This document shows positions 1 through 64,000 of a stretch of DNA of 64,000 nt, one piece after another; position 1 is the first letter of the stretch, and every line of letters begins with the position of its first letter. The DNA comes from Paraspadella gotoi (Eukaryota; Animalia; Chaetognatha), in NCBI GenBank assembly GCA_051294375.1, contig CM119267.1, positions 17,028,606 to 17,092,605 on the forward strand, read 5' to 3'. The notes under the pieces are model-generated. The model was not told the DNA's origin. It searched no databases and was given only the letters and a program-made list of their open reading frames with translations. Both the position numbers and the translations under genes were made by a program.

Positions 1-441
1 GTAAGGATATTTACTATTTATATTTTTCCGTTTTTTTGAGGGGAATTCGTTTTTATTTTTATGAATTAAAACTTTTTGGTGCATTAAATATTTAACCAAG
101 GGGCAAAAACCAATATTTATTGAAAAGGAAGAAATGCAGGAATGGAAGGAAACACAAAAATTAGTTAATCAAAAAAATATATACAATTTTTGTATCTATT
201 GTCATTAAATAATTTTTTAAAAGAAGTGTTCCTAATTACCCCATTGTGAGGTAAAACAGAACACTAATTTTTTTTAAAAATGCTGCCCCTAGCCCTCGGG
301 GGCGCGTGATAAAAACGAATACATCAACCTATAGCGGAGAAACTTTCATAGATATATCACCAGAAAAAAAAATTTAAAAAAAATTACTATTCAAAAAGTT
401 TGATTACTTCCAAAAGTGTTCCGAATTACCCCGCACTACCC
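1..441. mobile_element. One end of a pogo/Tc1-mariner-like MITE (same family as 47323-48550); other end not resolved
   Basis: tttgattacttccaaaagtgttccgaattaccccgcactaccc-TA at ~399-443 is the reverse complement of the terminus at 47323; partial second TIR copy at ~226-242. Confidence 0.6.
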
Positions 442-1145
442 TAATCAATTAGATAAACTTTAATATAACAAGCGCATCGTTCAGCAAGCAGATCTTCAAG
501 TAAATTGTGTTATCTTTTCCGAGCAAGCCAATAAGGTAATGTCAAAACAGCAAATTATGAGTTTTTAATTTTAAGTCCATATATGTTGAGGATATTGTTC
601 TGTAAATATGTCACCGATAGAAAGCTAAGAGTCCTAGAATTCTTTTTTCTACAACTAGAACTGAAACTAAACCTTGTATACGTTATGGGGGGAGATTAAA
701 TTCTTTTTCTCTCTCTTCTTGTCTACTCCCCACGGGAAATTTTCTCACTTTTCTCATTCGTTTTTTATTGGTTCGCACTTTTTTTTTTCAAAGTTCCGTT
801 GGATTTGTTCACAACCTTACTTTGTTTATTACTGTAGGCGTCGTGCCCTCCTTTTTTATTCGGTCTTGAGTTATTTACGACTTACGTGCTTCGGTTGTGT
901 CTCTTGAGTATTAGAGATTTCTTGCCGTCTTTCCTCGGCTCCATTTTTTGTGTTTCATGAGGATAGAGTGATTTCGTCTCTTCGTCCTGTCATGGTGCCA
1001 TTTGACGTATGCGCTCTCTATATAGCTTGTACGTGTGCGAGCTGCCGTACTCTCTATGTTTACTTTCTCTTATGATCTTCTCGATTAATTATAAGTGATG
1101 GCATATGGTAATATAGGTTCGTAATGACATAGACTTACGGCGCAT

Positions 1146-4100
1146 GTTGAAATCAGCTAAGCGATGGGTAATGTAGATAGATGCAGGAAGGGTTTAGCTT
1201 GTGTCCCCATTGGAACGGATTTTTAAAAAATTTGAAAAATTGCGCTCAGCACCTTAAAAAATTTTTTTACAATATTTGCTCTAGCGCAGTTATTAATGAA
1301 CTAGCCCCATCATTTTTGCTCATAAATACTCCGAGACGAGACCTACATAATGATGTAATAAAATTTTTGAATTCATTTAATTTTTTTGGTTTTAATAATT
1401 AATTGGTCAAAATAATATTCAAAAGTATACTGTAAATATCCAAGGTAATTGATTCTTTTTTTATACAAAATGATACATTGAACTTGAGCAGTTATAATAA
1501 ATAACAAATAAAATTTTAAAAAATAATTTTAAATACCAAAAATATTTTTTCAATATTATAAAAATATATTATAGTCTTAAAACTAATTAAAATATTTAAA
1601 AACTATAAAGGGTTTGAAAGCGGACATTATGCTGATTCTAAATCTATTTTTGTTTTTAAATTTGATTTCTTGTTCTCGTTTTACAGACTCATACATTTGT
1701 AAAAATTAAAAAAATCATCCCTTTTTCAAAACCTTATAAAAAATGATTGGGTCCATGTATTGAAATAAAAATTTAAAACTAACTTTGAAAAAGTAATATC
1801 TTCTTGCTATTAAAATTTTAAATGAGAAGAATAGGATTTGCCAAAGATATCAAGGGAAGAAGTGTCATTATTTATATTTTTATGAAAAAAGAATAAGATT
1901 TTTTTTAATAAGCAATTGAACTATTCTTTCGTGGCCGAAGCGGCTAGGGCAGAGGTTCTTCTCAGACGAGGGTTTAGTAATGACTTAAATTTTCTGCAAT
2001 ATTGAGGACAACCGCACAAATTTTTGTGTTCACCTATCTTTTTCTTACTAACATTACACAACCAAAGTCAGAGTTCTAATGCAGACATAATGAGTAGACC
2101 TTTCCATGCATGAAAAGTTTTTAAATCAAAAAACGAGTATTGGTAAAGGTGCCCATACATCATATGAATTTTTTGAACATTTTTTTCAATAGATTTTTAC
2201 AGTAAATGATGCCAACTCTGAAAAAAAATAAAAAAAATGCTAAAAAATTTACTTTTTCATAAATATCTTTTAAAGTTTTATTACTACAGGGACGAAACCC
2301 AATCTATCTTGTAGTAGGGGTAGCCCCACTCAATGGAATAAACTTTTCTTAAAATCTTAAAAGCATAAGGATCGCCACAATTGCATAGAGAGAGAGAGAG
2401 AGAAATCGTTTTCGGACGAATCACGAAGAGAGCGCGTTCAAATTATTTTGGGCAGTTAGGGATTTTTACATTTTTCCTCAAATTAATCTTTAGTTTCAAA
2501 AACTTTGTGACGTCAAGAACGGTAGTGAAGGTTTCAGTAACTAGACAACTCAAATAAACAAATATTGACAACGCCGTAAGCAGCGCTAGTACGACTATTA
2601 TGGCTCGCCTCAATAAGTCTTTTCCTCTCTCAGCCGAAATCTTATTTTTGACCGTACTTCTTTGTCCTCACGCGTTCGGCCAAATCGTTTTTCTGGTTAT
2701 TTGTCGAATCTTTGTCGATATTTTGTCATAATTTGCGGAGACTCAAGATAAATATTTAGTTCGTTTATTAAACTCGCAAGGGACGGACGACGCCTCGAAC
2801 GCTTGACGTCGCGAGCGTGAAATACAAGAAGATATTTCACACTGACCACGACGATGATAATAATGCTGTTAATGATTGACTTGATTGATTAATTTATTGA
2901 TTACAAATTTATTTATTTTAAAATGAAGTACTATGGCAACAGCCGGGTTGCTTTTGATGCCCTTTGGGATGGAACATTTCATTGTTGGCTCGATCAATAC
3001 TACTTTTAAGATTTTTAAAAAAAATTTTATATAAAATAAAAAGAAAAATTGACAAAAATTATTAAATTATTAACAAGTTTGAGCAAATGATATCAGAATG
3101 TACTATTTTTTATTTACTCTAAGAAAAGTGCATTCCCATTTTCTTTTTAACGTAGTTCAAACCTATTAAATAAAAATAAGGTAAGTATTTTTTTTTAATA
3201 TTAAAAAGTTATAACTTTTTAACCTATTGAAGAGACAGTAATTATTGATAAGTGTTAATGACAGAAGCATTCAATATAAGCAGTCGCTGAGCTTCGGATC
3301 AGGCTGTAACACCATGTTAGAGGCGGGTTAAGCGCCCGTCCCTCTTAACTGCCAGACGACCACCGGGCTAGAACCCCGGACCTTTTAGGTTGGGAGGCGA
3401 ATGACTTGCCTCCGGCACCAATGGCCGCTGATGAACGGTTGGTGGATTTTAGTCCACCATACTATAGTCTTTTTTTAAAAAATCTTTTTAGCAAAACAAA
3501 GGCAATTATCTCTCTATTCAATTGAGCATAATTTTCTTTTTAAATCTTTCACAAACATTGTTAAAAATATCATTTTTAAAAAGTTTATCAAAAATAGCTT
3601 AAAACAATAGGTTTTAAAAAATGTATTTAGTAAAAAAAATAACTTAATTTATAATGCGAGGTATGTAACATAGTCAATTTTTTCCGCTCTACAAGATAGA
3701 TTAGGTTTCATCCCTGTAGTAATAAATGTTTAAAAGATATTTATGAAAAAGTAAATTTTTTACCTTTTTTTCATAGTTGGCCGCATTTACTGTAAATTTT
3801 TTTTGAAAACAAATGTTCAAAAATTCATATGATATATGGGCACCTTTTACACAAACGATTTTTGATTTAAAAACTTTTCATATATGGAAAGGTCTACTCT
3901 TTATGTCTGCATCTGACTTTGGTTGTCCAATTTTAATAAGAAAAAGATAGGTGTTGTGAGGTTGTCTTCAATATTGCAAAAAACTTACTAAATCCTTACT
4001 AAGTCCTTACTAAATCCTAGTCTTTGAAGAACCTCTGCCTCAGCCGCTTCGGCCATGAGAGAATGCTTCAATTGCCTATTAAAAAAATCTTCTTTTTTTT

Positions 4101-4837
4101 TCATAAAAAAATATAAATAATGACACTTCTTCCCTTGATATCTTTGGCAAATCTTATTTTTCTCATTTACAATTTTGATAGCAAGTAGATATTACATTTT
4201 CAAAGTTAATTTTAAATTTTTTTTCCAATACATGGACCCAATCATTTTTTATAAGGTTTTGAAAAAGGGATGATTTTTTTAATTTTTACAAATGTATGAG
4301 TCTGTAAAACAACAACAAGAAATCAAATTTTAAAAACAAAAATAGATTTAGAATCAGCATAATGTCCGCTTTCAAACCCTTTATAGTTTTTAAATATTTT
4401 AATTAGTTTTAAGACTATAATATATTTTTATAATATTGAAAAAATATTTTTGGTATTTAAAATTATTTTTTTAAATTTTATTTGTTACTTATTAAAACTG
4501 CTCTTGTTCAATGTATCATTTTGTATAAAAAAAGAATCAATTACCTTGGATATTTTCAGAATACTTTTGAATATTATTTTGACTAAATTAATTATTAAAA
4601 TCAAAAAAATAAAATGAATTCAAAAATTTTATTACATCATTATGTAGGTCTCGTCTCGGAGTATTTATGAGCAAAAAATGATAGGGCAAGCTTCATTAAT
4701 AACTGCGCTAGAGCAAATATTGTAAAAATATTTTTTAAGGTGCTGAGCGCAATTTTTTCGAATTTTTAAAAATCCGTCCAATGGGGACACAAACTAACCC
4801 TCCTGCATCCATTACTAACAGCTGAGCTGATTCCAAC
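1146..4837. mobile_element. Foldback-like element: ~1.15-kb inverted arms (1146-~2314 and ~3688-4837) around a ~1.37-kb spacer
   Basis: 1181 atgcaggaagggtttagcttgtgtccccattgg matches the reverse complement of ~4779-4810; similarity continues to ttactacagggacgaaacccaatctatcttgtag (2281-2314) vs 3688-3722; no transposase ORF, no clear TSD. Confidence 0.9.
3285..3428 (-). mobile_element. tRNA-Gly-derived SINE or tRNA pseudogene
   Basis: Minus strand 3428-3355: acceptor stem GCGGCCA/TGGTCGT, TCGCCTCCCA as in tRNA-Gly(CCC), B-box-like GGTTCTAGCCC; anticodon stem does not pair; GC-rich body follows. Confidence 0.55.
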
Positions 4838-5090
4838 TCCTAGTTTGAGAGATATCCACTCCCTCCAGTTTATCGAGTAAAGAAGAAAGTTACTGTATAT
4901 AATTAGAAAATTTTTCCCAGTGCTTTTATTGTACTGGCACACAATGTTTTTGAAATAGGTTCGCTGTGTTCGGAATTTTTTCAAGAATAAACGAAAGAAC
5001 ATTTAATATTACTAAAAATATATGTAATTAAGAATATTTTTAGCGCATTAAAGATCTTTACTATTAAATGATTGATATGTAATTCTTTAG

Positions 5091-6894
5091 GTACCCCATG
5101 GGCTGGTACAACCGTCGCTTTTAACATTTTCGCCGCTGGGTACAATTTAGGAATTCCCACTGTTGTTCCAATAGATATCAGAGAAGAGCAAAGAAGCTAC
5201 GAGACAGGTGATTTTATTTTTATTTACGAATAATCGAATGTTGACCTCGCAGTACGCCTTATTTCTTTTTTTTTTACAGGGGCTCAGCTTCTTCCTCATC
5301 CGCAATTATGGTCCCCGTCGGACCATGTTCACATGATGACTCCGAGACGAAATTTTACTGTGTTGAATTACAACAATTTCTTCAAAGCGTTGAATTTTTC
5401 CGTCGGTAAAATTAACCACGATAGAACCCTAAACCTCACTAAAAACCTGACTCATCCTGGCGTGGATGTATTTTGTGTTTATAGTAAAGGTATGCGCATG
5501 AGAACTATCTTTTAAATGTTTCTAATTTTATCAGGATGATAATGTGTGCATTTAAAGACTAAATTAAAGATTTAAACGGTAAATCATTGTCGTCTATAGT
5601 ATGTATACTGCATAGTAATCATTCTAATCGTTTAGGTATTCCGACTATGAATCAGCTGTATTATGACACTGACGAAGATTTCGTTAATGGGAAACAACCC
5701 AAACGTCGTTGGGTAAGATAATGCTATTCAGTAATTATTGTATCGAACGGCTTCAGTAATTTTTTCATTAATATTAACAGTCTACAATTAGCTTTTTGTT
5801 GCTTGAAGATTGACTCGTTCCAGAATTTTATACATGAACCATTTTAAAAAACAAAATTTAGATTTTTATTTTAATACTAAATATTAGTATTTATATTCAA
5901 ATGCCACTAATTTTTTCAGAGACCTTTGTAAAAGAATACCAATAAGCGGTAAAGATCTTAACAAGATTACAGTCGAAATAGATATTGATAGATAATCAAT
6001 TAATCATCCTCATCGCTGTTGCAATTATAAGTTTTTTGGCCTCGTTTGTCCATTGAGCTGGATATGAAGTTTCGAAGGAATCGTGCGAGTGGAAATGAGT
6101 ATAAATAGGAAAAAATATATATATATTTCACTATTTGAACGCCAATTACTTGTGAGTGGATGGGGCGATTGACTTAAAATGTGTGATTAAGCTGATAGAA
6201 TCGTCTGAGTGGAAATGAGTTTAAATGGAAAAAATAAAAAAACCTGTTTCGCTAATTGATTATGCTTCTTTTTATTTTTATATTAAATGTAAATACAAGA
6301 TGTATTAATTAATCAACTAATTAATTAGTTAATTAATCAATAATAAATTAATTATTCCATCAATATATTTATCTATTAATTAATTATTAAAACAATCAAT
6401 TTATTTATCAATTATTTAATCAATCAAGTCAATCGTTATTGCCAAATATTGGCATTATTGTCGTCGTTGCCATCATCGTCGTTGTTGCTTTTGAGGTGAT
6501 CAGTGACGAAAAGACCTAAAAACAAACATTTCGGATGAAATTTATTAATTAATTACCGCTAATGATCGTGGGCAGATCCGACATTGTTTGCTCAAACTTG
6601 TTTCTATTACTTTCTTCCGAGGCGATAAATCCCATTAAATCGTTTGTCAATTTCTTTACAGCTAATTGTGCGATAAATTTTTGGAACTCCATAATCTCTC
6701 ATGTTTTACAGGGCGACGGCGACGGCTCGGTCAATCTTGTTAGCCTTCGTCTTTGCGATAAATGGGTTAATATGTCGCGGCGTGACGTCCATGCTGAATC
6801 TAAAATATTTTTGGACTTGGATCACTCGGGAACATTAAAAAGTCAAGTTGTATTTGACTATTTAAAGTTGATACTTTCTTCAAATCAAACATGA
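5091..6894 (+). CDS. PLA2G15: Group XV phospholipase A2 / LCAT-family acyltransferase, 3' exons (5091-5207, 5280-5489, 5636-5712, 6712-6894); 5' part upstream of window
   Basis: Spliced translation GTPWAG..IREEQRS..LLPHPQLW..PGVDVFCVYSKGIPT..GDGDGSVNLVSL..DH matches LPLA2/LCAT GAPWGG, PGVxxxCLYG and GDGDGTV motifs; window starts with gtaagg, a likely donor of the preceding ~5-kb intron. Confidence 0.85.
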
Positions 6895-7659
6895 AATAAA
6901 GGGATATTAAAATGAAATTATGTTCAAACTAAATTAGTTAAAATCATTTGCAGTTTTGCAAATTGGTTCGAAAATCGTTCGTGATTAACTGATTAAATAT
7001 GTTATTTAATCAAGAAAATATTAATTAAATTGATAATCAGGGTTCATCTTTTAATTTTTTATCGTCGCAATCGCTTTGCGTTTGCGACGATATTGCTTTG
7101 GTTTTGCTCATAGTGGCGTCGTCGTCGTTGGCGTTCCAAATTATAGATCGCTTTTTTTATGATTAAATTTGGGTGTATGAAGCTAAAAATTTATATACAG
7201 CTTCTCATCATCGATGTGCTTAAAATTGAGTCTGGACAGTTATTAAATATGTTTTGTTTACGTTTTATCAAAACAAACAAATTTTTTTTTTTTTATTTCT
7301 TTCACTCTCTCTCTTTTCTCTTTTAATTACATGTCTCTCTCCCTCTCTATTTTCCCTAGTTACTGATTCATAGACAAAGGGGAAAAACGAGTCTGCAGCT
7401 GGCTCTGCAGGGGCTTATTCTTTTTCTCTCTTTTCTCCTGCTGCTTCTGCTACTGCCTTTTTATTTCTTTTTTTTTTGGCTTCTCTCTCTTTCTCTCTCT
7501 CTGGCAGAGACTCTGCGTTTTAATTTTTTTAAAAATTTTAATGAGGAATCCTCATTGAGGATTGAACTCGTAAAATTAAGAGTCTCATTCGTGCATGTTA
7601 TCGTTTTGCTATCTCAACATCGGGTTTTTATTTCGTTCTTTCTCGTCACTCTTTATTTT

Positions 7660-7885
7660 TATTTTTCTTTCTTTCCTTTCTATTCTTTCTTTCCTTTTTA
7701 TTCTTTCTTTCCTTTTTATTCTTTCTTTCCTTTTTATTCTTTCTTTCCTTTTTATTCTTTCGTTCCTTTCTATTCTTTCTTTACTTTCTTTCCGTTCTAT
7801 TCTTTATTTCTTTCCTTTCTATTCTTTCTTTCTTTCCTTTCTATTCTTTCTTTATATTTATTCTTTTCTTATTTTTCTTTCTGTT
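7660..7885 (+). repeat. Pyrimidine-rich 18-bp tandem repeat (ttctttctttccttttta)
   Basis: Directly visible; explains spurious FPFYSF and LSFLFI ORFs. Confidence 0.9.
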
Positions 7886-8172
7886 TATAAAATTTTTCAA
7901 ATTTGATTTTTTTTAGTATCAAAATTTGTCGTCAATCCAGATTTTTCTTATGCGATTGCGACGATCCTTATGCTTTTAAGATTTTTTTGGTGTGTTTTTG
8001 CAATACAGAAATCATACGATTTCAGCATTGTCGCAGTTGTTTTGTTCATGATTAAGTTTAATAAAAGGAAAAGCAAACTATTATCATTATAAACTATTTC
8101 AAGACTCAAAAGATACTCCTACTGTTATTGAAAGCTTATGTTTTTATCTTGTAAGAGAGAAGGAGACCTAAA

Positions 8173-8390
8173 ACTGGCTAAATTTTACTTTCGCCGACCG
8201 GGGTTTTGGCGTTTTTTGAAAAACTACTTGAAATATGTATATATATATATTTTTTAAAAATTAATAAAAATTATTTAATTACCTTAATACTAATTCCTTT
8301 TAACCTTAACCACCCTTAACCTTAAACCACCCTTAAACTACCCTTAACCCTAACCTTTAACCCCGGTTGGCGAAAGTAAAATTAACCTTT
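8173..8390. mobile_element. ~215-bp MITE with TAACCC-like internal repeats, inserted into a copy of the ~110-bp dispersed repeat
   Basis: TIRs aattttactttcgccgaccgggg / ccccggttggcgaaagtaaaatt; flanked by taaa on both sides; second copy inverted at 9708-9889. Confidence 0.8.
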
Positions 8391-8774
8391 AAACCACCAT
8401 AACCTATCCATTGTGTCAAAAGACGAGGGCAAGATAGCTTATTTATATTGGTTGTACCAATTTTATATAGTTTTATTTTATTTTTCCGATTTACTGATTA
8501 ATCTGATAAAACTTCAGGGATGGAACTCGAATAGCGTTATTGAGATGGTGCTTTAGTCCACATAGTCACTTTGGCTAGATGGGGGCTATTTAGATTATCA
8601 AGGACGGAGGTTGCTTTACAGCCGCGTCTATCATTTTTCAACATATTACAACCTAACCCTGAGCGTATTATTCTCTAAATTCTTTTTGTTCAAGTTGATT
8701 TTTTTGATTTATTAAATTCATCAGAAACTTAAAGCATTCCCTTAATTATTTTTTGGAAAAACAAACATAACAAA

Positions 8775-10879
8775 ATGTCTGAGCCCGAACACCCAGTGGG
8801 AGCAGAAGGGGATGAAAACGAAGTCGAAATGACACCAGGATATAAACCACCAGCTCAAAAAGCTTTGTCAGAGGTAATTTATATTGATATATTGATTATC
8901 CTGATATTTATCTAATTATCGTTTGAACTGAACTAAACCCCGCTAATAGACTTTGTTCTCCGAGTCGTAATCCGATTGCTCTTTGAGTAAAGCCATTTGC
9001 TAATGACCACTCTGTACACTATGCAGTGTGTACCAGTGTGTTTCCTGTTCAATCTAAACCAGGTACTTAAAGGTATCTACGCGATTTACAAAAAATACCG
9101 TATCTCGTAAGGACAAAGTATTTAACGAACGATGAAAGCACGAACGCTGAAATGATCCCAAACGATAAATTCTTGTCACGAGTCCGAGCTCAGATATCAC
9201 GATTAGAAACCTTGTCAATAACTTTTAGAAATTAAGGATCGACTGCAGGTCCCAAGGATCACGGTTAAATTTCAGCTTAATTTATTGACTTCTTTCTGAT
9301 CATTAGTATCCAATCTCGTCGATCATGATATATAATATATCCTCGGCGATTATGGTATCTGAATTCCTTTAATTTCTTCCAAAAAATTATCCTCCTCCGT
9401 ACCGTTTTGTTCTTTTAACGTTAATTAATAAAAACCTTGCTCTTCGTTTCCCCATAGACCTCTGAAGCGTATTAATCTCCAGGAAGGCCTCAATCTCACT
9501 TTTCTTTATACAGTAATCTGCAGTCAGTGCTTCTTTTTTTTGTAGATTGTCGCGGCTGACAAAGAAGACGAAGCCTTGGAAAAATACAAAAAGAATTTAC
9601 TAGGGGATGTCGCCGACGGTAGTACGGTTATCATCGACGAAAAAAATCCCGAGTAAGCCTGCTGAAAGTTTCGTTCAGCCGTTTGTTGTTTCATGGTGAT
9701 AATTTTGGAGGGTTACTTTTACTTTCGCCCACCGGGGTTAGGGAGGAGTTAGGGTTATTGGTGGTTAAGGGGTAGTTTAGGGTGAGGGGTAGTTAGGGTT
9801 AGAGTAATTAGGTAATATATTTTGTTAAAAATAGGTTGTTTTAAGTGTTTTTTTCAAAATCGCTGTCGGTGAAAGTAAAATTTATCCATTTTGAAAATAA
9901 AACTAGATTTAAATTAGTCAAATGTGAGCAAAAAGTATTTATGCTTCTCCCCTAACAGTTTAAAATATATTATGGTGGACTAAAATCCACCAACTGTCTT
10001 TTCAATATTTTCTCATGTTTAATTGTGTAATGTTTGGGAAAACCTAATCCAAGACGCTTGATGCTTTTCGTAAGATCAGATGGGCGTGCAAGCTAGTGAT
10101 GGAGGGCGGATTCTGTTTGGAATTCGCGCGGTGCGGCAGCGCATCGGTGATTGCCCACGTGGCCGGCCACAGTTTTAACGCGTTGCACTTGCATTTCCTG
10201 ACAGCATTATTTCCTCTTTCTTATTAAAGTCTACATTTCATTTTATACGTTTTTTTTTTCAGTCGCGTTATCATTACAAAGATGGAGTTTTTAACAGCTG
10301 AGAAAAGCGGTCTTGAAATAGATTTGACGACGGCGGACGTAGACAAGCCAACCTTTATCATTAAGGAGGGAATCAAATACACGTATATAAAAATAATAAT
10401 ATTATGCAAAAATAAGAAGGCAAAAAAAGCAAATTAGTTTTGGCAACTTGCTACTATCTATTATTTAAATTAAAATTTCTTTTTAAACTTTTAAAATTTG
10501 ATCGAAGGCTGAAGAAGAATTTTTTTTATTCAGAATTCGAATTTGGTTTTATGTTCAACGAGAACTTGTTTCGGGATTAAGATATCATCATTCTGTCAAG
10601 AAAAGTATCGTGAGCGATAAAGAATCGCACATGGTTGGATCTTATGGACCGAGAAAGGAAATATACCAATTTACTACTCCTGAAGATGAACTCCCCACTG
10701 GGATTTTGGCCAGGGGTAAGTCTTTTCGTTTTAAGCTTCGATTTTGAATAGCAACGTTTACAAATTATAATTTTCAATCTCTAGGTAGCTATACCGTTCA
10801 TTCTAAATTTGTGGACGACGACAAAAAGATTTACAGGCAATGGGATTGGAAATTCAAAATTCAGCAAGATTGGGAATGA
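8775..10879 (+). CDS. ARHGDIA: Rho GDP-dissociation inhibitor, 5 exons
   Basis: GYKPPAQKALSEIVAADKEDEALEKYKKNLLG..FIIKEG..VQRELVSGLRY..HMVGSYGP..ELPTGILARGSY..SKFVDDDK..W.W.FKIQQDWE*. Confidence 0.95.
9708..9889. mobile_element. Second copy of the telomere-repeat-like MITE, in RhoGDI intron 2
   Basis: ttttactttcgcccaccgggg ... gtcggtgaaagtaaaattt with internal gttaggg units. Confidence 0.75.
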
Positions 10880-12385
10880 AAACGCAGAACAAACCTCCGG
10901 TTTTCGAGAGGCTTCAATATCGAATCTTTTCATTAACGAAAAAGACATGAACAATTGAACATTAAACAATAACGGGAAAAAAAATCATTTTACTCGGTAA
11001 CAATTAAAAATTTTAAATTATCTACCATTGTGTCTTTCCCCCGTCTCACTGTTACAGATAATTTAGGAAAAGGAAAAAGTGAAATAAATTTGTTCCAATT
11101 GATTTTTTTTTTTCATTTGTTTTAATATCTGATTTCTGTCTATTTTTTTCAAACCGTTTTCTATCCGATAATTTCAGTGTCGGCATTCCCATGTCATGTT
11201 CGTTATCGCCGTCTGGATATTCATAATTATTGAGTCGGACTAAAACAATCAACTTAGTATTTCTATTGTGACTTGGTTATTTGAGTAAAAACGAATGAAT
11301 TTCTATTAGCCAAATATGGGATTTTGCTGTAACCGGTTACGGAGAAAGTAAAGTTTTACTTAGTATCGAATCGATAAACGTTATTTTTTTTTTGCTAAGC
11401 CTTTGCTTAAATTTATTCCATAATCATTAATAATTGTTTAAATACAGCTTGTCACTTTCTTATCTGTCTTAATCTGTTCATTCTTTTGCTGACGCTGTGC
11501 GCAAAAGCGCTTATCGATTTTCATTTAATTACTTGGTGAACAATCTTTTTTTTTGTTTGGGACGATTTTTCAATTTTCTAACTTGCTTTAATCTTTCCTC
11601 TGGCGGTTTTAGCTAATACATATGTAGTTTTATTAAATAAAGATTGTCTGTTTATGATTCGAGCTATTTTTTTTGACGATGTACTCATGTAGTCATTTTT
11701 ATTTTTCTGGCCGCTTCTTGATCAAGATTCTTTTGAATTGTATCTGAAACAGAAGAGATAATGATTTTTTGGGAATGTAAGTATGTAAACGTTAACGCAT
11801 TCGTGATGTTGTCTGATGCTTACCCAAGTAAATCAATCTTTTTGGCATAATTATTATCTGATTTTTCTGAGAAACCTGTGCAGTTTTTTGAAGAACTGGG
11901 CTATTAAGTTATATTACGTTTCGTATGCATTCATTTTACCTTTACAAATAAGATATAATTAGAATTAAGGAAAACTTGTGTATTTTTTTTTTTAGCGAGG
12001 CCTCTCACCTTATTGTTGAACCATTCCATTGAGCTTAGCGAGTTCTTTACGCATTTGCTTGTCACCAGTTAGGCTTTAACAACGGTACTTTGAATTCGAC
12101 AGTCTAAAAAATCTATTTTATAGGAGATTTCAATCCGCTTTTTATTCTCAATCCAGTTCATTAACTGTTTCGATGATTGTGATTTATTTGGTGTCATGCA
12201 CTAATTCATGTTACACTTTTTATGCTACTGTAACCAATTGGCAGGTTTGAACTTTGGTGAACTATTCAATTACATCTATATTTTTATTTCAAAGCTCTAT
12301 TGTTTTTCAATTTTTCTCTAGCATTTCTCTTTTGGACAGAAACTTCGAAAATTAATCAACAAGCTTTTACAAAAAATGAGAAACA

Positions 12386-15300
12386 ATGCTTACAAAAAAA
12401 AGCTACGTCAATGTAGCCTTGGAGGAATCTCGGAGTAACTCCAAATCTGAACAAACAATCGTTGTGAAACCTACGAGGCCCACAGAATATTGGAGTGATC
12501 AGGTATTTCCTGAACGGTAGATTTGATTAGAATAATTTTTAAAAAAATTAAGGAAATTAGCTCATAATCATTATTGTAAAGTGAAAAAATGACGATTATT
12601 TTAAGGAACGGAAATCATGGATGTTCGGAGTAGCAACCGGATGCATGATGGCTTACTCAGCCAGAGTTGCACTTCCTATATGTGCCGTACAAATTTCCAA
12701 AGAAATGGAATTAACAAAAGAGGAACAAGGAGTTGCTCTAGGTTGCTTTTTTTGGGGATATACCCTGACACAGGTTTCTTTGAGTATGGCAGTGTTGATT
12801 GTTTTTAAGAAATTTTTATTATTGTTTACTCTTGTCTGCAGATCCTTGGTGGTGTTTTAGCTGACAAATACGGAGGCGACAGAGTAATGACATGCTCAGG
12901 TTTAGTCTGGTCTTTGACTACCATATTACATCCTGTCCTTCTTGGCCTTTGCAGCGATTACAGCCACAATTTAAGACTTAATCTTTTAATTTTTTTGAGA
13001 GCCGTAACTGGTCTGTTCCAAGGTAATACACATTTTTTGTAGCTTTAGTGTTGCGTGAACAATGTAGATTTTTATAAAAAATTTTCACCTCAATTTTACA
13101 GGGGTTCATTTTCCAAGTATATCCAGTCTTCTAACACAACGCATCGCGAAAGAAGACCGTTCATTTTTTTGGGGAATTATTTCTGCCTCAAGTGGCATTG
13201 GAACTTTGACAATGGGAAGTCTTGGATCTGCTCTTTTAGGTACCCACTACCCAGAATTTCATTATTATTATCTAGTAATTTAAAAATGTATGTATTTATA
13301 ATTAGTTTTTGCACTTTAAATTTGTTCTTATCTCAATCTTTGAAGATTCTAATTTTATAGTACAGTCAGTTATTAAATATATATTTTTATCTCGCCAGAC
13401 GGGCTTAAGAGGAAGGGTCATTCAGCTTCATTATACGTAAACTTCTATATATTATAGCTATCACGTTAAGAAATATATCTTAGTCATCAGTTATCACAAA
13501 AGAATTCCTTTTTCTTTATATGTAAACATTCCGTTTAAAATATTTTTTTTTAATCGGTAAATGAGAAGTGTAAAATTAAATCAATGAATCGCGTCAATGA
13601 ATGACTATTATCGCGTCAATGAATGACTATTATCCCGTCAATGAATGATTATCATCGCGTCAATGAATGATTATCATCGCGTCAATGAATGATTATCTTC
13701 GCGTCAATGAATGACTATCATTGCGTCAATGAATGACTATCATTGCGTCAATGAATGACTATCATTGCGTCAATGAATGACTATCATCGCGTCAAGGAAT
13801 GACTATCATCGCGTCAAGGAATGATTATCATCGCGTCAAGGAATGACTATCATCGCGTCAAGGAATGACTATCATCGCGTCAAGGAATGACTATCATCGC
13901 GTCAATGAATTACTATTATCGCATCAATCTTTTGGTTATTATCGCATCAATCTTTTGGTTATCATAGCATCAATTTTTTGGTTATCATGGCATAAATTTT
14001 CTGGTTATCATCGCATCAATCTTTTGGTTATCATCGCATCAATCTTTTGGTTATCATCGCATTAATCTTTTGGTTATCATCGCATCAATCTTTTGGTTAT
14101 TATCGCATCAATATTTTGGTTATCATCGCATCAATAATTAATTATTATTATATCAATAAATTATTAATATATCAATAATTTGTTATCGTTGTTTTTTTCT
14201 TCATAGTATATTAATTCTCTCTTTTTGTTGTGTAGGGTGATTAGTAAAAACGGATTTGAAAATTATTTTTTCATTAATTTTCTTTAATAGTAACGTCTGG
14301 CGAGATCACTATACTTTTAAGTATTTTTATTGTATTTTGACTTTCTTTTTGCTATTTAAAATAGTTTAGAGATGAAACGAAAAATTCGTTGGAATAGCAA
14401 TTTTATTAAAAAAAATAAAAATAAAAAAATAAAATTGCTATTCCAACGAATTTTTCGTTTCATCTCTAAAGTATTTTTATTTTACTTTTTTAACTAACCG
14501 AGTGGTGGTAACAGTTTTTTTGTTTTTTTTTAGATAATTTTGGATGGCAGGCTGTGTTTTTCTTTTGTGGAATATTTTCACTGTTTTGGGTATTATTTGT
14601 ATGGTTCTATTTACTTAAACTCCAAAATTCTTTCAACCTATCCAAGTTACTTCCTCTTGTGTCCTCCGAGAGAAGTAACTATGCACTTTTGCCCCAGCAT
14701 TCCAGTAACAAAAAAACATTGCTCCATAGGTTAGTGCCAAAAAACTTACCTACTTTTAATGTTTGTTTACTTCAGTTATATTGTACAAAAAGAATTTTAG
14801 GGTTATATTAGGCATTCTAAGCCTACTTTTTTGTATTTAATTTTTTTATTTCACAGCCCTGGCCGCAAACTGGAATTCCTAAATGCTAAGCCTCCGGACT
14901 TGACTGTTCCCTGGTCGCTCATTTTGACTCACCATGCCGTTTGGGCTTTAATTATATGTCACGTCGTTTCCACTAATTGTTTTTATATTTTGTTGTCATG
15001 GTTGCCTACTTTCTTTCACGAATCATTCCCCGAGGCGAAAGGTATCGTAAAATCATAAAAATGTACATCAAAAAGTAATTCCGATTTAAGTTTAAATTTT
15101 ATAATTTAGTTTAAAACTTAACAGTATTTAATAATATTTCTCCGATTATATTTAATGAAAATTTTAGGGGTCAATTTCTGTGTCAGTACTAAATGGTTTA
15201 AATTATATTTGCGTAGTCATTTGAAACTGTGTTACTTGAAAATCCCTTTCTGCTTTTCAGGTCACGTTTTCAACGTTGTGCCATGGCTCGCCTACATTCC

Positions 15301-15804
15301 CCTGTGCATCGCTTCAGGATGGGCGTCCGACATTTTGATCCGTCGCGGAGTCAGCACGTCAAAAGTCCGTAAAGGGTCGGAGCTAGTGGCGCTCGGCGGC
15401 ACTGCCTGCATCCTCTGTCTCATTCCAATGGTTGACAACTTCTACTTGGCGCTCTTTCTAGTCTCCTTGGCGCTAGCGTGTTTCTCGTGCCATGCGGGAG
15501 GACACAACGCCAATTCACAGGTGGCGTATTAAAGATTTTCCCATATCACTCTTACGGCAATTTAAGATTTGTGAAAACTTTTTTTCTTACTGTCTAGGAT
15601 CTCCTTCCCGAACATGCTGGATCCATGTTTGGCTTGATGAATACCGCGGGTGCCATTCCCGGCTTCGTGGGCGTTTATCTTACAGGATTTATTCTTCACC
15701 TTACAAACGAAAACTGGGGTGCTGTCTTTGGAACCACCGCCTTTATCTGCATCTCGGGTTGGGTCTTCTACGCCGTTTTTGGGAGAGGTTCTCGGATAAC
15801 TTGA
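12386..15804 (+). CDS. SLC17A9: SLC17A9 / vesicular nucleotide transporter (MFS)
   Basis: YSARVALPIC..CFFWGYTLTQILGGVLADKYGG..QGVHFP..VPW..ILLSWLPTFFHESFPEAKGHVFNVVPW..DLLPEHAGSMFGLMNTAGAIPGFVGV. Confidence 0.9.
13389..14315. mobile_element. Non-autonomous element with short subterminal inverted repeats and an internal 22-bp minisatellite (HINE/DINE-like)
   Basis: atctcgccagacg at 13389 and cgtctggcgagat-cactatac at 14294; same ends at 43681 and ~44235; tandem array 13578-14140. Confidence 0.7.
14365..14470. repeat. Perfect ~43-bp-arm inverted repeat (collapsed MITE)
   Basis: tttagagatgaaacgaaaaattcgttggaatagcaattttatt, A-rich loop, then its exact reverse complement. Confidence 0.9.
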
Positions 15805-16166
15805 ACGCGATCAAATGACTGCCAAACTGTTGCCCTTCGTGGCTCGCTCACTGAAACTACTATGTAGTTTTTATTCATTAGTGTGAAATCCGGGCTTAGA
15901 TGCAACTAGATAATTAAATCCTCTTTGTAGAGGAAATTAGTAAAAAAATTTGTTTTATGTAAAATTATCCAAATATTAGATTAGCAGTATTCTTGTCTCA
16001 AAACGTGTATATTTTTATACCTCCACGCAGTTTTATTTTTATTTTGCATTCTCCACAAATGATAGGCAATCGTTTATTCCACCAATGAGGAATTATGTTT
16101 TCCAGTTTTAAAATCGTCTATCTATATTTTTTCGTCGGTAGATAACTACGCAGTTTAACTTTGAAA

Positions 16167-16951
16167 ATGTCCTCGGGATCGGAATCCGATGAGATTGTCG
16201 AGCTGGCCTCGAAGACTCGTCCAAAGCCCCAGGTATGTTTCTTACTAGTTTTGAATTAGTGAAACACTTGCTTTCAAATATTTGGTTTTAATTTTTCAGA
16301 GAAAGCGAAAAACGAGAACTAAAAAAGATCCTACAAAGCCCAAAAGAGGTGACGTCATCCTGTAAAAAAATGTTTACTCATCTTATAAATTAAATTTTGA
16401 TTTAATTTATTATAGGTCTTTCACCATACTTCTGCTTCATGAAAGAAGAGAGGCCTAAGCTCATGGCAGCTCGGCCTGGATTAAAAGTCGGAGAAGTTAC
16501 CAAGGTTCTTGCCGCCCAATGGAACAAATTAGGTGAAACAAAGTGATCATTTTTAGGGTTAAAAAAAGTCATTTTAAAGTTAAAACTGGTTATGAATATA
16601 AAACTGGTTATGAATCAGATTATATAATTATAGTATCAATATTGATTTTCCTCCCGAATTTTTTTTTTCACCAAGACTCAAAAGCCAAAGAGAAATTCGT
16701 CAAACTCGCTGACGAAGACAAGGACCGCTACTTGGAAGAGATGAAAGAGTGGGAGGCAAAACAGAATGCAATGTCTAAAAAAGTGAGATTTTAATACAAG
16801 CAGACGTGCTATGTGCCTTGCTCTTATTCTTTGTAATATCAACATTAATTCCCTTCAGGCCTCTGTTCCTCCGAAAAAAGTAAAAAAGCAAGAGGAAGTG
16901 GAAGAAGAGGACGAGGACGAAGAAGATGAAGAGGAAGCAGATTCTGAATAG
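16167..16951 (+). CDS. Single HMG-box protein with acidic tail (HMGB/NHP6/HMG-D-like), 5 exons
   Basis: KKDPTKPKRGLSPYFCFMKEERPKL..PGLKVGEVTKVLAAQWNKL..KEKF..DKDRYLEEM; tail EEVEEEDEDEEDEEEADSE*. Confidence 0.9.
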
Positions 16952-17935
16952 CATTGAATCAATTAATTACTTTGTCTGCTCAATTGTCAGATAAGTAGTA
17001 GGTACGATTATCTCTGTTTCGGTCAAAGAGTGAACCCTTTCTATTACATGGAGATTCCGATTTTGCCTTGTGGCGATACGGCGATACCTTACTCATACTT
17101 TGTCGAGTGACATGGCATACCACATGAAATTTCTTTTTTCGTTTTTATTGTGCGGTCATGGCGTTTAATTTTTGTTGTTTTTTTCTCGTGCTTTTCGCAA
17201 GAATTAAGAAGGGTTATTCTCTCAAATCTCATTCACCCTCACAATGACTCGCTAAATACTCTGGAGTAGAGCTTGATGGTAGAACAGATTTGTTTCAGTT
17301 ACAGTATTTTGTTAATTTTTGTTTGCTGCGGCGCCAAGAGCAAGGGAAAAATAAACTATTTGTCTTTTAATAATGATGAAAAATTAAACTCAGGATTTAC
17401 TATATTTATTTCAGCTTTTCGATTATTCCCTTATTCATCGCCGTAATTTTTTGTGAAAATTTTAGTTTTTTTAGTTGAATTTAAATATTTGGTTCAAAAT
17501 GGTGTTCAAACTGATAAATTCTCTGTTTCTGTAAAGGCATATTTTTAGTTTTTCTGGAACAAGATTGTAAAAATTTTTATTTAATTTTATTAGAATTTCT
17601 GCTAAGGAAAATAAATTAGAAAGTCGTTAGGTTTTGTTATTGTTCTTTTTTTCATATACATAGGTATAACCTAATTTATGAAATATTAAATTTACTTGCC
17701 TGATATTAAATAAGAATTACCATTGCTTGATGGTTTTAATAAGATTTGGTTTCATACTTTCGATCTCAAGTATTTTGTAATACAAAATCGGCGCTTACGA
17801 GATGTACGTGGTTGTTTTTTTTAGTTGCTCAAAATAATCTTAAGATAAGCTGAATGTTGTTGTTTATCCCTAATTGCTGTTGTACTTTAATTAAATATGT
17901 TCAATGTTTTGAATTATTGTATTTTCAGTTAAATT

Positions 17936-19429
17936 ATGGGAAATTTAGGAAAAATCGGTAAACCTCAAAAAAGTAAAAAGCACAAAAAACTTAAACCTTG
18001 CGACCCATTTAATAAAAACCCGAAAGGAAATCAAAGTCAAAAAAACGCGAACAAGGAAAAGAATCTGAAAAACAATGAAATCGAAAATCAAGAGATGAGT
18101 AGATCACTGAAAGAATTTATAAGAAACAAAAAAAAGGTAGGTCAAAGTTACCTTGTTTATAAAAGGCTAGTGTAACGTATATTATTTAAATTTTATATCT
18201 TATAATTTCGAATAGCTGCAGGGACAGCTAGATAATCCTAGCTCGCGGAAGAAATCGATTATACAAAAAAAATCAAAGGATAACGAGTTTCAAACAAATG
18301 AAGATTTTAAAGGAATGACAAGACGTTTAAGAGACGTTCCCAAGTTTAACCAAAAGAAAGGTACCGTTAAAAACTTTTGTCTGTCTTCATGAACTTGGTA
18401 CAACCAATATAATAATTGTCCATTCATTTAATAAATCTTGCCCCTGACTTTGGACAGGCTTGGGTGGTTTAAGGCATCCATCACTCTTACAAGATAATGA
18501 CATAGCCGGTCCCTGTAAGACTCTCTCAGTCTCGTTTATTCACTCCCAGAGTACCTGTCTTCCGTATCAATGAAGTGGAAAAATGTTTTAAAGAATGTTT
18601 CAATTGTATGAAAAGACCACTTCCTTAAGTATTAGTTGTTACATGTATACATGTTTTAGTCATGTTTATCTATTGTTAATTTTAAAACTATTCATAATCG
18701 TTAACAATTACAGGCGAACGCGATTTTCAATTTATTAAACGAGTCGAGGCCATCTCGCAAGAGGTCTTGGGAGCATCAAGGTTCGAAGACAAGTACAAAC
18801 TGAACGTCAATCCCACTGAGGAGGAACTAGAGAACAAGAAAAGAAAAAAAGAAGAGTGGAAGGCCAAAAAGCGTGAGAAGAGAGAGAAAAAGAAAAAGAG
18901 GCGCGGTGAGTGACAAATTAATCTTATGGACAAATTTCGAGTGGAGCTTTTAGAGAAATGTATTAAAAAACTTCTTAGAAACTTTATTTTTTCCCCATTT
19001 AACATAGGTAACGACGTGACTAATGCAGTCACGCAGTTGGCGGAGAAAAATCGGGCTCAGATTCGGCATAAAAAGTCTCTGGATTTTAACGATCTTCGGG
19101 ACGACGTTCCTTTCGGCGAAGTGGTCCTCGCTCCACCGACGCTCACTGCGATTCCTCGGAAAGCGGAAGTCTCCAACTCCCGACCAAAGAACTTACTTCT
19201 GGCGTCGATGGTGGGATCAAAGGGGATCAACAGCGACAACTCATCACGCGAGAAACACGAGCAAAATAAGAACAAAAACAATGGAGTGAAAACGAAAAAA
19301 GTCATGAAATTTAAAGACATGTCTGTCGCGCAAAAGGCCACCTTGATCAGGGAGAAACACCGGGTTATTGAACGATACAGAAAAATGCGCGATGGAACTC
19401 TGTTCGGGCGAAACACTGTGGCTGTCTAA
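17936..19429 (+). CDS. CCDC137: Coiled-coil domain-containing protein 137 (nucleolar)
   Basis: KKHKKLKPCDPF, QEMSRSL, VPKFNQKKGE, DDVPFGEVVLAPPTLTAIPRK, REKHRVIERYRKMR. Confidence 0.8.
18388..18497. repeat. ~110-bp dispersed repeat; copies at 41423-41531, inverted at 31692-31800 and 8126-8462 (split), fragments near 48770 and 54440
   Basis: Shared tggtacaaccaatata..tccattcatttaataa..atcttgcccctgactttggacaggct..ggtggtttaagg..ccatcactcttaca. Confidence 0.8.
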
Positions 19430-19525
19430 GCGTATTTAAGCGGAAACCCTTAGTTATTTCTTTGGAAGGTTTTGATTGTTCGTTTTGTTATTTTTAGATT
19501 TTTAGATTTAGCTCTATTTACGAAA

Positions 19526-22055
19526 ATGTCTGTACTTCAAAAAATCGCCGATATCGAGGCTGAAATGGCCCGAACTCAGGTATTTTGGGAGGGGAAAGGA
19601 GCCTAAATAGTAGCCTCCGTTTAAAGAAATCAATTGCAGCACCAATAAACATACTATTTTTTTTTTTAGGTGAACAAAGCAACGATGGGTCACTTAGGAA
19701 TGTTAAAGGCGAAGTTGGCTAAACTGAAAAGAGAGTTGATTGCGCCATCTTCCGGTGGTGGTGGAAAGGGCGAGGGGTTCGACGTCGCTAAGACGGGAGA
19801 CGCCAGAATAGGGTAACTGTTGCCTAATGCAATGAAATTTAGAAAATTAACCATTTCGATCTTTTAAATCTTTGTATTCTCGACGTAAATTTAGTTTCGT
19901 CGGGTTTCCGTCTGTCGGCAAGTCCACTCTTCTCACCAACTTGGCCGGCGTTTATTCTGAAGTAGCAGCTTACGAGTTTACCACGCTTACCACTGTTCCT
20001 GGAGTAATTCGGTATAAAGGTAATTTCAATGAAGTCTTGGATGATAATTATTTTTTTTTAAATCCTCGTTTCACTGAATTAGGCGCGAAAATTCAATTGC
20101 TTGATTTGCCCGGCATCATCGAAGGCGCTAAGGACGGAAAAGGTCGAGGGCGACAAGTAATCGCTGTCGCTAGAACCTGCTCCCTCATTCTCATTTGCCT
20201 AGACATTCTCAAACCGTTGGGTCACAAGAAAGTAAGTTCATTTGTATGTTGTGTCTGAATAGAAAAGGATGAGGCTCTGATAAGGACGACGAAGTGTTTC
20301 GCCCCCTTCGCGTCCGTTTTGCCTTGCTAGTGCCAGATTAATTTTTGAAGTGGACGCATTTCACGATGATCACTTTACTACATAAACATTACACAAGTAT
20401 GAAACGGTTACAACAAGTATCGATTTGTCACTTTTCATGAAATGTATGTACTTTAATAACCAAGTGTTACAACAAATAAAAGGCAACCGACTCTCTGATC
20501 ACTTGGTCAGTTGACCCATTCTAGTGAGAAACATTGACACAATAATTTAATGATACCTGACTTCTCTGCTAAATACATTATTAACTAATTATTAATTGAT
20601 TATTAATTAAAATTGCTAGAGTGTTATATGAATTGGTTCGTATATTTAGGTGATCACGTGACAACAAAATTTTAAAACACGTATGTAGGTTAAGCATGGT
20701 ACACCAAATATTAACTAAATCGATGCAGTATTACGGTATGTCACAATAAATTTGTATATATATATCATACTTCCGAAGGAATCGACCGAATCAAAGAGAG
20801 GAAGCCTCTTACTTTTGCTCTTTTTTTATAATTTTCGTGAGTTTGCGAGTAAAAGCTAGGAAAACGCCACCTGCTCCCTCCAAACATTTTGGAACAATAG
20901 AAACGACAATGAGCGTTGTTTTTCCCCGATGAAAGGAGGCTTGATATTTCGTCTTTGTATTTGTATGTTTGTATTTGTATGTTTGTCTACTACTCGCTCT
21001 GACTTACCTAGTCTCGTTTATTGAATAGTCGGTAAATCTTTCTTAAATATTTTTTCGGAATGCGCGGGTGAGAAAAAATTCAAATTAATGAGACTAGAAA
21101 TTTCAAAATATCTTTGCAGTTAATTGAACACGAATTGGAGGGATTCGGTATCCGGTTGAACAAAGAACCTCCTAACATCACTTACCGGAAGAAAGACAAA
21201 GGTGGGATTAACCTGACTTGCGCCGTTCCGCAGTCCGAGTTGGACCTGGATCTAGTGAAGGCGATTCTGGCCGAAAGCAGGGTTCATAACGCCGATGTCG
21301 TTTTGAGGTGAAGACGGACGCTTTTGCTCATATTATGATAAAAAAAATTTTAATGGTGCCATCTACATTTTATCAAACTTTGCTTTTCAGAATCGATGCC
21401 AAAGCGGAAGATCTTATTGATGTCGTTGAAGGCGATCGCGTCTATATCCCGGCGATTTACGTTCTCAACAAAATCGACCAAATTTCCATCCAGGTATTTT
21501 GGCCATTCGTACCGATAAGCATAGTAGTACGGTATTTACTAAATTCAGCATTTAATTGTCACTTTTAGGAGCTGGATATCGTATACAAAGTGCCGCACGC
21601 CGTTCCAATCTCCGCTCACCACAAGTGGAACTTCGACGATCTTCTAGAAACAATATGGGAATATTTAAAACTAGTCCGAATTTACACCAAACCCAAAGGT
21701 GTCATACAAATCGATCCGCATTTCGTTTCCCGTTCATTTTTAAATATATATATATTTTTTTGCGATTAAGGCCAACTCCCCGATTACAATGCCCCGGTTG
21801 TTTTGCAACGTGGAAAGACGACCGTTGAAGATTTTTGCATGAAAATTCACAAAAGCCTCGCCAAGGAATTCAAGGTTATAGCAAGACTGGTTATAATATA
21901 CTATGTAAGTAACCTCTATATAAATATAAGCGTCCGTATGTCGTCAACAGCACGCGATCGTTTGGGGTACTTCCGTGAGACACTCGCCACAAACCGTCGG
22001 AATCACTCACGTTCTCAACGATGAAGATGTGGTGCAAATCGTGAAGAAAGTCTAA
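19526..22055 (+). CDS. DRG1: Developmentally regulated GTP-binding protein 1
   Basis: [117 protein letters not shown]. Confidence 0.97.
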
Positions 22056-22268
22056 GGCCGAAAGCCGAAATGAAAAACAATTTTCGCTTCATTATTTGCA
22101 AAATGAAAAACTAATTTTTTAATTCGAAAATTTTGAGAAGGGTGGATCTTTCCCTTCCGAGTTTCAACGCATGGAATATACGGCTTACGTTTGTTGTTAT
22201 TGCTAAACTTCCTTTTCAGTTATTTTCATTTCATAATTTGCACTTGACTTTTTGTTAAAAATATCGCA

Positions 22269-23182
22269 ATGGAAGGAAGGGTAAACGGTTGGAGCAACGG
22301 ACGAAACGATATAAACTGCGAGGAAGACGACGACCTCAGAAATAACATAAATGTCAGTTCGGTTGTGGAGGACGCAGACAGCGATTCTGACTCGGCGCCG
22401 GAATCGGTATCATTTCAAAAAGGACACGAATTCTTTGAAAACTCTGATAAACTCCGCCTGAAACAGATCGAAAAGGTTGAAAATTTTAAAAAAGGTACGC
22501 AAATTTCCAAGATAATGATATATTTATTTTAAGACTGCCTTTTTGTAATCGATGGGTACCATTTTCTCTCACCAGAAAATCGAAAGAAAAGAGACGAGGT
22601 CTTGAAAGAGCAAAAAGCCGCTAAATTGAAGCGACTGCAAGAGAGTAAACTTTCGACAGACTTCCTTGAGAAATTAACGTCTTTAGCACATTCGGAGGTA
22701 CGTGGAATCACCCGTAATAATTATTTCTGTTTCTAATATTAATAAAATTTTCTGTGATTTATCAGGTCCCTACGGGCTCGCAATCAGAGGAACCCCTTTC
22801 CATTAGTGCCCCAGATGAATCTTTACTCGCTAAGAAAAGAGAGAAGCGAAAATTAATTCCGCTTCCGGACGTGGATGGCGTCGAGTTCGAAGTCGTCGTC
22901 GGGAGATCGAGGGCAGACGAAGAAGTCATGCGAAAGAGTAAGGGCGAGACGGAATTGTCCAACGATTTAAATTTCATATAAATTTTTTTTGTGGTGGATT
23001 TAGAGTAATCAACAAGCGGGCGTAATTCGAAAAATAAAATAATTATCCCATTATTTTATTTTTTACTTACAGCGGAAAATTTCATCAAAGGCAAGATCAA
23101 GCATCCGTCTAAACCACGACTCTGTCAAACTAGGAAGCAGTCATTAAAAATGAAAAGAAGATTTGTTGCCAAAACTCGTTAA
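22269..23182 (+). CDS. NOL7: Nucleolar protein 7-like
   Basis: SDSAPESVSF..KKENRKKRDEVLKEQKAAK..LSTDFLEKL resembles NOL7 APEELTF..KRKRREELFIEQKKRK..LPDTILEKL. Confidence 0.6.
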
Positions 23183-23251
23183 AACTGCTTATTGTTACTT
23201 GCTGTTCTGTTTTAGTCATCCTTCATTAAATTGACGTTTTCTTGAAAGAAA

Positions 23252-25786
23252 ATGGCTGATATAAGTGTACTTCCAAACGAAATTTTAGAGCACTTATTCA
23301 GATTTTTAGGTAAGACAGTAGGATAAGATTTTAAAAGAATGGAAGTTAGTTATCAAGGAGTGACATATTTCTTCATCTGAATGCAGATGGCGTTTCATTG
23401 GCCAAAGCGGCCAAAGTCAATCGGCGTTGGCGTCAGGTTGGCCTGCATCTAATGGATGATCCAGTAAGGCAATCATACTTAAAATATGCCCGTTTTACAT
23501 TCCTAACCTCTTCGCAAGCTTCTTTCCTCTTTCACGCAATTGTAGTTATGTTGGCCGCAACGTTGCATCGAAGAAATTCCTCAAACTATAAAAGAAGAAA
23601 TGATGATCGAAATCATGAATAAAAAAATTGTCTCGGACGTAAAGTGGAAGCAAATTTACTCTTCTTGGTGAATATTTTGAAATGGTGATAAGGTTACTTT
23701 GATCATTTCGTTGATGATCGTGAAACTTAGGTATCGAAGTCGATATATCGGTCGATGGGAGAGATTGAGGCAGTCGTTTCGGATCCAGGATGTCGTCGGC
23801 TCCCTTTCTCAAATAGCTTTTCACGACGACTTCGTATTCACATCTCACAATAACGCCAATTGTTCGTCGGTGAAACAGTGGGACGCTGTCTCTGGAGAGA
23901 TGCAAGTGCGAAATATTTAATTAAGCTTTTATTATAATATTTATGAGAATGACGATTATCCGTATCAGGCCACAATAGCTCGTCACCCTCCATGTCGACG
24001 TTATTTGCACCTCAACCTCCTCATTCCTGTGAGATGTCGATATCGCGAAAGAGTCAGGCTCGTTGACGCTGCGATTATCGTCGTCAGCACTTCCGATGCC
24101 GTTCGTGTCCATTCCGTAAACCCCAAAACGACGGTTAGTCCAAATAAATCGAAATACGAAAATAAAATGTTTCGACATCACTTTTCTAACTTCAAGAAGC
24201 TAGAAATAGCGACGAGTCGTTGTAAATCGTAGTTAGTATAAACAAAGTTTTTTGAAAATTGTCGGTGGATTGGAAAATACTTAAAAATAGTTGTAAAAAA
24301 AGGTGAAGTTGAAATGCGCTTTTATGGGTTCGTTGGTAGGACGTGTCCGAAGTGTGGCGTCACACGTTTTCTGCCGCTCCCACCACCGCTACCTCAACCC
24401 ATGGCGCAAATTCTTTTGCAGCTGTTGCTGAAGACGGAAGCGGCGCCGTTTACAGGTAAAGTCGCGGATTTGCAGTAGATACAAAAAGATGACCATTCTT
24501 AAATTTCATGATTTTCAACAGATTCGATTTCGAACAATCAAATGGGTTACGGGCCTCAGTGATATCGACGTTTCATTGTCCATACAAAGTAAGTAAGAAA
24601 TACGAGAATATGAATAAATTGTGATAGCGGATACTTGAAATTGGTTAAGTTTATCGGAAGCACCAAACTGTTGTTGAACATAAACATCACTGTTTAGAAG
24701 TGTCTATATTTGTTTGTAAAAGTCCTATGTTAGGTAAATGACTTGAGTATAAATTCAGTTGCACCATAATGAGATTGTCATAAAATTCAAAAAATGAAAT
24801 CATACTGAGATAAAACCTATTTGAAAAACTGATTTACAGACATATCCATTATGTATGGTAACGACTAAAGAAAACAAAAATTAATACGTCGTGATTTTTT
24901 TTTTGTTATTCTCTTAGCAATCCTCTTATCATTGGTATTTGCTCTCGTTCACCGCAGTTCGTCGAGTCGGTTTCCCTGTGGCGTGATTTTCTCGTCACAG
25001 GAAGCGGTGACGGTCATGTGGCCGTCTGGCGTCTCGTCCATCAAGAAGACCCCGACGTCAAACCAGCACAGCAGGCACCGCAACAGAACGGATTGAGGCT
25101 TTATCAGAGATTAGGTCTCGATGCCGATGGAGACGAAATGGAACTTGATCTTGTCCAGACCTACGGCACTCGGACGTTGATTACCGACGTGAGTTTTAAT
25201 ACTGCGATCGATGATGTTGGTTACTAATGTTAGTGTATTCTTTTTAGAATCCGAATTAGTAAACGAGTTAATAATGGTGCAAGCAAATATAGTGATAAAT
25301 TGTCGGTTTTAGGTTTTCATTCGGGGCGCTTCGTTAATATTCGTTAACGAAGCTGGTATTTTAACCCACCTCCGTGACGTCCATCAGTCCTCTCCGATTA
25401 AGGTAATTTTAATTTTTATAAACACCTCCATTTGCTAAAAGTTTTTTTCGTCTTTAGTTATAAAAAAATTAATTATGTATTTTCGTCTCTAATTCTCCAA
25501 GAAAAATCTCTTCGGCATCATCCAAGCACGGCCATCCGCTTTGACCGTCTACGGGTCTCTGCTCGCTCTCGGAGACGAGACGGGTAAAGTGACGGTGTTT
25601 CGCTTCGAGGGCGACCTAGATTTAGATTCTGTCCGATGGGAGGTGCCGGATGCGGTCTTCACCGTCGAGTCTGGTCGTCGAATAGATCAAATCGTCGTGT
25701 GCGACGACGGCGAGGGACCCACGTTGCTAGTCTCCTCTGGAAGAGGCGCGCTTGAAATCGTCAGATACTTTCATCCGAGCATTTAA
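23252..25786 (+). CDS. F-box / WD40-repeat protein
   Basis: F-box ISVLPNEILEHLFRFLDGVSLAKAAKVNRRWRQV; WD-like SSVKQWD, LVTGSGDGHVAVW, LALGDETGKVTVF. Confidence 0.8.
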
Positions 25787-25944
25787 TAGTTTAATTCAAG
25801 ATTTAGTTTTGTAAATTTGGATCGAAGATTCTATCGTTTTGTCATTGATTTTTCTACCCAAACCGTATATTGTTCGTGTTATTTTCATATTTCACTGTTG
25901 CATTTTTACTTCCTACGTTTTTTAGTCATAGCCCAATAATAAGA

Positions 25945-28701
25945 ATGAAAGACGACGAACCTTTCTCGAATCCCGTGGCTCCTTTCGCTCACGTGACCGA
26001 AAAGGAGGAAACGAAACCATTGAGCAACGATGATTTCAGGTTGTTCTTGAGACGCTGCTTATCAATTATGATCGGAACTGTGATAAAGGGTTCACCTGAA
26101 TTGCAGGAAATTGGTCATGTCAACCCGTGGGCCATCTCTCGCGGGAACGTCGGACAGAATTCTTGGAATGGCTCAATCAGTCAGGTGTTCATCTGCTTGC
26201 GAGAATTGCAGAGATTGTAACGATGATTGCGTGGGATAGAAGAAAAGATGAGGAAAGATAAAGAAAAAATGGGCGGTGATCCGATAATTTGGCATTCGTC
26301 AAATCCTCTGTTCGGTTAATCGCCTTATTTTTCTTTTCCTCCGCACTCCACAGGGGAGCACGAGTGGCCAACGCCGATGCCACTTCCAACGTCGCTCCCG
26401 CCGCCTCCTCTGCCGGACCAAAGCTCGAAAAAGCGGCCCTGGATCGGCGCCGAAAAAAGAAAGCGCAGTACCTGAAGCAGCGACAGCTGGAGCTGGAAAA
26501 AGAGGTGGAACTGGCCAACAAGTACAGGGACCGGGCCAAAGAGAGGCGCGCCCATCAGGAGAAAGAAGATATGGAGGGCGAGCAAGTCTCTGTGGTGAAA
26601 ACTTTGAACTTAACGATCTCCTTTATTGAATTGATTTTGCACTAATTCGCCTCGATAGACGACGACCCAAAATTATCATGCCGTCGATCCGACAGCCCAA
26701 AAGGGAGAGACCGACCGTCGGAGAAATCAAATTATTCAAGAGTCGAAATTCTTGGGAGGTGATTTTCAAATTTGGTGATGAGAAGCAAAAAACGAATTAG
26801 TCTCAAAGGAGAAATTGCCACACTGGAATCCACAGGATAACATCAAACATCATAACATAAAAATCATTTAAATTCATAAAATCACTTCTTTTCAAAGGTG
26901 ATATGGAACACACTCATCTGGTGAAAGGTCTGGATTACGCTTTGCTGCAGAAAGTTAAAGCCGAGATTCACTCGAAGGAAACTGGATCGGAGGAAGACGC
27001 ATTGGACGAAGTTTTGGAGTCTTTGTCTTCCAAAACTGAAGGTAATTACTTAATTCTGAAACAACATTGGAATCGCTGATTTTCTGCCGCGGATTGTCAA
27101 TTTGAAATCTTTCTCCAGCTAAATCCTTCGTTGAAGCCAAGCAACCATTCAAGTACGAACTGAAGACGAATTTGGCCAAAAACATTCACCGGATCCTTTT
27201 TAGCGGCGAAAGCCCGGAAAAGAACGACTTATTTGCTCCGGGTAAATATTGCACGTCGTGGCTTTTATTCGAAAGTTTGATCGCTCACGCGATTGATTTG
27301 GCGATGAACACAGGGCGCATGGCTTACCTGGTAGAGTTCGAGGAAGACTCGATCGAAACTGACGTCCCGACGACCGTGATAAGATCAAAGACCGAATGTC
27401 CCAAGTTAGACGCCAAATCTTTTCAATCTGCAAACGACATCGTCATTCAGAAGCTAACTCAGATTTTGTCGTATCTCCGACAAGGTTGGGGTGAACCATT
27501 TGTGTCACCAGTGTGATTTAGGCCAGCGTTTGGTCACTCTTAATCATTTCTTAATCGACCCCTGCGTTCCAGGCACTCGTGGTAAAAAGGGCAAAAAGAA
27601 AACTTTGAATAAGACGTCTGATCCCGCTGCCGAGGAGGGGATTTTTGCCAACGTCGACTTCCACCCAGTAATTTCGTTCAGTTAAGTGCTAACGACAGTT
27701 CCAATAGGTCAAAAGTTATTTTTTCGCAGATGCCCGACCGTCGTGTAGAAAACCGTGACCGTTCTCGAAGTCGAAGCAGGGACCGAAGCAGGAGCAGAGA
27801 TAGAAGCCGTAACTGGAGCAGGAGAAGAAGTGGTAGTGGCAACCGAAGAAGTGGCCGTGACCGAAGCAGGTTCCGCAGCAAGAGCCCTGAAAGAAGCAGG
27901 GAACGAAACCGAATCAGGATGCGAAGCCGAAGTCGGGATAGGGATCGAAACAGAAGCGTTAGACAAGCGGCGGGAGGGAAGAGGGGATATTTCGAAGAAA
28001 CAAACCAAAATTTGCAGGAGCCTCCGCCGAATTCCGCGGCCGAACTTATCAAAACTATCAATGCAAAGGCAAGTTGTGGACAATTTGTGAGTTAAATACT
28101 CCTTTTCAACTTTTGATTGTGAAAATCCTCGTTGCCTCATCTCACTAGTTCGCCCATTTTCCAAAATTGCAACAAGACGCTATTGCCAAAACAATCTCGT
28201 ATAAGCAGAGCATGGAATGCTATGCTGAATGTTACCCTGGAATGGAGATAGACGTTGTGGATTCAGATGAGGAAGCTGACTACACGAAGATGGATCAAGG
28301 CGAGTTTTCGTAATGCCAAATTTTCGTTGAATTTAAGTTTATAAGAAACCTCGTTCAGGCAATAAAAAAGGTCCTATGGGGCGTTGGGACTTCGATACTA
28401 CTGAAGAGTACAGCTCTTACATGAGTACCAAAGAAGCTTTACCAAAAGCCGCCTTTCAGGTGATTTACTACTTACTGTAGTTTTAAGTTTTGATATAAAA
28501 AATCTTTATTTTAATCGCTCTTTTTCAAAATAGTTCGGTGTAAAGATGGCGGATGGACGTAAAACTCGGCGGGTAAAGCCGCAAAACGATAAACAGAAAT
28601 TGGAACGAGAATGGCAGAAAATATCACGAATCATCGACAAGAAAAAGAGCGGAGCCACTGGGGAAGACGACGAATGGGACGACGAAAGGATCAGCTATTG
28701 A
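25945..28701 (+). CDS. IK: Protein Red (IK), spliceosomal B-complex factor
   Basis: EPFSNPVAP, LSNDDFRKL, KYRDRAKERR, IQESKFLGGDMEHTHLVKGLDYALLQKV, YAECYPG, DSDEEADYTKMDQGNKKGPMGRWDFDT, KEALPKAAFQFGVKMADGRKTR. Confidence 0.97.
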
Positions 28702-28881
28702 CATTTAATGGCGTTTTCTTGAGACTGTTTAAAAAACTCAAATTTTTTTTCTCTTTAAAACCGAATTTTCTGACAGTGTTGCGTTGACAGCTCTAGCGAT
28801 TATCAACTTTGTTTTTCCTTCTTAAGATTTCTATAGTTGAGAATTTTCTCCGTCTCAAACCATCCCACGCTATTCGACATA

Positions 28882-29578
28882 ATGGCCGCAAACCAGGTTG
28901 TTCTCGCGTGTTATTCACTAGTTACGCATGTGAGTTTTTAATTAATTAATTTTTTAAGGAACGCACTTTCATCATGGTTAAACCTGATGGTGTCCAACGC
29001 GGACTTATCGGAGAAATTATTAAGCGCTTCGAACAACGGGGCTTCAAACTGGTCGCCATGAAGTTTATGCAAGGCTCCAAAGAGCACCTCCAACAGCATT
29101 ACATCGACCTCAAGGTTCTCACTTTAACAGGCTTTAAATTTTTCACAATGATTAACTATTCGTATTTGATCTAACTTCCGATTTTAGGGAAGGGGTTTCT
29201 ACGATGGCCTAGTTGATTTCATGTCTTCCGGTCCGGTGGTCGCTATGGTTTGGGAAGGAAAGAACGCTGCCAAAGCAGGACGAATGATGATGGGACAGAC
29301 TAATCCTCAGGTAAGATTAGTTTATCGTGACATTTTTTTAACATTTCTAGTTATACCTCTGAGACTGGCTTAACGACTAAAAATGTTTTCTCTGTTCCCT
29401 TCCCCGAAAGGACTCCCTCGCCGGCTCCATCCGCGGGGACTTTTGCCTCGACTTGGGTCGCAACATCATCCACGGTTCCGATTCCAAGGAATCCGCAGAG
29501 AAGGAAATTGCGCTTTGGTTCCAGCCGGAGGAGCTTGTCTGCTGGACGCCCAAAATCAACGAGTTCGTTTACGAATAA
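28882..29578 (+). CDS. NME1: Nucleoside diphosphate kinase (group I, NME1/2)
   Basis: [63 protein letters not shown]. Confidence 0.97.
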
Positions 29579-29828
29579 AGTCCCCTCATCGGAGAAAATA
29601 ATCAACTTGGAATTTACGAAATTATCCCAAATATCTTTTTTACATTTTATCCAATTTTTGTTAATTTCGAAGATAGTTTATAGTTGTTAAAATTGTTAAA
29701 TTAAAATTTTTTCGCGAAATTCGAATTAGTTTTTAGAAAGTTTCTTTCTTGTTGAAAAAAAACATTGAAAGTAGAGCTTGGGACGTTCATTTACCGCAAA
29801 ACATGAGGCTAATTGAAAAATTTAAAAA

Positions 29829-32800
29829 ATGAATACCACGGGAGAGACGACTACCAATTCCGTCTGGAATAATCACCAACTTGGTACGATCGTATTTTCT
29901 CTCGGTTATTGATTAATTATATAATCATATTTCTCTCTGCCTAACAAGATTCCCGCCAGCGTCTACAACCGGTTCTAAAAGTCATGCTTTCGGTGACCGT
30001 GTTCACGATTTGCGTTTGGTGGTCGCTTCCTTTCGTCGCCATCTGCTACGCCGAGGTCGCCGAAGCGTGGACTGTTCACGACCCACCCAAGGTTTTGAGG
30101 CAATCAGACGATTGTTGCGTAAATCCATTGATAAATATCAATTTCCACCCCCTTCCACTTTCAGATCCCTATTGTAATCATCGGAGGCTATGGGGATCTG
30201 GCGAAAAAGTATTTGTGGCAGGGGATTTACAACCTGCACGAAACCTACGGAGGCGAGGATCGGTCGCCCTTGCTAATGTACTCCGGCGGAAGAGCAGACT
30301 CTGAAGTAAGTTTCGAGGTTTTTTACCTAAGTTTTATCCGGACTCCCAAATTAAAACTTTTACGCCACGAATCCTTAATTTTAGGGCGGTCAAAAAAAAA
30401 CTTCGGATGCGTTGGCCAGCGGCGTGTTTTGCGCGACTGGCGACGGTGTTTGCCGCCGCAAGAAGGATTCCTTTGTCGAACGCGTCAGTTATTATCGAAT
30501 GACAGAGGAGAGCGACTTTGACGTTTTCTGCCGCAATTTGACGCTTATCACCGGCGGACGGGAGGAAGGAAGGTTATTTTATTTGTCGGTAGGATGAAAA
30601 ACTATAAATATCTTGATTTGAACTGCTGGTAAAGAATTCGGTTAAACATGTTTAGAATGTTACAGGTTCCTCCTTTCGCTTACGGAAAAATCGGCCGATA
30701 CATCAACGCCTATTGTCGCCCTCCGGTTAGTACAGTCCACCCACAATGGGATTTTGCGGCCCGTGCCCTTCTATTGTTAGGACTCTGATCCTCTTTTGTT
30801 AGGTTCCCTCAGACTCGGCAGACCCGAAACCTTCCATAGTCGAAAAATCTTGGCTCCGTGTGGTCGTCGAAAAACCATTTGGAAAAGATTTGGAGTCCGC
30901 GGAAATGATGTCCAAGGAGCTCTTGAAACATTTTGACGACGAGGAACTTTATCGTATCGATCATTACATGGGTAACTACTCGTTACGGAAATGTCTCTTG
31001 CGAACAATTAACCACACTGACAAAAATAGCGCGTATGATTTCTACCGTGAAAAAATTTGGTCTCTGATTTATTTTGTCTTCATTTTCAAGAAGAACAAAG
31101 GGGATTACAATGTCAATTATGTGACGTACATACTACATAATCTCCTTGATTAAAATTCTTCCCCATCTTCCTTTTTTTTTTGGTCCCTCATCCTCTTCTT
31201 TCTTTCCCTCTTCCAATTTTTTTTTCGTCTTTTCGCCCTCATCCTCTTCCGTTCTCGCTTCCTCTCGCTTTCTCTCGCTTCCTCTCGCTCTTCTTTCTCT
31301 CTCGCGTTTCTCAAGGCAAGACGACGGTCCGAAACATTCTGGAATTCCGTCATGTGAATCGCGGAACTGGAATCGAGTCTCTCCTCAATCGTGACCACGT
31401 CGATCGCGTCGAAGTCGTCGTCAAGGAGACGCTAGGATGCAAAGGTAAGGGAAGAGACTGGGTAGCTTGCCTTGTCTTTTCGCAAAAATAATCCTATTGA
31501 ATAAATTACAACCGATGTTAATTTTTAAAATATCTATCTATCATACCCCCACTATAACTTAAAACTTTGTTAAATGCATGAGATATTTAATCAATTTTTT
31601 GAGCATCTGCATATGTAAATTTCAAATGATAAGGTGTCTCATAGCGTTAAATTTAGAATTTCAAATTGTATATAATTAAATATTGATTGAAAGCTTATCT
31701 TGTAAGAGTGATGGAGCCCATGAACCACCAAAGATAGTCTGGGGCAAGATAGCTTACTTATTAAATGAATGGATAGTTTTTATATTGGTTGTACTAATTT
31801 CCTAGGAAGAATGAACTATTACGACGATTATGGTGTCGTCGCCGACATGATGCAAAACCATTTGACGGAAGTCGCAATTATGGTAATTATTCAAATCAAG
31901 GTCATTATGTTATCGTTTTTCGCTTAGCAAGTTGTTTTTGTTCTTTTTAACTTGGGAATGCTGGCTAGGTGGCCATGGATTTGCCGAACGATCCCACAGA
32001 TTCAATCGAAGTTGAAAACAAGAAACTGGAGACATTGGGGGCGATTCGTCCGCTGGAACTTTCTTCTACTGTGTTGGGGCAGTATAGCACGTATAACCTC
32101 GAGGTTCGTTTCGCAAACGTTTCAAGAAAAGGTGGAAAAACTTCAACAATGCGTTTCTCCACTACAGGCAGCGCAGGAGGCAACTCTCGATAAATCCGGT
32201 GCTTCGACCTCTGGAGACCAAGTCTCTCTTCCTAGGCGTACGACATCGTTGACGCCCACTTTCGCCGCCACAGCGATGCACGTCGATAATAATAGATGGT
32301 GAGAGGTGGCTCAATAATGTGCGTGATAATAACTAAGGATGTGAAATTGTGCCCTTTTCCACATTGTACAAAAAAATGCACATTTATTAATTTTTTTCAG
32401 GCTTGGCGTTCCCTTTGTACTCATGACGGGAAAGAAACTTGACGAACGCATCGGTTATGCGCGGATTGTTTTCAAAGAAAATCTTTTCTGCGTTCCAAGA
32501 GACGCGAACATCGACGACGCCCTTGATCACGTTCGTTTTTTATTTTTTGGGTCGCTAATTTTTCAGATTTTATTTGTAGAAGATTATAATCGTTTTATTA
32601 ATGTTGAGTATTAAATTTTTTTGACAGGGTCCTTGCCAAAAGCGCGAGTTGATATTTCACATCGCCCACGGCACTTTGAAACGGCCTTCAATTCTGGCGT
32701 CCAAGTCTCTGCCACGCCCCCTTGCACCAGAGGGGTGGCGCGAGACGACCAACATGGGCGGTAACCTTGTCTTTGGCTCCAACAAAGGCTCTGCGTTTAA

Positions 32801-34274
32801 TGTCTTCTCATCGGTCGAAGACGAAATAGCTTACAGGTTGTAAGAAATATTGTAGAAACCATTACTTTAGAACTTTGTTTATGGATTCATTAATTAACAG
32901 CTTTCTCGTTCGAGCCGTGGTCAGAGGACAACGTGATTATTTCCTCAGCGACGAACATCTGATGGTAATTGAAAAAGTCATAATTAAATCCTGTTATTCG
33001 TTGTTTAATATCGTTGCTTACTTTTTCTCAAGTCTTCCTGGAAAATTTGGTCGCCTCTGGTGAAAGCTGTTCAAAAAGTGAAACCCAGATTATACAGTCA
33101 ACTAAAAAACAATTTAGATAATTTACGATTCTTTTACGACAAAGGCGGAACTCTCAGGTGAGGTTATGAAACAGTGCTCTACTATAATTCAGGTGATCAA
33201 TACGAAGAAAGTCTCTTTTATTCTCTCATCAGGTTTGTGAAGAATTTTGAGAGCGGAGATCACGAATTTTCGAAATACTCCCGCGCCGCCAATGTTCCTC
33301 ACGGCGAAGTGACGCTACTTAACTCCACCGTGGTCCTTGGTGAGTTTGCTTCGATTTTAGACAAAGAGCAAATCCTCGATAAAAACGCTCTTTCCCTGGC
33401 CACATTAAAGGAACGACGACCGAAGTCGACTCTGCCTTGGCATTGGCGGTCAAGAAATTGGCGCGAGCTCGTGTTGCGTCTTCCGGGTCATTTCATATGG
33501 CTGTTCCTGGCGGTGCGTCGCCCAAGGGTTTTCTTCGCTTACTCGTCGCTATGGACGACTTCCCTTGGAAGCAGGTTAATTGCATTTTAGCGATTAATTA
33601 ATTAATTAATTGCATTTTAACGATTAATTAATTGTTTAATTGATCTTGAACAGACACACGTGTGGATGGTGGACGATCGCATCGTCCAATTTTCTCATCC
33701 GCATTCTAACTTCGGTGCCATCTCTCGGACCCTCCAACCCGCCGCCCTTTCTTACGACCACCTTCATCCGATTCCCGTCAACCTCGCTCCGAGTCTTGAG
33801 CCGCATCTCATCGCGGCCGCCTATCTACACCAGATTAAGACTACAGTACAAAACCTTGCTTTCGATGTTGTCGTTCTGGGATTAGGAGTCGACGGTCATG
33901 TGGCGTCGCTTTTCCCGGAAGATGTCGAACTCTACTTCCGCGGAAACTTGGCCTCCGAAGAAGTCGTGGTAACTCGAAAAGGAAAACCGTCCGAAAATGA
34001 TGACGAGACCGTAAAACAAAAATCCTTGTCGGGAGAAAAGTCCACAGTGTCAACTGAGCGAGTGTCGAATCGCGACGTTCCCAGGGACAGAGTCAGTCTA
34101 AACTACAATGTTATCAACGCCGCTGGCAGAGTATTTGTTGTCGCAGAGGGAAAGGGTAAGAGGAAGATCGTTCGGAGACTCAAAGAATCGGACCGCAAGG
34201 AAAAATTGCCTATCGATCTCATATCTAGAGAAACTCTCACTTTTTTCGTTGATTTGGAAGCGTGGAATGTTTAA
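29829..34274 (+). CDS. H6PD: Hexose-6-phosphate dehydrogenase (ER GDH/6PGL bifunctional); alternative start 29984
   Basis: Hydrophobic N-terminal segment, GGYGDLAKKYLW, LSVPP, RVVVEKPFGKD, YRIDHYMGK, YGVVADMMQNHLTE, RWLGVPF..GKKLDER, then 6PGL domain PGGASP, VWMVDDR, LGLGVDGHVASLFP. Confidence 0.93.
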
Positions 34275-34648
34275 GGGAAAACTGCGTTGTCTGCTCGTCA
34301 GAATTGATTGTTGATTCTTCTCAGTTTTTTTCTATTACGATTTTGATTTAAATTCGTAATTTGATTTATTATTAATTTTAATTTATATTTTTTTTACTGT
34401 TTTCCGTATTAGGCTTATTCAGAATTATTGAATTATGATTTTGACGGTTCAATGAGCTGATTTTTTATATCTTTGATTATTCTTCTACGTTTTGTTTTTT
34501 TAGGTCTGACAATGTTTGGTCATTTTTTCAACCTGTAAACACAACCCTACCTTCGTAACTGACTGATACTTTTAAAACCTTTCATCATAATAAATTCTGA
34601 TGTATTTATAACTGCTAATCTAGAGTTCTCACTGATCTACGCTCCAGG

Positions 34649-37600
34649 ATGAAAATGAGTTTGGCAGTACAAGTTTTCAAGCAAGCAGATACCTTAAAAG
34701 AGAGTTTTGAAAATGAAAAAAATAGTAATCCGGAAAATTGGCCCGAGCGACAAAAAATACAAGGTACAATATTGTAAATTTTGCCATATGTTATCATAAC
34801 TTAACGAAACACTTGCTTATAGATCTTTATCAACGTTTACTTCTTATGGATTTGGAATACGCTTTGGACAAAAAAGTAGAAAGTGATTTGTGGAATGTGG
34901 CCTTCAAGAACATCATTGATGCTCATCATTCCAAGGCGGCAAAAGGAAACGCCATGAAGCGAGCGGAACAACAGGCTTCTCTATCCTTGTTTCTTGAAGC
35001 CGCTTCTGGATTCTACTTTCAATTTATGCACGACGTATGCTGCGCGTTTAGCTTGGACCTGCCGTTTAGGCGAGTTATACCTTGGTTTTCGGTTTAGCTT
35101 GTTATACTTCAATATTTTTTTCTATTTGGTGTTTAGGAGAAAATCTTCACGTTTTGGCATACTACATGAACCTTCACCAGCAGCTTTCGAAATCAAACCA
35201 CCTCGGAAAAGTTCTTGCTTTTATTTGTTGCAGGTCGAAAACGTTTTCTTTTTTTTTAAATACAAGAGGCGCAAAAGCCAGGGAAAAAAAATGAATTACC
35301 GTCTTATCGAAGTCTAAAAATAGGTCCCAAGAGTGTTTTTACATATAAAATAAAAAATCTTTTTTTCCTTTGCAGCATATTCTCGTTCATCTTGGGGACA
35401 TTGCTCGGTACAAGAAAAGCTCAAAGCAGGCGGAAACTTTTTACAAGCACGCCGCCGAGTTGATACCAACTAATGGGCAGCCTTATAATCAACTAGCGCT
35501 GCTGGATATGCAAAAAGTACCCGTAACTTAAATTTCTTAAAGGACTTACCTGTCATATTCGTAAATGAGTCTTTATTCTTCAGGGATATAAGTTGGCAAC
35601 AGTTTATCATTACATTCGGGCCGTAGGAGTAGACCATCCTTTTCCAGCCGCGGCGACGAATTTGGAAAAGTTTTACGAAAAACTGAGCAAGGAATTGATT
35701 CCTTCCTTGAGACAAGTGCGTAATTTTATTGCTATACTTAAAGGCTTATTATGATTAGGTTAACATTAATTTTATAAATTGCATTTTTCAGAAATCGAGC
35801 GTAGATAATTTCATCCTGACGTTTTTGATCTTCAATTCGTTGTTGCATTTGCGGGAAAACTTTTCAAAAGCGAAAGAGTGCTTTGCTTTCTTGTCGACCA
35901 TGGTGAGGAGAAAGCCGATCGTTTCGGGTTTCGAACAAATACCTTTTGATTAGCCTATTTTTGTTTCTGTTTAAGATCTGTACAAACGGGATGCTTTCAA
36001 AAATGTCACCGGAAGATCTTCACTTTATGACGTGCGTTTCTGCGTTTACTTTACATCGAGCCGATGATCACGATGACTCGCGGAAAGACGGAGATGACGA
36101 CGCTGATTACGATAGTGGGAGAGGCGAAAAACTTTCTGGTGACGAGTCGGTGGTTTACGACTTAAGTCTTGACTTCCTTGTGACCCTTGTTTCAGGTGGG
36201 AATACGCCATATTCCTTGTGCAGAAATTGTTTGAAAAATCTTTTATCATTTGTCCCTTTGCATTAGATCTTATTCTAGAAGTCACAATGAAGAAGGATTC
36301 TCCGAAACATCACAAATTTCTTGCCGTAATTAAGTTGGTTCTGGCTCTCATATCACAATCGCGGATGATTTTTGAAGGTTTGTTGAAATTAAACATTCAA
36401 ATTGAATTTATAGATTTAATTTTATCCTTATTAAATGCAGGTTTTTGGGTGAAAGAAAAGTCTCAATTTTGGCCTCATTTGGCGTTTTTGTTAAATTCTC
36501 TTCAACGAGATTCAACATTGCAAAATTGCTCCGAGGCTAATTGGGCAAAGTATAAAATTTACCCAATGCCTGAAGGTAAGCGTTCGTGAGATTTTTTGAA
36601 AAACTTGTAAATCAAGATATGTAATTTGTATTAAAATCGCACTTCTCCAGATAGAGCATTGCAGGGATTTCTTCCGTTGAGAAAATATATGAAGAATTTT
36701 GATTTCCCGACATGGAGAAAGAAATTGACGCAATCCGATGGATCAGAGGTCATCACCGTTGGTATGATTAAAATAGTTACGTACGATACTCAAATTAAAA
36801 ACTCATACGATTAGAAAACTCAACGTTTTTATGTTTAGAAGAACATCCGACCGTTCGAGCTCTGCACGTTCTACAGATCGGAAAGCGTATCGCAGAGAAC
36901 CTTGGAAATCTCCGCCTTTTATCTCTCGAAGAAACCAAGTCGGGAAAGATGCACTTTGATTCTGGGATTCAGGTGCAATGCGAAAGCGCAATAACGTCTT
37001 TGCAGTAGACATCATACATATGGATTAATTTTTCAGATGACCGATGATCACCGATTCACCGATAGATCCCAAGACTCGCGTCCTCCTCTCCGTAATCAGG
37101 CGTTGGGACCGAGATTCGCCAATCGTGCAAATCGCCAGAACGTCGCTTTACAAGTATGCCGGATCTGAAGAGTCTTCCACGTCTTGACCAAATCAAATAA
37201 GTTTTTATTCGTCTAAGAAAAAATTTCTCGTAGGCGTTCATGTCGAATCCTTCCCGACAAGATTCTATTCCGCTGCCTTCGCATCCTCTTCATCCCCCGA
37301 CGAATTACCCTCCACTGGCCAAACCCACTCTTCCACCGTTCGACCCGTCGCGTTCTGAAATGCCTCCGGTCCCACCATCGCACATTCCCACTCCCTCCTC
37401 TGGTCCTCATTCCCAAATACCCGCGGTTTTGTCTCAAATTCCTCGTCCGACCAATGTCCAAATCCCACCTACTCCGACCAATCTTTCCCATCCCTTACCC
37501 GCACAAATCCCGCCTCACCTCCGTTACCCACCTCCACCATCCGTTCATCATCGAGAGTTTCCAAACTCTCCCGACTCGGTTCTCACGGCCCAACGGCCTG

Positions 37601-38930
37601 ACCAGAGACTGGAATCTTTGAACCTCAATGCGCCTAGTTTTTTTCCTGGTGGATTCCCCGCAACTATCCCGTCGCAGCCCGAGGCGTCGTACCGCTCTCA
37701 ATCAGGTTTGACTCGACTGCCCCTCGCAGTTTAAATTGATAAGCATCTAAACGCGGCTTTTTTTATAAGAGCAACGGTCGTCGCCGTCGCCTCGAACCGA
37801 GCAAGCCAATCTTCCGCAAGACACGCGAGGCCAGAAAAACAATCAGCTCTATCAAGCTGGGAAAAAGCAAAAGGAAGAAAACCACGAAGATTTCCCAACC
37901 TTGCAATCGATCGCCAAAACGACAAAACAAGCGCCCATGGGCTCATCTTTCTTCACGACGTCGTCCTCCTGCTCTCTCTCGTCCAGCCTCAGTTCAACAG
38001 TTAACAAACCCTTGGCTAATTATTCTCTGTTCAGTCACAAGTATGTTTACTATTTACTAATTTTTAGTACTAGCGTTTCGACTTTTAAACACGTAATTAA
38101 CTAATTATCGATGCATTTTTTTTCGGTTTTAAGCAATCCAAATTGGACCCCGTCTTCAGCCGTCGAAAATTCATCGGAAAAACTTCCTTTTGAATGTCCT
38201 CCTAACTTTGGACAACCCCCGCCGTCGTTTATTCCTGTGCCGCAAGCGCCTCCAGTCAAGGACCACGCAGGACCGGTGCAAGCCTACACCTCTGAAAGAC
38301 CGACACATCTTGGCTCGTCTCCATACGTGCCGGCCTCACCTATGTCAATGACTCGTCCTGAAGATTCTAGAGGAGTCGCCCCCGTCCCTCCTCAAATTCC
38401 ATCCCAAATTCAACCGCAAATTCCCCCTCAGATACGACCAAATTGGTCGAACGAAGAGAGGATCGCTTATACGAACAACTTCGGTGGTGGTAGTGGTGCT
38501 GGCAATGGATTTTTTGGTGACAGTCGATGGTCCTTTGCTCAACTTCAGCGCACCGATAACCGAAATTCTGTTATAGGGCCTTCGACATCGCAGCAGCAAA
38601 TACAGCATCAACAGCAAAGTTTTAGAAACTTTGAAAACTATCATTCCCAGCATGCAAACGCGACACAGCAAGCACCTATGAATTTGAGCGCCATGGAGGC
38701 AAACATGGAGAACGCCGCATTTAGGTTTTCATGGAGATTTAATTTTGTCATGTTTTAAAATTTTTATGTATGTATCATGTTTTTAATTTAATTCAATATT
38801 CAGGCGTAACTTGGGGTCCTGGGGCATGACTTCGGGATTTGGTGGAGAGGCTTCTTCAACGGGACAATCAGCGCTAGAAAAACTTATTCAGGAACAGCAA
38901 AAGCGTGCCGGTTCCGAAGGAAACAATTAA
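34649..38930 (+). CDS. SMG7: Nonsense-mediated decay factor SMG7
   Basis: DLYQRLLLMDLEYALDKKVESDLWN..LFLEAASGFY..LVHLGDIARY..PTNGQPYNQLA..HPFPAAATNL; Pro-rich linker; C-terminal YSLFS and SALEKLIQEQQKR. Confidence 0.93.
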
Positions 38931-39129
38931 AAAAAAAAAAAATTCGTTTTATTTTCCAGATGCTTTGCCTTTGAGCGTTATATTGCTGTTATTTGTGGTT
39001 AGACAATTTTTTTACTTTTTTTAGAGTAATGTTTTAATTCGGGAGAATGTAACTTTTTGTTGAAAGACTCGAATGTTCTCTCTTCTGTAAAATGTATCAT
39101 ACGACAATTCTATACTGCACTCGTTGACG

Positions 39130-39537
39130 ATGGGCTCGACCACTTCCAAAATATACGGAAAACTCACAAGATCCTGGACATCATCATCTTGTTCTTCCAA
39201 TGATTACGAGAATTCCTCCGGTAAAGAATGCCAAGTTAATTTCAAATTATCCTTCGTGGTTTCTTTACAAGTTTCCTGTTTTTTCACCCCGTTATCAGAG
39301 ATGAGTAGATCGTCCGTCGGTCCTTTTGTCTTCACTCGGCGCGGTTCTATGTACTTCGACGAGGATGGAGATTTGGCTCACGAGTTTTACGAAGAGACGA
39401 ACGACGGTTACAGAGGCGCATGGCGCATGCGTCGAAAATGGTGCCACTTGTCGCCGCAGGGACTTGTCAATCTGCAACACCCCAGACTTCATGCCGATTT
39501 GCCAATAGTCCTTTGTCAGGTTTCCCCCTCTCGGTGA
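39130..39537 (+). CDS. TUSC2: Tumor suppressor candidate 2 (FUS1), one short intron
   Basis: MGSTTSK myristoylation start; PFVFTRRGSMYFDEDGDLAHEFYEE; PQGLVNLQHPRLHADLPIVLC. Confidence 0.95.
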   Translation: MGSTTSKIYGKLTRSWTSSSCSSNDYENSSGKECQVNFKLSFVVSLQVSCFFTPLSEMSRSSVGPFVFTRRGSMYFDEDGDLAHEFYEETNDGYRGAWRMRRKWCHLSPQGLVNLQHPRLHADLPIVLCQVSPSR

Positions 39538-40055
39538 AGTCGGGTCCCAGCTTGAATTTATTTTCAATTTTTTGTTCCATTGAATTTTTCGGTAATCCTC
39601 TCCAGCTGTGTTGTTTTATTCTTATAAACTAGCTTAACCTTCGACCTCAGAGATCTCTTATGCGGTAGCTGATTAGGATATGGAGTTAACTGATACATTT
39701 TTTTAGCTGTATAATTTTAGTTTTTTTATTTTGAAGCGTTTTATCACTCATATATGACTTATTTAATGTAATATTTACATTCATAACGCTCTATTTGGCT
39801 TACTTTTCTTTCTTTATTTTTAGAACTCCATTCTTTTAATTTATAATCATTACTCATTAGTTTTCATTCCCAGAAATTGTAGATAGGCTGCAGCTATGGG
39901 TTTATTATAGTCGTGTGCTTGTTTGCACTCTCTGCATTTGTGCTACTCCGAAAAGATGAATTTTAATAACTTTTAGAGAATAACTCAATAAGGGTTTTCA
40001 ACGAAGCCCATTTTCAAATTTTCGATTCCCCTTGGAAAAACTGTTGACATACACC

Positions 40056-40836
40056 ATGACATCTTTTGCCTTGGGATTATTGCGGAACATTTACACTAGG
40101 AATCCGATCGTTGCTGGCAAAGCTTGCAAAAGCGTCTATCGATCGTTGCTTCTTGGTCCAGAGGTAAACTCTTTGATTTTAACTTTTTTTGCTTCTATTT
40201 TCGGAACGATGAATTTATTTACGCATTTGTATGTCGCCTTCAAAAACCTTTTTTAGCCATTTTCATTAGCGACCAGTTTGAATTCAAGGTCTTTGACGAG
40301 TTTCCCTGTTGCCCCCTAACAGTTTTCTTTCCGCCACTTATTCTTTAAAAAACATTGGTAGATGCGGATGTTTTCGATTTCCTCGTCGACGGCGTCGAAG
40401 AAAGAAAAGGACATCACCGTTTCCTTCGACCATCCGGACGGAAAAGTCTCCTCCGTGAAAGGCGCCGAGGGCGACTCTCTTTTGGATCTTGTCGTCGACA
40501 ACAGCGTTGGTGAGAAATGGCGGGAAAAGAAACTTAATCAACGTTGATATTTTGACTGGATCAAGTTTCTGTTTTATATTGTTGTACGTAGATATTGATG
40601 GTTTCGGCGCTTGCGAAGGAACTCTGGCTTGCTCTACTTGTCATTTGATTTTTAGTAAAGAAGACTACGAACGGATACCTGACGCCCCTACTGACGAGGT
40701 ACAGCAGTAAAAATTATTGTATTTTAAATTTTTAATATTATTTTTGCTTTTATTTAAATTTTGTCATTTTTAAGAGGAAAGGTCATTCTACTTTTAACAA
40801 TTCGTAATCTTTGATGTATTAGAGCTATATCGAGAA

Positions 40837-40874
<38 letters not shown>

Positions 40875-42303
40875 CTATATCGAGAAATACATCGTTTTTA
40901 TTTATATGTAAACATTCTGTTTTAAATATTTTTTTAATTCGGTAAATTACAAAATTGTTAAATTAAATCGGTAAGCACATTTTTTAAATATTTGTTTTTC
41001 CATCTGGTTGTTAAAAAATTAGGTAAGAAGTGAAAACACGGTAAAGGCAAATTTAGACAGGGAGAGTTAAACAATTAATCTTGTTACTCTGTTGGTTTTC
41101 CCGTCTTGAACAAAATCTTTAATTAAATAGATAGTAAAGAAATTCGATCTATACTGAATCTACACTGAATTTAAAGAGTTGCAGCCTAAACGATTGCAAT
41201 AATATTGATTTAAAAATTTGATTAGCAGTCTAAAAAACATTTGTGAAAATGTAATAGAGAGACATTTTGATAAACGTGTTCCAGTTAGTAAGAATTCAGG
41301 GTTTTAAAAATTTTAAAAATTTAAACATTTCTAATTCACTAATAAAAAATTCATACAAAATATCAGATGGATTGGCCTTTTCGTTTGACCTGCAACTCTT
41401 CAGATAGGTTTCTTTTATTTTATGAAATTGGTACAACCAATATAAAAATTATCCATTCATTTAATAAATAAGCTATCTTGCCCCTGACTTTGGACAGGCT
41501 TTGGTGGTTTAAGGCCTCCATCACTCTTACATTATATTACTCTTATATTACTCTTATATTATAATTAAAACCGATATAAAATGGCGAAGAATGCATCAAA
41601 TGTTTAAAATGAATACATTTTCGGAATCGCCAGGAAATCAGCTTTTTGAATCTATACTTCATTTGCGCCTATTTTCAAGTTGATTTGAATGACCCTTTTT
41701 CTTAAGTACTGATATAAATTTGTTGTAATTGTAAATAATGGAGCAACTTGAACATAAGATTATTTTACTTCAGATGTAGAGCTACCATGATGGAAAAAAA
41801 ATTGTCGCGGTTACTTTCCAGGTACTTTTTGGCATTTTAATATAAGAATTAAAAAATTAAATTTAGAAATCGAGTGATTCATATGAGCTGTGTCTCATTT
41901 ATGTACGACAAAAAATACAAAAGTTCCATGCAAAAGAAAATGAATTGTCCAAAAAAATGCTTTTCTTTTTTATCTTTTTCATATCTACACTTTTTTTTAT
42001 ATTAATTTTTAGTTTTTTTATTACTTTTTGACAATGAAATTAACTTACTTTTCCAAACCGCGACAATTTTTTTTTCCATCATGGTAATTCGTTGTAGCTT
42101 ATTATTTTCAGACTTTAATCTTGCAGTTTGAGTTTTATTGCCTTATTATGACAACGCTTAAATTTGGGCAGGAATACGACATGCTGGATTTGGCTTATGG
42201 TTTGACTGAAACTTCGCGATTAGGCTGTCAAATATTTTTGACTCGTGACCTCGACAACCTCAAAGTTAAAGTGCCACAAGGAATCGCGGATGCCAGGAAC
42301 TGA
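40056..42303 (+). CDS. FDX1: Mitochondrial adrenodoxin-type [2Fe-2S] ferredoxin
   Basis: Presequence-like N-terminus; [57 protein letters not shown]. Confidence 0.93.
40774..41701. mobile_element. TTAA-flanked non-autonomous TIR element (Sola3/Kolobok-like); truncated left end also at ~13409-13580
   Basis: ttaa-gaggaaaggtcattc ... gaatgaccctttttc-ttaa. Confidence 0.6.
41785..42084. mobile_element. 300-bp MITE with TA target duplication
   Basis: ta-ccatgatggaaaaaaaattgtcgcgg ... ccgcgacaatttttttttccatcatgg-ta. Confidence 0.85.
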
Positions 42304-43306
42304 AAGCCGTCACTCAAGGTGCTGCTGTTCTGGTTGTCAAAACTGAGGCGAAAAAGTGAAGCATTCCTTTCGTTTCAACGAGTTTTGCTTGGAGAGATAC
42401 ATTGACGAATTAATAAAAGACGAATTAATCCCTCCCACGTGTTTCCAGTTAATTGGATATTGCGGATATCTTGTAGGGTAGCTTATCAATATGGTTGATA
42501 GATTTCGATTCATAGGGTGATAGTTTCTTGCCTGACTTTTTAGTCGATGTCGGGAAGTTTAATCAGAATCTAGTCAAATAGAATCAATCATCTTCGAGTT
42601 AGATTGCAAATTAGATGAAATTTCTGTATATTTTATTATTTACTAATGCTTTCTTCGACCCAATTTTCAAAGAATGATCATTAAATGGTTTCATAATATA
42701 AACTAAAATTTAAATGTAATGAATTTCCCCATCTCTACATGACTTTTTTGGGGCGGTCGAGCCTGAAATATTGATATTTTTAAATTTACAAATTTAGTTT
42801 TCGTATGCACGTAAAAACAAAACGGTTTTTGTTTTATTACCTCGCATTATCCTAACAAAATACCATCTTGTCCAATTGCAAGTCAGCGATAAAAAGCCGC
42901 GGTAATTGTTACAGTTTTAAGATGACATATGCTTATTAATTAATTATTAATGACATGTCCTTAGTGTCCTTACTTAGTTCAAACTGTACGGATTTTTGCA
43001 AGGCCGAGCCGAAGAAAAAAATCCAACTATTCGTCATTACATCTTTGTAATGTCAACTTGATTTGTTCAAGTTTTTTTGATAAATACAAGTTGTTCGGAT
43101 CATTTTGTTTTATTTTTCGTTAGTTTTGAACGTGAAGATCTCAATCCAAACTGAATCGGGTTATTGAAACATGAAAACCGGACAGATTTAGTCTATCTAA
43201 ACTCAACCATTGTCTTTCCCCCCAACTTCCAGTCCCAAATAAAAATATTATTTTGCATTGTTTACAAAAACCAATCGCATTTATAACATTATCACGGCAC
43301 AAAAAA

Positions 43307-46300
43307 ATGGGCGGTATAAACGACAATGAGTCACCGGCACGCGAGGAAAAAAAAGCAATGCTACAGAATGTAACCGAAGATTGTAACGAGGGTGAGTCCA
43401 ATTTTATCGAGTAAACTGTTAAGGGAATTTCAATTGGCTTACAGATAAAGTTAATTTTTAACAGAGAATGGGTTAAAGCCGTCAGGCGATTTCGTGGAAA
43501 AGGGATTTCTCGATTTCGACGATGGAGTGGAATTTCAACCAGCTGGTTCAAGGGACAAATACCAACTTGTCTACATCATCTTTCTGTTACACGGCATTGG
43601 AATTCTCATGCCCTGGAATATGTTCATTACTGCTTACAGGTGACCAAAACAGATGAATTCGTTTTATTTATTTTTTTTTAATCTCGCCAGACGGGCGAAT
43701 GCCCGACTTGGGCAAGATATTAATTCCTTTGCTTCTTTTGACCGTAGTCGTCGTCGTCACGCTGTTTTAATATTAAAAATAGTTTGTGTATAACCATAAG
43801 AACCTGAAATTTTAGATATGGCTTTTCATCATTGAGGTCTTTTTTCTATCTCTTTCTCACTCATACACGCAATTGTTTGTTTTCATTTATAATGAATAAT
43901 TATTATCGCGTTAATGAATGATTATCATTGTATCAATGAATGACTATCATCAATGATGATTCATCATATCTATCATTTGGTTTTTATCGGACAAATATTT
44001 GGTTATCATTTCATCAATATTTGTTATTATCGCATCAATATTTGGTTATTATCAAATTAATATTTAGTTATCATCGCATCAATATTTGGTTATCATCGCA
44101 TCAGTATTTGGTTGTTATCGTATCAATAATTAATTACTATTACATCAATCAATTATTATTACATCAATAATTCATTATCGCATCAATCATTTATTTATTT
44201 TTTCAGATTTTTTTATTTATTTTTTTTGATAGTAACGTCTGGTGAGATCACTATACTAAGATTTTTAAAAAAATACAGTCTAGTATTGTTATTGGTATGA
44301 ATTCTTTTATTACCTCGTAGTTATTTCATCGACTACAAATTGAAAGGACCTTGCGGGGAACCCGATTCTGAATACCGCAATTTCTTCATGAACTATTTGG
44401 GAATCGTGGCTCAGCTTCCTAACGTTTTGCTCAATGTTATAAATTTGTTCGTCCACATGGCGGGAAATATTAAAACAAGGTGACAATAAATTAATAAATA
44501 CGTTTCCAACTACACAAGGCTTCATATTATAAAATGAGGTAACGGTTTTTTATGACCAGAATCTGCTCCGCAAAAACGACTGGACCAAAATTATTGAAAT
44601 TTGGTTTGAACGTTCCCTTTGTGAATACAGGGTACGCGCGCTCTTTTGGGAATAAATTCTGTTAAATCCGTTGTATGTAAAATTGTAGATTAAAACTTCG
44701 TAGTTTGGCTTTCAGTCGATGCCCAAAATGTTTAAAAATTTTGATGGGATAATGGCCTAATTAACACTTTGAAATGACATATCGTTTTTTTCTGCGCGCG
44801 AAGAGATAATTTTCACGACTTTGTCTAACTTTACACCCATGTCAGTTGGTTAAAATTAATAATAAATTAAAATAAACATTTTTGGAATCTGCTTTCAGTC
44901 AATACCCAATATGTTATGAAAATAGATTGATAGATTGAAGAGATAATCCTTTTTTTAAGGGTTTTTACAGGTAGGTAAAAAAAAATAAAAATACAGTTCG
45001 TAATAATAATTTATTGAGTACCCCAAGGACATAAAAATTATTCTAAAAAGTATTTTGTGCCGGAATTGGTTTAAAAAGACAACCAATATTGAAATAACAT
45101 TACAGTTGCAGTTGCAAAAAACTGTCCTTTCCTTTGGAGTCTTTTATCGAGAGCGGTAATTTGAGTATTAGGATTCTGATAATTATATGGTAATTAGGAT
45201 TGTGATAATGAAAATATGTTATTTAAACATTTTTCCACTCTCATGCCAATTTAAAAAAAAAACAACTTCAAATGAATTTTTCAAAATATTCCCAAGAGAG
45301 CGCGCGGACCCTGTAGAAATAGAACTATCAAAGCGAATTTCAATAATTGACCCCTGAGCCGAGATATGGGGCCCCCGAGGGTAATTATTAGGTAATAATT
45401 TTTTTAAAGATAAATATTATTAAGTGGTTTTCAAAAAACGCCGAAACCTCGGTCGGCGAAATTTTTTTTTTCCTGAAAGAAAACAGAGCAAACAAATAAT
45501 TGCGAGAATGGTTGCAAAAAGGTCTTATGTTAACAATAAACATAAACAAAAAAGGAAAATAAAAAAGAGATCAGGGAACAAAGTCAAGCAACTCCGTCCA
45601 CATGAGATGGCAACTCAATCACGGGACTTCGGGAAGCAAGCAGGTCCCCATTCTCGCGCTGAAGGCAGACAAAGTCTCTCAAAAAAGTTCTTTGACGTTT
45701 TGCCGATGTCAAGCCTGCATTCGTTGCTTGGAGTGTGGCGAAGTATCTTAGGCTTGAGAGAGCATCCAGGTAACAACCAAAGGGATGAAGCCAACGTCGG
45801 CCGGCAGTTTGCCTTCATACTTGGCATGTTTGGCCTGACGAGCTCGTTCCAGGGCATATGTAGGATTGAGGATGGTATGACCAAAACAGTCCTGGCGAAG
45901 GGGGGAGGTGACAGTAACGTCAAAAGCTCTGGTGATCTTGTTCCAGAATCTTTTCCAACCACGGATGGTGAAATCCCCAGGTCTCTCTGGGTTTCAACAA
46001 AATTCCCCTCGATAGTTCCAATTGTATTGCCAAAGTCTACCTACACGCCAAATTGTATCCAATTTGATCTAGTAATTTGTGCGTAACCGATTCTCGGCTT
46101 GAAAAAACGGCGTATCATTTTTTAATATGAAGCCTTCTCTATATCTTTTTCCAATAGTAAGCAGTTCGCGGATAAAAATTCATTTTTAGGATCGTTTGGA
46201 GCATTGTGACTATGATCGCTACATTTGTTGTCACTATCGTCCTTGCCATGGCCGATAGCAGTCAGTGGATTGAAGCATTTTTTTGGGTATAGAATTAGCC

Positions 46301-49300
46301 AGAACTTAACATGTATAAAATAGAATAGAATATAGCGTAATGTAGTTGTTCTTTGCTGTTTGAACGTAGGTAACCATGATCTCCGTGGTGATACTCAATG
46401 CCGCGACAGGCGTTTATCAAAATAGCCTTTATGGGTTAGTTGCAATTTTGCCCCCACGGTATACCAATGCTGTGATTTTGGGGAACAACATAAGCGGAAC
46501 CATCACCACTATCGTCTCCATAATTTCCAAGAGCGTTGTTGATAGTTTAGGTAATATTTCCTTCTATCGAGTCCAAGATCACGTGTTTCATAGTTTTATG
46601 ACCTTCAATGCGTTGCTTAGTTATTACTTGATAATTAAACAGAATTCCTCGATTTTGGACTTTTTTCATATTTTTTTCACAGGAGGGAAATCGACAGACA
46701 ACATTCGCACCTCGGCCATATACTATTTTCTCTTCGCTCTCATCATGCTCCTCATCGCCTTCGACTCATATTTTGCCCTACCATTGATTAAATTTTTCAG
46801 GGAAAACGAAAGGAGGATGGAGAGCGAGAAGTTGAAAGCAAGCCTTATGAAGAAGGTGAAGTTATTCGTAAGCGGCGGGGACGCTCAGGAGTCGTGATCA
46901 GAACACATTTTTCGATTTTCTTTTAATTTTTGTTACTGCAATTTTTTTTTTTTACAAATCAGGAGGCTGGTGACGTCGTTTCAACTGCGCCGCCTTATTT
47001 GGCCATTCTCAAAAAGATCTGGGTTCAAGCTTTTTCAGTTTGGTTTGTATTTTTCGTGACGCTCTCTAACTTCCCCGCTATCCAACTCAAGATCAGCCCG
47101 GAAGTTGACTCGGTGCGTTAAATGATTCTACTGTGGTTCGTGACTTGATCCACGAAGCCACTGGCTCCATTAAATAAAAATAATAAAAAATTATCAAATG
47201 CTAGGTTATTCCGCCGAAATACTTTGCAGATATTACTTGCTTTATCGCTTTTAACGTTATGGCCGTTGTAGGAAATTTTTGCACGGAATTCGTCAGATGG
47301 CCTGGTACGATATTCTTAAATAGGATAGTTCGGGGTAATTCGGAACACCTTTGGTAGTAATCAAATTTTTCGCATTTCTTTCAATTCATTTCATTCAATT
47401 CATTTCATTTTTGTTTATTCATTTCATTTTTTAAACGTTTTCACATCAATGATTCCCTATCATCACATGAATAATTTGGTATCATCATATGAATAATTTA
47501 GTGGAGGACGGAATTTTTAGAGATAAATAATTCGAGACCAAAGTAAAATGAATGTGAATTTATTTTAGCGTAACATCGAAGGGGAAAATGCGCGCGTGAA
47601 TAAAATAACAATGCCTTTTATAAGAACTACTTTGTTATGAAAGTAGGAATGTGAAAAGGGAATGGAATTTTAGGCCGAGAAATATTATTGACATTTTTGT
47701 AATGCACCGAATTCTCACAATTCATCGCATCAATAATTTGTCTTCATCGCATCAATAATTGGTTATCATTGCATCAATAATTGGTTATCATCGCATCAAT
47801 AATTGGTTATCATCGCATCAATAATTCGTTATCATCGCATCAATAATTGGTTATCATCGCATCAATAATTTGTTATCATCGCACAATAATTGGTTATCAT
47901 CGCATCAATAATTGGTTATCATAGCATCAATAATTGGTTATCATCGCATCAATAATTGGTTATCATCGCATCAATAATTGGTTATCATCGCATCAATAAT
48001 TGGTTATCATCGCATCAATAATTGGTTATCATCGCATCAATAATTGGTTATCATCGCATCAATAATTGGTTATCATCGCATCAATAATTGGTTATCGCAT
48101 CAATAATTCGTTATCATCGCATCAATAATTGGTTATCATCGCATCAATAATTGGTTATCATCGCATCAATAATTGGTTATCATCGCATCAATAATTGTTA
48201 TCATCGCATCAATAATTGGTTATCATCGCATCAATAATTGGTTATCATCGCATCAATAATTCGTTATAATCGCATCAATAATTGGTTATCATCGCATCAA
48301 TAATTGGTTATCATCGCATCAATAATTGGTTATCATCGCATCAATAATTGGTTATCATCGCATCAATAATTCGTTATCATCGCATCAATAATTCGTTATC
48401 ATCGCATCAATAATTCGTTATCATCGCATCAATAATTCATTATTATTGCATCAATAATTCGTCAACCTTTTTTTTCGGATTTTTTAATTAATTTTCTTTG
48501 ATAATAACGTCTCAATTTATATGAGTGTTCCGAATTACCTCGCACTACCCTACCTATTTTTTTGATTGGAAGTGTTTTATTCTTCTATATATCTAGTGAT
48601 ATGATTTTTTTTTTTCAGGTCCCAAATATATTTGGGTTCCCGTGTTGCTCCGTGGTTTATTCATTCCTTTCTTTCTACTTTGCCGTTATGACTTAGATCA
48701 TCGGTACGATAATCTTAAGATTTTTATATGCATGACTGTTCTGTATGTGTTATATGGATGTTATATATGGATAATTTTTATATTGGTTGTACCAATTTCA
48801 TGCATTATTATAAAAACCTGTATTTGTAAACTTTTTCCAGGTTGTTGTTCCCAGCTGTGATTCACAGTGATTGGATATATTTTGCTGGATCCATTTTGCA
48901 TGGATTTACTTCCGGGTAAATTTTGTAAATTTTCGGATAAAAAAAAGAACTAAATTTGTTTCTACTTTTTATTTTTGTTCATCTTATTTAATTGCAGATA
49001 TTTTAGTTCTTTGTGTATGATGTACGCACCATCTCGGGTTTCTTCTCAACACGCAGGTACATTGCTAATTCTTCATTATTTAAAAGCTTAAAATCAGAAT
49101 TTGATTTTTCTTAAAATACCAGTAACTGATTTATTTTTTTTTATTTATTCACGTAAAACAACTGACAATATTCTTTGTTATTCAGGGACCGCCGGTATGA
49201 TGTCGGCCTTGTTTCTGGTTCTTGGAATATTTTCTGGTTGTCTGTTTTCCCTTGTATTGGGTAAACTCATGCTTCAATACAGCGGTCTTATTGAGCCAGC

Positions 49301-49349
49301 AGAGGTGGGCAATTTAATTGTCAACGCTACCATCACGGCATGCCCTTAA
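43307..49349 (+). CDS. Equilibrative nucleoside transporter (SLC29A1-3 family)
   Basis: DKYQLVYIIFLLHGIGILMPWNMFITA..YQNSLYGLVAILPPRYTNAVILGNNISG..VWFVFFVTLSNFP..LRGLFIPFFLLC..TSGYFSSLCMMYAP..AGTAGMM. Confidence 0.93.
43681..44256. mobile_element. Second copy of the minisatellite-carrying element
   Basis: atctcgccagacgggc ... degenerate ttatcatcgcatcaata units ... gtaacgtctggtgagatcactatac. Confidence 0.7.
44628..45313. mobile_element. Nested Tc1/mariner-like MITE, TA target duplication
   Basis: ta-cagggtacgcgcgctcttttgggaata ... tattcccaagagagcgcgcggaccctg-ta. Confidence 0.8.
45590..45995 (-). mobile_element. 3' fragment of a CRE-clade non-LTR retrotransposon (restriction-like endonuclease), frameshifted
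   Basis: Minus translation ERPGDF..AFDVTVTSP..ALERARQAKHAKY..FIPLVV..FERL..CLQRENGDLLASR..PSHVDG matches RPAD / DVTV / KxxKY / LQRGN motifs. Confidence 0.8.
47323..48550. mobile_element. pogo/Tc1-mariner-like MITE, TA target duplication, containing a minisatellite array
   Basis: ta-ggatagttcggggtaattcggaacac ... gtgttccgaattacctcgcactaccc-ta. Confidence 0.8.
47720..48460 (+). repeat. 22-bp minisatellite, ~33 copies of aataattggttatcatcgcatc
   Basis: Directly visible head-to-tail array with no spacers. Confidence 0.95.
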
Positions 49350-50152
49350 ATCGATGGCGCTTCGACGGACGGAATAACGTTTGCCGTTACTTTTTGATTT
49401 GTGCTTCCATCCGCGAATTAAGCGCTTTTTACGACTCATTTACGACTCTCAATGTGTAGTGAAGTTACGGAATCTGTTAAAAAGCCTGGCCAAGACGAAA
49501 TGTTTTTACACAAGTTTTTCACACTTTCATTTTGATTTTTTCGATCAACTCAAATTCTGTTTGATATTTTATTTCCATCGAGTTCCATCTGTTATCTGAC
49601 CAAAAAGTGGTGCCGAATTATTTTTCCTTATTTTGAAGTTTTGTGTTTTTCTTATTTTTATTTGTTAATTTTTCGTTGTTGTAATGTTATATATAAGAGT
49701 TTCAAGGTTTTAATTCTTCATTTAAAAAGTTTTCCTCGTCATAAATGAGTAGCCGTTTACTAGAACATTTACATATGTATTTACTTACGTTTGTATTTTG
49801 GTTTTATATTCTTAGGAATAAGCGTAGTTTTTTTTTAATCGAAAATCCGTGATTTGAAGTGCCATCAGTGCCCCGGATGTAATTTCTTATATTTCTATAA
49901 GTCTTATGAATTAGTTTTGCCTTAATATAAAGGTCCGTTATAACGGCGTTATTCGGGTAATTTCTCACGTCCTAGTTTTCTCAACTCATTTTTTTTTTCA
50001 ACCGCCTCTTATCGTTTCAATTGAAATGAACAAAAAATACAGACGCTTGTATTTATTGTACGATGGAATCTATTTTTTCCAGCTTAAATCAAGGCTGTCT
50101 AGAAAAATATATATATATATTTTTTTATAAATGAGCAACTTTTCCATTATAA

Positions 50153-53100
50153 ATGATGAATGTAAGCCGCGGGTTGACAACACTGCCTCGCGCGCTATTG
50201 CAACTTTCGATCACGCGCCGCGCCACAGAGTTAAGAACAAAATGTTCGAATGCCGTCATCGCAGGCGCTCGATCATTCAGCACAAAACCATTAAAGGAAG
50301 AGAATTTTACGCCGACTTTAGCGAACGAAAAAGAAGGGGAGCTGGTTGGCGAGGAGAAACCCAAATCGGTCAAACCGTTGGGCGAAGTCTTCGATCATCC
50401 ATCCATAGGTCTGTAATGCGGGTTGCGAAAAGGGATGGGAACTCCGGTTGGTTACTGCTGCTTGGGGATTTTCTTACTAGCCGTGGTATGTGTGGATGAA
50501 CGTCTCTAATCTTGATTTGTACTCCTGCCCCAGACATTTACGGTCACGATGTCCCAGCACTTCCATACACCAACAAACAATTTCTTAAAAAACTTTTCGT
50601 GGGCACCTTCGATACTGACATGCTAACCTTTCCTGAAGTTGCAACCAATAAAGACCTTGAGGATCTTGAAGATTTCTGCAAACCTTACGAAGAGTTTTTT
50701 TCAGCTGTCGACCCCAAGATTTTTTTCTCTGATAAACCGGTATAAATATGAAGGAAAAGAATAGAAATGATTCTTAGGTACTAAAACAGATTGTCTTGTA
50801 AGCTGCCAGCGGAATTTGTGACAGCCATGGCGGAGATAGGATTGTTCGCTCAAGCTATTCCCAAATCCTATGGCGGCTTGGGGTTAGATAATACCTACCT
50901 CACGCGTATGGCTGACATTACAGGTTAGCAATCTTCTGTATATTTTACAAAGAAAATATATTTAAAGGACAACACTTGATGAGATAATATTTTTACATAG
51001 TTATATTAATTATTAATTGATATACATCAAGGAGCTATGCCGTCGGCCAACATTCTGATAGAAGTCCACCATAACCTGGCGACAAGTGCCATTTGCAAAT
51101 ACGGAACAGAGGAGCAAAAGAAAAAGTACCTGCCCAAATTAGCCACTGGGGAAATATTGGCTTCGCTCTGTGTCAATGAATCCAAGACTCAATTCGATTT
51201 TCAATCTTTGAAAGTAAGCTGTTTTCGAACTCTTATATGTCCTGTCCACCTTTCTTGATCGCTTTTTTCGATATTATAACTCTTGTGTACTGTTAGATGT
51301 AAACTAGTGAAATAACATAAAATACTGTTTCGCTTTTAGAGTTCAGCGTCCGTCATCTTTTCTTCGGATTCAAACTTGGATTGCTTTTCTCTCGTCGGTA
51401 CTTCTGTCCGCTAAATGCACTATTTTAAAATATGAGATGAGCCCTTACCTTGCTCCCTTTTCTGCCCTGCGAGGTTTCAAAACTTGGGTGCCTAACGCGG
51501 ACATTACCGACCTTTTTCTCGTCGTCGCCAAGTCTCCCTTGGAAAGCAACGGACAGTGGAAGGGAGAAGGTTGGCATTTATATATTTCATTGGAGATGAG
51601 CTTTTTGTACATACCTTTCTATAATAAATTTAGGACTGTCGATGTTTCTTGTCGAAAGCAATCGGGAAGGCATCAACATCGGGGATCGAATCGAAGGGGT
51701 GCAAAGTCCCCGCGGTTTGCCTCTCTTTGACGTCACCTTTAACAACGTTCGTCTTGAGCGGGAGGACATGCTCGGCCCAGGTAATTCAACGCAGTCACAT
51801 TTGTTATGGGGGAAGCGGGTTCTTTGAAAATTGATGAAAACTAAACTAATCTAGTTTTCCCTATATTTTTTTTTCAGCCGGAGATGGCGACATGATTGCC
51901 ATTCGTACGATGACCAACTCTTCCCATCTTTTCGGCGCTTCGTCAGCCTGTCTTTTGCGAAAGTTCACTAATATGCTCCTAAATTATTTGACGACGGAAA
52001 AAATAGGGGATGTGCCTCTCTATGAAAATCAGGTTTGAATGAACGAAATCGCGAATGGAGGTTAGCCCTTTTCTTTCTTTCATTAATAATTAAATTTATT
52101 GATTTTTTTTTTCAGAGTTTTCAGGCGGTTTTGTGCGAGTTACAGATTGTTGCTTATGTAATGGAATCTATGGCATATATGACTGGACAGGTAAAATAAC
52201 CTTAGCGCGTAGAGATCGCAAGTAAGAATATTGTTTTATAGAAATCTGTATTTATTAACGGAACAAAATCACTCGCTACCAGCGTACATGTAAATCAGCG
52301 CAAACCTTGGTGTTGTATTTTAAATCATCATCCTTATTAAACTCGTGTCATTAACTATTGTTATCTGCCATGAAGAATTTAATAAAAACTGTTCTTTTGC
52401 GAATGAATTTTTTAGGTCCTCGACGAGTTCGAGGCGCCTGATTTCACCTTGGAGCAGGCAGCCACGCGAATCTGGTAATAATCTTTATCAACCTTTTGTG
52501 GTGGTTTTATTCATATCAAGTTAATATTACAGAATACAGATGCATACAAATACATACAATAACAACAATTATCACAGTAAACAATACAAGAAAAATAAAT
52601 ATAAGAGAAACAGTTAGTTTGTAGAAAAATTTTTCATAAGTATGTACAAGAGAATTTCATTATTTGTGTGAACAAAATTTTCGTAGAATTTTGTTTCTTT
52701 TATAAAAGATGGTAAATAAGTTAGGGTATCCAAAGAATTCCCGTAGAGTTCGAATACTATGCCATCTGTTCCATCTTAAAATTTTTCTAACACCATCCTT
52801 TAGAGCTGCATATAACTTGGTTATTCTTTGCATGAAAACTCTTAACTTGTCTAATTGTATTATATAGTAGTCTAACCTTGTGTTGTATAGATGCTCCCTC
52901 TATTTCCAGAAGACAACACTGACCTCCCCCTCCCAAAATGAGGTATTAGATATAAATTAATATAAAATAATATAAATTAATAAGCATATAATATTTTTAA
53001 AAAGTAATATATATATATAATTAAATAATATAGTTTAAATAGTAAAACATTCATAAAATATAAAAATATAAGATAGTGAAACAAGTAATTTTGCAAATTT

Positions 53101-56100
53101 TCATATAAAAGTAAAAAAATAACAAAAAGTATATTTTTCGGTATTAATTTTTAAACAAAATCTTTATCAAATATAAAACTTTAATTTACTTAACATTAAA
53201 ATTCAATTAATTTTAGCCCAAATATTTTTAATGAAAGATAAAATAATTTTATGAAAAACAATTAATAGCTAAAAATATGTTTGGTATTTGGTGACAGGGG
53301 TTGGAGTCTATTATATAGTTGTTTTTAATTAAGATAAATATTTTTCAGTATGTTCAAGAATGTCAATTTTTACTTTGAGTTAAAATCTTTGTTAATGATG
53401 AAAAAATAGGAGAATTTTTTTAGATTTTTTTTATTTGAAAATCATATCCATAGGATATTTACTTTCCATATCGAGCTCGAATTTTTTAATATAATCAGCT
53501 AGGAAGGTATTGAGTAATCCATATCATATTCTGCAAAGAATTCTAATGAGCTTGGACATTCTAAATAAGATACAAAACATTTTTGGGCGACTTAAATTGA
53601 TCGAAGTTTACTCTTGTCAATCATATCAGGATACAACTGAATACGTTACATTGCAAATCTCTTTAAATGTATGCATCTTTATTGTTATTACTAATTTCAT
53701 TATTATCTGTTAATTTTTTTTTATTTATCAATGAATTAATCTTCTTTAATAATTTTATTGGTTCTGGGTCTGGTAGTAGACAAGTAGTTTACATACTTAT
53801 TACTTAATACTTATTACTTAATACTCATGCCATCTGGGAATAGTATTTTTGGGCTTAAAATATAGTAATAACAAATTGAAAATATAGTTGATAACGAAAT
53901 TAAAACAATAAAAGAAAATATATTATTTTATTTATCTTTAAAAATAAATATAAGCAAAATATTTTGATTCAGAAATTGCCTATCTTAATTAAGAAAAATC
54001 ATTTCTTTACCTAGGCAATTTCAGTAACACTTTGCTCAGTTAATCAGGCAAAATATTACCTAATATTACCTAATATTATCTATCATTTTCCGCATTACTC
54101 CCCAGGTGGGTGAGACGAGTACCAAATCAATACATTCACAATTAAAATGTATATTTATATGTATTTTAAAATTATGTAGTTCCGTTCCTTCTTTTCCCTT
54201 CTTTGCCATTTATTTTAGTAATTTGGACTTAATCATGAATGTAATACTGAATTTACAAATTTACTTAGGTGCGTGGAATCCTTGCACTCAATTCTTGATA
54301 AGGTCATGCAAGTGATCGGAATAATATCTTATGAGAAGGATCACCCTTTATTTAAGGCTTACATCGATACGCTGGCCCTGAAGAATTACCCCGTAAATAT
54401 TCAGTTTCATCCATTCTTTAATAATATTGAAACATTCTTATGAAATTGGTACAACTAATATATTTTATTGTAGATTCCATTGGATTTGCTAAAGCAGTAT
54501 ATAGGCTTATCTGGAATTCAGCACGCTATTCAAGAAAAGGGTGAAATACACAAATCTATTAGAGACAGATTGAATAATCCACGCAGTGTTTTAAAGAAGT
54601 AAGAAGGATATTTTCGGATTCGTAAATTAACTTAACAGCATCTCTTGATTAATTATAGTCTGTTACTTTTTAAGAGTGTTCCTGATGAGAGAGTATCAAC
54701 CCCCTCATACTTTGTATAAGTACGTTCACGATCTTCTTCACCCAGCGACCAATAGTTTAGAAGACCTCTGTTTTAAGTAAGTTTATTAATTGTCTTGCTC
54801 CTTTTTCTCTAATGGAGTAAAAAAATTAATTTATATCAATACTAAAAGACTTTTTATGGCTTATTTAAGTTCTTACTGTTATATATTGTGTTAGATTTGA
54901 AAACAGCGTCGAGGAATATTTATTAATGGGTCCGAGATCAGGAAGCCTTCTTCAAGAACAGGTACGACTGGCTTTTACAAGAAATTACTGAAAACATTGA
55001 TTTCATCTTCAGCTCATATAACAACGGCTGTGTGATTTCTAATTAGCTATTTTAATTTTTAGTTGAGTGATGCCTAATTTCTACCGCTCCTTTCATTATG
55101 TTATAAAAATAGCATTTTTACTTTCAGTATCAATTAAATCGCATTGCTTGGATTATCTCTGAATTATATGCCATGACGGCGGTAATTTCCCACGCTTCTA
55201 GATCTTTATGTTTAGGAGTGCAGTATAATGGTAAGATGGTTCTCATGATTATTCTTATACCTATCTTATTATTAATTTTATTTCTTTTTAACCCAATTTT
55301 GTTCATAGATTGGCCCCTTTAAGATCATTTTTAAGTCGATTATTTTTTATATCTCATAGTCAAAATTAGTCATATATAATATAAAGTACCAGGCCATGTT
55401 GGAAAATAAATAAGTCGCTGAAAATTTTACCCAACTTTTACTAGCTTTAATACAAAAAAGGAAAATATATATATATGAAAGAATTTGGCTTTTTGTGATT
55501 CGAATGAGCTACCGTTCATTAAAATACGATTAAAAAGACAGATGTAATGTGCAAATAAAAAGGATGTAAAAAAGTCTGGCCTTCTTTTTTTTATTTACAA
55601 TTCTTAAAAAATAGTCATATATGATTTATAATAATAATTTTTTCAATGTATTATTATATTTATATATAATGTAGCCTCTCTATCATTTGATATACATTTT
55701 AAATTATACCGGACAAATAAATACTATTATGTCAGCGATTTTTGCAACCTTCGCCACAATTATTTGTTTGCCTTGTTTTTTTCTTTTACAAAAAAACAAA
55801 AAAGCAAAATTGTACCATGTAAATTCAGAGAATGTGAATTTTAATTAAAAAAATTAAATTTTAGGCAGAATATTTTCATATATGACTTAATTTATACCCC
55901 ATAATTTTAATCATACCTCAATCGAAGAATCAGAAAGTTATATTTTTGGAGCAAAATTTTGCATTTAAGATTTTGGTGATGGAGAAAGCAAACTAATTAC
56001 TGGAATGGTTGCAAAAAATTTAAATAAAGTAAACTATAAAAGCAAAGCGAAAAATTTAGAAAACGTTTAGAAAAAGAGAAAATATCAGGAGACAATTTCG

Positions 56101-57414
56101 TCCACATGAGGCGGCAGTTCAATCACGGGACTTCAGGAAGCGAGCAGGTCCCTATTCTCACGCTGAAGGCAGACAGATAATCTCTCGAAGTGCTTTGACG
56201 TTTTGCCGAGGTCTAAGCCTGAATTTGTTGCTTGGAGTTTGGCGAAATCTTTAAGGTTTGAAAGTGCATCCATGTGATTTTTTTCCGCTTCTTATGTGAA
56301 AAAAATTCATTACACGAAAAATTAAAAAATACAAAAACTTTTTCAAAAACCACCTTTAACCTTCACTCCTAATCCCTGATAACCTTTAATTCCTAACCAT
56401 CTTAATTACCCAACACCATCCATAATTCCTAACCTAAAAAACGTTATGATATATGCGAGCAGAAAAATAACCGATTGGGCAAAGGTTAAATACAGTCATG
56501 TGCAAAAAAAAGCGTCACTTTTTATCAGCATTTAAAAATCGACTATTCTACAACAAAATTAAATAAAAAAATTTGATATATTTAAGATTAATCTTTTTTT
56601 TAAATATTTTTAGATTACAAATAAAATGAAATAGCACTGGATATTAGGAAGGATAGCTAGATAATTTAATTGAGCCACATTATTAAATAATAATTTCAAG
56701 GTTAAAAAAAAATAAGTTAAATATTAAGTTAATTGATTTTGAAGTTTTTCAATAGTTTTTTTTTTTAACATTCAAGTTTAAAAAATTATATTTTTTAATA
56801 ATTTAATCAATTATAATAAATTTTTAATTATTTTTTTTAAATTAATTTTTTATATAATTTTTAAAAGTATGCATATGCAGCTTTTTATTGCACATGAGTC
56901 TATTATTTTTAAATATATCTGTTATTCTTATTTGATTTTTTTTAATTTTTTTTTATTTTTTTCTTTCTGAAAGAGAAAAAGCAAACATATAATTGGTTGA
57001 AAAAAAATAAGTTAATATAAACTATAAAGAGGAGCTATAAAAGTAATCAAAACTAAAAAAATTTTGGCGACTTCCGACACTCTTTGCTTCAGCAACCATA
57101 TTCATTATCCAACATGGTAATTAATATCGGCCTGTTTCTAAATAAAAATTGTGTTTTTTCAGACCACGAAGGGCTAATGGCTCAGCTATTCGTACAAAGA
57201 CGTTATCTCAAGGTATAAATACCATGCTAAGTATGCTAAGTACAGTTTTCAATTTGACCGTTTTTTATCTTCTTTTTTTGTTCAGGTTGTGGAAGAATTG
57301 GAAGTGCTCGAATACTGCGGCTCTATAGACGCAGATTACTTCCACAAAATGGCTAGGGAGATAATAGAAGCGAAGGAATATATTCCCCGAAATCCCTTAA
57401 CAAGAAGCTTTTGA
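50153..57414 (+). CDS. ACAD9: ACAD9/VLCAD-family protein, probably complex I assembly factor
   Basis: Mitochondrial presequence; FLKKLFVG..FPEV; IPKSYGGLGL; YGTEEQKKKYLPKLATGE; GFKTWVPNA..D.F.V.AK; YVMESMAYMT; QYQLNRIA..LYAMTAVISHASRSL; C-terminal NPLTRSF. Confidence 0.85.
52505..52890 (-). mobile_element. Degenerate 3' end of a LINE in an ACAD9 intron
   Basis: Minus strand reads ..GVRKILRWNRWHSIRTLREFFG.. like an RT C-terminal tail, then a TG/AT-rich 3' region ending ctgtaa..gaataaa. Confidence 0.4.
56097..56272 (-). mobile_element. Second, shorter CRE-clade 3' fragment
   Basis: Aligns to 45595-45770; translates FERLSVCLQRENRDLL..PPHVD. Confidence 0.75.
56493..56900. mobile_element. Tc1-like MITE
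   Basis: ta-cagtcatgtgcaaaaaaaagc ... gctttttattgcacatgagtc-ta. Confidence 0.6.
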
Positions 57415-57634
57415 GAGCGTTCTTGCTTTTGATGTCATCATAAGAAATGAGCAGAAAAGCAAATGGCAGAAAACCTATAAACTTTAAAAAAATGTTTAGT
57501 GAAATCTGATGGCATTTTCATGTTTTCTGCATTACTCTGCTGATTTGTTTGTTCGGCTTATTTTACTAGTTTACTCGTTTCAGGAACATGAAAGACTTAT
57601 ACTTGCTATAGCGCTAGACTAACTTTGATGCAAA

Positions 57635-58084
57635 ATGTCTAATTTTGGTGGAAATTTTGACTTTCGAGTTTTCTCCGCTTGGTTCGCACGATTCGCCTTT
57701 GCAAACGGAATACCTCCTTTAGTAAACGCCGCATCGCAAATCCCATCTTCCCAGCAACCCACGCCTACACCCTCTGACACGCGCTGCGGCGACTTTTCTC
57801 ATCGCATCCCCCTCTCCCAACAAAGGGATATAGACCAAAGGTGGGTCGACGCTTGGCTCGTCGAACGCGGCCTTCTAAGGGCAGACGGAAACGGGATGCC
57901 CCCAAAGCCGCCACAGAGACGACGCCGCCCACCGACGTCGGAGGAGGAGAAGAAGAAGCGTCGATCTAAGAAGCGGGAATGGAGGCGTAGAAAACGGATT
58001 GAACGAGACTTTATAGGACACTCTATTAGAGAAGTTGAATCTCCGATGACGGAAATCGAAGTTTCAAAGGGAACAATTAATTAG
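57635..58084 (+). CDS. Intronless 149-aa protein, weakly PDCD7 (U11-59K)-like
   Basis: GC-rich exon-like composition between AT-rich spacers, upstream tttcag acceptor, aaaATG context; QRDIDQRWVDAWL and KKRRSKKREWRRRKR motifs. Confidence 0.6.
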   Translation: MSNFGGNFDFRVFSAWFARFAFANGIPPLVNAASQIPSSQQPTPTPSDTRCGDFSHRIPLSQQRDIDQRWVDAWLVERGLLRADGNGMPPKPPQRRRRPPTSEEEKKKRRSKKREWRRRKRIERDFIGHSIREVESPMTEIEVSKGTIN

Positions 58085-58318
58085 TCTCACCAGGCTAAAA
58101 GAAATTAAATAGTTCCTGCTAAAAAACCGAATCTCCAATTTTTATTTATTATTTTTGGAGTTTATATCGTATTTTACTGCGCAAGTCGACATTTTTCTTC
58201 TTATCAATTTTACACAGATACATATCTCTTAACATTATTATTGTGGACCTTTTTTACGCAACTATGACTAAATGGCCGACTTTTCCAAAGTCGAAAATCG
58301 ACGGACGTTAAACGATAA

Positions 58319-61300
58319 ATGGACCGGTTTTGGTCTTCGTTCCAGTTGCTGGTCGGCAGTGGAGGCTCGTCCATTGGGATCACTGATGACGATCACGTGG
58401 ACGATGGACCGGCGACCGCCGCGGTCGAAACTCCTGAAACCGAAAGTTTGGAAAAGACGAGCAGCGATTTCTTGTGTCAGGACTTGTTGACTTCCGGATC
58501 GAATTCTCTCTTGCGTATGGCCGAAGAAACGAACAAGGAAGATGCAGTCGCGGTAGCCTCCATCGGCGCCGATTCCCCAGGCGGTTGGGACATCAAAGGC
58601 CAACTCCTTGGCGCCGGCGCCAGGATGTGGTCTCCTATCTCTTCGTCACACAGGATCGTCAAAAATTTTTTGTGGGGCGTCGGGAGCGGCGCGGATTCCG
58701 GTGAGGGTCGATGTTTGGTATTTTATTTTGTTTAAAATATGAAGTTCAAAAATTATATCATTAATGATTTCCCTTACGCAGCTACTCGGACGGAACTGTC
58801 GACGAACGGTGCCGATGGCGACGTTCTCTGCTTCGGCGTCAACATTCCGCTCGAGAGTCGTACTAAGGAAACGGCACCCGGAGTCTATTTCTCGCGCGTC
58901 GATGTCCTCAAGATGGTTAAAAAGTGCCCTGGGGCTAGGTTTAAAGAGTTTAAAAGCGTCAAGGTGAGATTCCGGCTAAAACTGTGACTCATTACTGGAA
59001 TCATAAACCTCGAAGTTATGTGACGACTCACTAATTCAGGAGGCAGAGATCTTTGCCGCTTTGACCGAGGACGATCTTCTCAACGCCAGTCTTCTCTTGA
59101 AGACGCCATCCAAGCCTCGAAATCCTGTCTTTATCGATAGTCCGCCTCCACCGTCACCCCCAAGGCTGCAACCGCAGCAACAAACTGCCCTTCAGCAACA
59201 GCAGCAGCAGCAGATAAAGTTGAAGTTGTTGCAGCAACAACAACAGACTTTGATGAACGGCCCGGCTGGTAACGCTGAGAGGCTACCTTTTAAAGCCCCG
59301 AAACCTCAGGAACTGAACGCGATGAGGCGGTACATCAGTTCAGGTTGTTATGAAGGAATGCTTTACATTAAGAGAAACTAGGTAACGTGCTAAATATTGT
59401 TTGATGTAGTATTTCAAATTTTTTACGTTGCTTCAGGAAATATGGAAGCCTTACGCACTTTGATATGGTCCAACCCGCGCTACTTGATCTCGAGCGGTGA
59501 CACGCCCACTATTGTTCAACCCGGATTTCATTACACGGCAATGCACGTGGCCGCGAGGATCGGGAAGCACGAAATAGTTGGTTAGTGGAAAGCATAGAGG
59601 CTTTTAATGATTGCATTGTCTTGTTATTGTTGTCGACCCGATTGTTGTCATTGTTGTCGCTGCTTTTGGTCATTGTTGTTTTGAGCTGCCTTAGCATGCA
59701 GTATTAAACTTTGACTTTTAATATTATTTCGTAGAAATGTTGATAGCGACTTTGAGCGACGATCGTTTCATGAGGATTCTCTATGACAGCGAACCGGAAC
59801 AGGTTGTCAAGAGCCGACAGAAATTTTTGCTGGACCTTTACATAAACTTGCCCGGTAATTTTAGGGGGGGGGAATTAGTTTAACCATTTTAAATCGGGTG
59901 ATGATTATTTAAACTATGTACAAACTACTATGTATAAGACTTGGGGGTTACTAGAACGAGACTTTGCTACACAGATAAGGGCGCGAACGACACGCCGCTT
60001 CACTTGGCGTGCAAGTACGGCCACGCCGAAGTCATCCGAGTCCTACTTCGTCACCCGTTGACTTCGCGGAACGAAGTAAACAAATACAAAGAGACCCCGG
60101 CGCAGGTCATTTGGTCTCGATGTCCTCAAGCCGATTCCGAAGACGCCGATTCCGCGCGCCTCGAGATCGAAGCCCTCTTTGAGAGTCTCTACGTCGTTCC
60201 CATCTTCCGTCCCGATAATGGCATCGGTGTCCCGAAGATCTTAAGTCCCGCGCTTCTTTCGACCGGTATAGTGGCGGGGTTGAGGGGTAAAGTTATTAAA
60301 TTAGGTTCTGGCCTTATTTTACTTTTAACTTCGAGTTTTCTAACCCCGAATTAAGTTTCGACCTCGCTATCTCACTCCAAGTCGAACTCACACCATAGCA
60401 ACTACACCCTATGCGCCTATGCGGGTCCCATGTCGCAAAACCGAGCGGCGGACTTTCGACAACGCCTTTCGCGACCGGTTCGTCCTCCGGGCCGATCCAT
60501 AGTTGCGAGTATAAGTTCGACAGATTCGATGTCGCCCAGCGCCGCCGCCACCTTTGCCTCAGCCACGCCCCTCCCTTCCGGAACGAAGATCCGCCCTTCG
60601 CTTTCGACGCCCCCGTCCATCCACTCCTCGCTCGGCACCGTCAACGGATTATACTGCAATCAGTCGTCCTCCCCTCGCGTCGTCGATAGCGAAAAGGGCC
60701 TGGAGCATGAGGCCCGGCAACTGGCGTCGGAAATGGGTGTTGCTTGGCGGGAGAGATGGGAGTTTCTCGGACCTGAGCTGATCGATTTCGGTCGCGCAGA
60801 AGACCTTAACAAAATGGAAGAGTTCTTCGCGCAGACTTATAGGGCGGCGGCGGAGACTAATTTGGACGAGGCCGAGTCCTCTCCGCCATTAGAGGATTCA
60901 TTCGCCGACGACGACAGCCTCGGCGATTTGATCCACAGTTTTCGCAGCCAACTCGTCATCATGTCACCGTCAAAGGATGAGGCGGAGTTGCGGCACCCGC
61001 GGGGACGCCCACCGCTGGTAGAAGAGAACATTTTTCTATCAGGGACTAACGAACATCGATCGCCCGAGACTTTGCAAGAGCTTTGTCGAATGGCGAACCC
61101 GTTCGGGAACGTCGAGGGGGACATAAAACCTTTTAGGTCGTCCACTACGCCTTTCGAGGTTTTATTCTTCGTAAAGGGTGAGTTTTGAAAGGACGCTTGT
61201 CTTGTCTTGCCATTAAGCCGTTAAAATTTGACGGATGTCAGATTATCATTGCGAATCTAACATTTTCAACAATGAGTATTCTTTTTACACCTTCAGGTGA

Positions 61301-61791
61301 TTTACCTTCCAACATCGACGCGGAACTCTTTCACGCCCTCGACGCCGCTGGTGTTGATGATTCAACCTTCCCTCACTTGGCTAAATGGCGGCGTTGTTTG
61401 CGGTACCGCCACTCAGAGGAGGAGCGTCGCAAGTGGCCGTCGACTCCCGGCCTCACGAAGCCTAAGAGAGGGACGAACCTCGGTGCCGGAGAAGTGTCCG
61501 ACTTTTTTCCTTATCAAACAGGTTTTACACCAGTTGGGGTTTTTAATTTATTACAAACGTAATTGAATTTTTTTATAACTTCTATTTTTTATTTTTTGTA
61601 TAGGGCTAAGGCCTTTAACATTAGCCTTCGAAACGACGCCGACCATTCCGAGGAGAAAAAACTCTTTGTCGAAAAAGACAATGGACTCCTGTAGGAGTCG
61701 GTTGTACGACGAACTGACCGTTGACTCAAACGACAGCGCTGACTGTGTTAACAGTTGCAACAGTGATACTGTCTTCACATCTGAAAGATGA
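58319..61791 (+). CDS. ANKLE2: Ankyrin repeat and LEM domain protein 2
   Basis: VKKCPGARFKEF..EAEIFA; FKAPKPQEL; IWSNPRYLISSGDTPTI; DLYINLPDKGANDTPLHLACKYGH; YAGPMS; DSEKGLEHEARQLA..WRERWEFLG; FVKGDLPSNID. Confidence 0.93.
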
Positions 61792-62841
61792 CCACAGCCG
61801 AAGCTTTTTTTTTTCAATATTTTTAGAGACTGATTTTGGGATCTGTGCATCGCCGCGCTGTTATATTTTTTTCTGTTTTCGATTAATCGTACTGACATAA
61901 TTCTTTTAATTTTATGGTGGCTAGTTTTTTAAATTTGCATTGTCAATTCGCTCTCTTCCGCCCTTCTGCTTAATACGAGAACAGTTTTTATAGTAAATGG
62001 GAAAGTATTTTCCTTGGTCGTCCGTCCAACGAATTTAAATTTCATGGTGCCAAAGTAATCAATATTTTTTAACGTTGGAAGAATTTCATCCTAATGTAAG
62101 TTAAGTAATTTAAAGTAACCTCGGTCCTGGCCATTTTCAAAAGTTGCGAGTTTTTCAAAGTTTGATGGAAGCTAAGAAATTAGCCACATATTTTGGTTTA
62201 TGAGAGCTGACGATTTTTTTTTGTTCAGATGGGTGAAAATTATATAAACCCTTTGAGCTTGACCCGAGAGTTCCGGTTTTAAAATCCAGGAAGTTGATGG
62301 CTTTAACAATTGTATCTGCGGCGTCTCTGCTGCTGTGTGTACTGCCACAAGCAGCAGCGGAATCGGTTTTTAACTGGTCTCCAAATATTTCGGTGTTATG
62401 AAAAAACGCACATTAAATTTTGTAATATTGTCATTTCAAAGTCTAAGATTAATCAGTAGTTTTTTTTTCACGCTTGATCTTGAGCAGTTTCAAGGCGTCG
62501 AGATTTGAAAATTCTGTTCAATTCTCTGAACGCCCGTACTCTACGATCTATCCCTTTGTATTGAAATTATTATTTTTAATCATAACGTTATCGCTCTTTT
62601 TTTCTTTTTCTGTGAGATCGATTTACAGATGCCATATATTGTTTCTTAAAGTATTTTTAAATAGTACTGTTATTGAGTTATTTTTATTAGAATTTATGCA
62701 CCGCCACAATACCACCTTTTTATTTACAGTACGGAATTATACGTACTTAATGAGTGCCACGATTTTTTTTTAGCGTCAATCCTTTCGGGGAATTGCAGTT
62801 TCAAAATATTTTAACTTTATTGAGCGAACTTCTGCTACAAA

Positions 62842-64000
62842 ATGACAGAAAACATGTTCGGAGTGTTGGAAACTATCTCGGATCAGGCATCCCAACTTAC
62901 TGCTTTTGTTGACAAATTGCGCGGCGATTTCGAGACGGAAACCTCAAGAACAGATGAAGCGAAAGTAAGGAAAACTAATGAAGTTTAATGATATCACTAT
63001 CGTATATATTATATAAAATATATTGTATATGCATCTTATTCTTTTTTTTTTTTCAGAATATCGGATTAAGCTATCTCGACGTGAAGAACCTGCTCTTGTT
63101 AAATTATAATTGTGACATTGCTCATGTAATTCTGTCTAAATGCAAGGGAAGGTATGATATTCCACTGAGGCTTAGTTCATTGTTTGAGGGGACGGTGACT
63201 AATTAATCTGTCATCGTTTCAGGTCCCTCGTCGATAACCCCGCCGTCGATCGATTGACGGAAACTAGGACGGTGATGGAAAAGACTCGCGGCGTTGATCT
63301 CAAACTGAAGTACCAAATCGAAAAGCTCGTTAGAGCCGCCACAGTCGAAACTCAAGGTTAGAAAGCGACCATGACCATTCTTTACTAGTATCGTTTAGTT
63401 GTCTCGAGCGGATCGTGCAAATTCTTGGCAATCGTCAATTCTTCAAGCTTCATAATTGTTTAGATAAAGACAATCAATGCAACTTTAATATAGGCGCGGG
63501 TAACGATCCTCTCAGCTTCCGCCCGAATCTGACCGGTTTTGACGAAGACGATGACGTTGACGGAGATGATGACGATAAAACTAAATCGAAAAAGGACGGC
63601 GTGTATCGACCGCCTAAGTTAGCCGCAGTCAGATACGACGGCGACGATACTGAGGCGGTGAAGAGGGAAAAGCGGGCTAAGATAAGGTCCAGGGCTGTCG
63701 CCAACGCTGCCTTACTCAAGGTATTTTTTTTTCCATTAAAAAAAAAATCACCCAATATTGGCGATGTTATTAGTTATAAGTAAACCTTTATTTCTTATTT
63801 AATGTAACATTGAATGTTTACTTATTTCGTAGGATCTTGATCTGGACCGTGAAGAGCCAGAGGAAATATTCGAGAACAACGTTCACCGGTTCAAGGAAGA
63901 TCGAAGATTAGCGGAAAGAACCAAATATGAAGAGGACAACTTCACTCGCCTTGTACTGACCAAGAAAGACAAAGGTGAGAACTTTTAAGTGATTCTTTGT
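62842..64000 (+). CDS. NGDN: Neuroguidin (Lcp5 homolog), 3' end beyond window
   Basis: GLSYLDVKNLLLLNY..AVDRLTETRTVMEKTRGVDLKLKYQIEKLVRAA..DPLSFRPN..GVYRPPKL..ERTKYEEDNFTRL. Confidence 0.93.

What the first reader, a model, noticed from the sequence alone, without database searches (positions are those of the whole stretch)
5091..64000. Nineteen unrelated intron-containing genes on one strand: a very long eukaryotic operon-like cluster
Seen: every gene I could reconstruct lies on +, with no intact minus-strand gene in 64 kb. Stop-to-ATG gaps: CCDC137-DRG1 96 bp, DRG1-NOL7 213, NOL7-Fbox 69, Fbox-IK 158, IK-NDPK 180, NDPK-H6PD 250, H6PD-SMG7 374, SMG7-TUSC2 199, ACAD9-ORF 220, ORF-ANKLE2 234. 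Known: this layout marks polycistronic units processed by spliced-leader (SL) trans-splicing in nematodes, tunicates and flatworms, usually with only a few genes each. Inference: at least 9 genes (CCDC137 to TUSC2), possibly nearly all, are co-transcribed, which would be exceptionally long for an animal.
Basis: partly seen in the sequence, partly recalled or inferred. Interest (0 to 1): 0.9.

Follow-up and report, generated by a model that had tools for sequence, protein, structure and literature searches.

The report
Very long animal operon candidate
In an unidentified invertebrate, 19 mostly unrelated housekeeping genes lie head-to-tail on one strand across 64 kb and assembled RNA runs unbroken through four of the ten gaps tested, so a core of 9-11 genes is likely read as one long RNA and likely cut apart by splicing on a short leader, although no leader sequence was seen.

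Summary
Observation confirmed. 19 reading frames lie on +: 15 with a family hit, 3 named by resemblance but covered by RNA, 1 unverified ORF. All 11 quoted gaps reproduce exactly. None of 82 minus-strand ORFs outside exons reaches a Pfam cut-off. One RNA run (contigs only), laid on 15.7-39.4 kb, fits the exon models. Single spliced contigs cross 4 of 10 spacers (SLC17-HMG, DRG1-NOL7, NOL7-F-box, NDPK-H6PD); 5 are not crossed and 1 is unresolved. The SMG7 contig aligns from exactly the base after the strongest splice acceptor of its 374-bp spacer, with about 5 unplaced letters in front. The IK contig starts one base past an acceptor. Both fit leader trans-splicing, but no shared leader was read, and IK's 30 foreign letters look like a chimera. 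Best reading: an animal operon resolved by trans-splicing, with a 9-11 gene core at or just above the published maxima I read (7-9). One transcript for all 19 genes is untested. The lineage is unresolved: a fast-evolving invertebrate with no named close relative. The scan noted similar 2-3 gene clusters in other genomes before.

The parts
5091..6894 (+). Last 4 exons of a group XV phospholipase A2/LCAT-like gene; its 5' part lies upstream of the window
   Evidence: model; PDB hit E 7.5e-7
8775..10879 (+). Rho GDP-dissociation inhibitor, 5 exons, 200 aa
   Evidence: Pfam Rho_GDI
12386..15804 (+). MFS transporter (SLC17A9-like name recalled), 8 exons, 483 aa
   Evidence: Pfam MFS_1 below cut-off; contig length fits the spliced CDS
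15805..16166 (+). 362-bp spacer crossed by one spliced contig (SLC17 to HMG)
   Evidence: table 8, piece 15700-16229
16167..16951 (+). Small HMG-box protein, 5 exons, 143 aa; contig continues to 17638 (AATAAA about 25 nt before that end)
17936..19429 (+). CCDC137-like gene (name recalled), 4 exons, 319 aa
   Evidence: RNA depth
19482..19512 (+). Cluster of acceptor-like sites (exon starts 19498, 19506, 19512) in the 96-bp spacer before DRG1; contig start best fits 19497-19502 (weak, assumption-dependent)
19526..22055 (+). DRG1 GTPase, 9 exons, 366 aa
22056..22268 (+). 213-bp spacer crossed by one spliced contig; two AATGAA, then an acceptor at 22220
   Evidence: and 22 table 8, piece 21949-22492
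22269..23182 (+). NOL7-like gene (name recalled), 4 exons, 209 aa
23183..23251 (+). 69-bp spacer covered by the same contig; acceptor at 23216, no donor scoring 3 bits or more
   Evidence: 409.2 letters observed in the bin, 409 expected with and 340 without the spacer
23252..25786 (+). F-box/WD-like gene (name recalled), 10 exons, about 460-470 aa; contig ends near 25854
25855..25933 (+). Uncovered T-rich stretch of 77 nt ending in an acceptor (exon start 25932); IK contig aligns from 25933 behind 30 foreign letters
   Evidence: table 7
25945..28701 (+). IK/RED splicing factor, 12 exons, 601 aa, two GC-AG introns; all 11 joints seen in a contig that ends at 28794
28882..29578 (+). Nucleoside diphosphate kinase, 4 exons, 153 aa
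29579..29828 (+). 250-bp spacer crossed by one spliced contig (NDPK to H6PD)
   Evidence: table 8, piece 29409-29882
29829..34274 (+). H6PD (G6PD-6PGL fusion), about 17 exons, about 880 aa; contig ends at 34415
34416..34504 (+). Uncovered 88-nt T-rich stretch ending in the strongest acceptor of the spacer; SMG7 contig aligns from 34504 with about 5 unplaced letters in front
34649..38930 (+). SMG7-like EST1 gene, 16 exons, 1043 aa
39130..39537 (+). TUSC2, 2 exons, 109 aa; acceptor-like sites at 38960 and 39025 upstream
40056..42303 (+). Adrenodoxin (FDX1), 4 exons, 164 aa
43307..49349 (+). Equilibrative nucleoside transporter, 12 exons, 500 aa
50153..57414 (+). ACAD9-like acyl-CoA dehydrogenase, about 17 exons (model imperfect near 51200-51570)
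57635..58084 (+). Intronless 149-aa ORF behind a strong donor-less acceptor (57584); no homologue, gene status unverified
58319..61791 (+). ANKLE2, about 9 exons (last exon frame not fixed)
62842..64000 (+). Neuroguidin-like Sas10/Utp3 gene, runs off the window
   Evidence: Pfam Sas10_Utp3 below cut-off

Best explanation
Nineteen reading frames lie head-to-tail on one strand and spliced RNA contigs cross four of ten tested spacers, and the core of 9-11 genes (SLC17/HMG or CCDC137 to TUSC2) is likely one polycistronic transcription unit that is likely cut into single mRNAs by 3'-end formation plus trans-splicing of a short capped leader onto the donor-less acceptor in front of each gene. Shown: gene layout, cis-splicing, spacer-crossing contigs, SMG7 contig start on an acceptor. 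Inferred: one polymerase reads through the spacers; the upstream mRNA ends 30-90 nt before a T-rich acceptor; a leader is added there. Untested: leader sequence, promoter positions, and whether the flanking genes with 0.5-1.9 kb gaps belong to the same unit.
For: (1) Layout: 8 consecutive gaps of 69-374 bp. (2) Single contigs with introns removed cross SLC17-HMG, DRG1-NOL7 and NDPK-H6PD (table 8) and NOL7-F-box, so DRG1, NOL7 and F-box sit on one 3500-nt contig. (3) Two independent binnings put the first aligned base of the SMG7 contig at 34503.8-34504.1, the base after the best acceptor of the 374-bp spacer (90th percentile of 121 intron acceptors); record length leaves 5.3 letters unplaced. 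Six of 374 positions are acceptor-like, so chance is about 2% or less. (4) The IK contig starts at 25933, one base past an acceptor, with non-local letters before it. (5) Contig end to next acceptor is 77, 32 and 88 nt of 47-53% T, close to the about 100 bp reported for C. elegans and Macrostomum operons. (6) All 18 upstream regions hold an acceptor scoring above the 10th percentile of real ones; summed best score 114.9 against 97.7 +/- 7.9 in 500 dinucleotide shuffles, p 0.018; plus beats minus strand in 15 of 18. (7) T exceeds A on + in 18 of 18 spacers, as in introns. (8) Cargo is unrelated housekeeping genes, as described for animal operons.
Against: No shared leader was read: in 19380-39370, with 8 gene starts and 12 contigs, only 2 loose ends were listed, and the one at a gene start (IK) is GC-rich, exactly 30 letters, joins one base off the acceptor and can be read as coding sequence, so it is probably a library chimera. 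The 5 letters before SMG7 cannot end in G, or the alignment would begin at 34503; most known leaders end in G (recalled). 5 of 10 spacers are not crossed and 1 is unresolved. All RNA evidence is one run of one study, as unstranded graph contigs that cannot show a single molecule. The acceptor enrichment is modest and single spacers are mostly not significant (2 of 18 at p 0.01). T-richness is also expected of ordinary UTRs. The DRG1 start fit needs the CCDC137 contig to end inside its coding sequence, which I cannot explain.
Confidence: 0.45

Rival explanations
1. Trans-splicing and operons are real here, but the run is several short operons of 2-3 genes (SLC17-HMG; DRG1-NOL7-F-box; NDPK-H6PD; ACAD9-ORF-ANKLE2 and so on) plus single genes, each with its own promoter, in a genome with a general same-strand bias.
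For: The contigs break into exactly such blocks: 5 of 10 spacers are not crossed. Most published animal operons have 2-3 genes. Eight gaps are 362-1880 bp, room for promoters.
Against: The uncrossed core spacers leave only 32-88 nt between contig end and acceptor or are 96 bp in all, too little for an outron plus promoter outside the upstream gene. Breaks are expected where the precursor is processed fast. A filter also removes contigs: part of NDPK itself is uncovered.
Confidence: 0.25
2. Ordinary single-gene transcription in a compact genome: each gene has a small promoter, often inside the neighbour's 3' end; overlapping UTRs or read-through join the contigs; the strand run is a tail event.
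For: No leader read. A compact animal genome without operons or leaders is known (Dimorphilus). Graph contigs join genes whose UTRs overlap by 30 nt.
Against: Needs overlap in 4 of 10 spacers, including one of 69 bp, and needs the SMG7 and IK contig starts to fall on acceptors by chance (about 2% and 4%). No head-to-head or tail-to-tail pair in 18 junctions.
Confidence: 0.18
3. The genes are co-transcribed but not resolved by a spliced leader: stable multi-gene mRNAs, or a short cis-spliced first exon or read-through splice supplies the 5' ends.
For: Fully spliced multi-gene contigs; contig mean depths all lie within 215-475 (the tool warns that depth cannot rank genes); no leader seen; non-G last letter before the SMG7 acceptor.
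Against: Local donors before the SMG7 acceptor score at the 2nd-7th percentile, and the two better ones (34447, 33575) end in G, which would have aligned. Three-ORF mRNAs would need internal initiation, rare in animals (own knowledge).
Confidence: 0.12

Closest known systems
Chaetognath SL-resolved operons (Paraspadella gotoi, PMC12460157 passages; Spadella cephaloptera, PMC2481426 passages and section 12)
   Same: Same-strand housekeeping genes under 250 bp apart; longest reported operon nine genes; gene bodies lack methylation there, and coding CpG o/e here is 1.21. Leaders as printed in Table 3 end in A, which would fit a non-G letter before the SMG7 acceptor (lead only).
   Different: Leader shown there, not here. 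The nine-gene example is described with ribosomal, ubiquitin and proteasome genes, not these. The window's phylum is not established. By their 250-bp rule on stop-to-ATG gaps the run here is only 6-7 genes.
C. elegans-type nematode operons, SL2-resolved (PMC7986045 section 3; sizes from PMC8629364 passage)
   Same: About 100-bp T-rich stretch between upstream 3' end and downstream acceptor; short introns; 2-8 genes.
   Different: Acceptors here are a general pyrimidine tract plus YAG (T at -5 59%, at -4 40%), not the strict TTTCAG of rhabditids (recalled). No evidence for a specialised second leader.
Macrostomum lignano operons (PMC8629364 passages)
   Same: Conserved housekeeping genes, spacer mode near 100 bp, repeats inflate spacers, maximum nine genes.
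   Different: Flatworm leaders end in ATG (recalled), which would have aligned one base further at SMG7. Leader not shown here.
Tunicate operons: Oikopleura dioica (PMC11067885 passages) and Ciona (PMC7986045 section 25)
   Same: Head-to-tail packing of loosely related housekeeping genes; a nine-gene operon is known in O. dioica; the 500-bp rule used there gives 11 genes here (SLC17 to TUSC2) once the HMG 3' end is taken from RNA.
   Different: Ciona operons are mostly two genes with about 1 bp between cistrons; O. dioica median is about 31 bp. No tunicate protein was among the named TUSC2 hits listed.
Kinetoplastid polycistronic gene clusters (PMC7986045 section 3)
   Same: Long one-strand runs of unrelated genes, all trans-spliced; the model for the most novel reading.
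   Different: Those genes are nearly intron-free (recalled) and cover the whole genome; here genes have up to 17 exons and only 64 kb were seen.

Membership tests
SL trans-splicing-resolved animal operon | Adjacent same-strand genes with short intercistronic distance | tested here: met
   8 consecutive gaps of 69-374 bp; 19 of 19 frames on +
SL trans-splicing-resolved animal operon | Polycistronic precursor spanning the spacers | tested here: inconclusive
   Contigs cross 4 of 10 spacers, 5 not crossed, 1 unresolved; contigs do not show single molecules
SL trans-splicing-resolved animal operon | Unpaired 3' splice acceptor before each downstream gene | tested here: met
   Acceptor-like site in 18 of 18 upstream regions, p 0.018 against shuffles; in the 8 core spacers donors of 3 bits or more are absent in 3 and score at most 5.3 in the rest; use shown by contig start at SMG7 only
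SL trans-splicing-resolved animal operon | Identical non-templated leader on the 5' ends of several mRNAs | tested here: inconclusive
   About 5 unread letters at SMG7, 30 probably chimeric letters at IK, none listed at the other 6 starts; contigs drop short tips, so absence is not shown
SL trans-splicing-resolved animal operon | SL RNA gene (leader, GT donor, Sm site) elsewhere in the genome | not testable with these tools
   No genome held; no Rfam hit in the window
SL trans-splicing-resolved animal operon | One promoter at the head, none inside | not testable with these tools
   Needs CAGE, ATAC or H3K4me3
Nematode SL2-type operon | Specialised leader for downstream genes | not testable with these tools
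   No leader read
Ciona-type operon without intercistronic DNA | Poly(A) site abuts the acceptor (about 1 bp) | tested here: inconclusive
   Contig ends lie 32-88 nt before acceptors at three junctions, but contig ends are not mapped poly(A) sites
Kinetoplastid-type genome-wide polycistronic clusters | Most genes of the genome in long one-strand units | not testable with these tools
   Only this window is available

The most novel reading that the evidence does not exclude
The whole run, 19 or more intron-rich genes over more than 64 kb and open at both ends, is one polycistronic unit, about twice the longest animal operon in the papers I read, in an invertebrate lineage not yet known to trans-splice: an animal with trypanosome-like gene clusters.
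Probability: 0.12. Interest if true: 0.88.

Novelty: new member of a known kind. Interest (0 to 1): 0.55.

Why it matters
Animal operons are known from a few lineages and mostly hold 2-3 genes; the maxima in the passages I read are 7-9 (Ciona, C. elegans, Macrostomum, Paraspadella, an Oikopleura example). A proven unit of 11-19 intron-rich genes would push that limit and ask how one polymerase passes ten or more polyadenylation sites over tens of kilobases without terminating. If the animal belongs to a group without reported leaders, it adds an independent origin of trans-splicing. The locus is also a compact test of the proposed link between loss of gene-body methylation and trans-splicing (PMC12460157 passage), since coding CpG is not depleted here. 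If the run is only a row of short operons in a chaetognath, nematode or flatworm, it is an ordinary example.

Tried and rejected
No whole genome is held, so strand-run statistics and an SL RNA search were impossible. The run search listed one holder, not on record as RNA; its spliced joints show that it is RNA. The two sister runs X2 and X3 matched only 6 and 7 short pieces and gave nothing on gene order. The 30 foreign letters at IK were considered as the leader and rejected as unlikely: not in the window, no exact match in metagenome contigs, GC-rich, one base off the acceptor, length equal to a graph overlap. Uncovered stretches (25855-25932, 28795-29054, 34416-34503) are not evidence of absence because a filter removes contigs. 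SMG7-TUSC2 coverage could not be solved from the bins. Lineage: H6PD and TUSC2 each have one clearly closer relative, unnamed, on JGI, ENA and Logan contigs (55% identity for H6PD against 30-36% for named molluscs, an annelid, a millipede, urchins and hagfish). The H6PD tree was the quick method only and its link to the millipede row has SH-aLRT 88, so I do not use it to name a phylum. The relative's DNA could not be fetched (0 of 35 pattern matches confirmed). The Atlas gave only scores under 0.8 for the ORF and did not answer for the H6PD relative. The chaetognath paper's 3 supplements held as text contain none of six gene names; its operon table may not be among them and could bear on lineage and on operon conservation. 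A bacterial promoter scan is irrelevant to this eukaryote. The Oikopleura genome paper was not held; my memory of operons up to 11 genes there is unverified and would lower the novelty of an 11-gene core.


Full report
Observation. I rebuilt exon models for the window by script. There are 19 reading frames, all on +; the first and last run off the window. Introns are mostly short (median 81 nt, 84 of 121 at most 110 nt). The core CCDC137-DRG1-NOL7-F-box-IK-NDPK-H6PD-SMG7-TUSC2 has 8 gaps of 69-374 bp; ACAD9-ORF-ANKLE2 has 220 and 234 bp; the remaining gaps are 362-1880 bp. Fifteen genes have a family hit (13 Pfam; 2 PDB). CCDC137, NOL7 and F-box are names by recalled resemblance, though RNA covers them. 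The 149-aa ORF has no homologue among 36 candidates or in the Atlas. On the minus strand 0 of 82 scanned frames reach a Pfam cut-off (194 frames that overlap plus exons were not scanned). Random orientation gives 4e-6; a genome-wide same-strand bias of 80% would give 0.018, and that bias could not be measured.

RNA evidence. One public run holds the locus. Its contigs skip the modelled introns (15 of 67 and 15 of 65 joints shown), so it is RNA. I could lay it only on 15700-39370. The depth bins of both calls fit my exon models to within a few letters in most bins outside repeats; the larger residuals marked model errors in F-box, H6PD and SMG7, and contigs I had not modelled. Three spacers are crossed by displayed contig pieces: SLC17-HMG (15700-16229), DRG1-NOL7 (21949-22492) and NDPK-H6PD (29409-29882). 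The 69-bp NOL7-F-box spacer is covered by the same 3500-nt contig (409.2 letters seen, 409 expected with it, 340 without). Five spacers are not crossed (HMG-CCDC137, CCDC137-DRG1, F-box-IK, IK-NDPK, H6PD-SMG7) and SMG7-TUSC2 could not be solved. A contig is a graph path, not a molecule, and a filter drops some contigs, so neither crossing nor a hole is proof.

Where the uncrossed contigs begin. Solving the bins for the SMG7 contig gives a first aligned base of 34503.8-34504.1 in both calls, and its recorded length leaves 5.3 letters unplaced in front. Position 34504 follows the strongest acceptor of that 374-bp spacer, at the 90th percentile of the window's intron acceptors; 6 of 374 positions are acceptor-like. 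Nearby donors are weak (2nd-7th percentile). The IK contig aligns from 25933, one base past an acceptor, behind 30 letters that are not in the window nor in metagenome contigs. These letters are GC-rich, equal a graph overlap in length and read as coding sequence, so I take them as a chimera, not a leader. The DRG1 contig begins 33 letters before the ATG; whole-number solutions without a listed loose end put its first aligned base at 19497-19502, which includes the acceptor at 19498, but this needs the CCDC137 contig to stop inside its coding sequence and is weak. So 5' ends fall on acceptors where they can be seen, yet no shared leader was read: only 2 loose ends were listed among 12 contigs. 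The unread letters at SMG7 cannot end in G, which is unusual for a leader (recalled) though it fits chaetognath leaders as printed in PMC2481426 Table 3.

Sequence signals. All 18 upstream regions contain an acceptor-like site above the 10th percentile of real acceptors. The summed best score is 114.9 against 97.7 +/- 7.9 in shuffles (p 0.018), and the plus strand beats the minus strand in 15 of 18. All 18 spacers have more T than A on +. From contig end to next acceptor there are 77, 32 and 88 T-rich bases in three core junctions and 290 at HMG-CCDC137. These signals are modest and are partly expected of UTRs.

Mechanism. Most likely RNA polymerase II reads through a run of housekeeping genes; each upstream mRNA is ended a few dozen bases before a T-rich acceptor, and a capped leader from a separate small RNA is spliced onto that acceptor. 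Layout, splicing, crossing contigs and the SMG7 start are shown; read-through as one molecule and leader addition are inferred; the leader and the promoters are untested. I put trans-splicing-resolved operons at about 0.7 in all: 0.45 for one core unit of 9-11 genes, 0.25 for several short units. Separate promoters get 0.18 and leader-free polycistrons 0.12.

Lineage. The animal has no named close relative in the searched collections. Its H6PD is 55% identical to an unnamed protein from JGI and Logan contigs and 30-36% to named molluscs, an annelid, a millipede, urchins and hagfish; TUSC2 shows the same pattern. Coding CpG o/e is 1.21, so gene bodies show no methylation footprint. Acceptors are not of the strict rhabditid type. 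A chaetognath would fit, as would other fast-evolving groups; this is a guess, not a result.

Comparison. Passages read: Paraspadella, longest operon nine genes, 250-bp rule (PMC12460157); Macrostomum, maximum nine, C. elegans two to eight (PMC8629364); Ciona six to seven (PMC7986045 abstract and sections 3, 25); Oikopleura, 500-bp rule and a nine-gene operon (PMC11067885); Spadella operon and leaders, and a leader in an acoel (PMC2481426); Dimorphilus, compact without operons (PMC7854359). By the 500-bp rule, with the HMG 3' end from RNA, this run has 11 genes, 12 if the 518-bp TUSC2-FDX1 gap shrinks with UTRs. Eight searches showed no title or abstract start on a longer animal operon or on this cluster; most listed papers were not opened, subscription papers are missing, and I recall without check that Oikopleura operons reach 11 genes. 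Earlier notes of this scan describe 2-3 gene candidates in other genomes; none is on this genome or a look-alike stretch.

Verdict. The pattern is real and more than random orientation would give. It works like a known kind, the trans-splicing-resolved animal operon; membership is probable but its defining feature, the leader, is unresolved. What lifts it above routine is the length of the run and the unplaced lineage. Interest 0.55.

Noticed in passing
window 1206-4786: Nested inverted repeats of 75-98% complementarity forming a 3.6-kb foldback element in the non-coding stretch upstream of the phospholipase exons (likely a long intron; the window opens on a GT donor-like site).
   Followed up: no
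window 13500-14180, 43890-44180, 47570-48500: The same 22-23 nt minisatellite family in three introns of two transporter genes, with a shared flank; likely a mobile tandem-repeat element.
   Followed up: no
window 45590-46080 (minus strand), partial copy 56093-56184: Intronic remnant resembling the C-terminal nuclease end of a non-LTR retrotransposon (recalled resemblance; no Pfam hit).
   Followed up: partly
window 18386-18600, 31736-31815, 41410-41536, 48767-48814: Short intronic repeat with very high summed depth in the RNA run (over 12000 per bin): a high-copy transcribed element.
   Followed up: no
window 28069, 28300, 35070, 40-odd other introns checked: GC-AG introns: two in IK confirmed by contig joints, one in SMG7 exon 2 by the depth fit; 4% of 96 modelled donors are GC.
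   Followed up: partly
window 57635-58084: Intronless orphan ORF of 149 aa with a basic C-terminal tract, between ACAD9 and ANKLE2 and behind a strong donor-less acceptor; could be a young gene captured into the unit.
   Followed up: partly
window 27730-28068: IK carries an RS-rich repeat where RED proteins usually have RD/RE repeats (recalled).
   Followed up: no
window 19380-19429: The CCDC137 contig appears to end about 15 nt before the stop codon; unexplained.
   Followed up: partly
P0278 (unnamed Logan contig, 5929 nt): The relative's intronless H6PD sits on a contig twice the length of its coding sequence, which may mean it is joined to a neighbour there too.
   Followed up: no

Follow-up and report, generated by a model that had tools for sequence, protein, structure and literature searches.

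Probable spliced-leader trans-splice acceptors in an operon-like gene run of the arrow worm Paraspadella gotoi

The window, a 64,000-nt stretch of Paraspadella gotoi contig CM119267.1, carries a core run of nine genes on the + strand (17936-39537): CCDC137, DRG1, NOL7, F-box, IK, NDK, H6PD, SMG7, and TUSC2. CCDC137 and NOL7 are named as in a first-pass annotation made from the letters of this DNA, and neither has a Pfam match. The spacer between a stop codon and the AG preceding the next gene measures 33 to 229 nt at all eight core junctions from CCDC137 to TUSC2, and at each of the eight the genes are co-oriented and less than 250 nt apart, which is the operon rule given in the consulted part of PMC12460157. 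We consider it likely that CCDC137 through TUSC2 form an operon of at least nine genes. The polyadenylation motif AATAAA occurs in one of the eight core stop-to-AG spacers and is too weak a signal to use. A possible 5' extension of the operon consists of the SLC17A9-like and HMG-box genes (12386-17638, + strand), which are joined in one RNA contig as judged by length; the HMG gene has its 3' end at 17638, downstream of an AATAAA at 17610. On the other side, the adrenodoxin gene (FDX1; 40056-42303, + strand), preceded by T-rich AGs at 39706, 39823, 39873, and 39976, is a possible 3' extension, so that on a loose count the operon is possibly one of twelve genes.

The first-pass annotation had proposed that many start codons in this window are preceded by an AG which, lacking an upstream partner exon, is a spliced-leader (SL) trans-splice acceptor. 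All 11 AG motifs that it claimed are present, and its coordinates mark the G of the AG, with the exception of 57582, which is the A (the G lies at 57583). We scored these sites with an acceptor matrix derived from 121 cis introns in gene models assembled by hand (118 GT..AG and 3 GC..AG; median 81 nt, smallest 59 nt). Against true cis acceptors, the proposed AGs fall between the 38th and 88th percentiles, and for eight of the ten genes named the proposed AG is the best-scoring one within 160 nt of the ATG; better ones lie at 17824 for CCDC137 and at 62729 for NGDN. Several AGs had been overlooked: HMG 16030, NDK 28826, H6PD 29736 (weak), ENT 43232, ANKLE2 58217, and SLC17A9 12321. On acceptor score, the candidates on the + strand in the core run include those before CCDC137 (17927-17928, with the better alternative at 17823-17824), NDK (28825-28826), and TUSC2 (39023-39024, 94 nt past the SMG7 stop). 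Farther downstream on the same strand, the score marks candidates before a 149-aa orphan ORF (AG 57582-57583; ORF 57635-58084), ANKLE2 (58216-58217), and NGDN (62772-62773, with the better AG at 62728-62729). The orphan ORF had no Pfam match and no match among 36 candidates of similar length.

An acceptor-like motif can arise by chance in AT-rich DNA, a caveat raised when the sites were first noted. One alternative is that the T-rich AGs arose by chance, or act as promoter elements of the initiator type, and that every gene has a promoter of its own. Shuffled AT-rich DNA does supply such motifs, and four sites read TCAGT or TTAGT, which we take to be initiator-like. The 18 gene starts all lie on the + strand, and at 15 of them the best AG equaled or exceeded the median cis acceptor. 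Interiors of long introns on the + strand gave an expectation of 5.85/18 and the - strand one of 5.21/18, and in neither case did any of 3000 draws reach 15, while dinucleotide shuffles of the same windows gave 9.09/18 (P=0.001). About half of the shuffled windows contain a good AG, yet the observed 15/18 exceeds all three nulls, and a 3' splice-site consensus precedes first coding exons more often than expected (15/18 versus 5.2-9.1). In addition, two RNA contigs begin exactly one base past an AG with extra letters, and spacers of 33 to 94 nt leave scant space for both a 3' end and a promoter. To separate promoters behind chance or initiator-like motifs we give the least credence of any explanation considered.

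If the AGs are trans acceptors, they should be unpaired, as the first-pass annotation described them. We searched 14 spacers for GT donors above the 10th percentile of real donors, omitting four of the 18 starts as uncertain. Only two of the 14 had one, compared with 5.07 expected, so the description is mostly borne out (12/14 without a good donor), but the depletion itself is not significant (P=0.063). The two are the spacers of NOL7, where the donor is marginal, and ACAD9, where the AG (50081-50082, + strand) is either a trans acceptor or the cis acceptor of a 126-nt 5' UTR intron with its donor at 49957. A good donor also precedes SLC17A9 (12245). These two good donors, at ACAD9 and SLC17A9, favor the view that the AGs are ordinary cis acceptors, each closing a short 5' UTR intron behind a small exon that escaped notice, as does the GT at 19432 in the DRG1 spacer, which would yield a 66-nt intron and an exon of a few letters that would likewise stay unaligned in a contig. 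The sole donor in the DRG1 spacer scores -3.6, however, below the 5th percentile of real donors, and the general lack of donors in 12 of the 14 spacers argues against such introns. Before F-box there is no room for a cis intron, since its spacer spans 33 nt and even the smallest intron takes 59 nt. Unrelated exons would not be expected to leave equal 5-nt stubs at two genes, and the DRG1 orthologue described below bears a leader. Overlooked 5' UTR introns are therefore a very improbable general explanation.

RNA evidence came from the contigs of one run, X1, whose RNA status is presumed, backed by GT..AG joints, and which may derive from the source sample. We compared these contigs with eight of the originally proposed AGs (17928, 19497, 19505, 22219, 23215, 25925, 34503, and 39024). 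By contig arithmetic, the DRG1 contig has 33 nt before the ATG, 28 of which align (bounds 27.9-28.3), and its alignment therefore starts at 19498, one base past the AG at 19496-19497 (+ strand), with five 5' letters unaligned. Similarly, for SMG7 the first bin shows 114 nt of contig coverage (bounds 113.7-114.2), and 1816 of the contig's 1821 nt are placed; the alignment therefore starts at 34504, one base past the AG at 34502-34503 (+ strand), again with five letters unaligned. The last unaligned letter is presumably not G, because the alignment would otherwise extend onto the AG. The prediction that RNA 5' ends stop at the AGs and carry foreign letters thus held at 19497 and 34503, two of the eight sites; 19505, 22219, and 23215 are crossed. 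The second, tandem AG of DRG1 (19504-19505, + strand) does not serve as the main start in X1, as the contig from 19498 passes through it. For the TUSC2 contig the single depth bin is too coarse to place the start, and no high-depth contig reaches the 5' ends of CCDC137 and NDK, an absence that carries no weight.

At 22219, 23215, and 29736 contigs pass through unbroken. The candidate acceptors of NOL7 (22218-22219, 164 nt past the DRG1 stop) and F-box (23214-23215, 33 nt past the NOL7 stop), both on the + strand, are crossed genomically by one DRG1-NOL7-F-box contig (piece 21949-22492 at NOL7), and the weak H6PD candidate (29735-29736, + strand) by an NDK-H6PD contig (piece 29409-29882). Three of the eight core junctions, and in addition SLC17A9-HMG, are thus joined, although contigs do not prove single molecules. 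RNA that reads genomically through an AG had been named as evidence against trans-splicing; this is literally what is seen at 22219 and 23215, but operon precursors would give the same picture. It could be that trans-splicing is real at some sites and that the bridged AGs (NOL7, F-box, H6PD, and HMG) are little used, their genes being carried on stable messages of two or three genes or having overlapping UTRs. In favor of this, those spacers lie inside unbroken single contigs (depths 286, 424, and 475). On the other hand, a two-gene contig does not show a single transcript, an assembler can presumably lose the short leader branch and retain the precursor path, and 22219 and 23215 rank at the 88th and 70th percentiles of real acceptors. 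In Spadella, according to the consulted part of PMC2481426, just 3 nt separate the poly(A) site of the upstream gene from the acceptor that follows, a layout that favors joins of this kind. Little use of the bridged AGs is consequently unlikely, but it deserves more weight than the alternatives above.

At the IK/RED candidate (25924-25925, + strand) the contig begins 8 nt downstream with 30 foreign letters and is likely a chimera. We rejected this 30-nt loose end at 25933 as a leader: it joins at no AG, is absent from the window, is unlike the published leader 3' ends, and looks like coding sequence in one frame. No loose contig end at any acceptor was leader-like, the three listed being the IK 30-mer, a repeat, and the next TUSC2 exon.

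The most direct link to a leader comes from a DRG1 orthologue, L001, which is identical to the DRG1 of the window at 345 of 366 residues (94%), the next best of the 32 loci compared reaching 298. Its transcript begins with 16 nt that are the 3' end of the published chaetognath leader SL2 (SL2.0). This leader end has no exact match on either strand of the window and is absent from the other 79 loci; a leader end of the L001 type is thus not encoded beside the gene. Rfam likewise had no match in the window. A full-text literature search for the L001 leader string returned no papers; its first 16 letters do occur in Table 3 of PMC2481426. In the consulted part of that paper the chaetognath leaders of Table 3 all end in A and are unlike those of other phyla, and SL1 has exactly its last five letters, TTAAA, in common with forms 2 to 4. 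We infer from this the letters of the stubs at DRG1 and SMG7, which would represent a shared leader end; the exact 5-nt overlap between the 3' ends of SL1 and the other forms would account for their length of 5 nt. According to the same source, SL1 makes up less than 1% of the leaders in S. cephaloptera, and without SL1 the common end of the remaining forms is 9 to 13 nt, not 5.

Two further DRG1 loci, L018 and L023, are only 282/366 and 281/366 identical to that of the window, and the leader common to them is presumably larvacean. A quick, unfinished DRG1 tree, which included no named chaetognath protein, placed the clade of the window beside nematodes with support of 97, and no named relative was more than 82% identical. 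A nematode or another trans-splicing animal as the source is very improbable, given that L001, the closest orthologous transcript, bears a leader reported in PMC2481426 to be unlike those of other phyla. Homologues of TUSC2 showed 50 to 65% identity.

The acceptor enrichment, the two contig starts one base past an AG, and the leader on L001 support the original proposal well, if unevenly across sites: these AGs very probably receive spliced leaders by trans-splicing, and the arrow-worm (chaetognath) genes that they precede form an operon-like run. One promoter would then transcribe several genes. A 36-nt leader encoded by an SL RNA gene elsewhere, not linked to the run, would be joined by the spliceosome at every AG that lacks a partner donor. 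Each resulting mRNA would carry a cap and a single gene, and within the short spacer the message upstream would be cleaved and polyadenylated. The same gene would receive several leader forms, as published for Spadella and Paraspadella.

The process itself is known, since trans-splicing and operons are already published for chaetognaths (PMC2481426, PMC12460157; both consulted in part), and the present run leaves knowledge of the mechanism unchanged. The RP S14-PCNA operon of Spadella cephaloptera (PMC2481426) and the P. gotoi operons (PMC12460157) likewise consist of co-oriented housekeeping genes with gaps below 250 nt, and the consulted parts of these papers describe multiple leader forms, each 36 nt long with a final A, and report no operon-specific leader. 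The gene content here differs from that of the two-gene Spadella operon and from that of the nine-gene P. gotoi operon of ribosomal proteins, ubiquitin, and proteasome genes. SMG7, DRG1, and TUSC2 had no match in three supplements of PMC12460157, and the run may already be listed in the operon table of that paper. In tunicates (Ciona, Oikopleura) and the flatworm Macrostomum, polycistronic clusters are resolved, as here, by a leader without a dedicated downstream form (PMC7986045, PMC4122922, PMC8629364, in the parts consulted). Those systems differ from this one, with its canonical introns, in the leader, and in spacing, the gap being a median of 1 bp in Ciona and about 30 to 60 bp in Oikopleura, versus 33 to 229 nt from stop to AG here. 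The SL1/SL2 operons of C. elegans also have intercistronic spacers of about 100 nt ending in a U-rich acceptor, but nematodes place a specialized SL2 on downstream genes (PMC7986045, in part), which the consulted chaetognath sources do not report.

Counted strictly, the run has nine genes, and counted loosely it has up to twelve. It would give the chaetognaths, in which trans-splicing arose independently, a long operon resolved to the base. The consulted parts of PMC2481426 and PMC12460157 do not describe cis signals that select trans over cis splicing. A more speculative reading, which we consider rather unlikely, is that SLC17A9 through FDX1 (12386-42303) form one twelve-gene operon. In it, a TGTT-rich, TAA-poor tract upstream would set the trans acceptors apart from the cis ones and would be a candidate signal coupling 3' end formation to leader addition in arrow worms. 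Twelve genes, if true, would exceed the largest operons reported in the consulted literature, namely nine genes in P. gotoi and Macrostomum and 11 in tunicates (PMC12460157, PMC7986045, PMC4122922, PMC8629364). The run supplies testable acceptor coordinates, and it carries the warning that assemblers fuse these genes.

Eighteen gene models were made by hand and then refined by script for open frames. Every one is on the + strand, and together they cover ~55 kb, running from 8775 past 63357; inspection of the window's ORF list by eye revealed no minus-strand gene. Their introns (n = 121, NGDN excluded) have a minimum length of 59 nt and a median of 81 nt. Family searches confirmed RhoGDI, an MFS carrier, HMG box, DRG1, RED/IK, NDK, G6PD plus 6PGL (H6PD), TUSC2, adrenodoxin, a nucleoside transporter, acyl-CoA dehydrogenase, and ankyrin. 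Matches to EST1 (SMG7), Sas10/Utp3 (NGDN), and F-box fell under the curated cut-off, and CCDC137 and NOL7, both named by the first-pass annotation, had no Pfam match. SLC17A9, ANKLE2, and ACAD9 are what we take to be the exact orthologue names.

The first-pass annotation had read U-rich AGs shortly before start codons as spliced leader (SL) trans-splice acceptors. All 11 motifs it claimed are present; at 57582 the AG is there, and the coordinate given is that of its A. Using an acceptor matrix derived from the 121 cis acceptors and a search span of at most 160 nt from the ATG, we found an AG scoring at or above the cis median at 15 of 18 gene starts, where 5.85, 5.21, and 9.09 were expected under three nulls (0/3000, 0/3000, and P = 0.001, respectively). 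The enrichment exceeds all nulls, and the acceptor set is therefore real. After shuffling, about half of such windows still score by chance, and the motif does not prove any individual site. Good cis donors were present in 2 of 14 spacers examined (5.07 expected, P = 0.063), clearly for ACAD9 and marginally for NOL7. The F-box AG (23215) sits 33 nt past the NOL7 stop, so there is no room for an intron.

The window is represented as contigs in one public sequencing run, X1. Contig joints are mostly GT..AG and coincide with modelled introns, and X1 therefore behaves as RNA. X1 contigs were aligned to 16000-35900 and 19300-39250, which include 8 of the 11 noted AGs, and the per-bin depth and the coordinates of the records were used to locate contig ends. 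For DRG1, the contig has 33 nt ahead of the ATG, of which 28 UTR nt align, from 19498. The SMG7 contig is aligned from 34504 with 1816 of 1821 nt placed. For both, the first aligned base is AG+1 and five letters are unaligned (raw sums 4.0 and 5.6; integer and model-based counts 5 and 5), so that, by contig arithmetic, the 5' ends stop at the AG and carry letters that do not align, as had been predicted. One DRG1 bin had 178.8 observed versus 178 in the model, which we attribute to a small additional record; the F-box contig end at 25854, from record length, agrees with hand arithmetic on the depth bin.

The prediction that RNA ends at the AGs held at 19497 and 34503. AGs 22219 and 23215 are crossed genomically by a contig, which taken literally counts against the prediction there but is also what operon precursors would give. 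One piece of this contig (21949-22492) takes in the stop codon of DRG1, the spacer after it, and AG 22219; judged by its length, the contig then continues over NOL7, AG 23215, and the F-box gene. A second contig (29409-29882) connects NDK to H6PD, and a third, compared with the DNA from 16000 onwards, matches SLC17A9 plus HMG to within 6 nt by length. Such gene-joining contigs do not prove that the genes share one transcript, and leader addition is compatible with them. Thirty foreign letters opening the IK contig at 25933 were ruled out as a leader, as they are not at an AG; this start is likely a chimera with another mRNA. None of the loose ends listed for X1 contigs was leader-like.

A leader was found on an orthologue. 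The closest DRG1 relatives are environmental sequences (93-95% identity), and L001, a transcript-like contig from the metagenome scan, is identical to the window DRG1 at 345 of 366 residues (298 for the runner-up; 32 loci compared). The first 16 bases of L001 are the 3' end of the chaetognath leader SL2.0 (Table 3, PMC2481426) and are absent from the window and from the other 79 loci. As set out in that table, all leader forms end in A, and SL1 and forms 2-4 have exactly five terminal letters in common. If two leader forms were used on one gene, the branch point in a de Bruijn assembly would fall six bases upstream of the junction, leaving a five-letter, non-G stub, as found at DRG1 and SMG7. 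A caveat on this reading is that SL1 is rare in S. cephaloptera and that the forms compared are those of PMC2481426 rather than the three P. gotoi leaders. A quick DRG1 tree placed the window's clade beside nematodes, and long-branch artefacts for chaetognaths are mentioned in a section of PMC2566580. The putative assignment to chaetognaths depends on the L001 leader match. Two DRG-family transcripts (L018 and L023) have a common 5' leader, presumably larvacean, and a second DRG-family group (L030, L031, L033, and L034) has a 5' leader common to the four.

The 53 nt upstream of the 14 candidate trans AGs carried 1.57 TGTT and 0.57 TAA, versus 0.50 and 1.98 at the 121 cis AGs (p = 6e-4 and 7e-5, post hoc, 19 features tested). 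Also post hoc, the candidate trans regions contained more TTGT and TACG with less A, and G followed the AG in 2/14 candidate trans versus 62/121 cis sites. The TGTT/TAA contrast could equally be explained as 3' UTR or downstream-element character.

From CCDC137 to TUSC2 (CCDC137, DRG1, NOL7, F-box, IK, NDK, H6PD, SMG7, TUSC2), the stop-to-AG spacers are, in order, 68, 164, 33, 139, 125, 158, 229, and 94 nt. The HMG 3' end at 17638, 28 nt past AATAAA, lies 186 or 290 nt ahead of the candidate CCDC137 AGs (17824 and 17928), and the likely operon may therefore begin there. Candidate FDX1 AGs lie 169-439 nt past the TUSC2 stop. The gaps of 733-1442 nt ahead of SLC17A9, ENT, ACAD9, and NGDN may separate units, and ACAD9, a 149-aa orphan ORF, and ANKLE2 (169 and 133 nt) may form a second unit. 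This ORF (57635-58084) is intronless with a basic tail and its own strong AG, and had no homologue in Pfam or among 36 candidates of near length. What we observe is the order of the genes, their spacers, the enrichment of acceptors, the starts of two contigs, and the leader on the orthologue; we hypothesize that the genes of the run would be co-transcribed, with the leader added at each AG, the 3' end of the upstream message formed within the spacer, and leader forms used in mixture.

The first-pass annotation read the AGs correctly as SL acceptors; the process is already known, and the gene run is a further example of it. PMC2481426 describes leaders as well as an operon of RP S14 and PCNA in which 3 nt separate the poly(A) site from the acceptor. 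In PMC12460157, 10,197 of 21,072 genes are reported to be trans-spliced, with 18% in operons and nine genes in the longest operon. Operons of up to 11 genes in tunicates and up to nine in Macrostomum appear in parts of PMC4122922 and PMC8629364, respectively. Literature searches turned up no account of this set of genes, but the P. gotoi operon table may include it.

The SMG7 5' UTR (34504-34648), unspliced in the contig, contains two short upstream ORFs of 8 and 3 codons, and the presumed TUSC2 5' UTR (39025-39129) contains four. Upstream ORFs on the mRNA of an NMD factor may permit feedback. A dispersed intronic repeat of ~110 nt (18386-18491, 31695-31801, and 41425-41531) has very high summed X1 contig depth, up to ~34,000. 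Two intronic copies of another sequence (45560-46050 and 56093-56275), 83% alike over 186 nt and with no Pfam match, resemble the end of a non-LTR retroelement. Intronic tandem arrays with a related unit of ~20-22 nt occur in SLC17A9 and ENT (13580-14170, 43890-44190, and 47710-48460), and a long inverted repeat pair seen by eye (515-2280 and 3700-4800) is probably transposon-derived.
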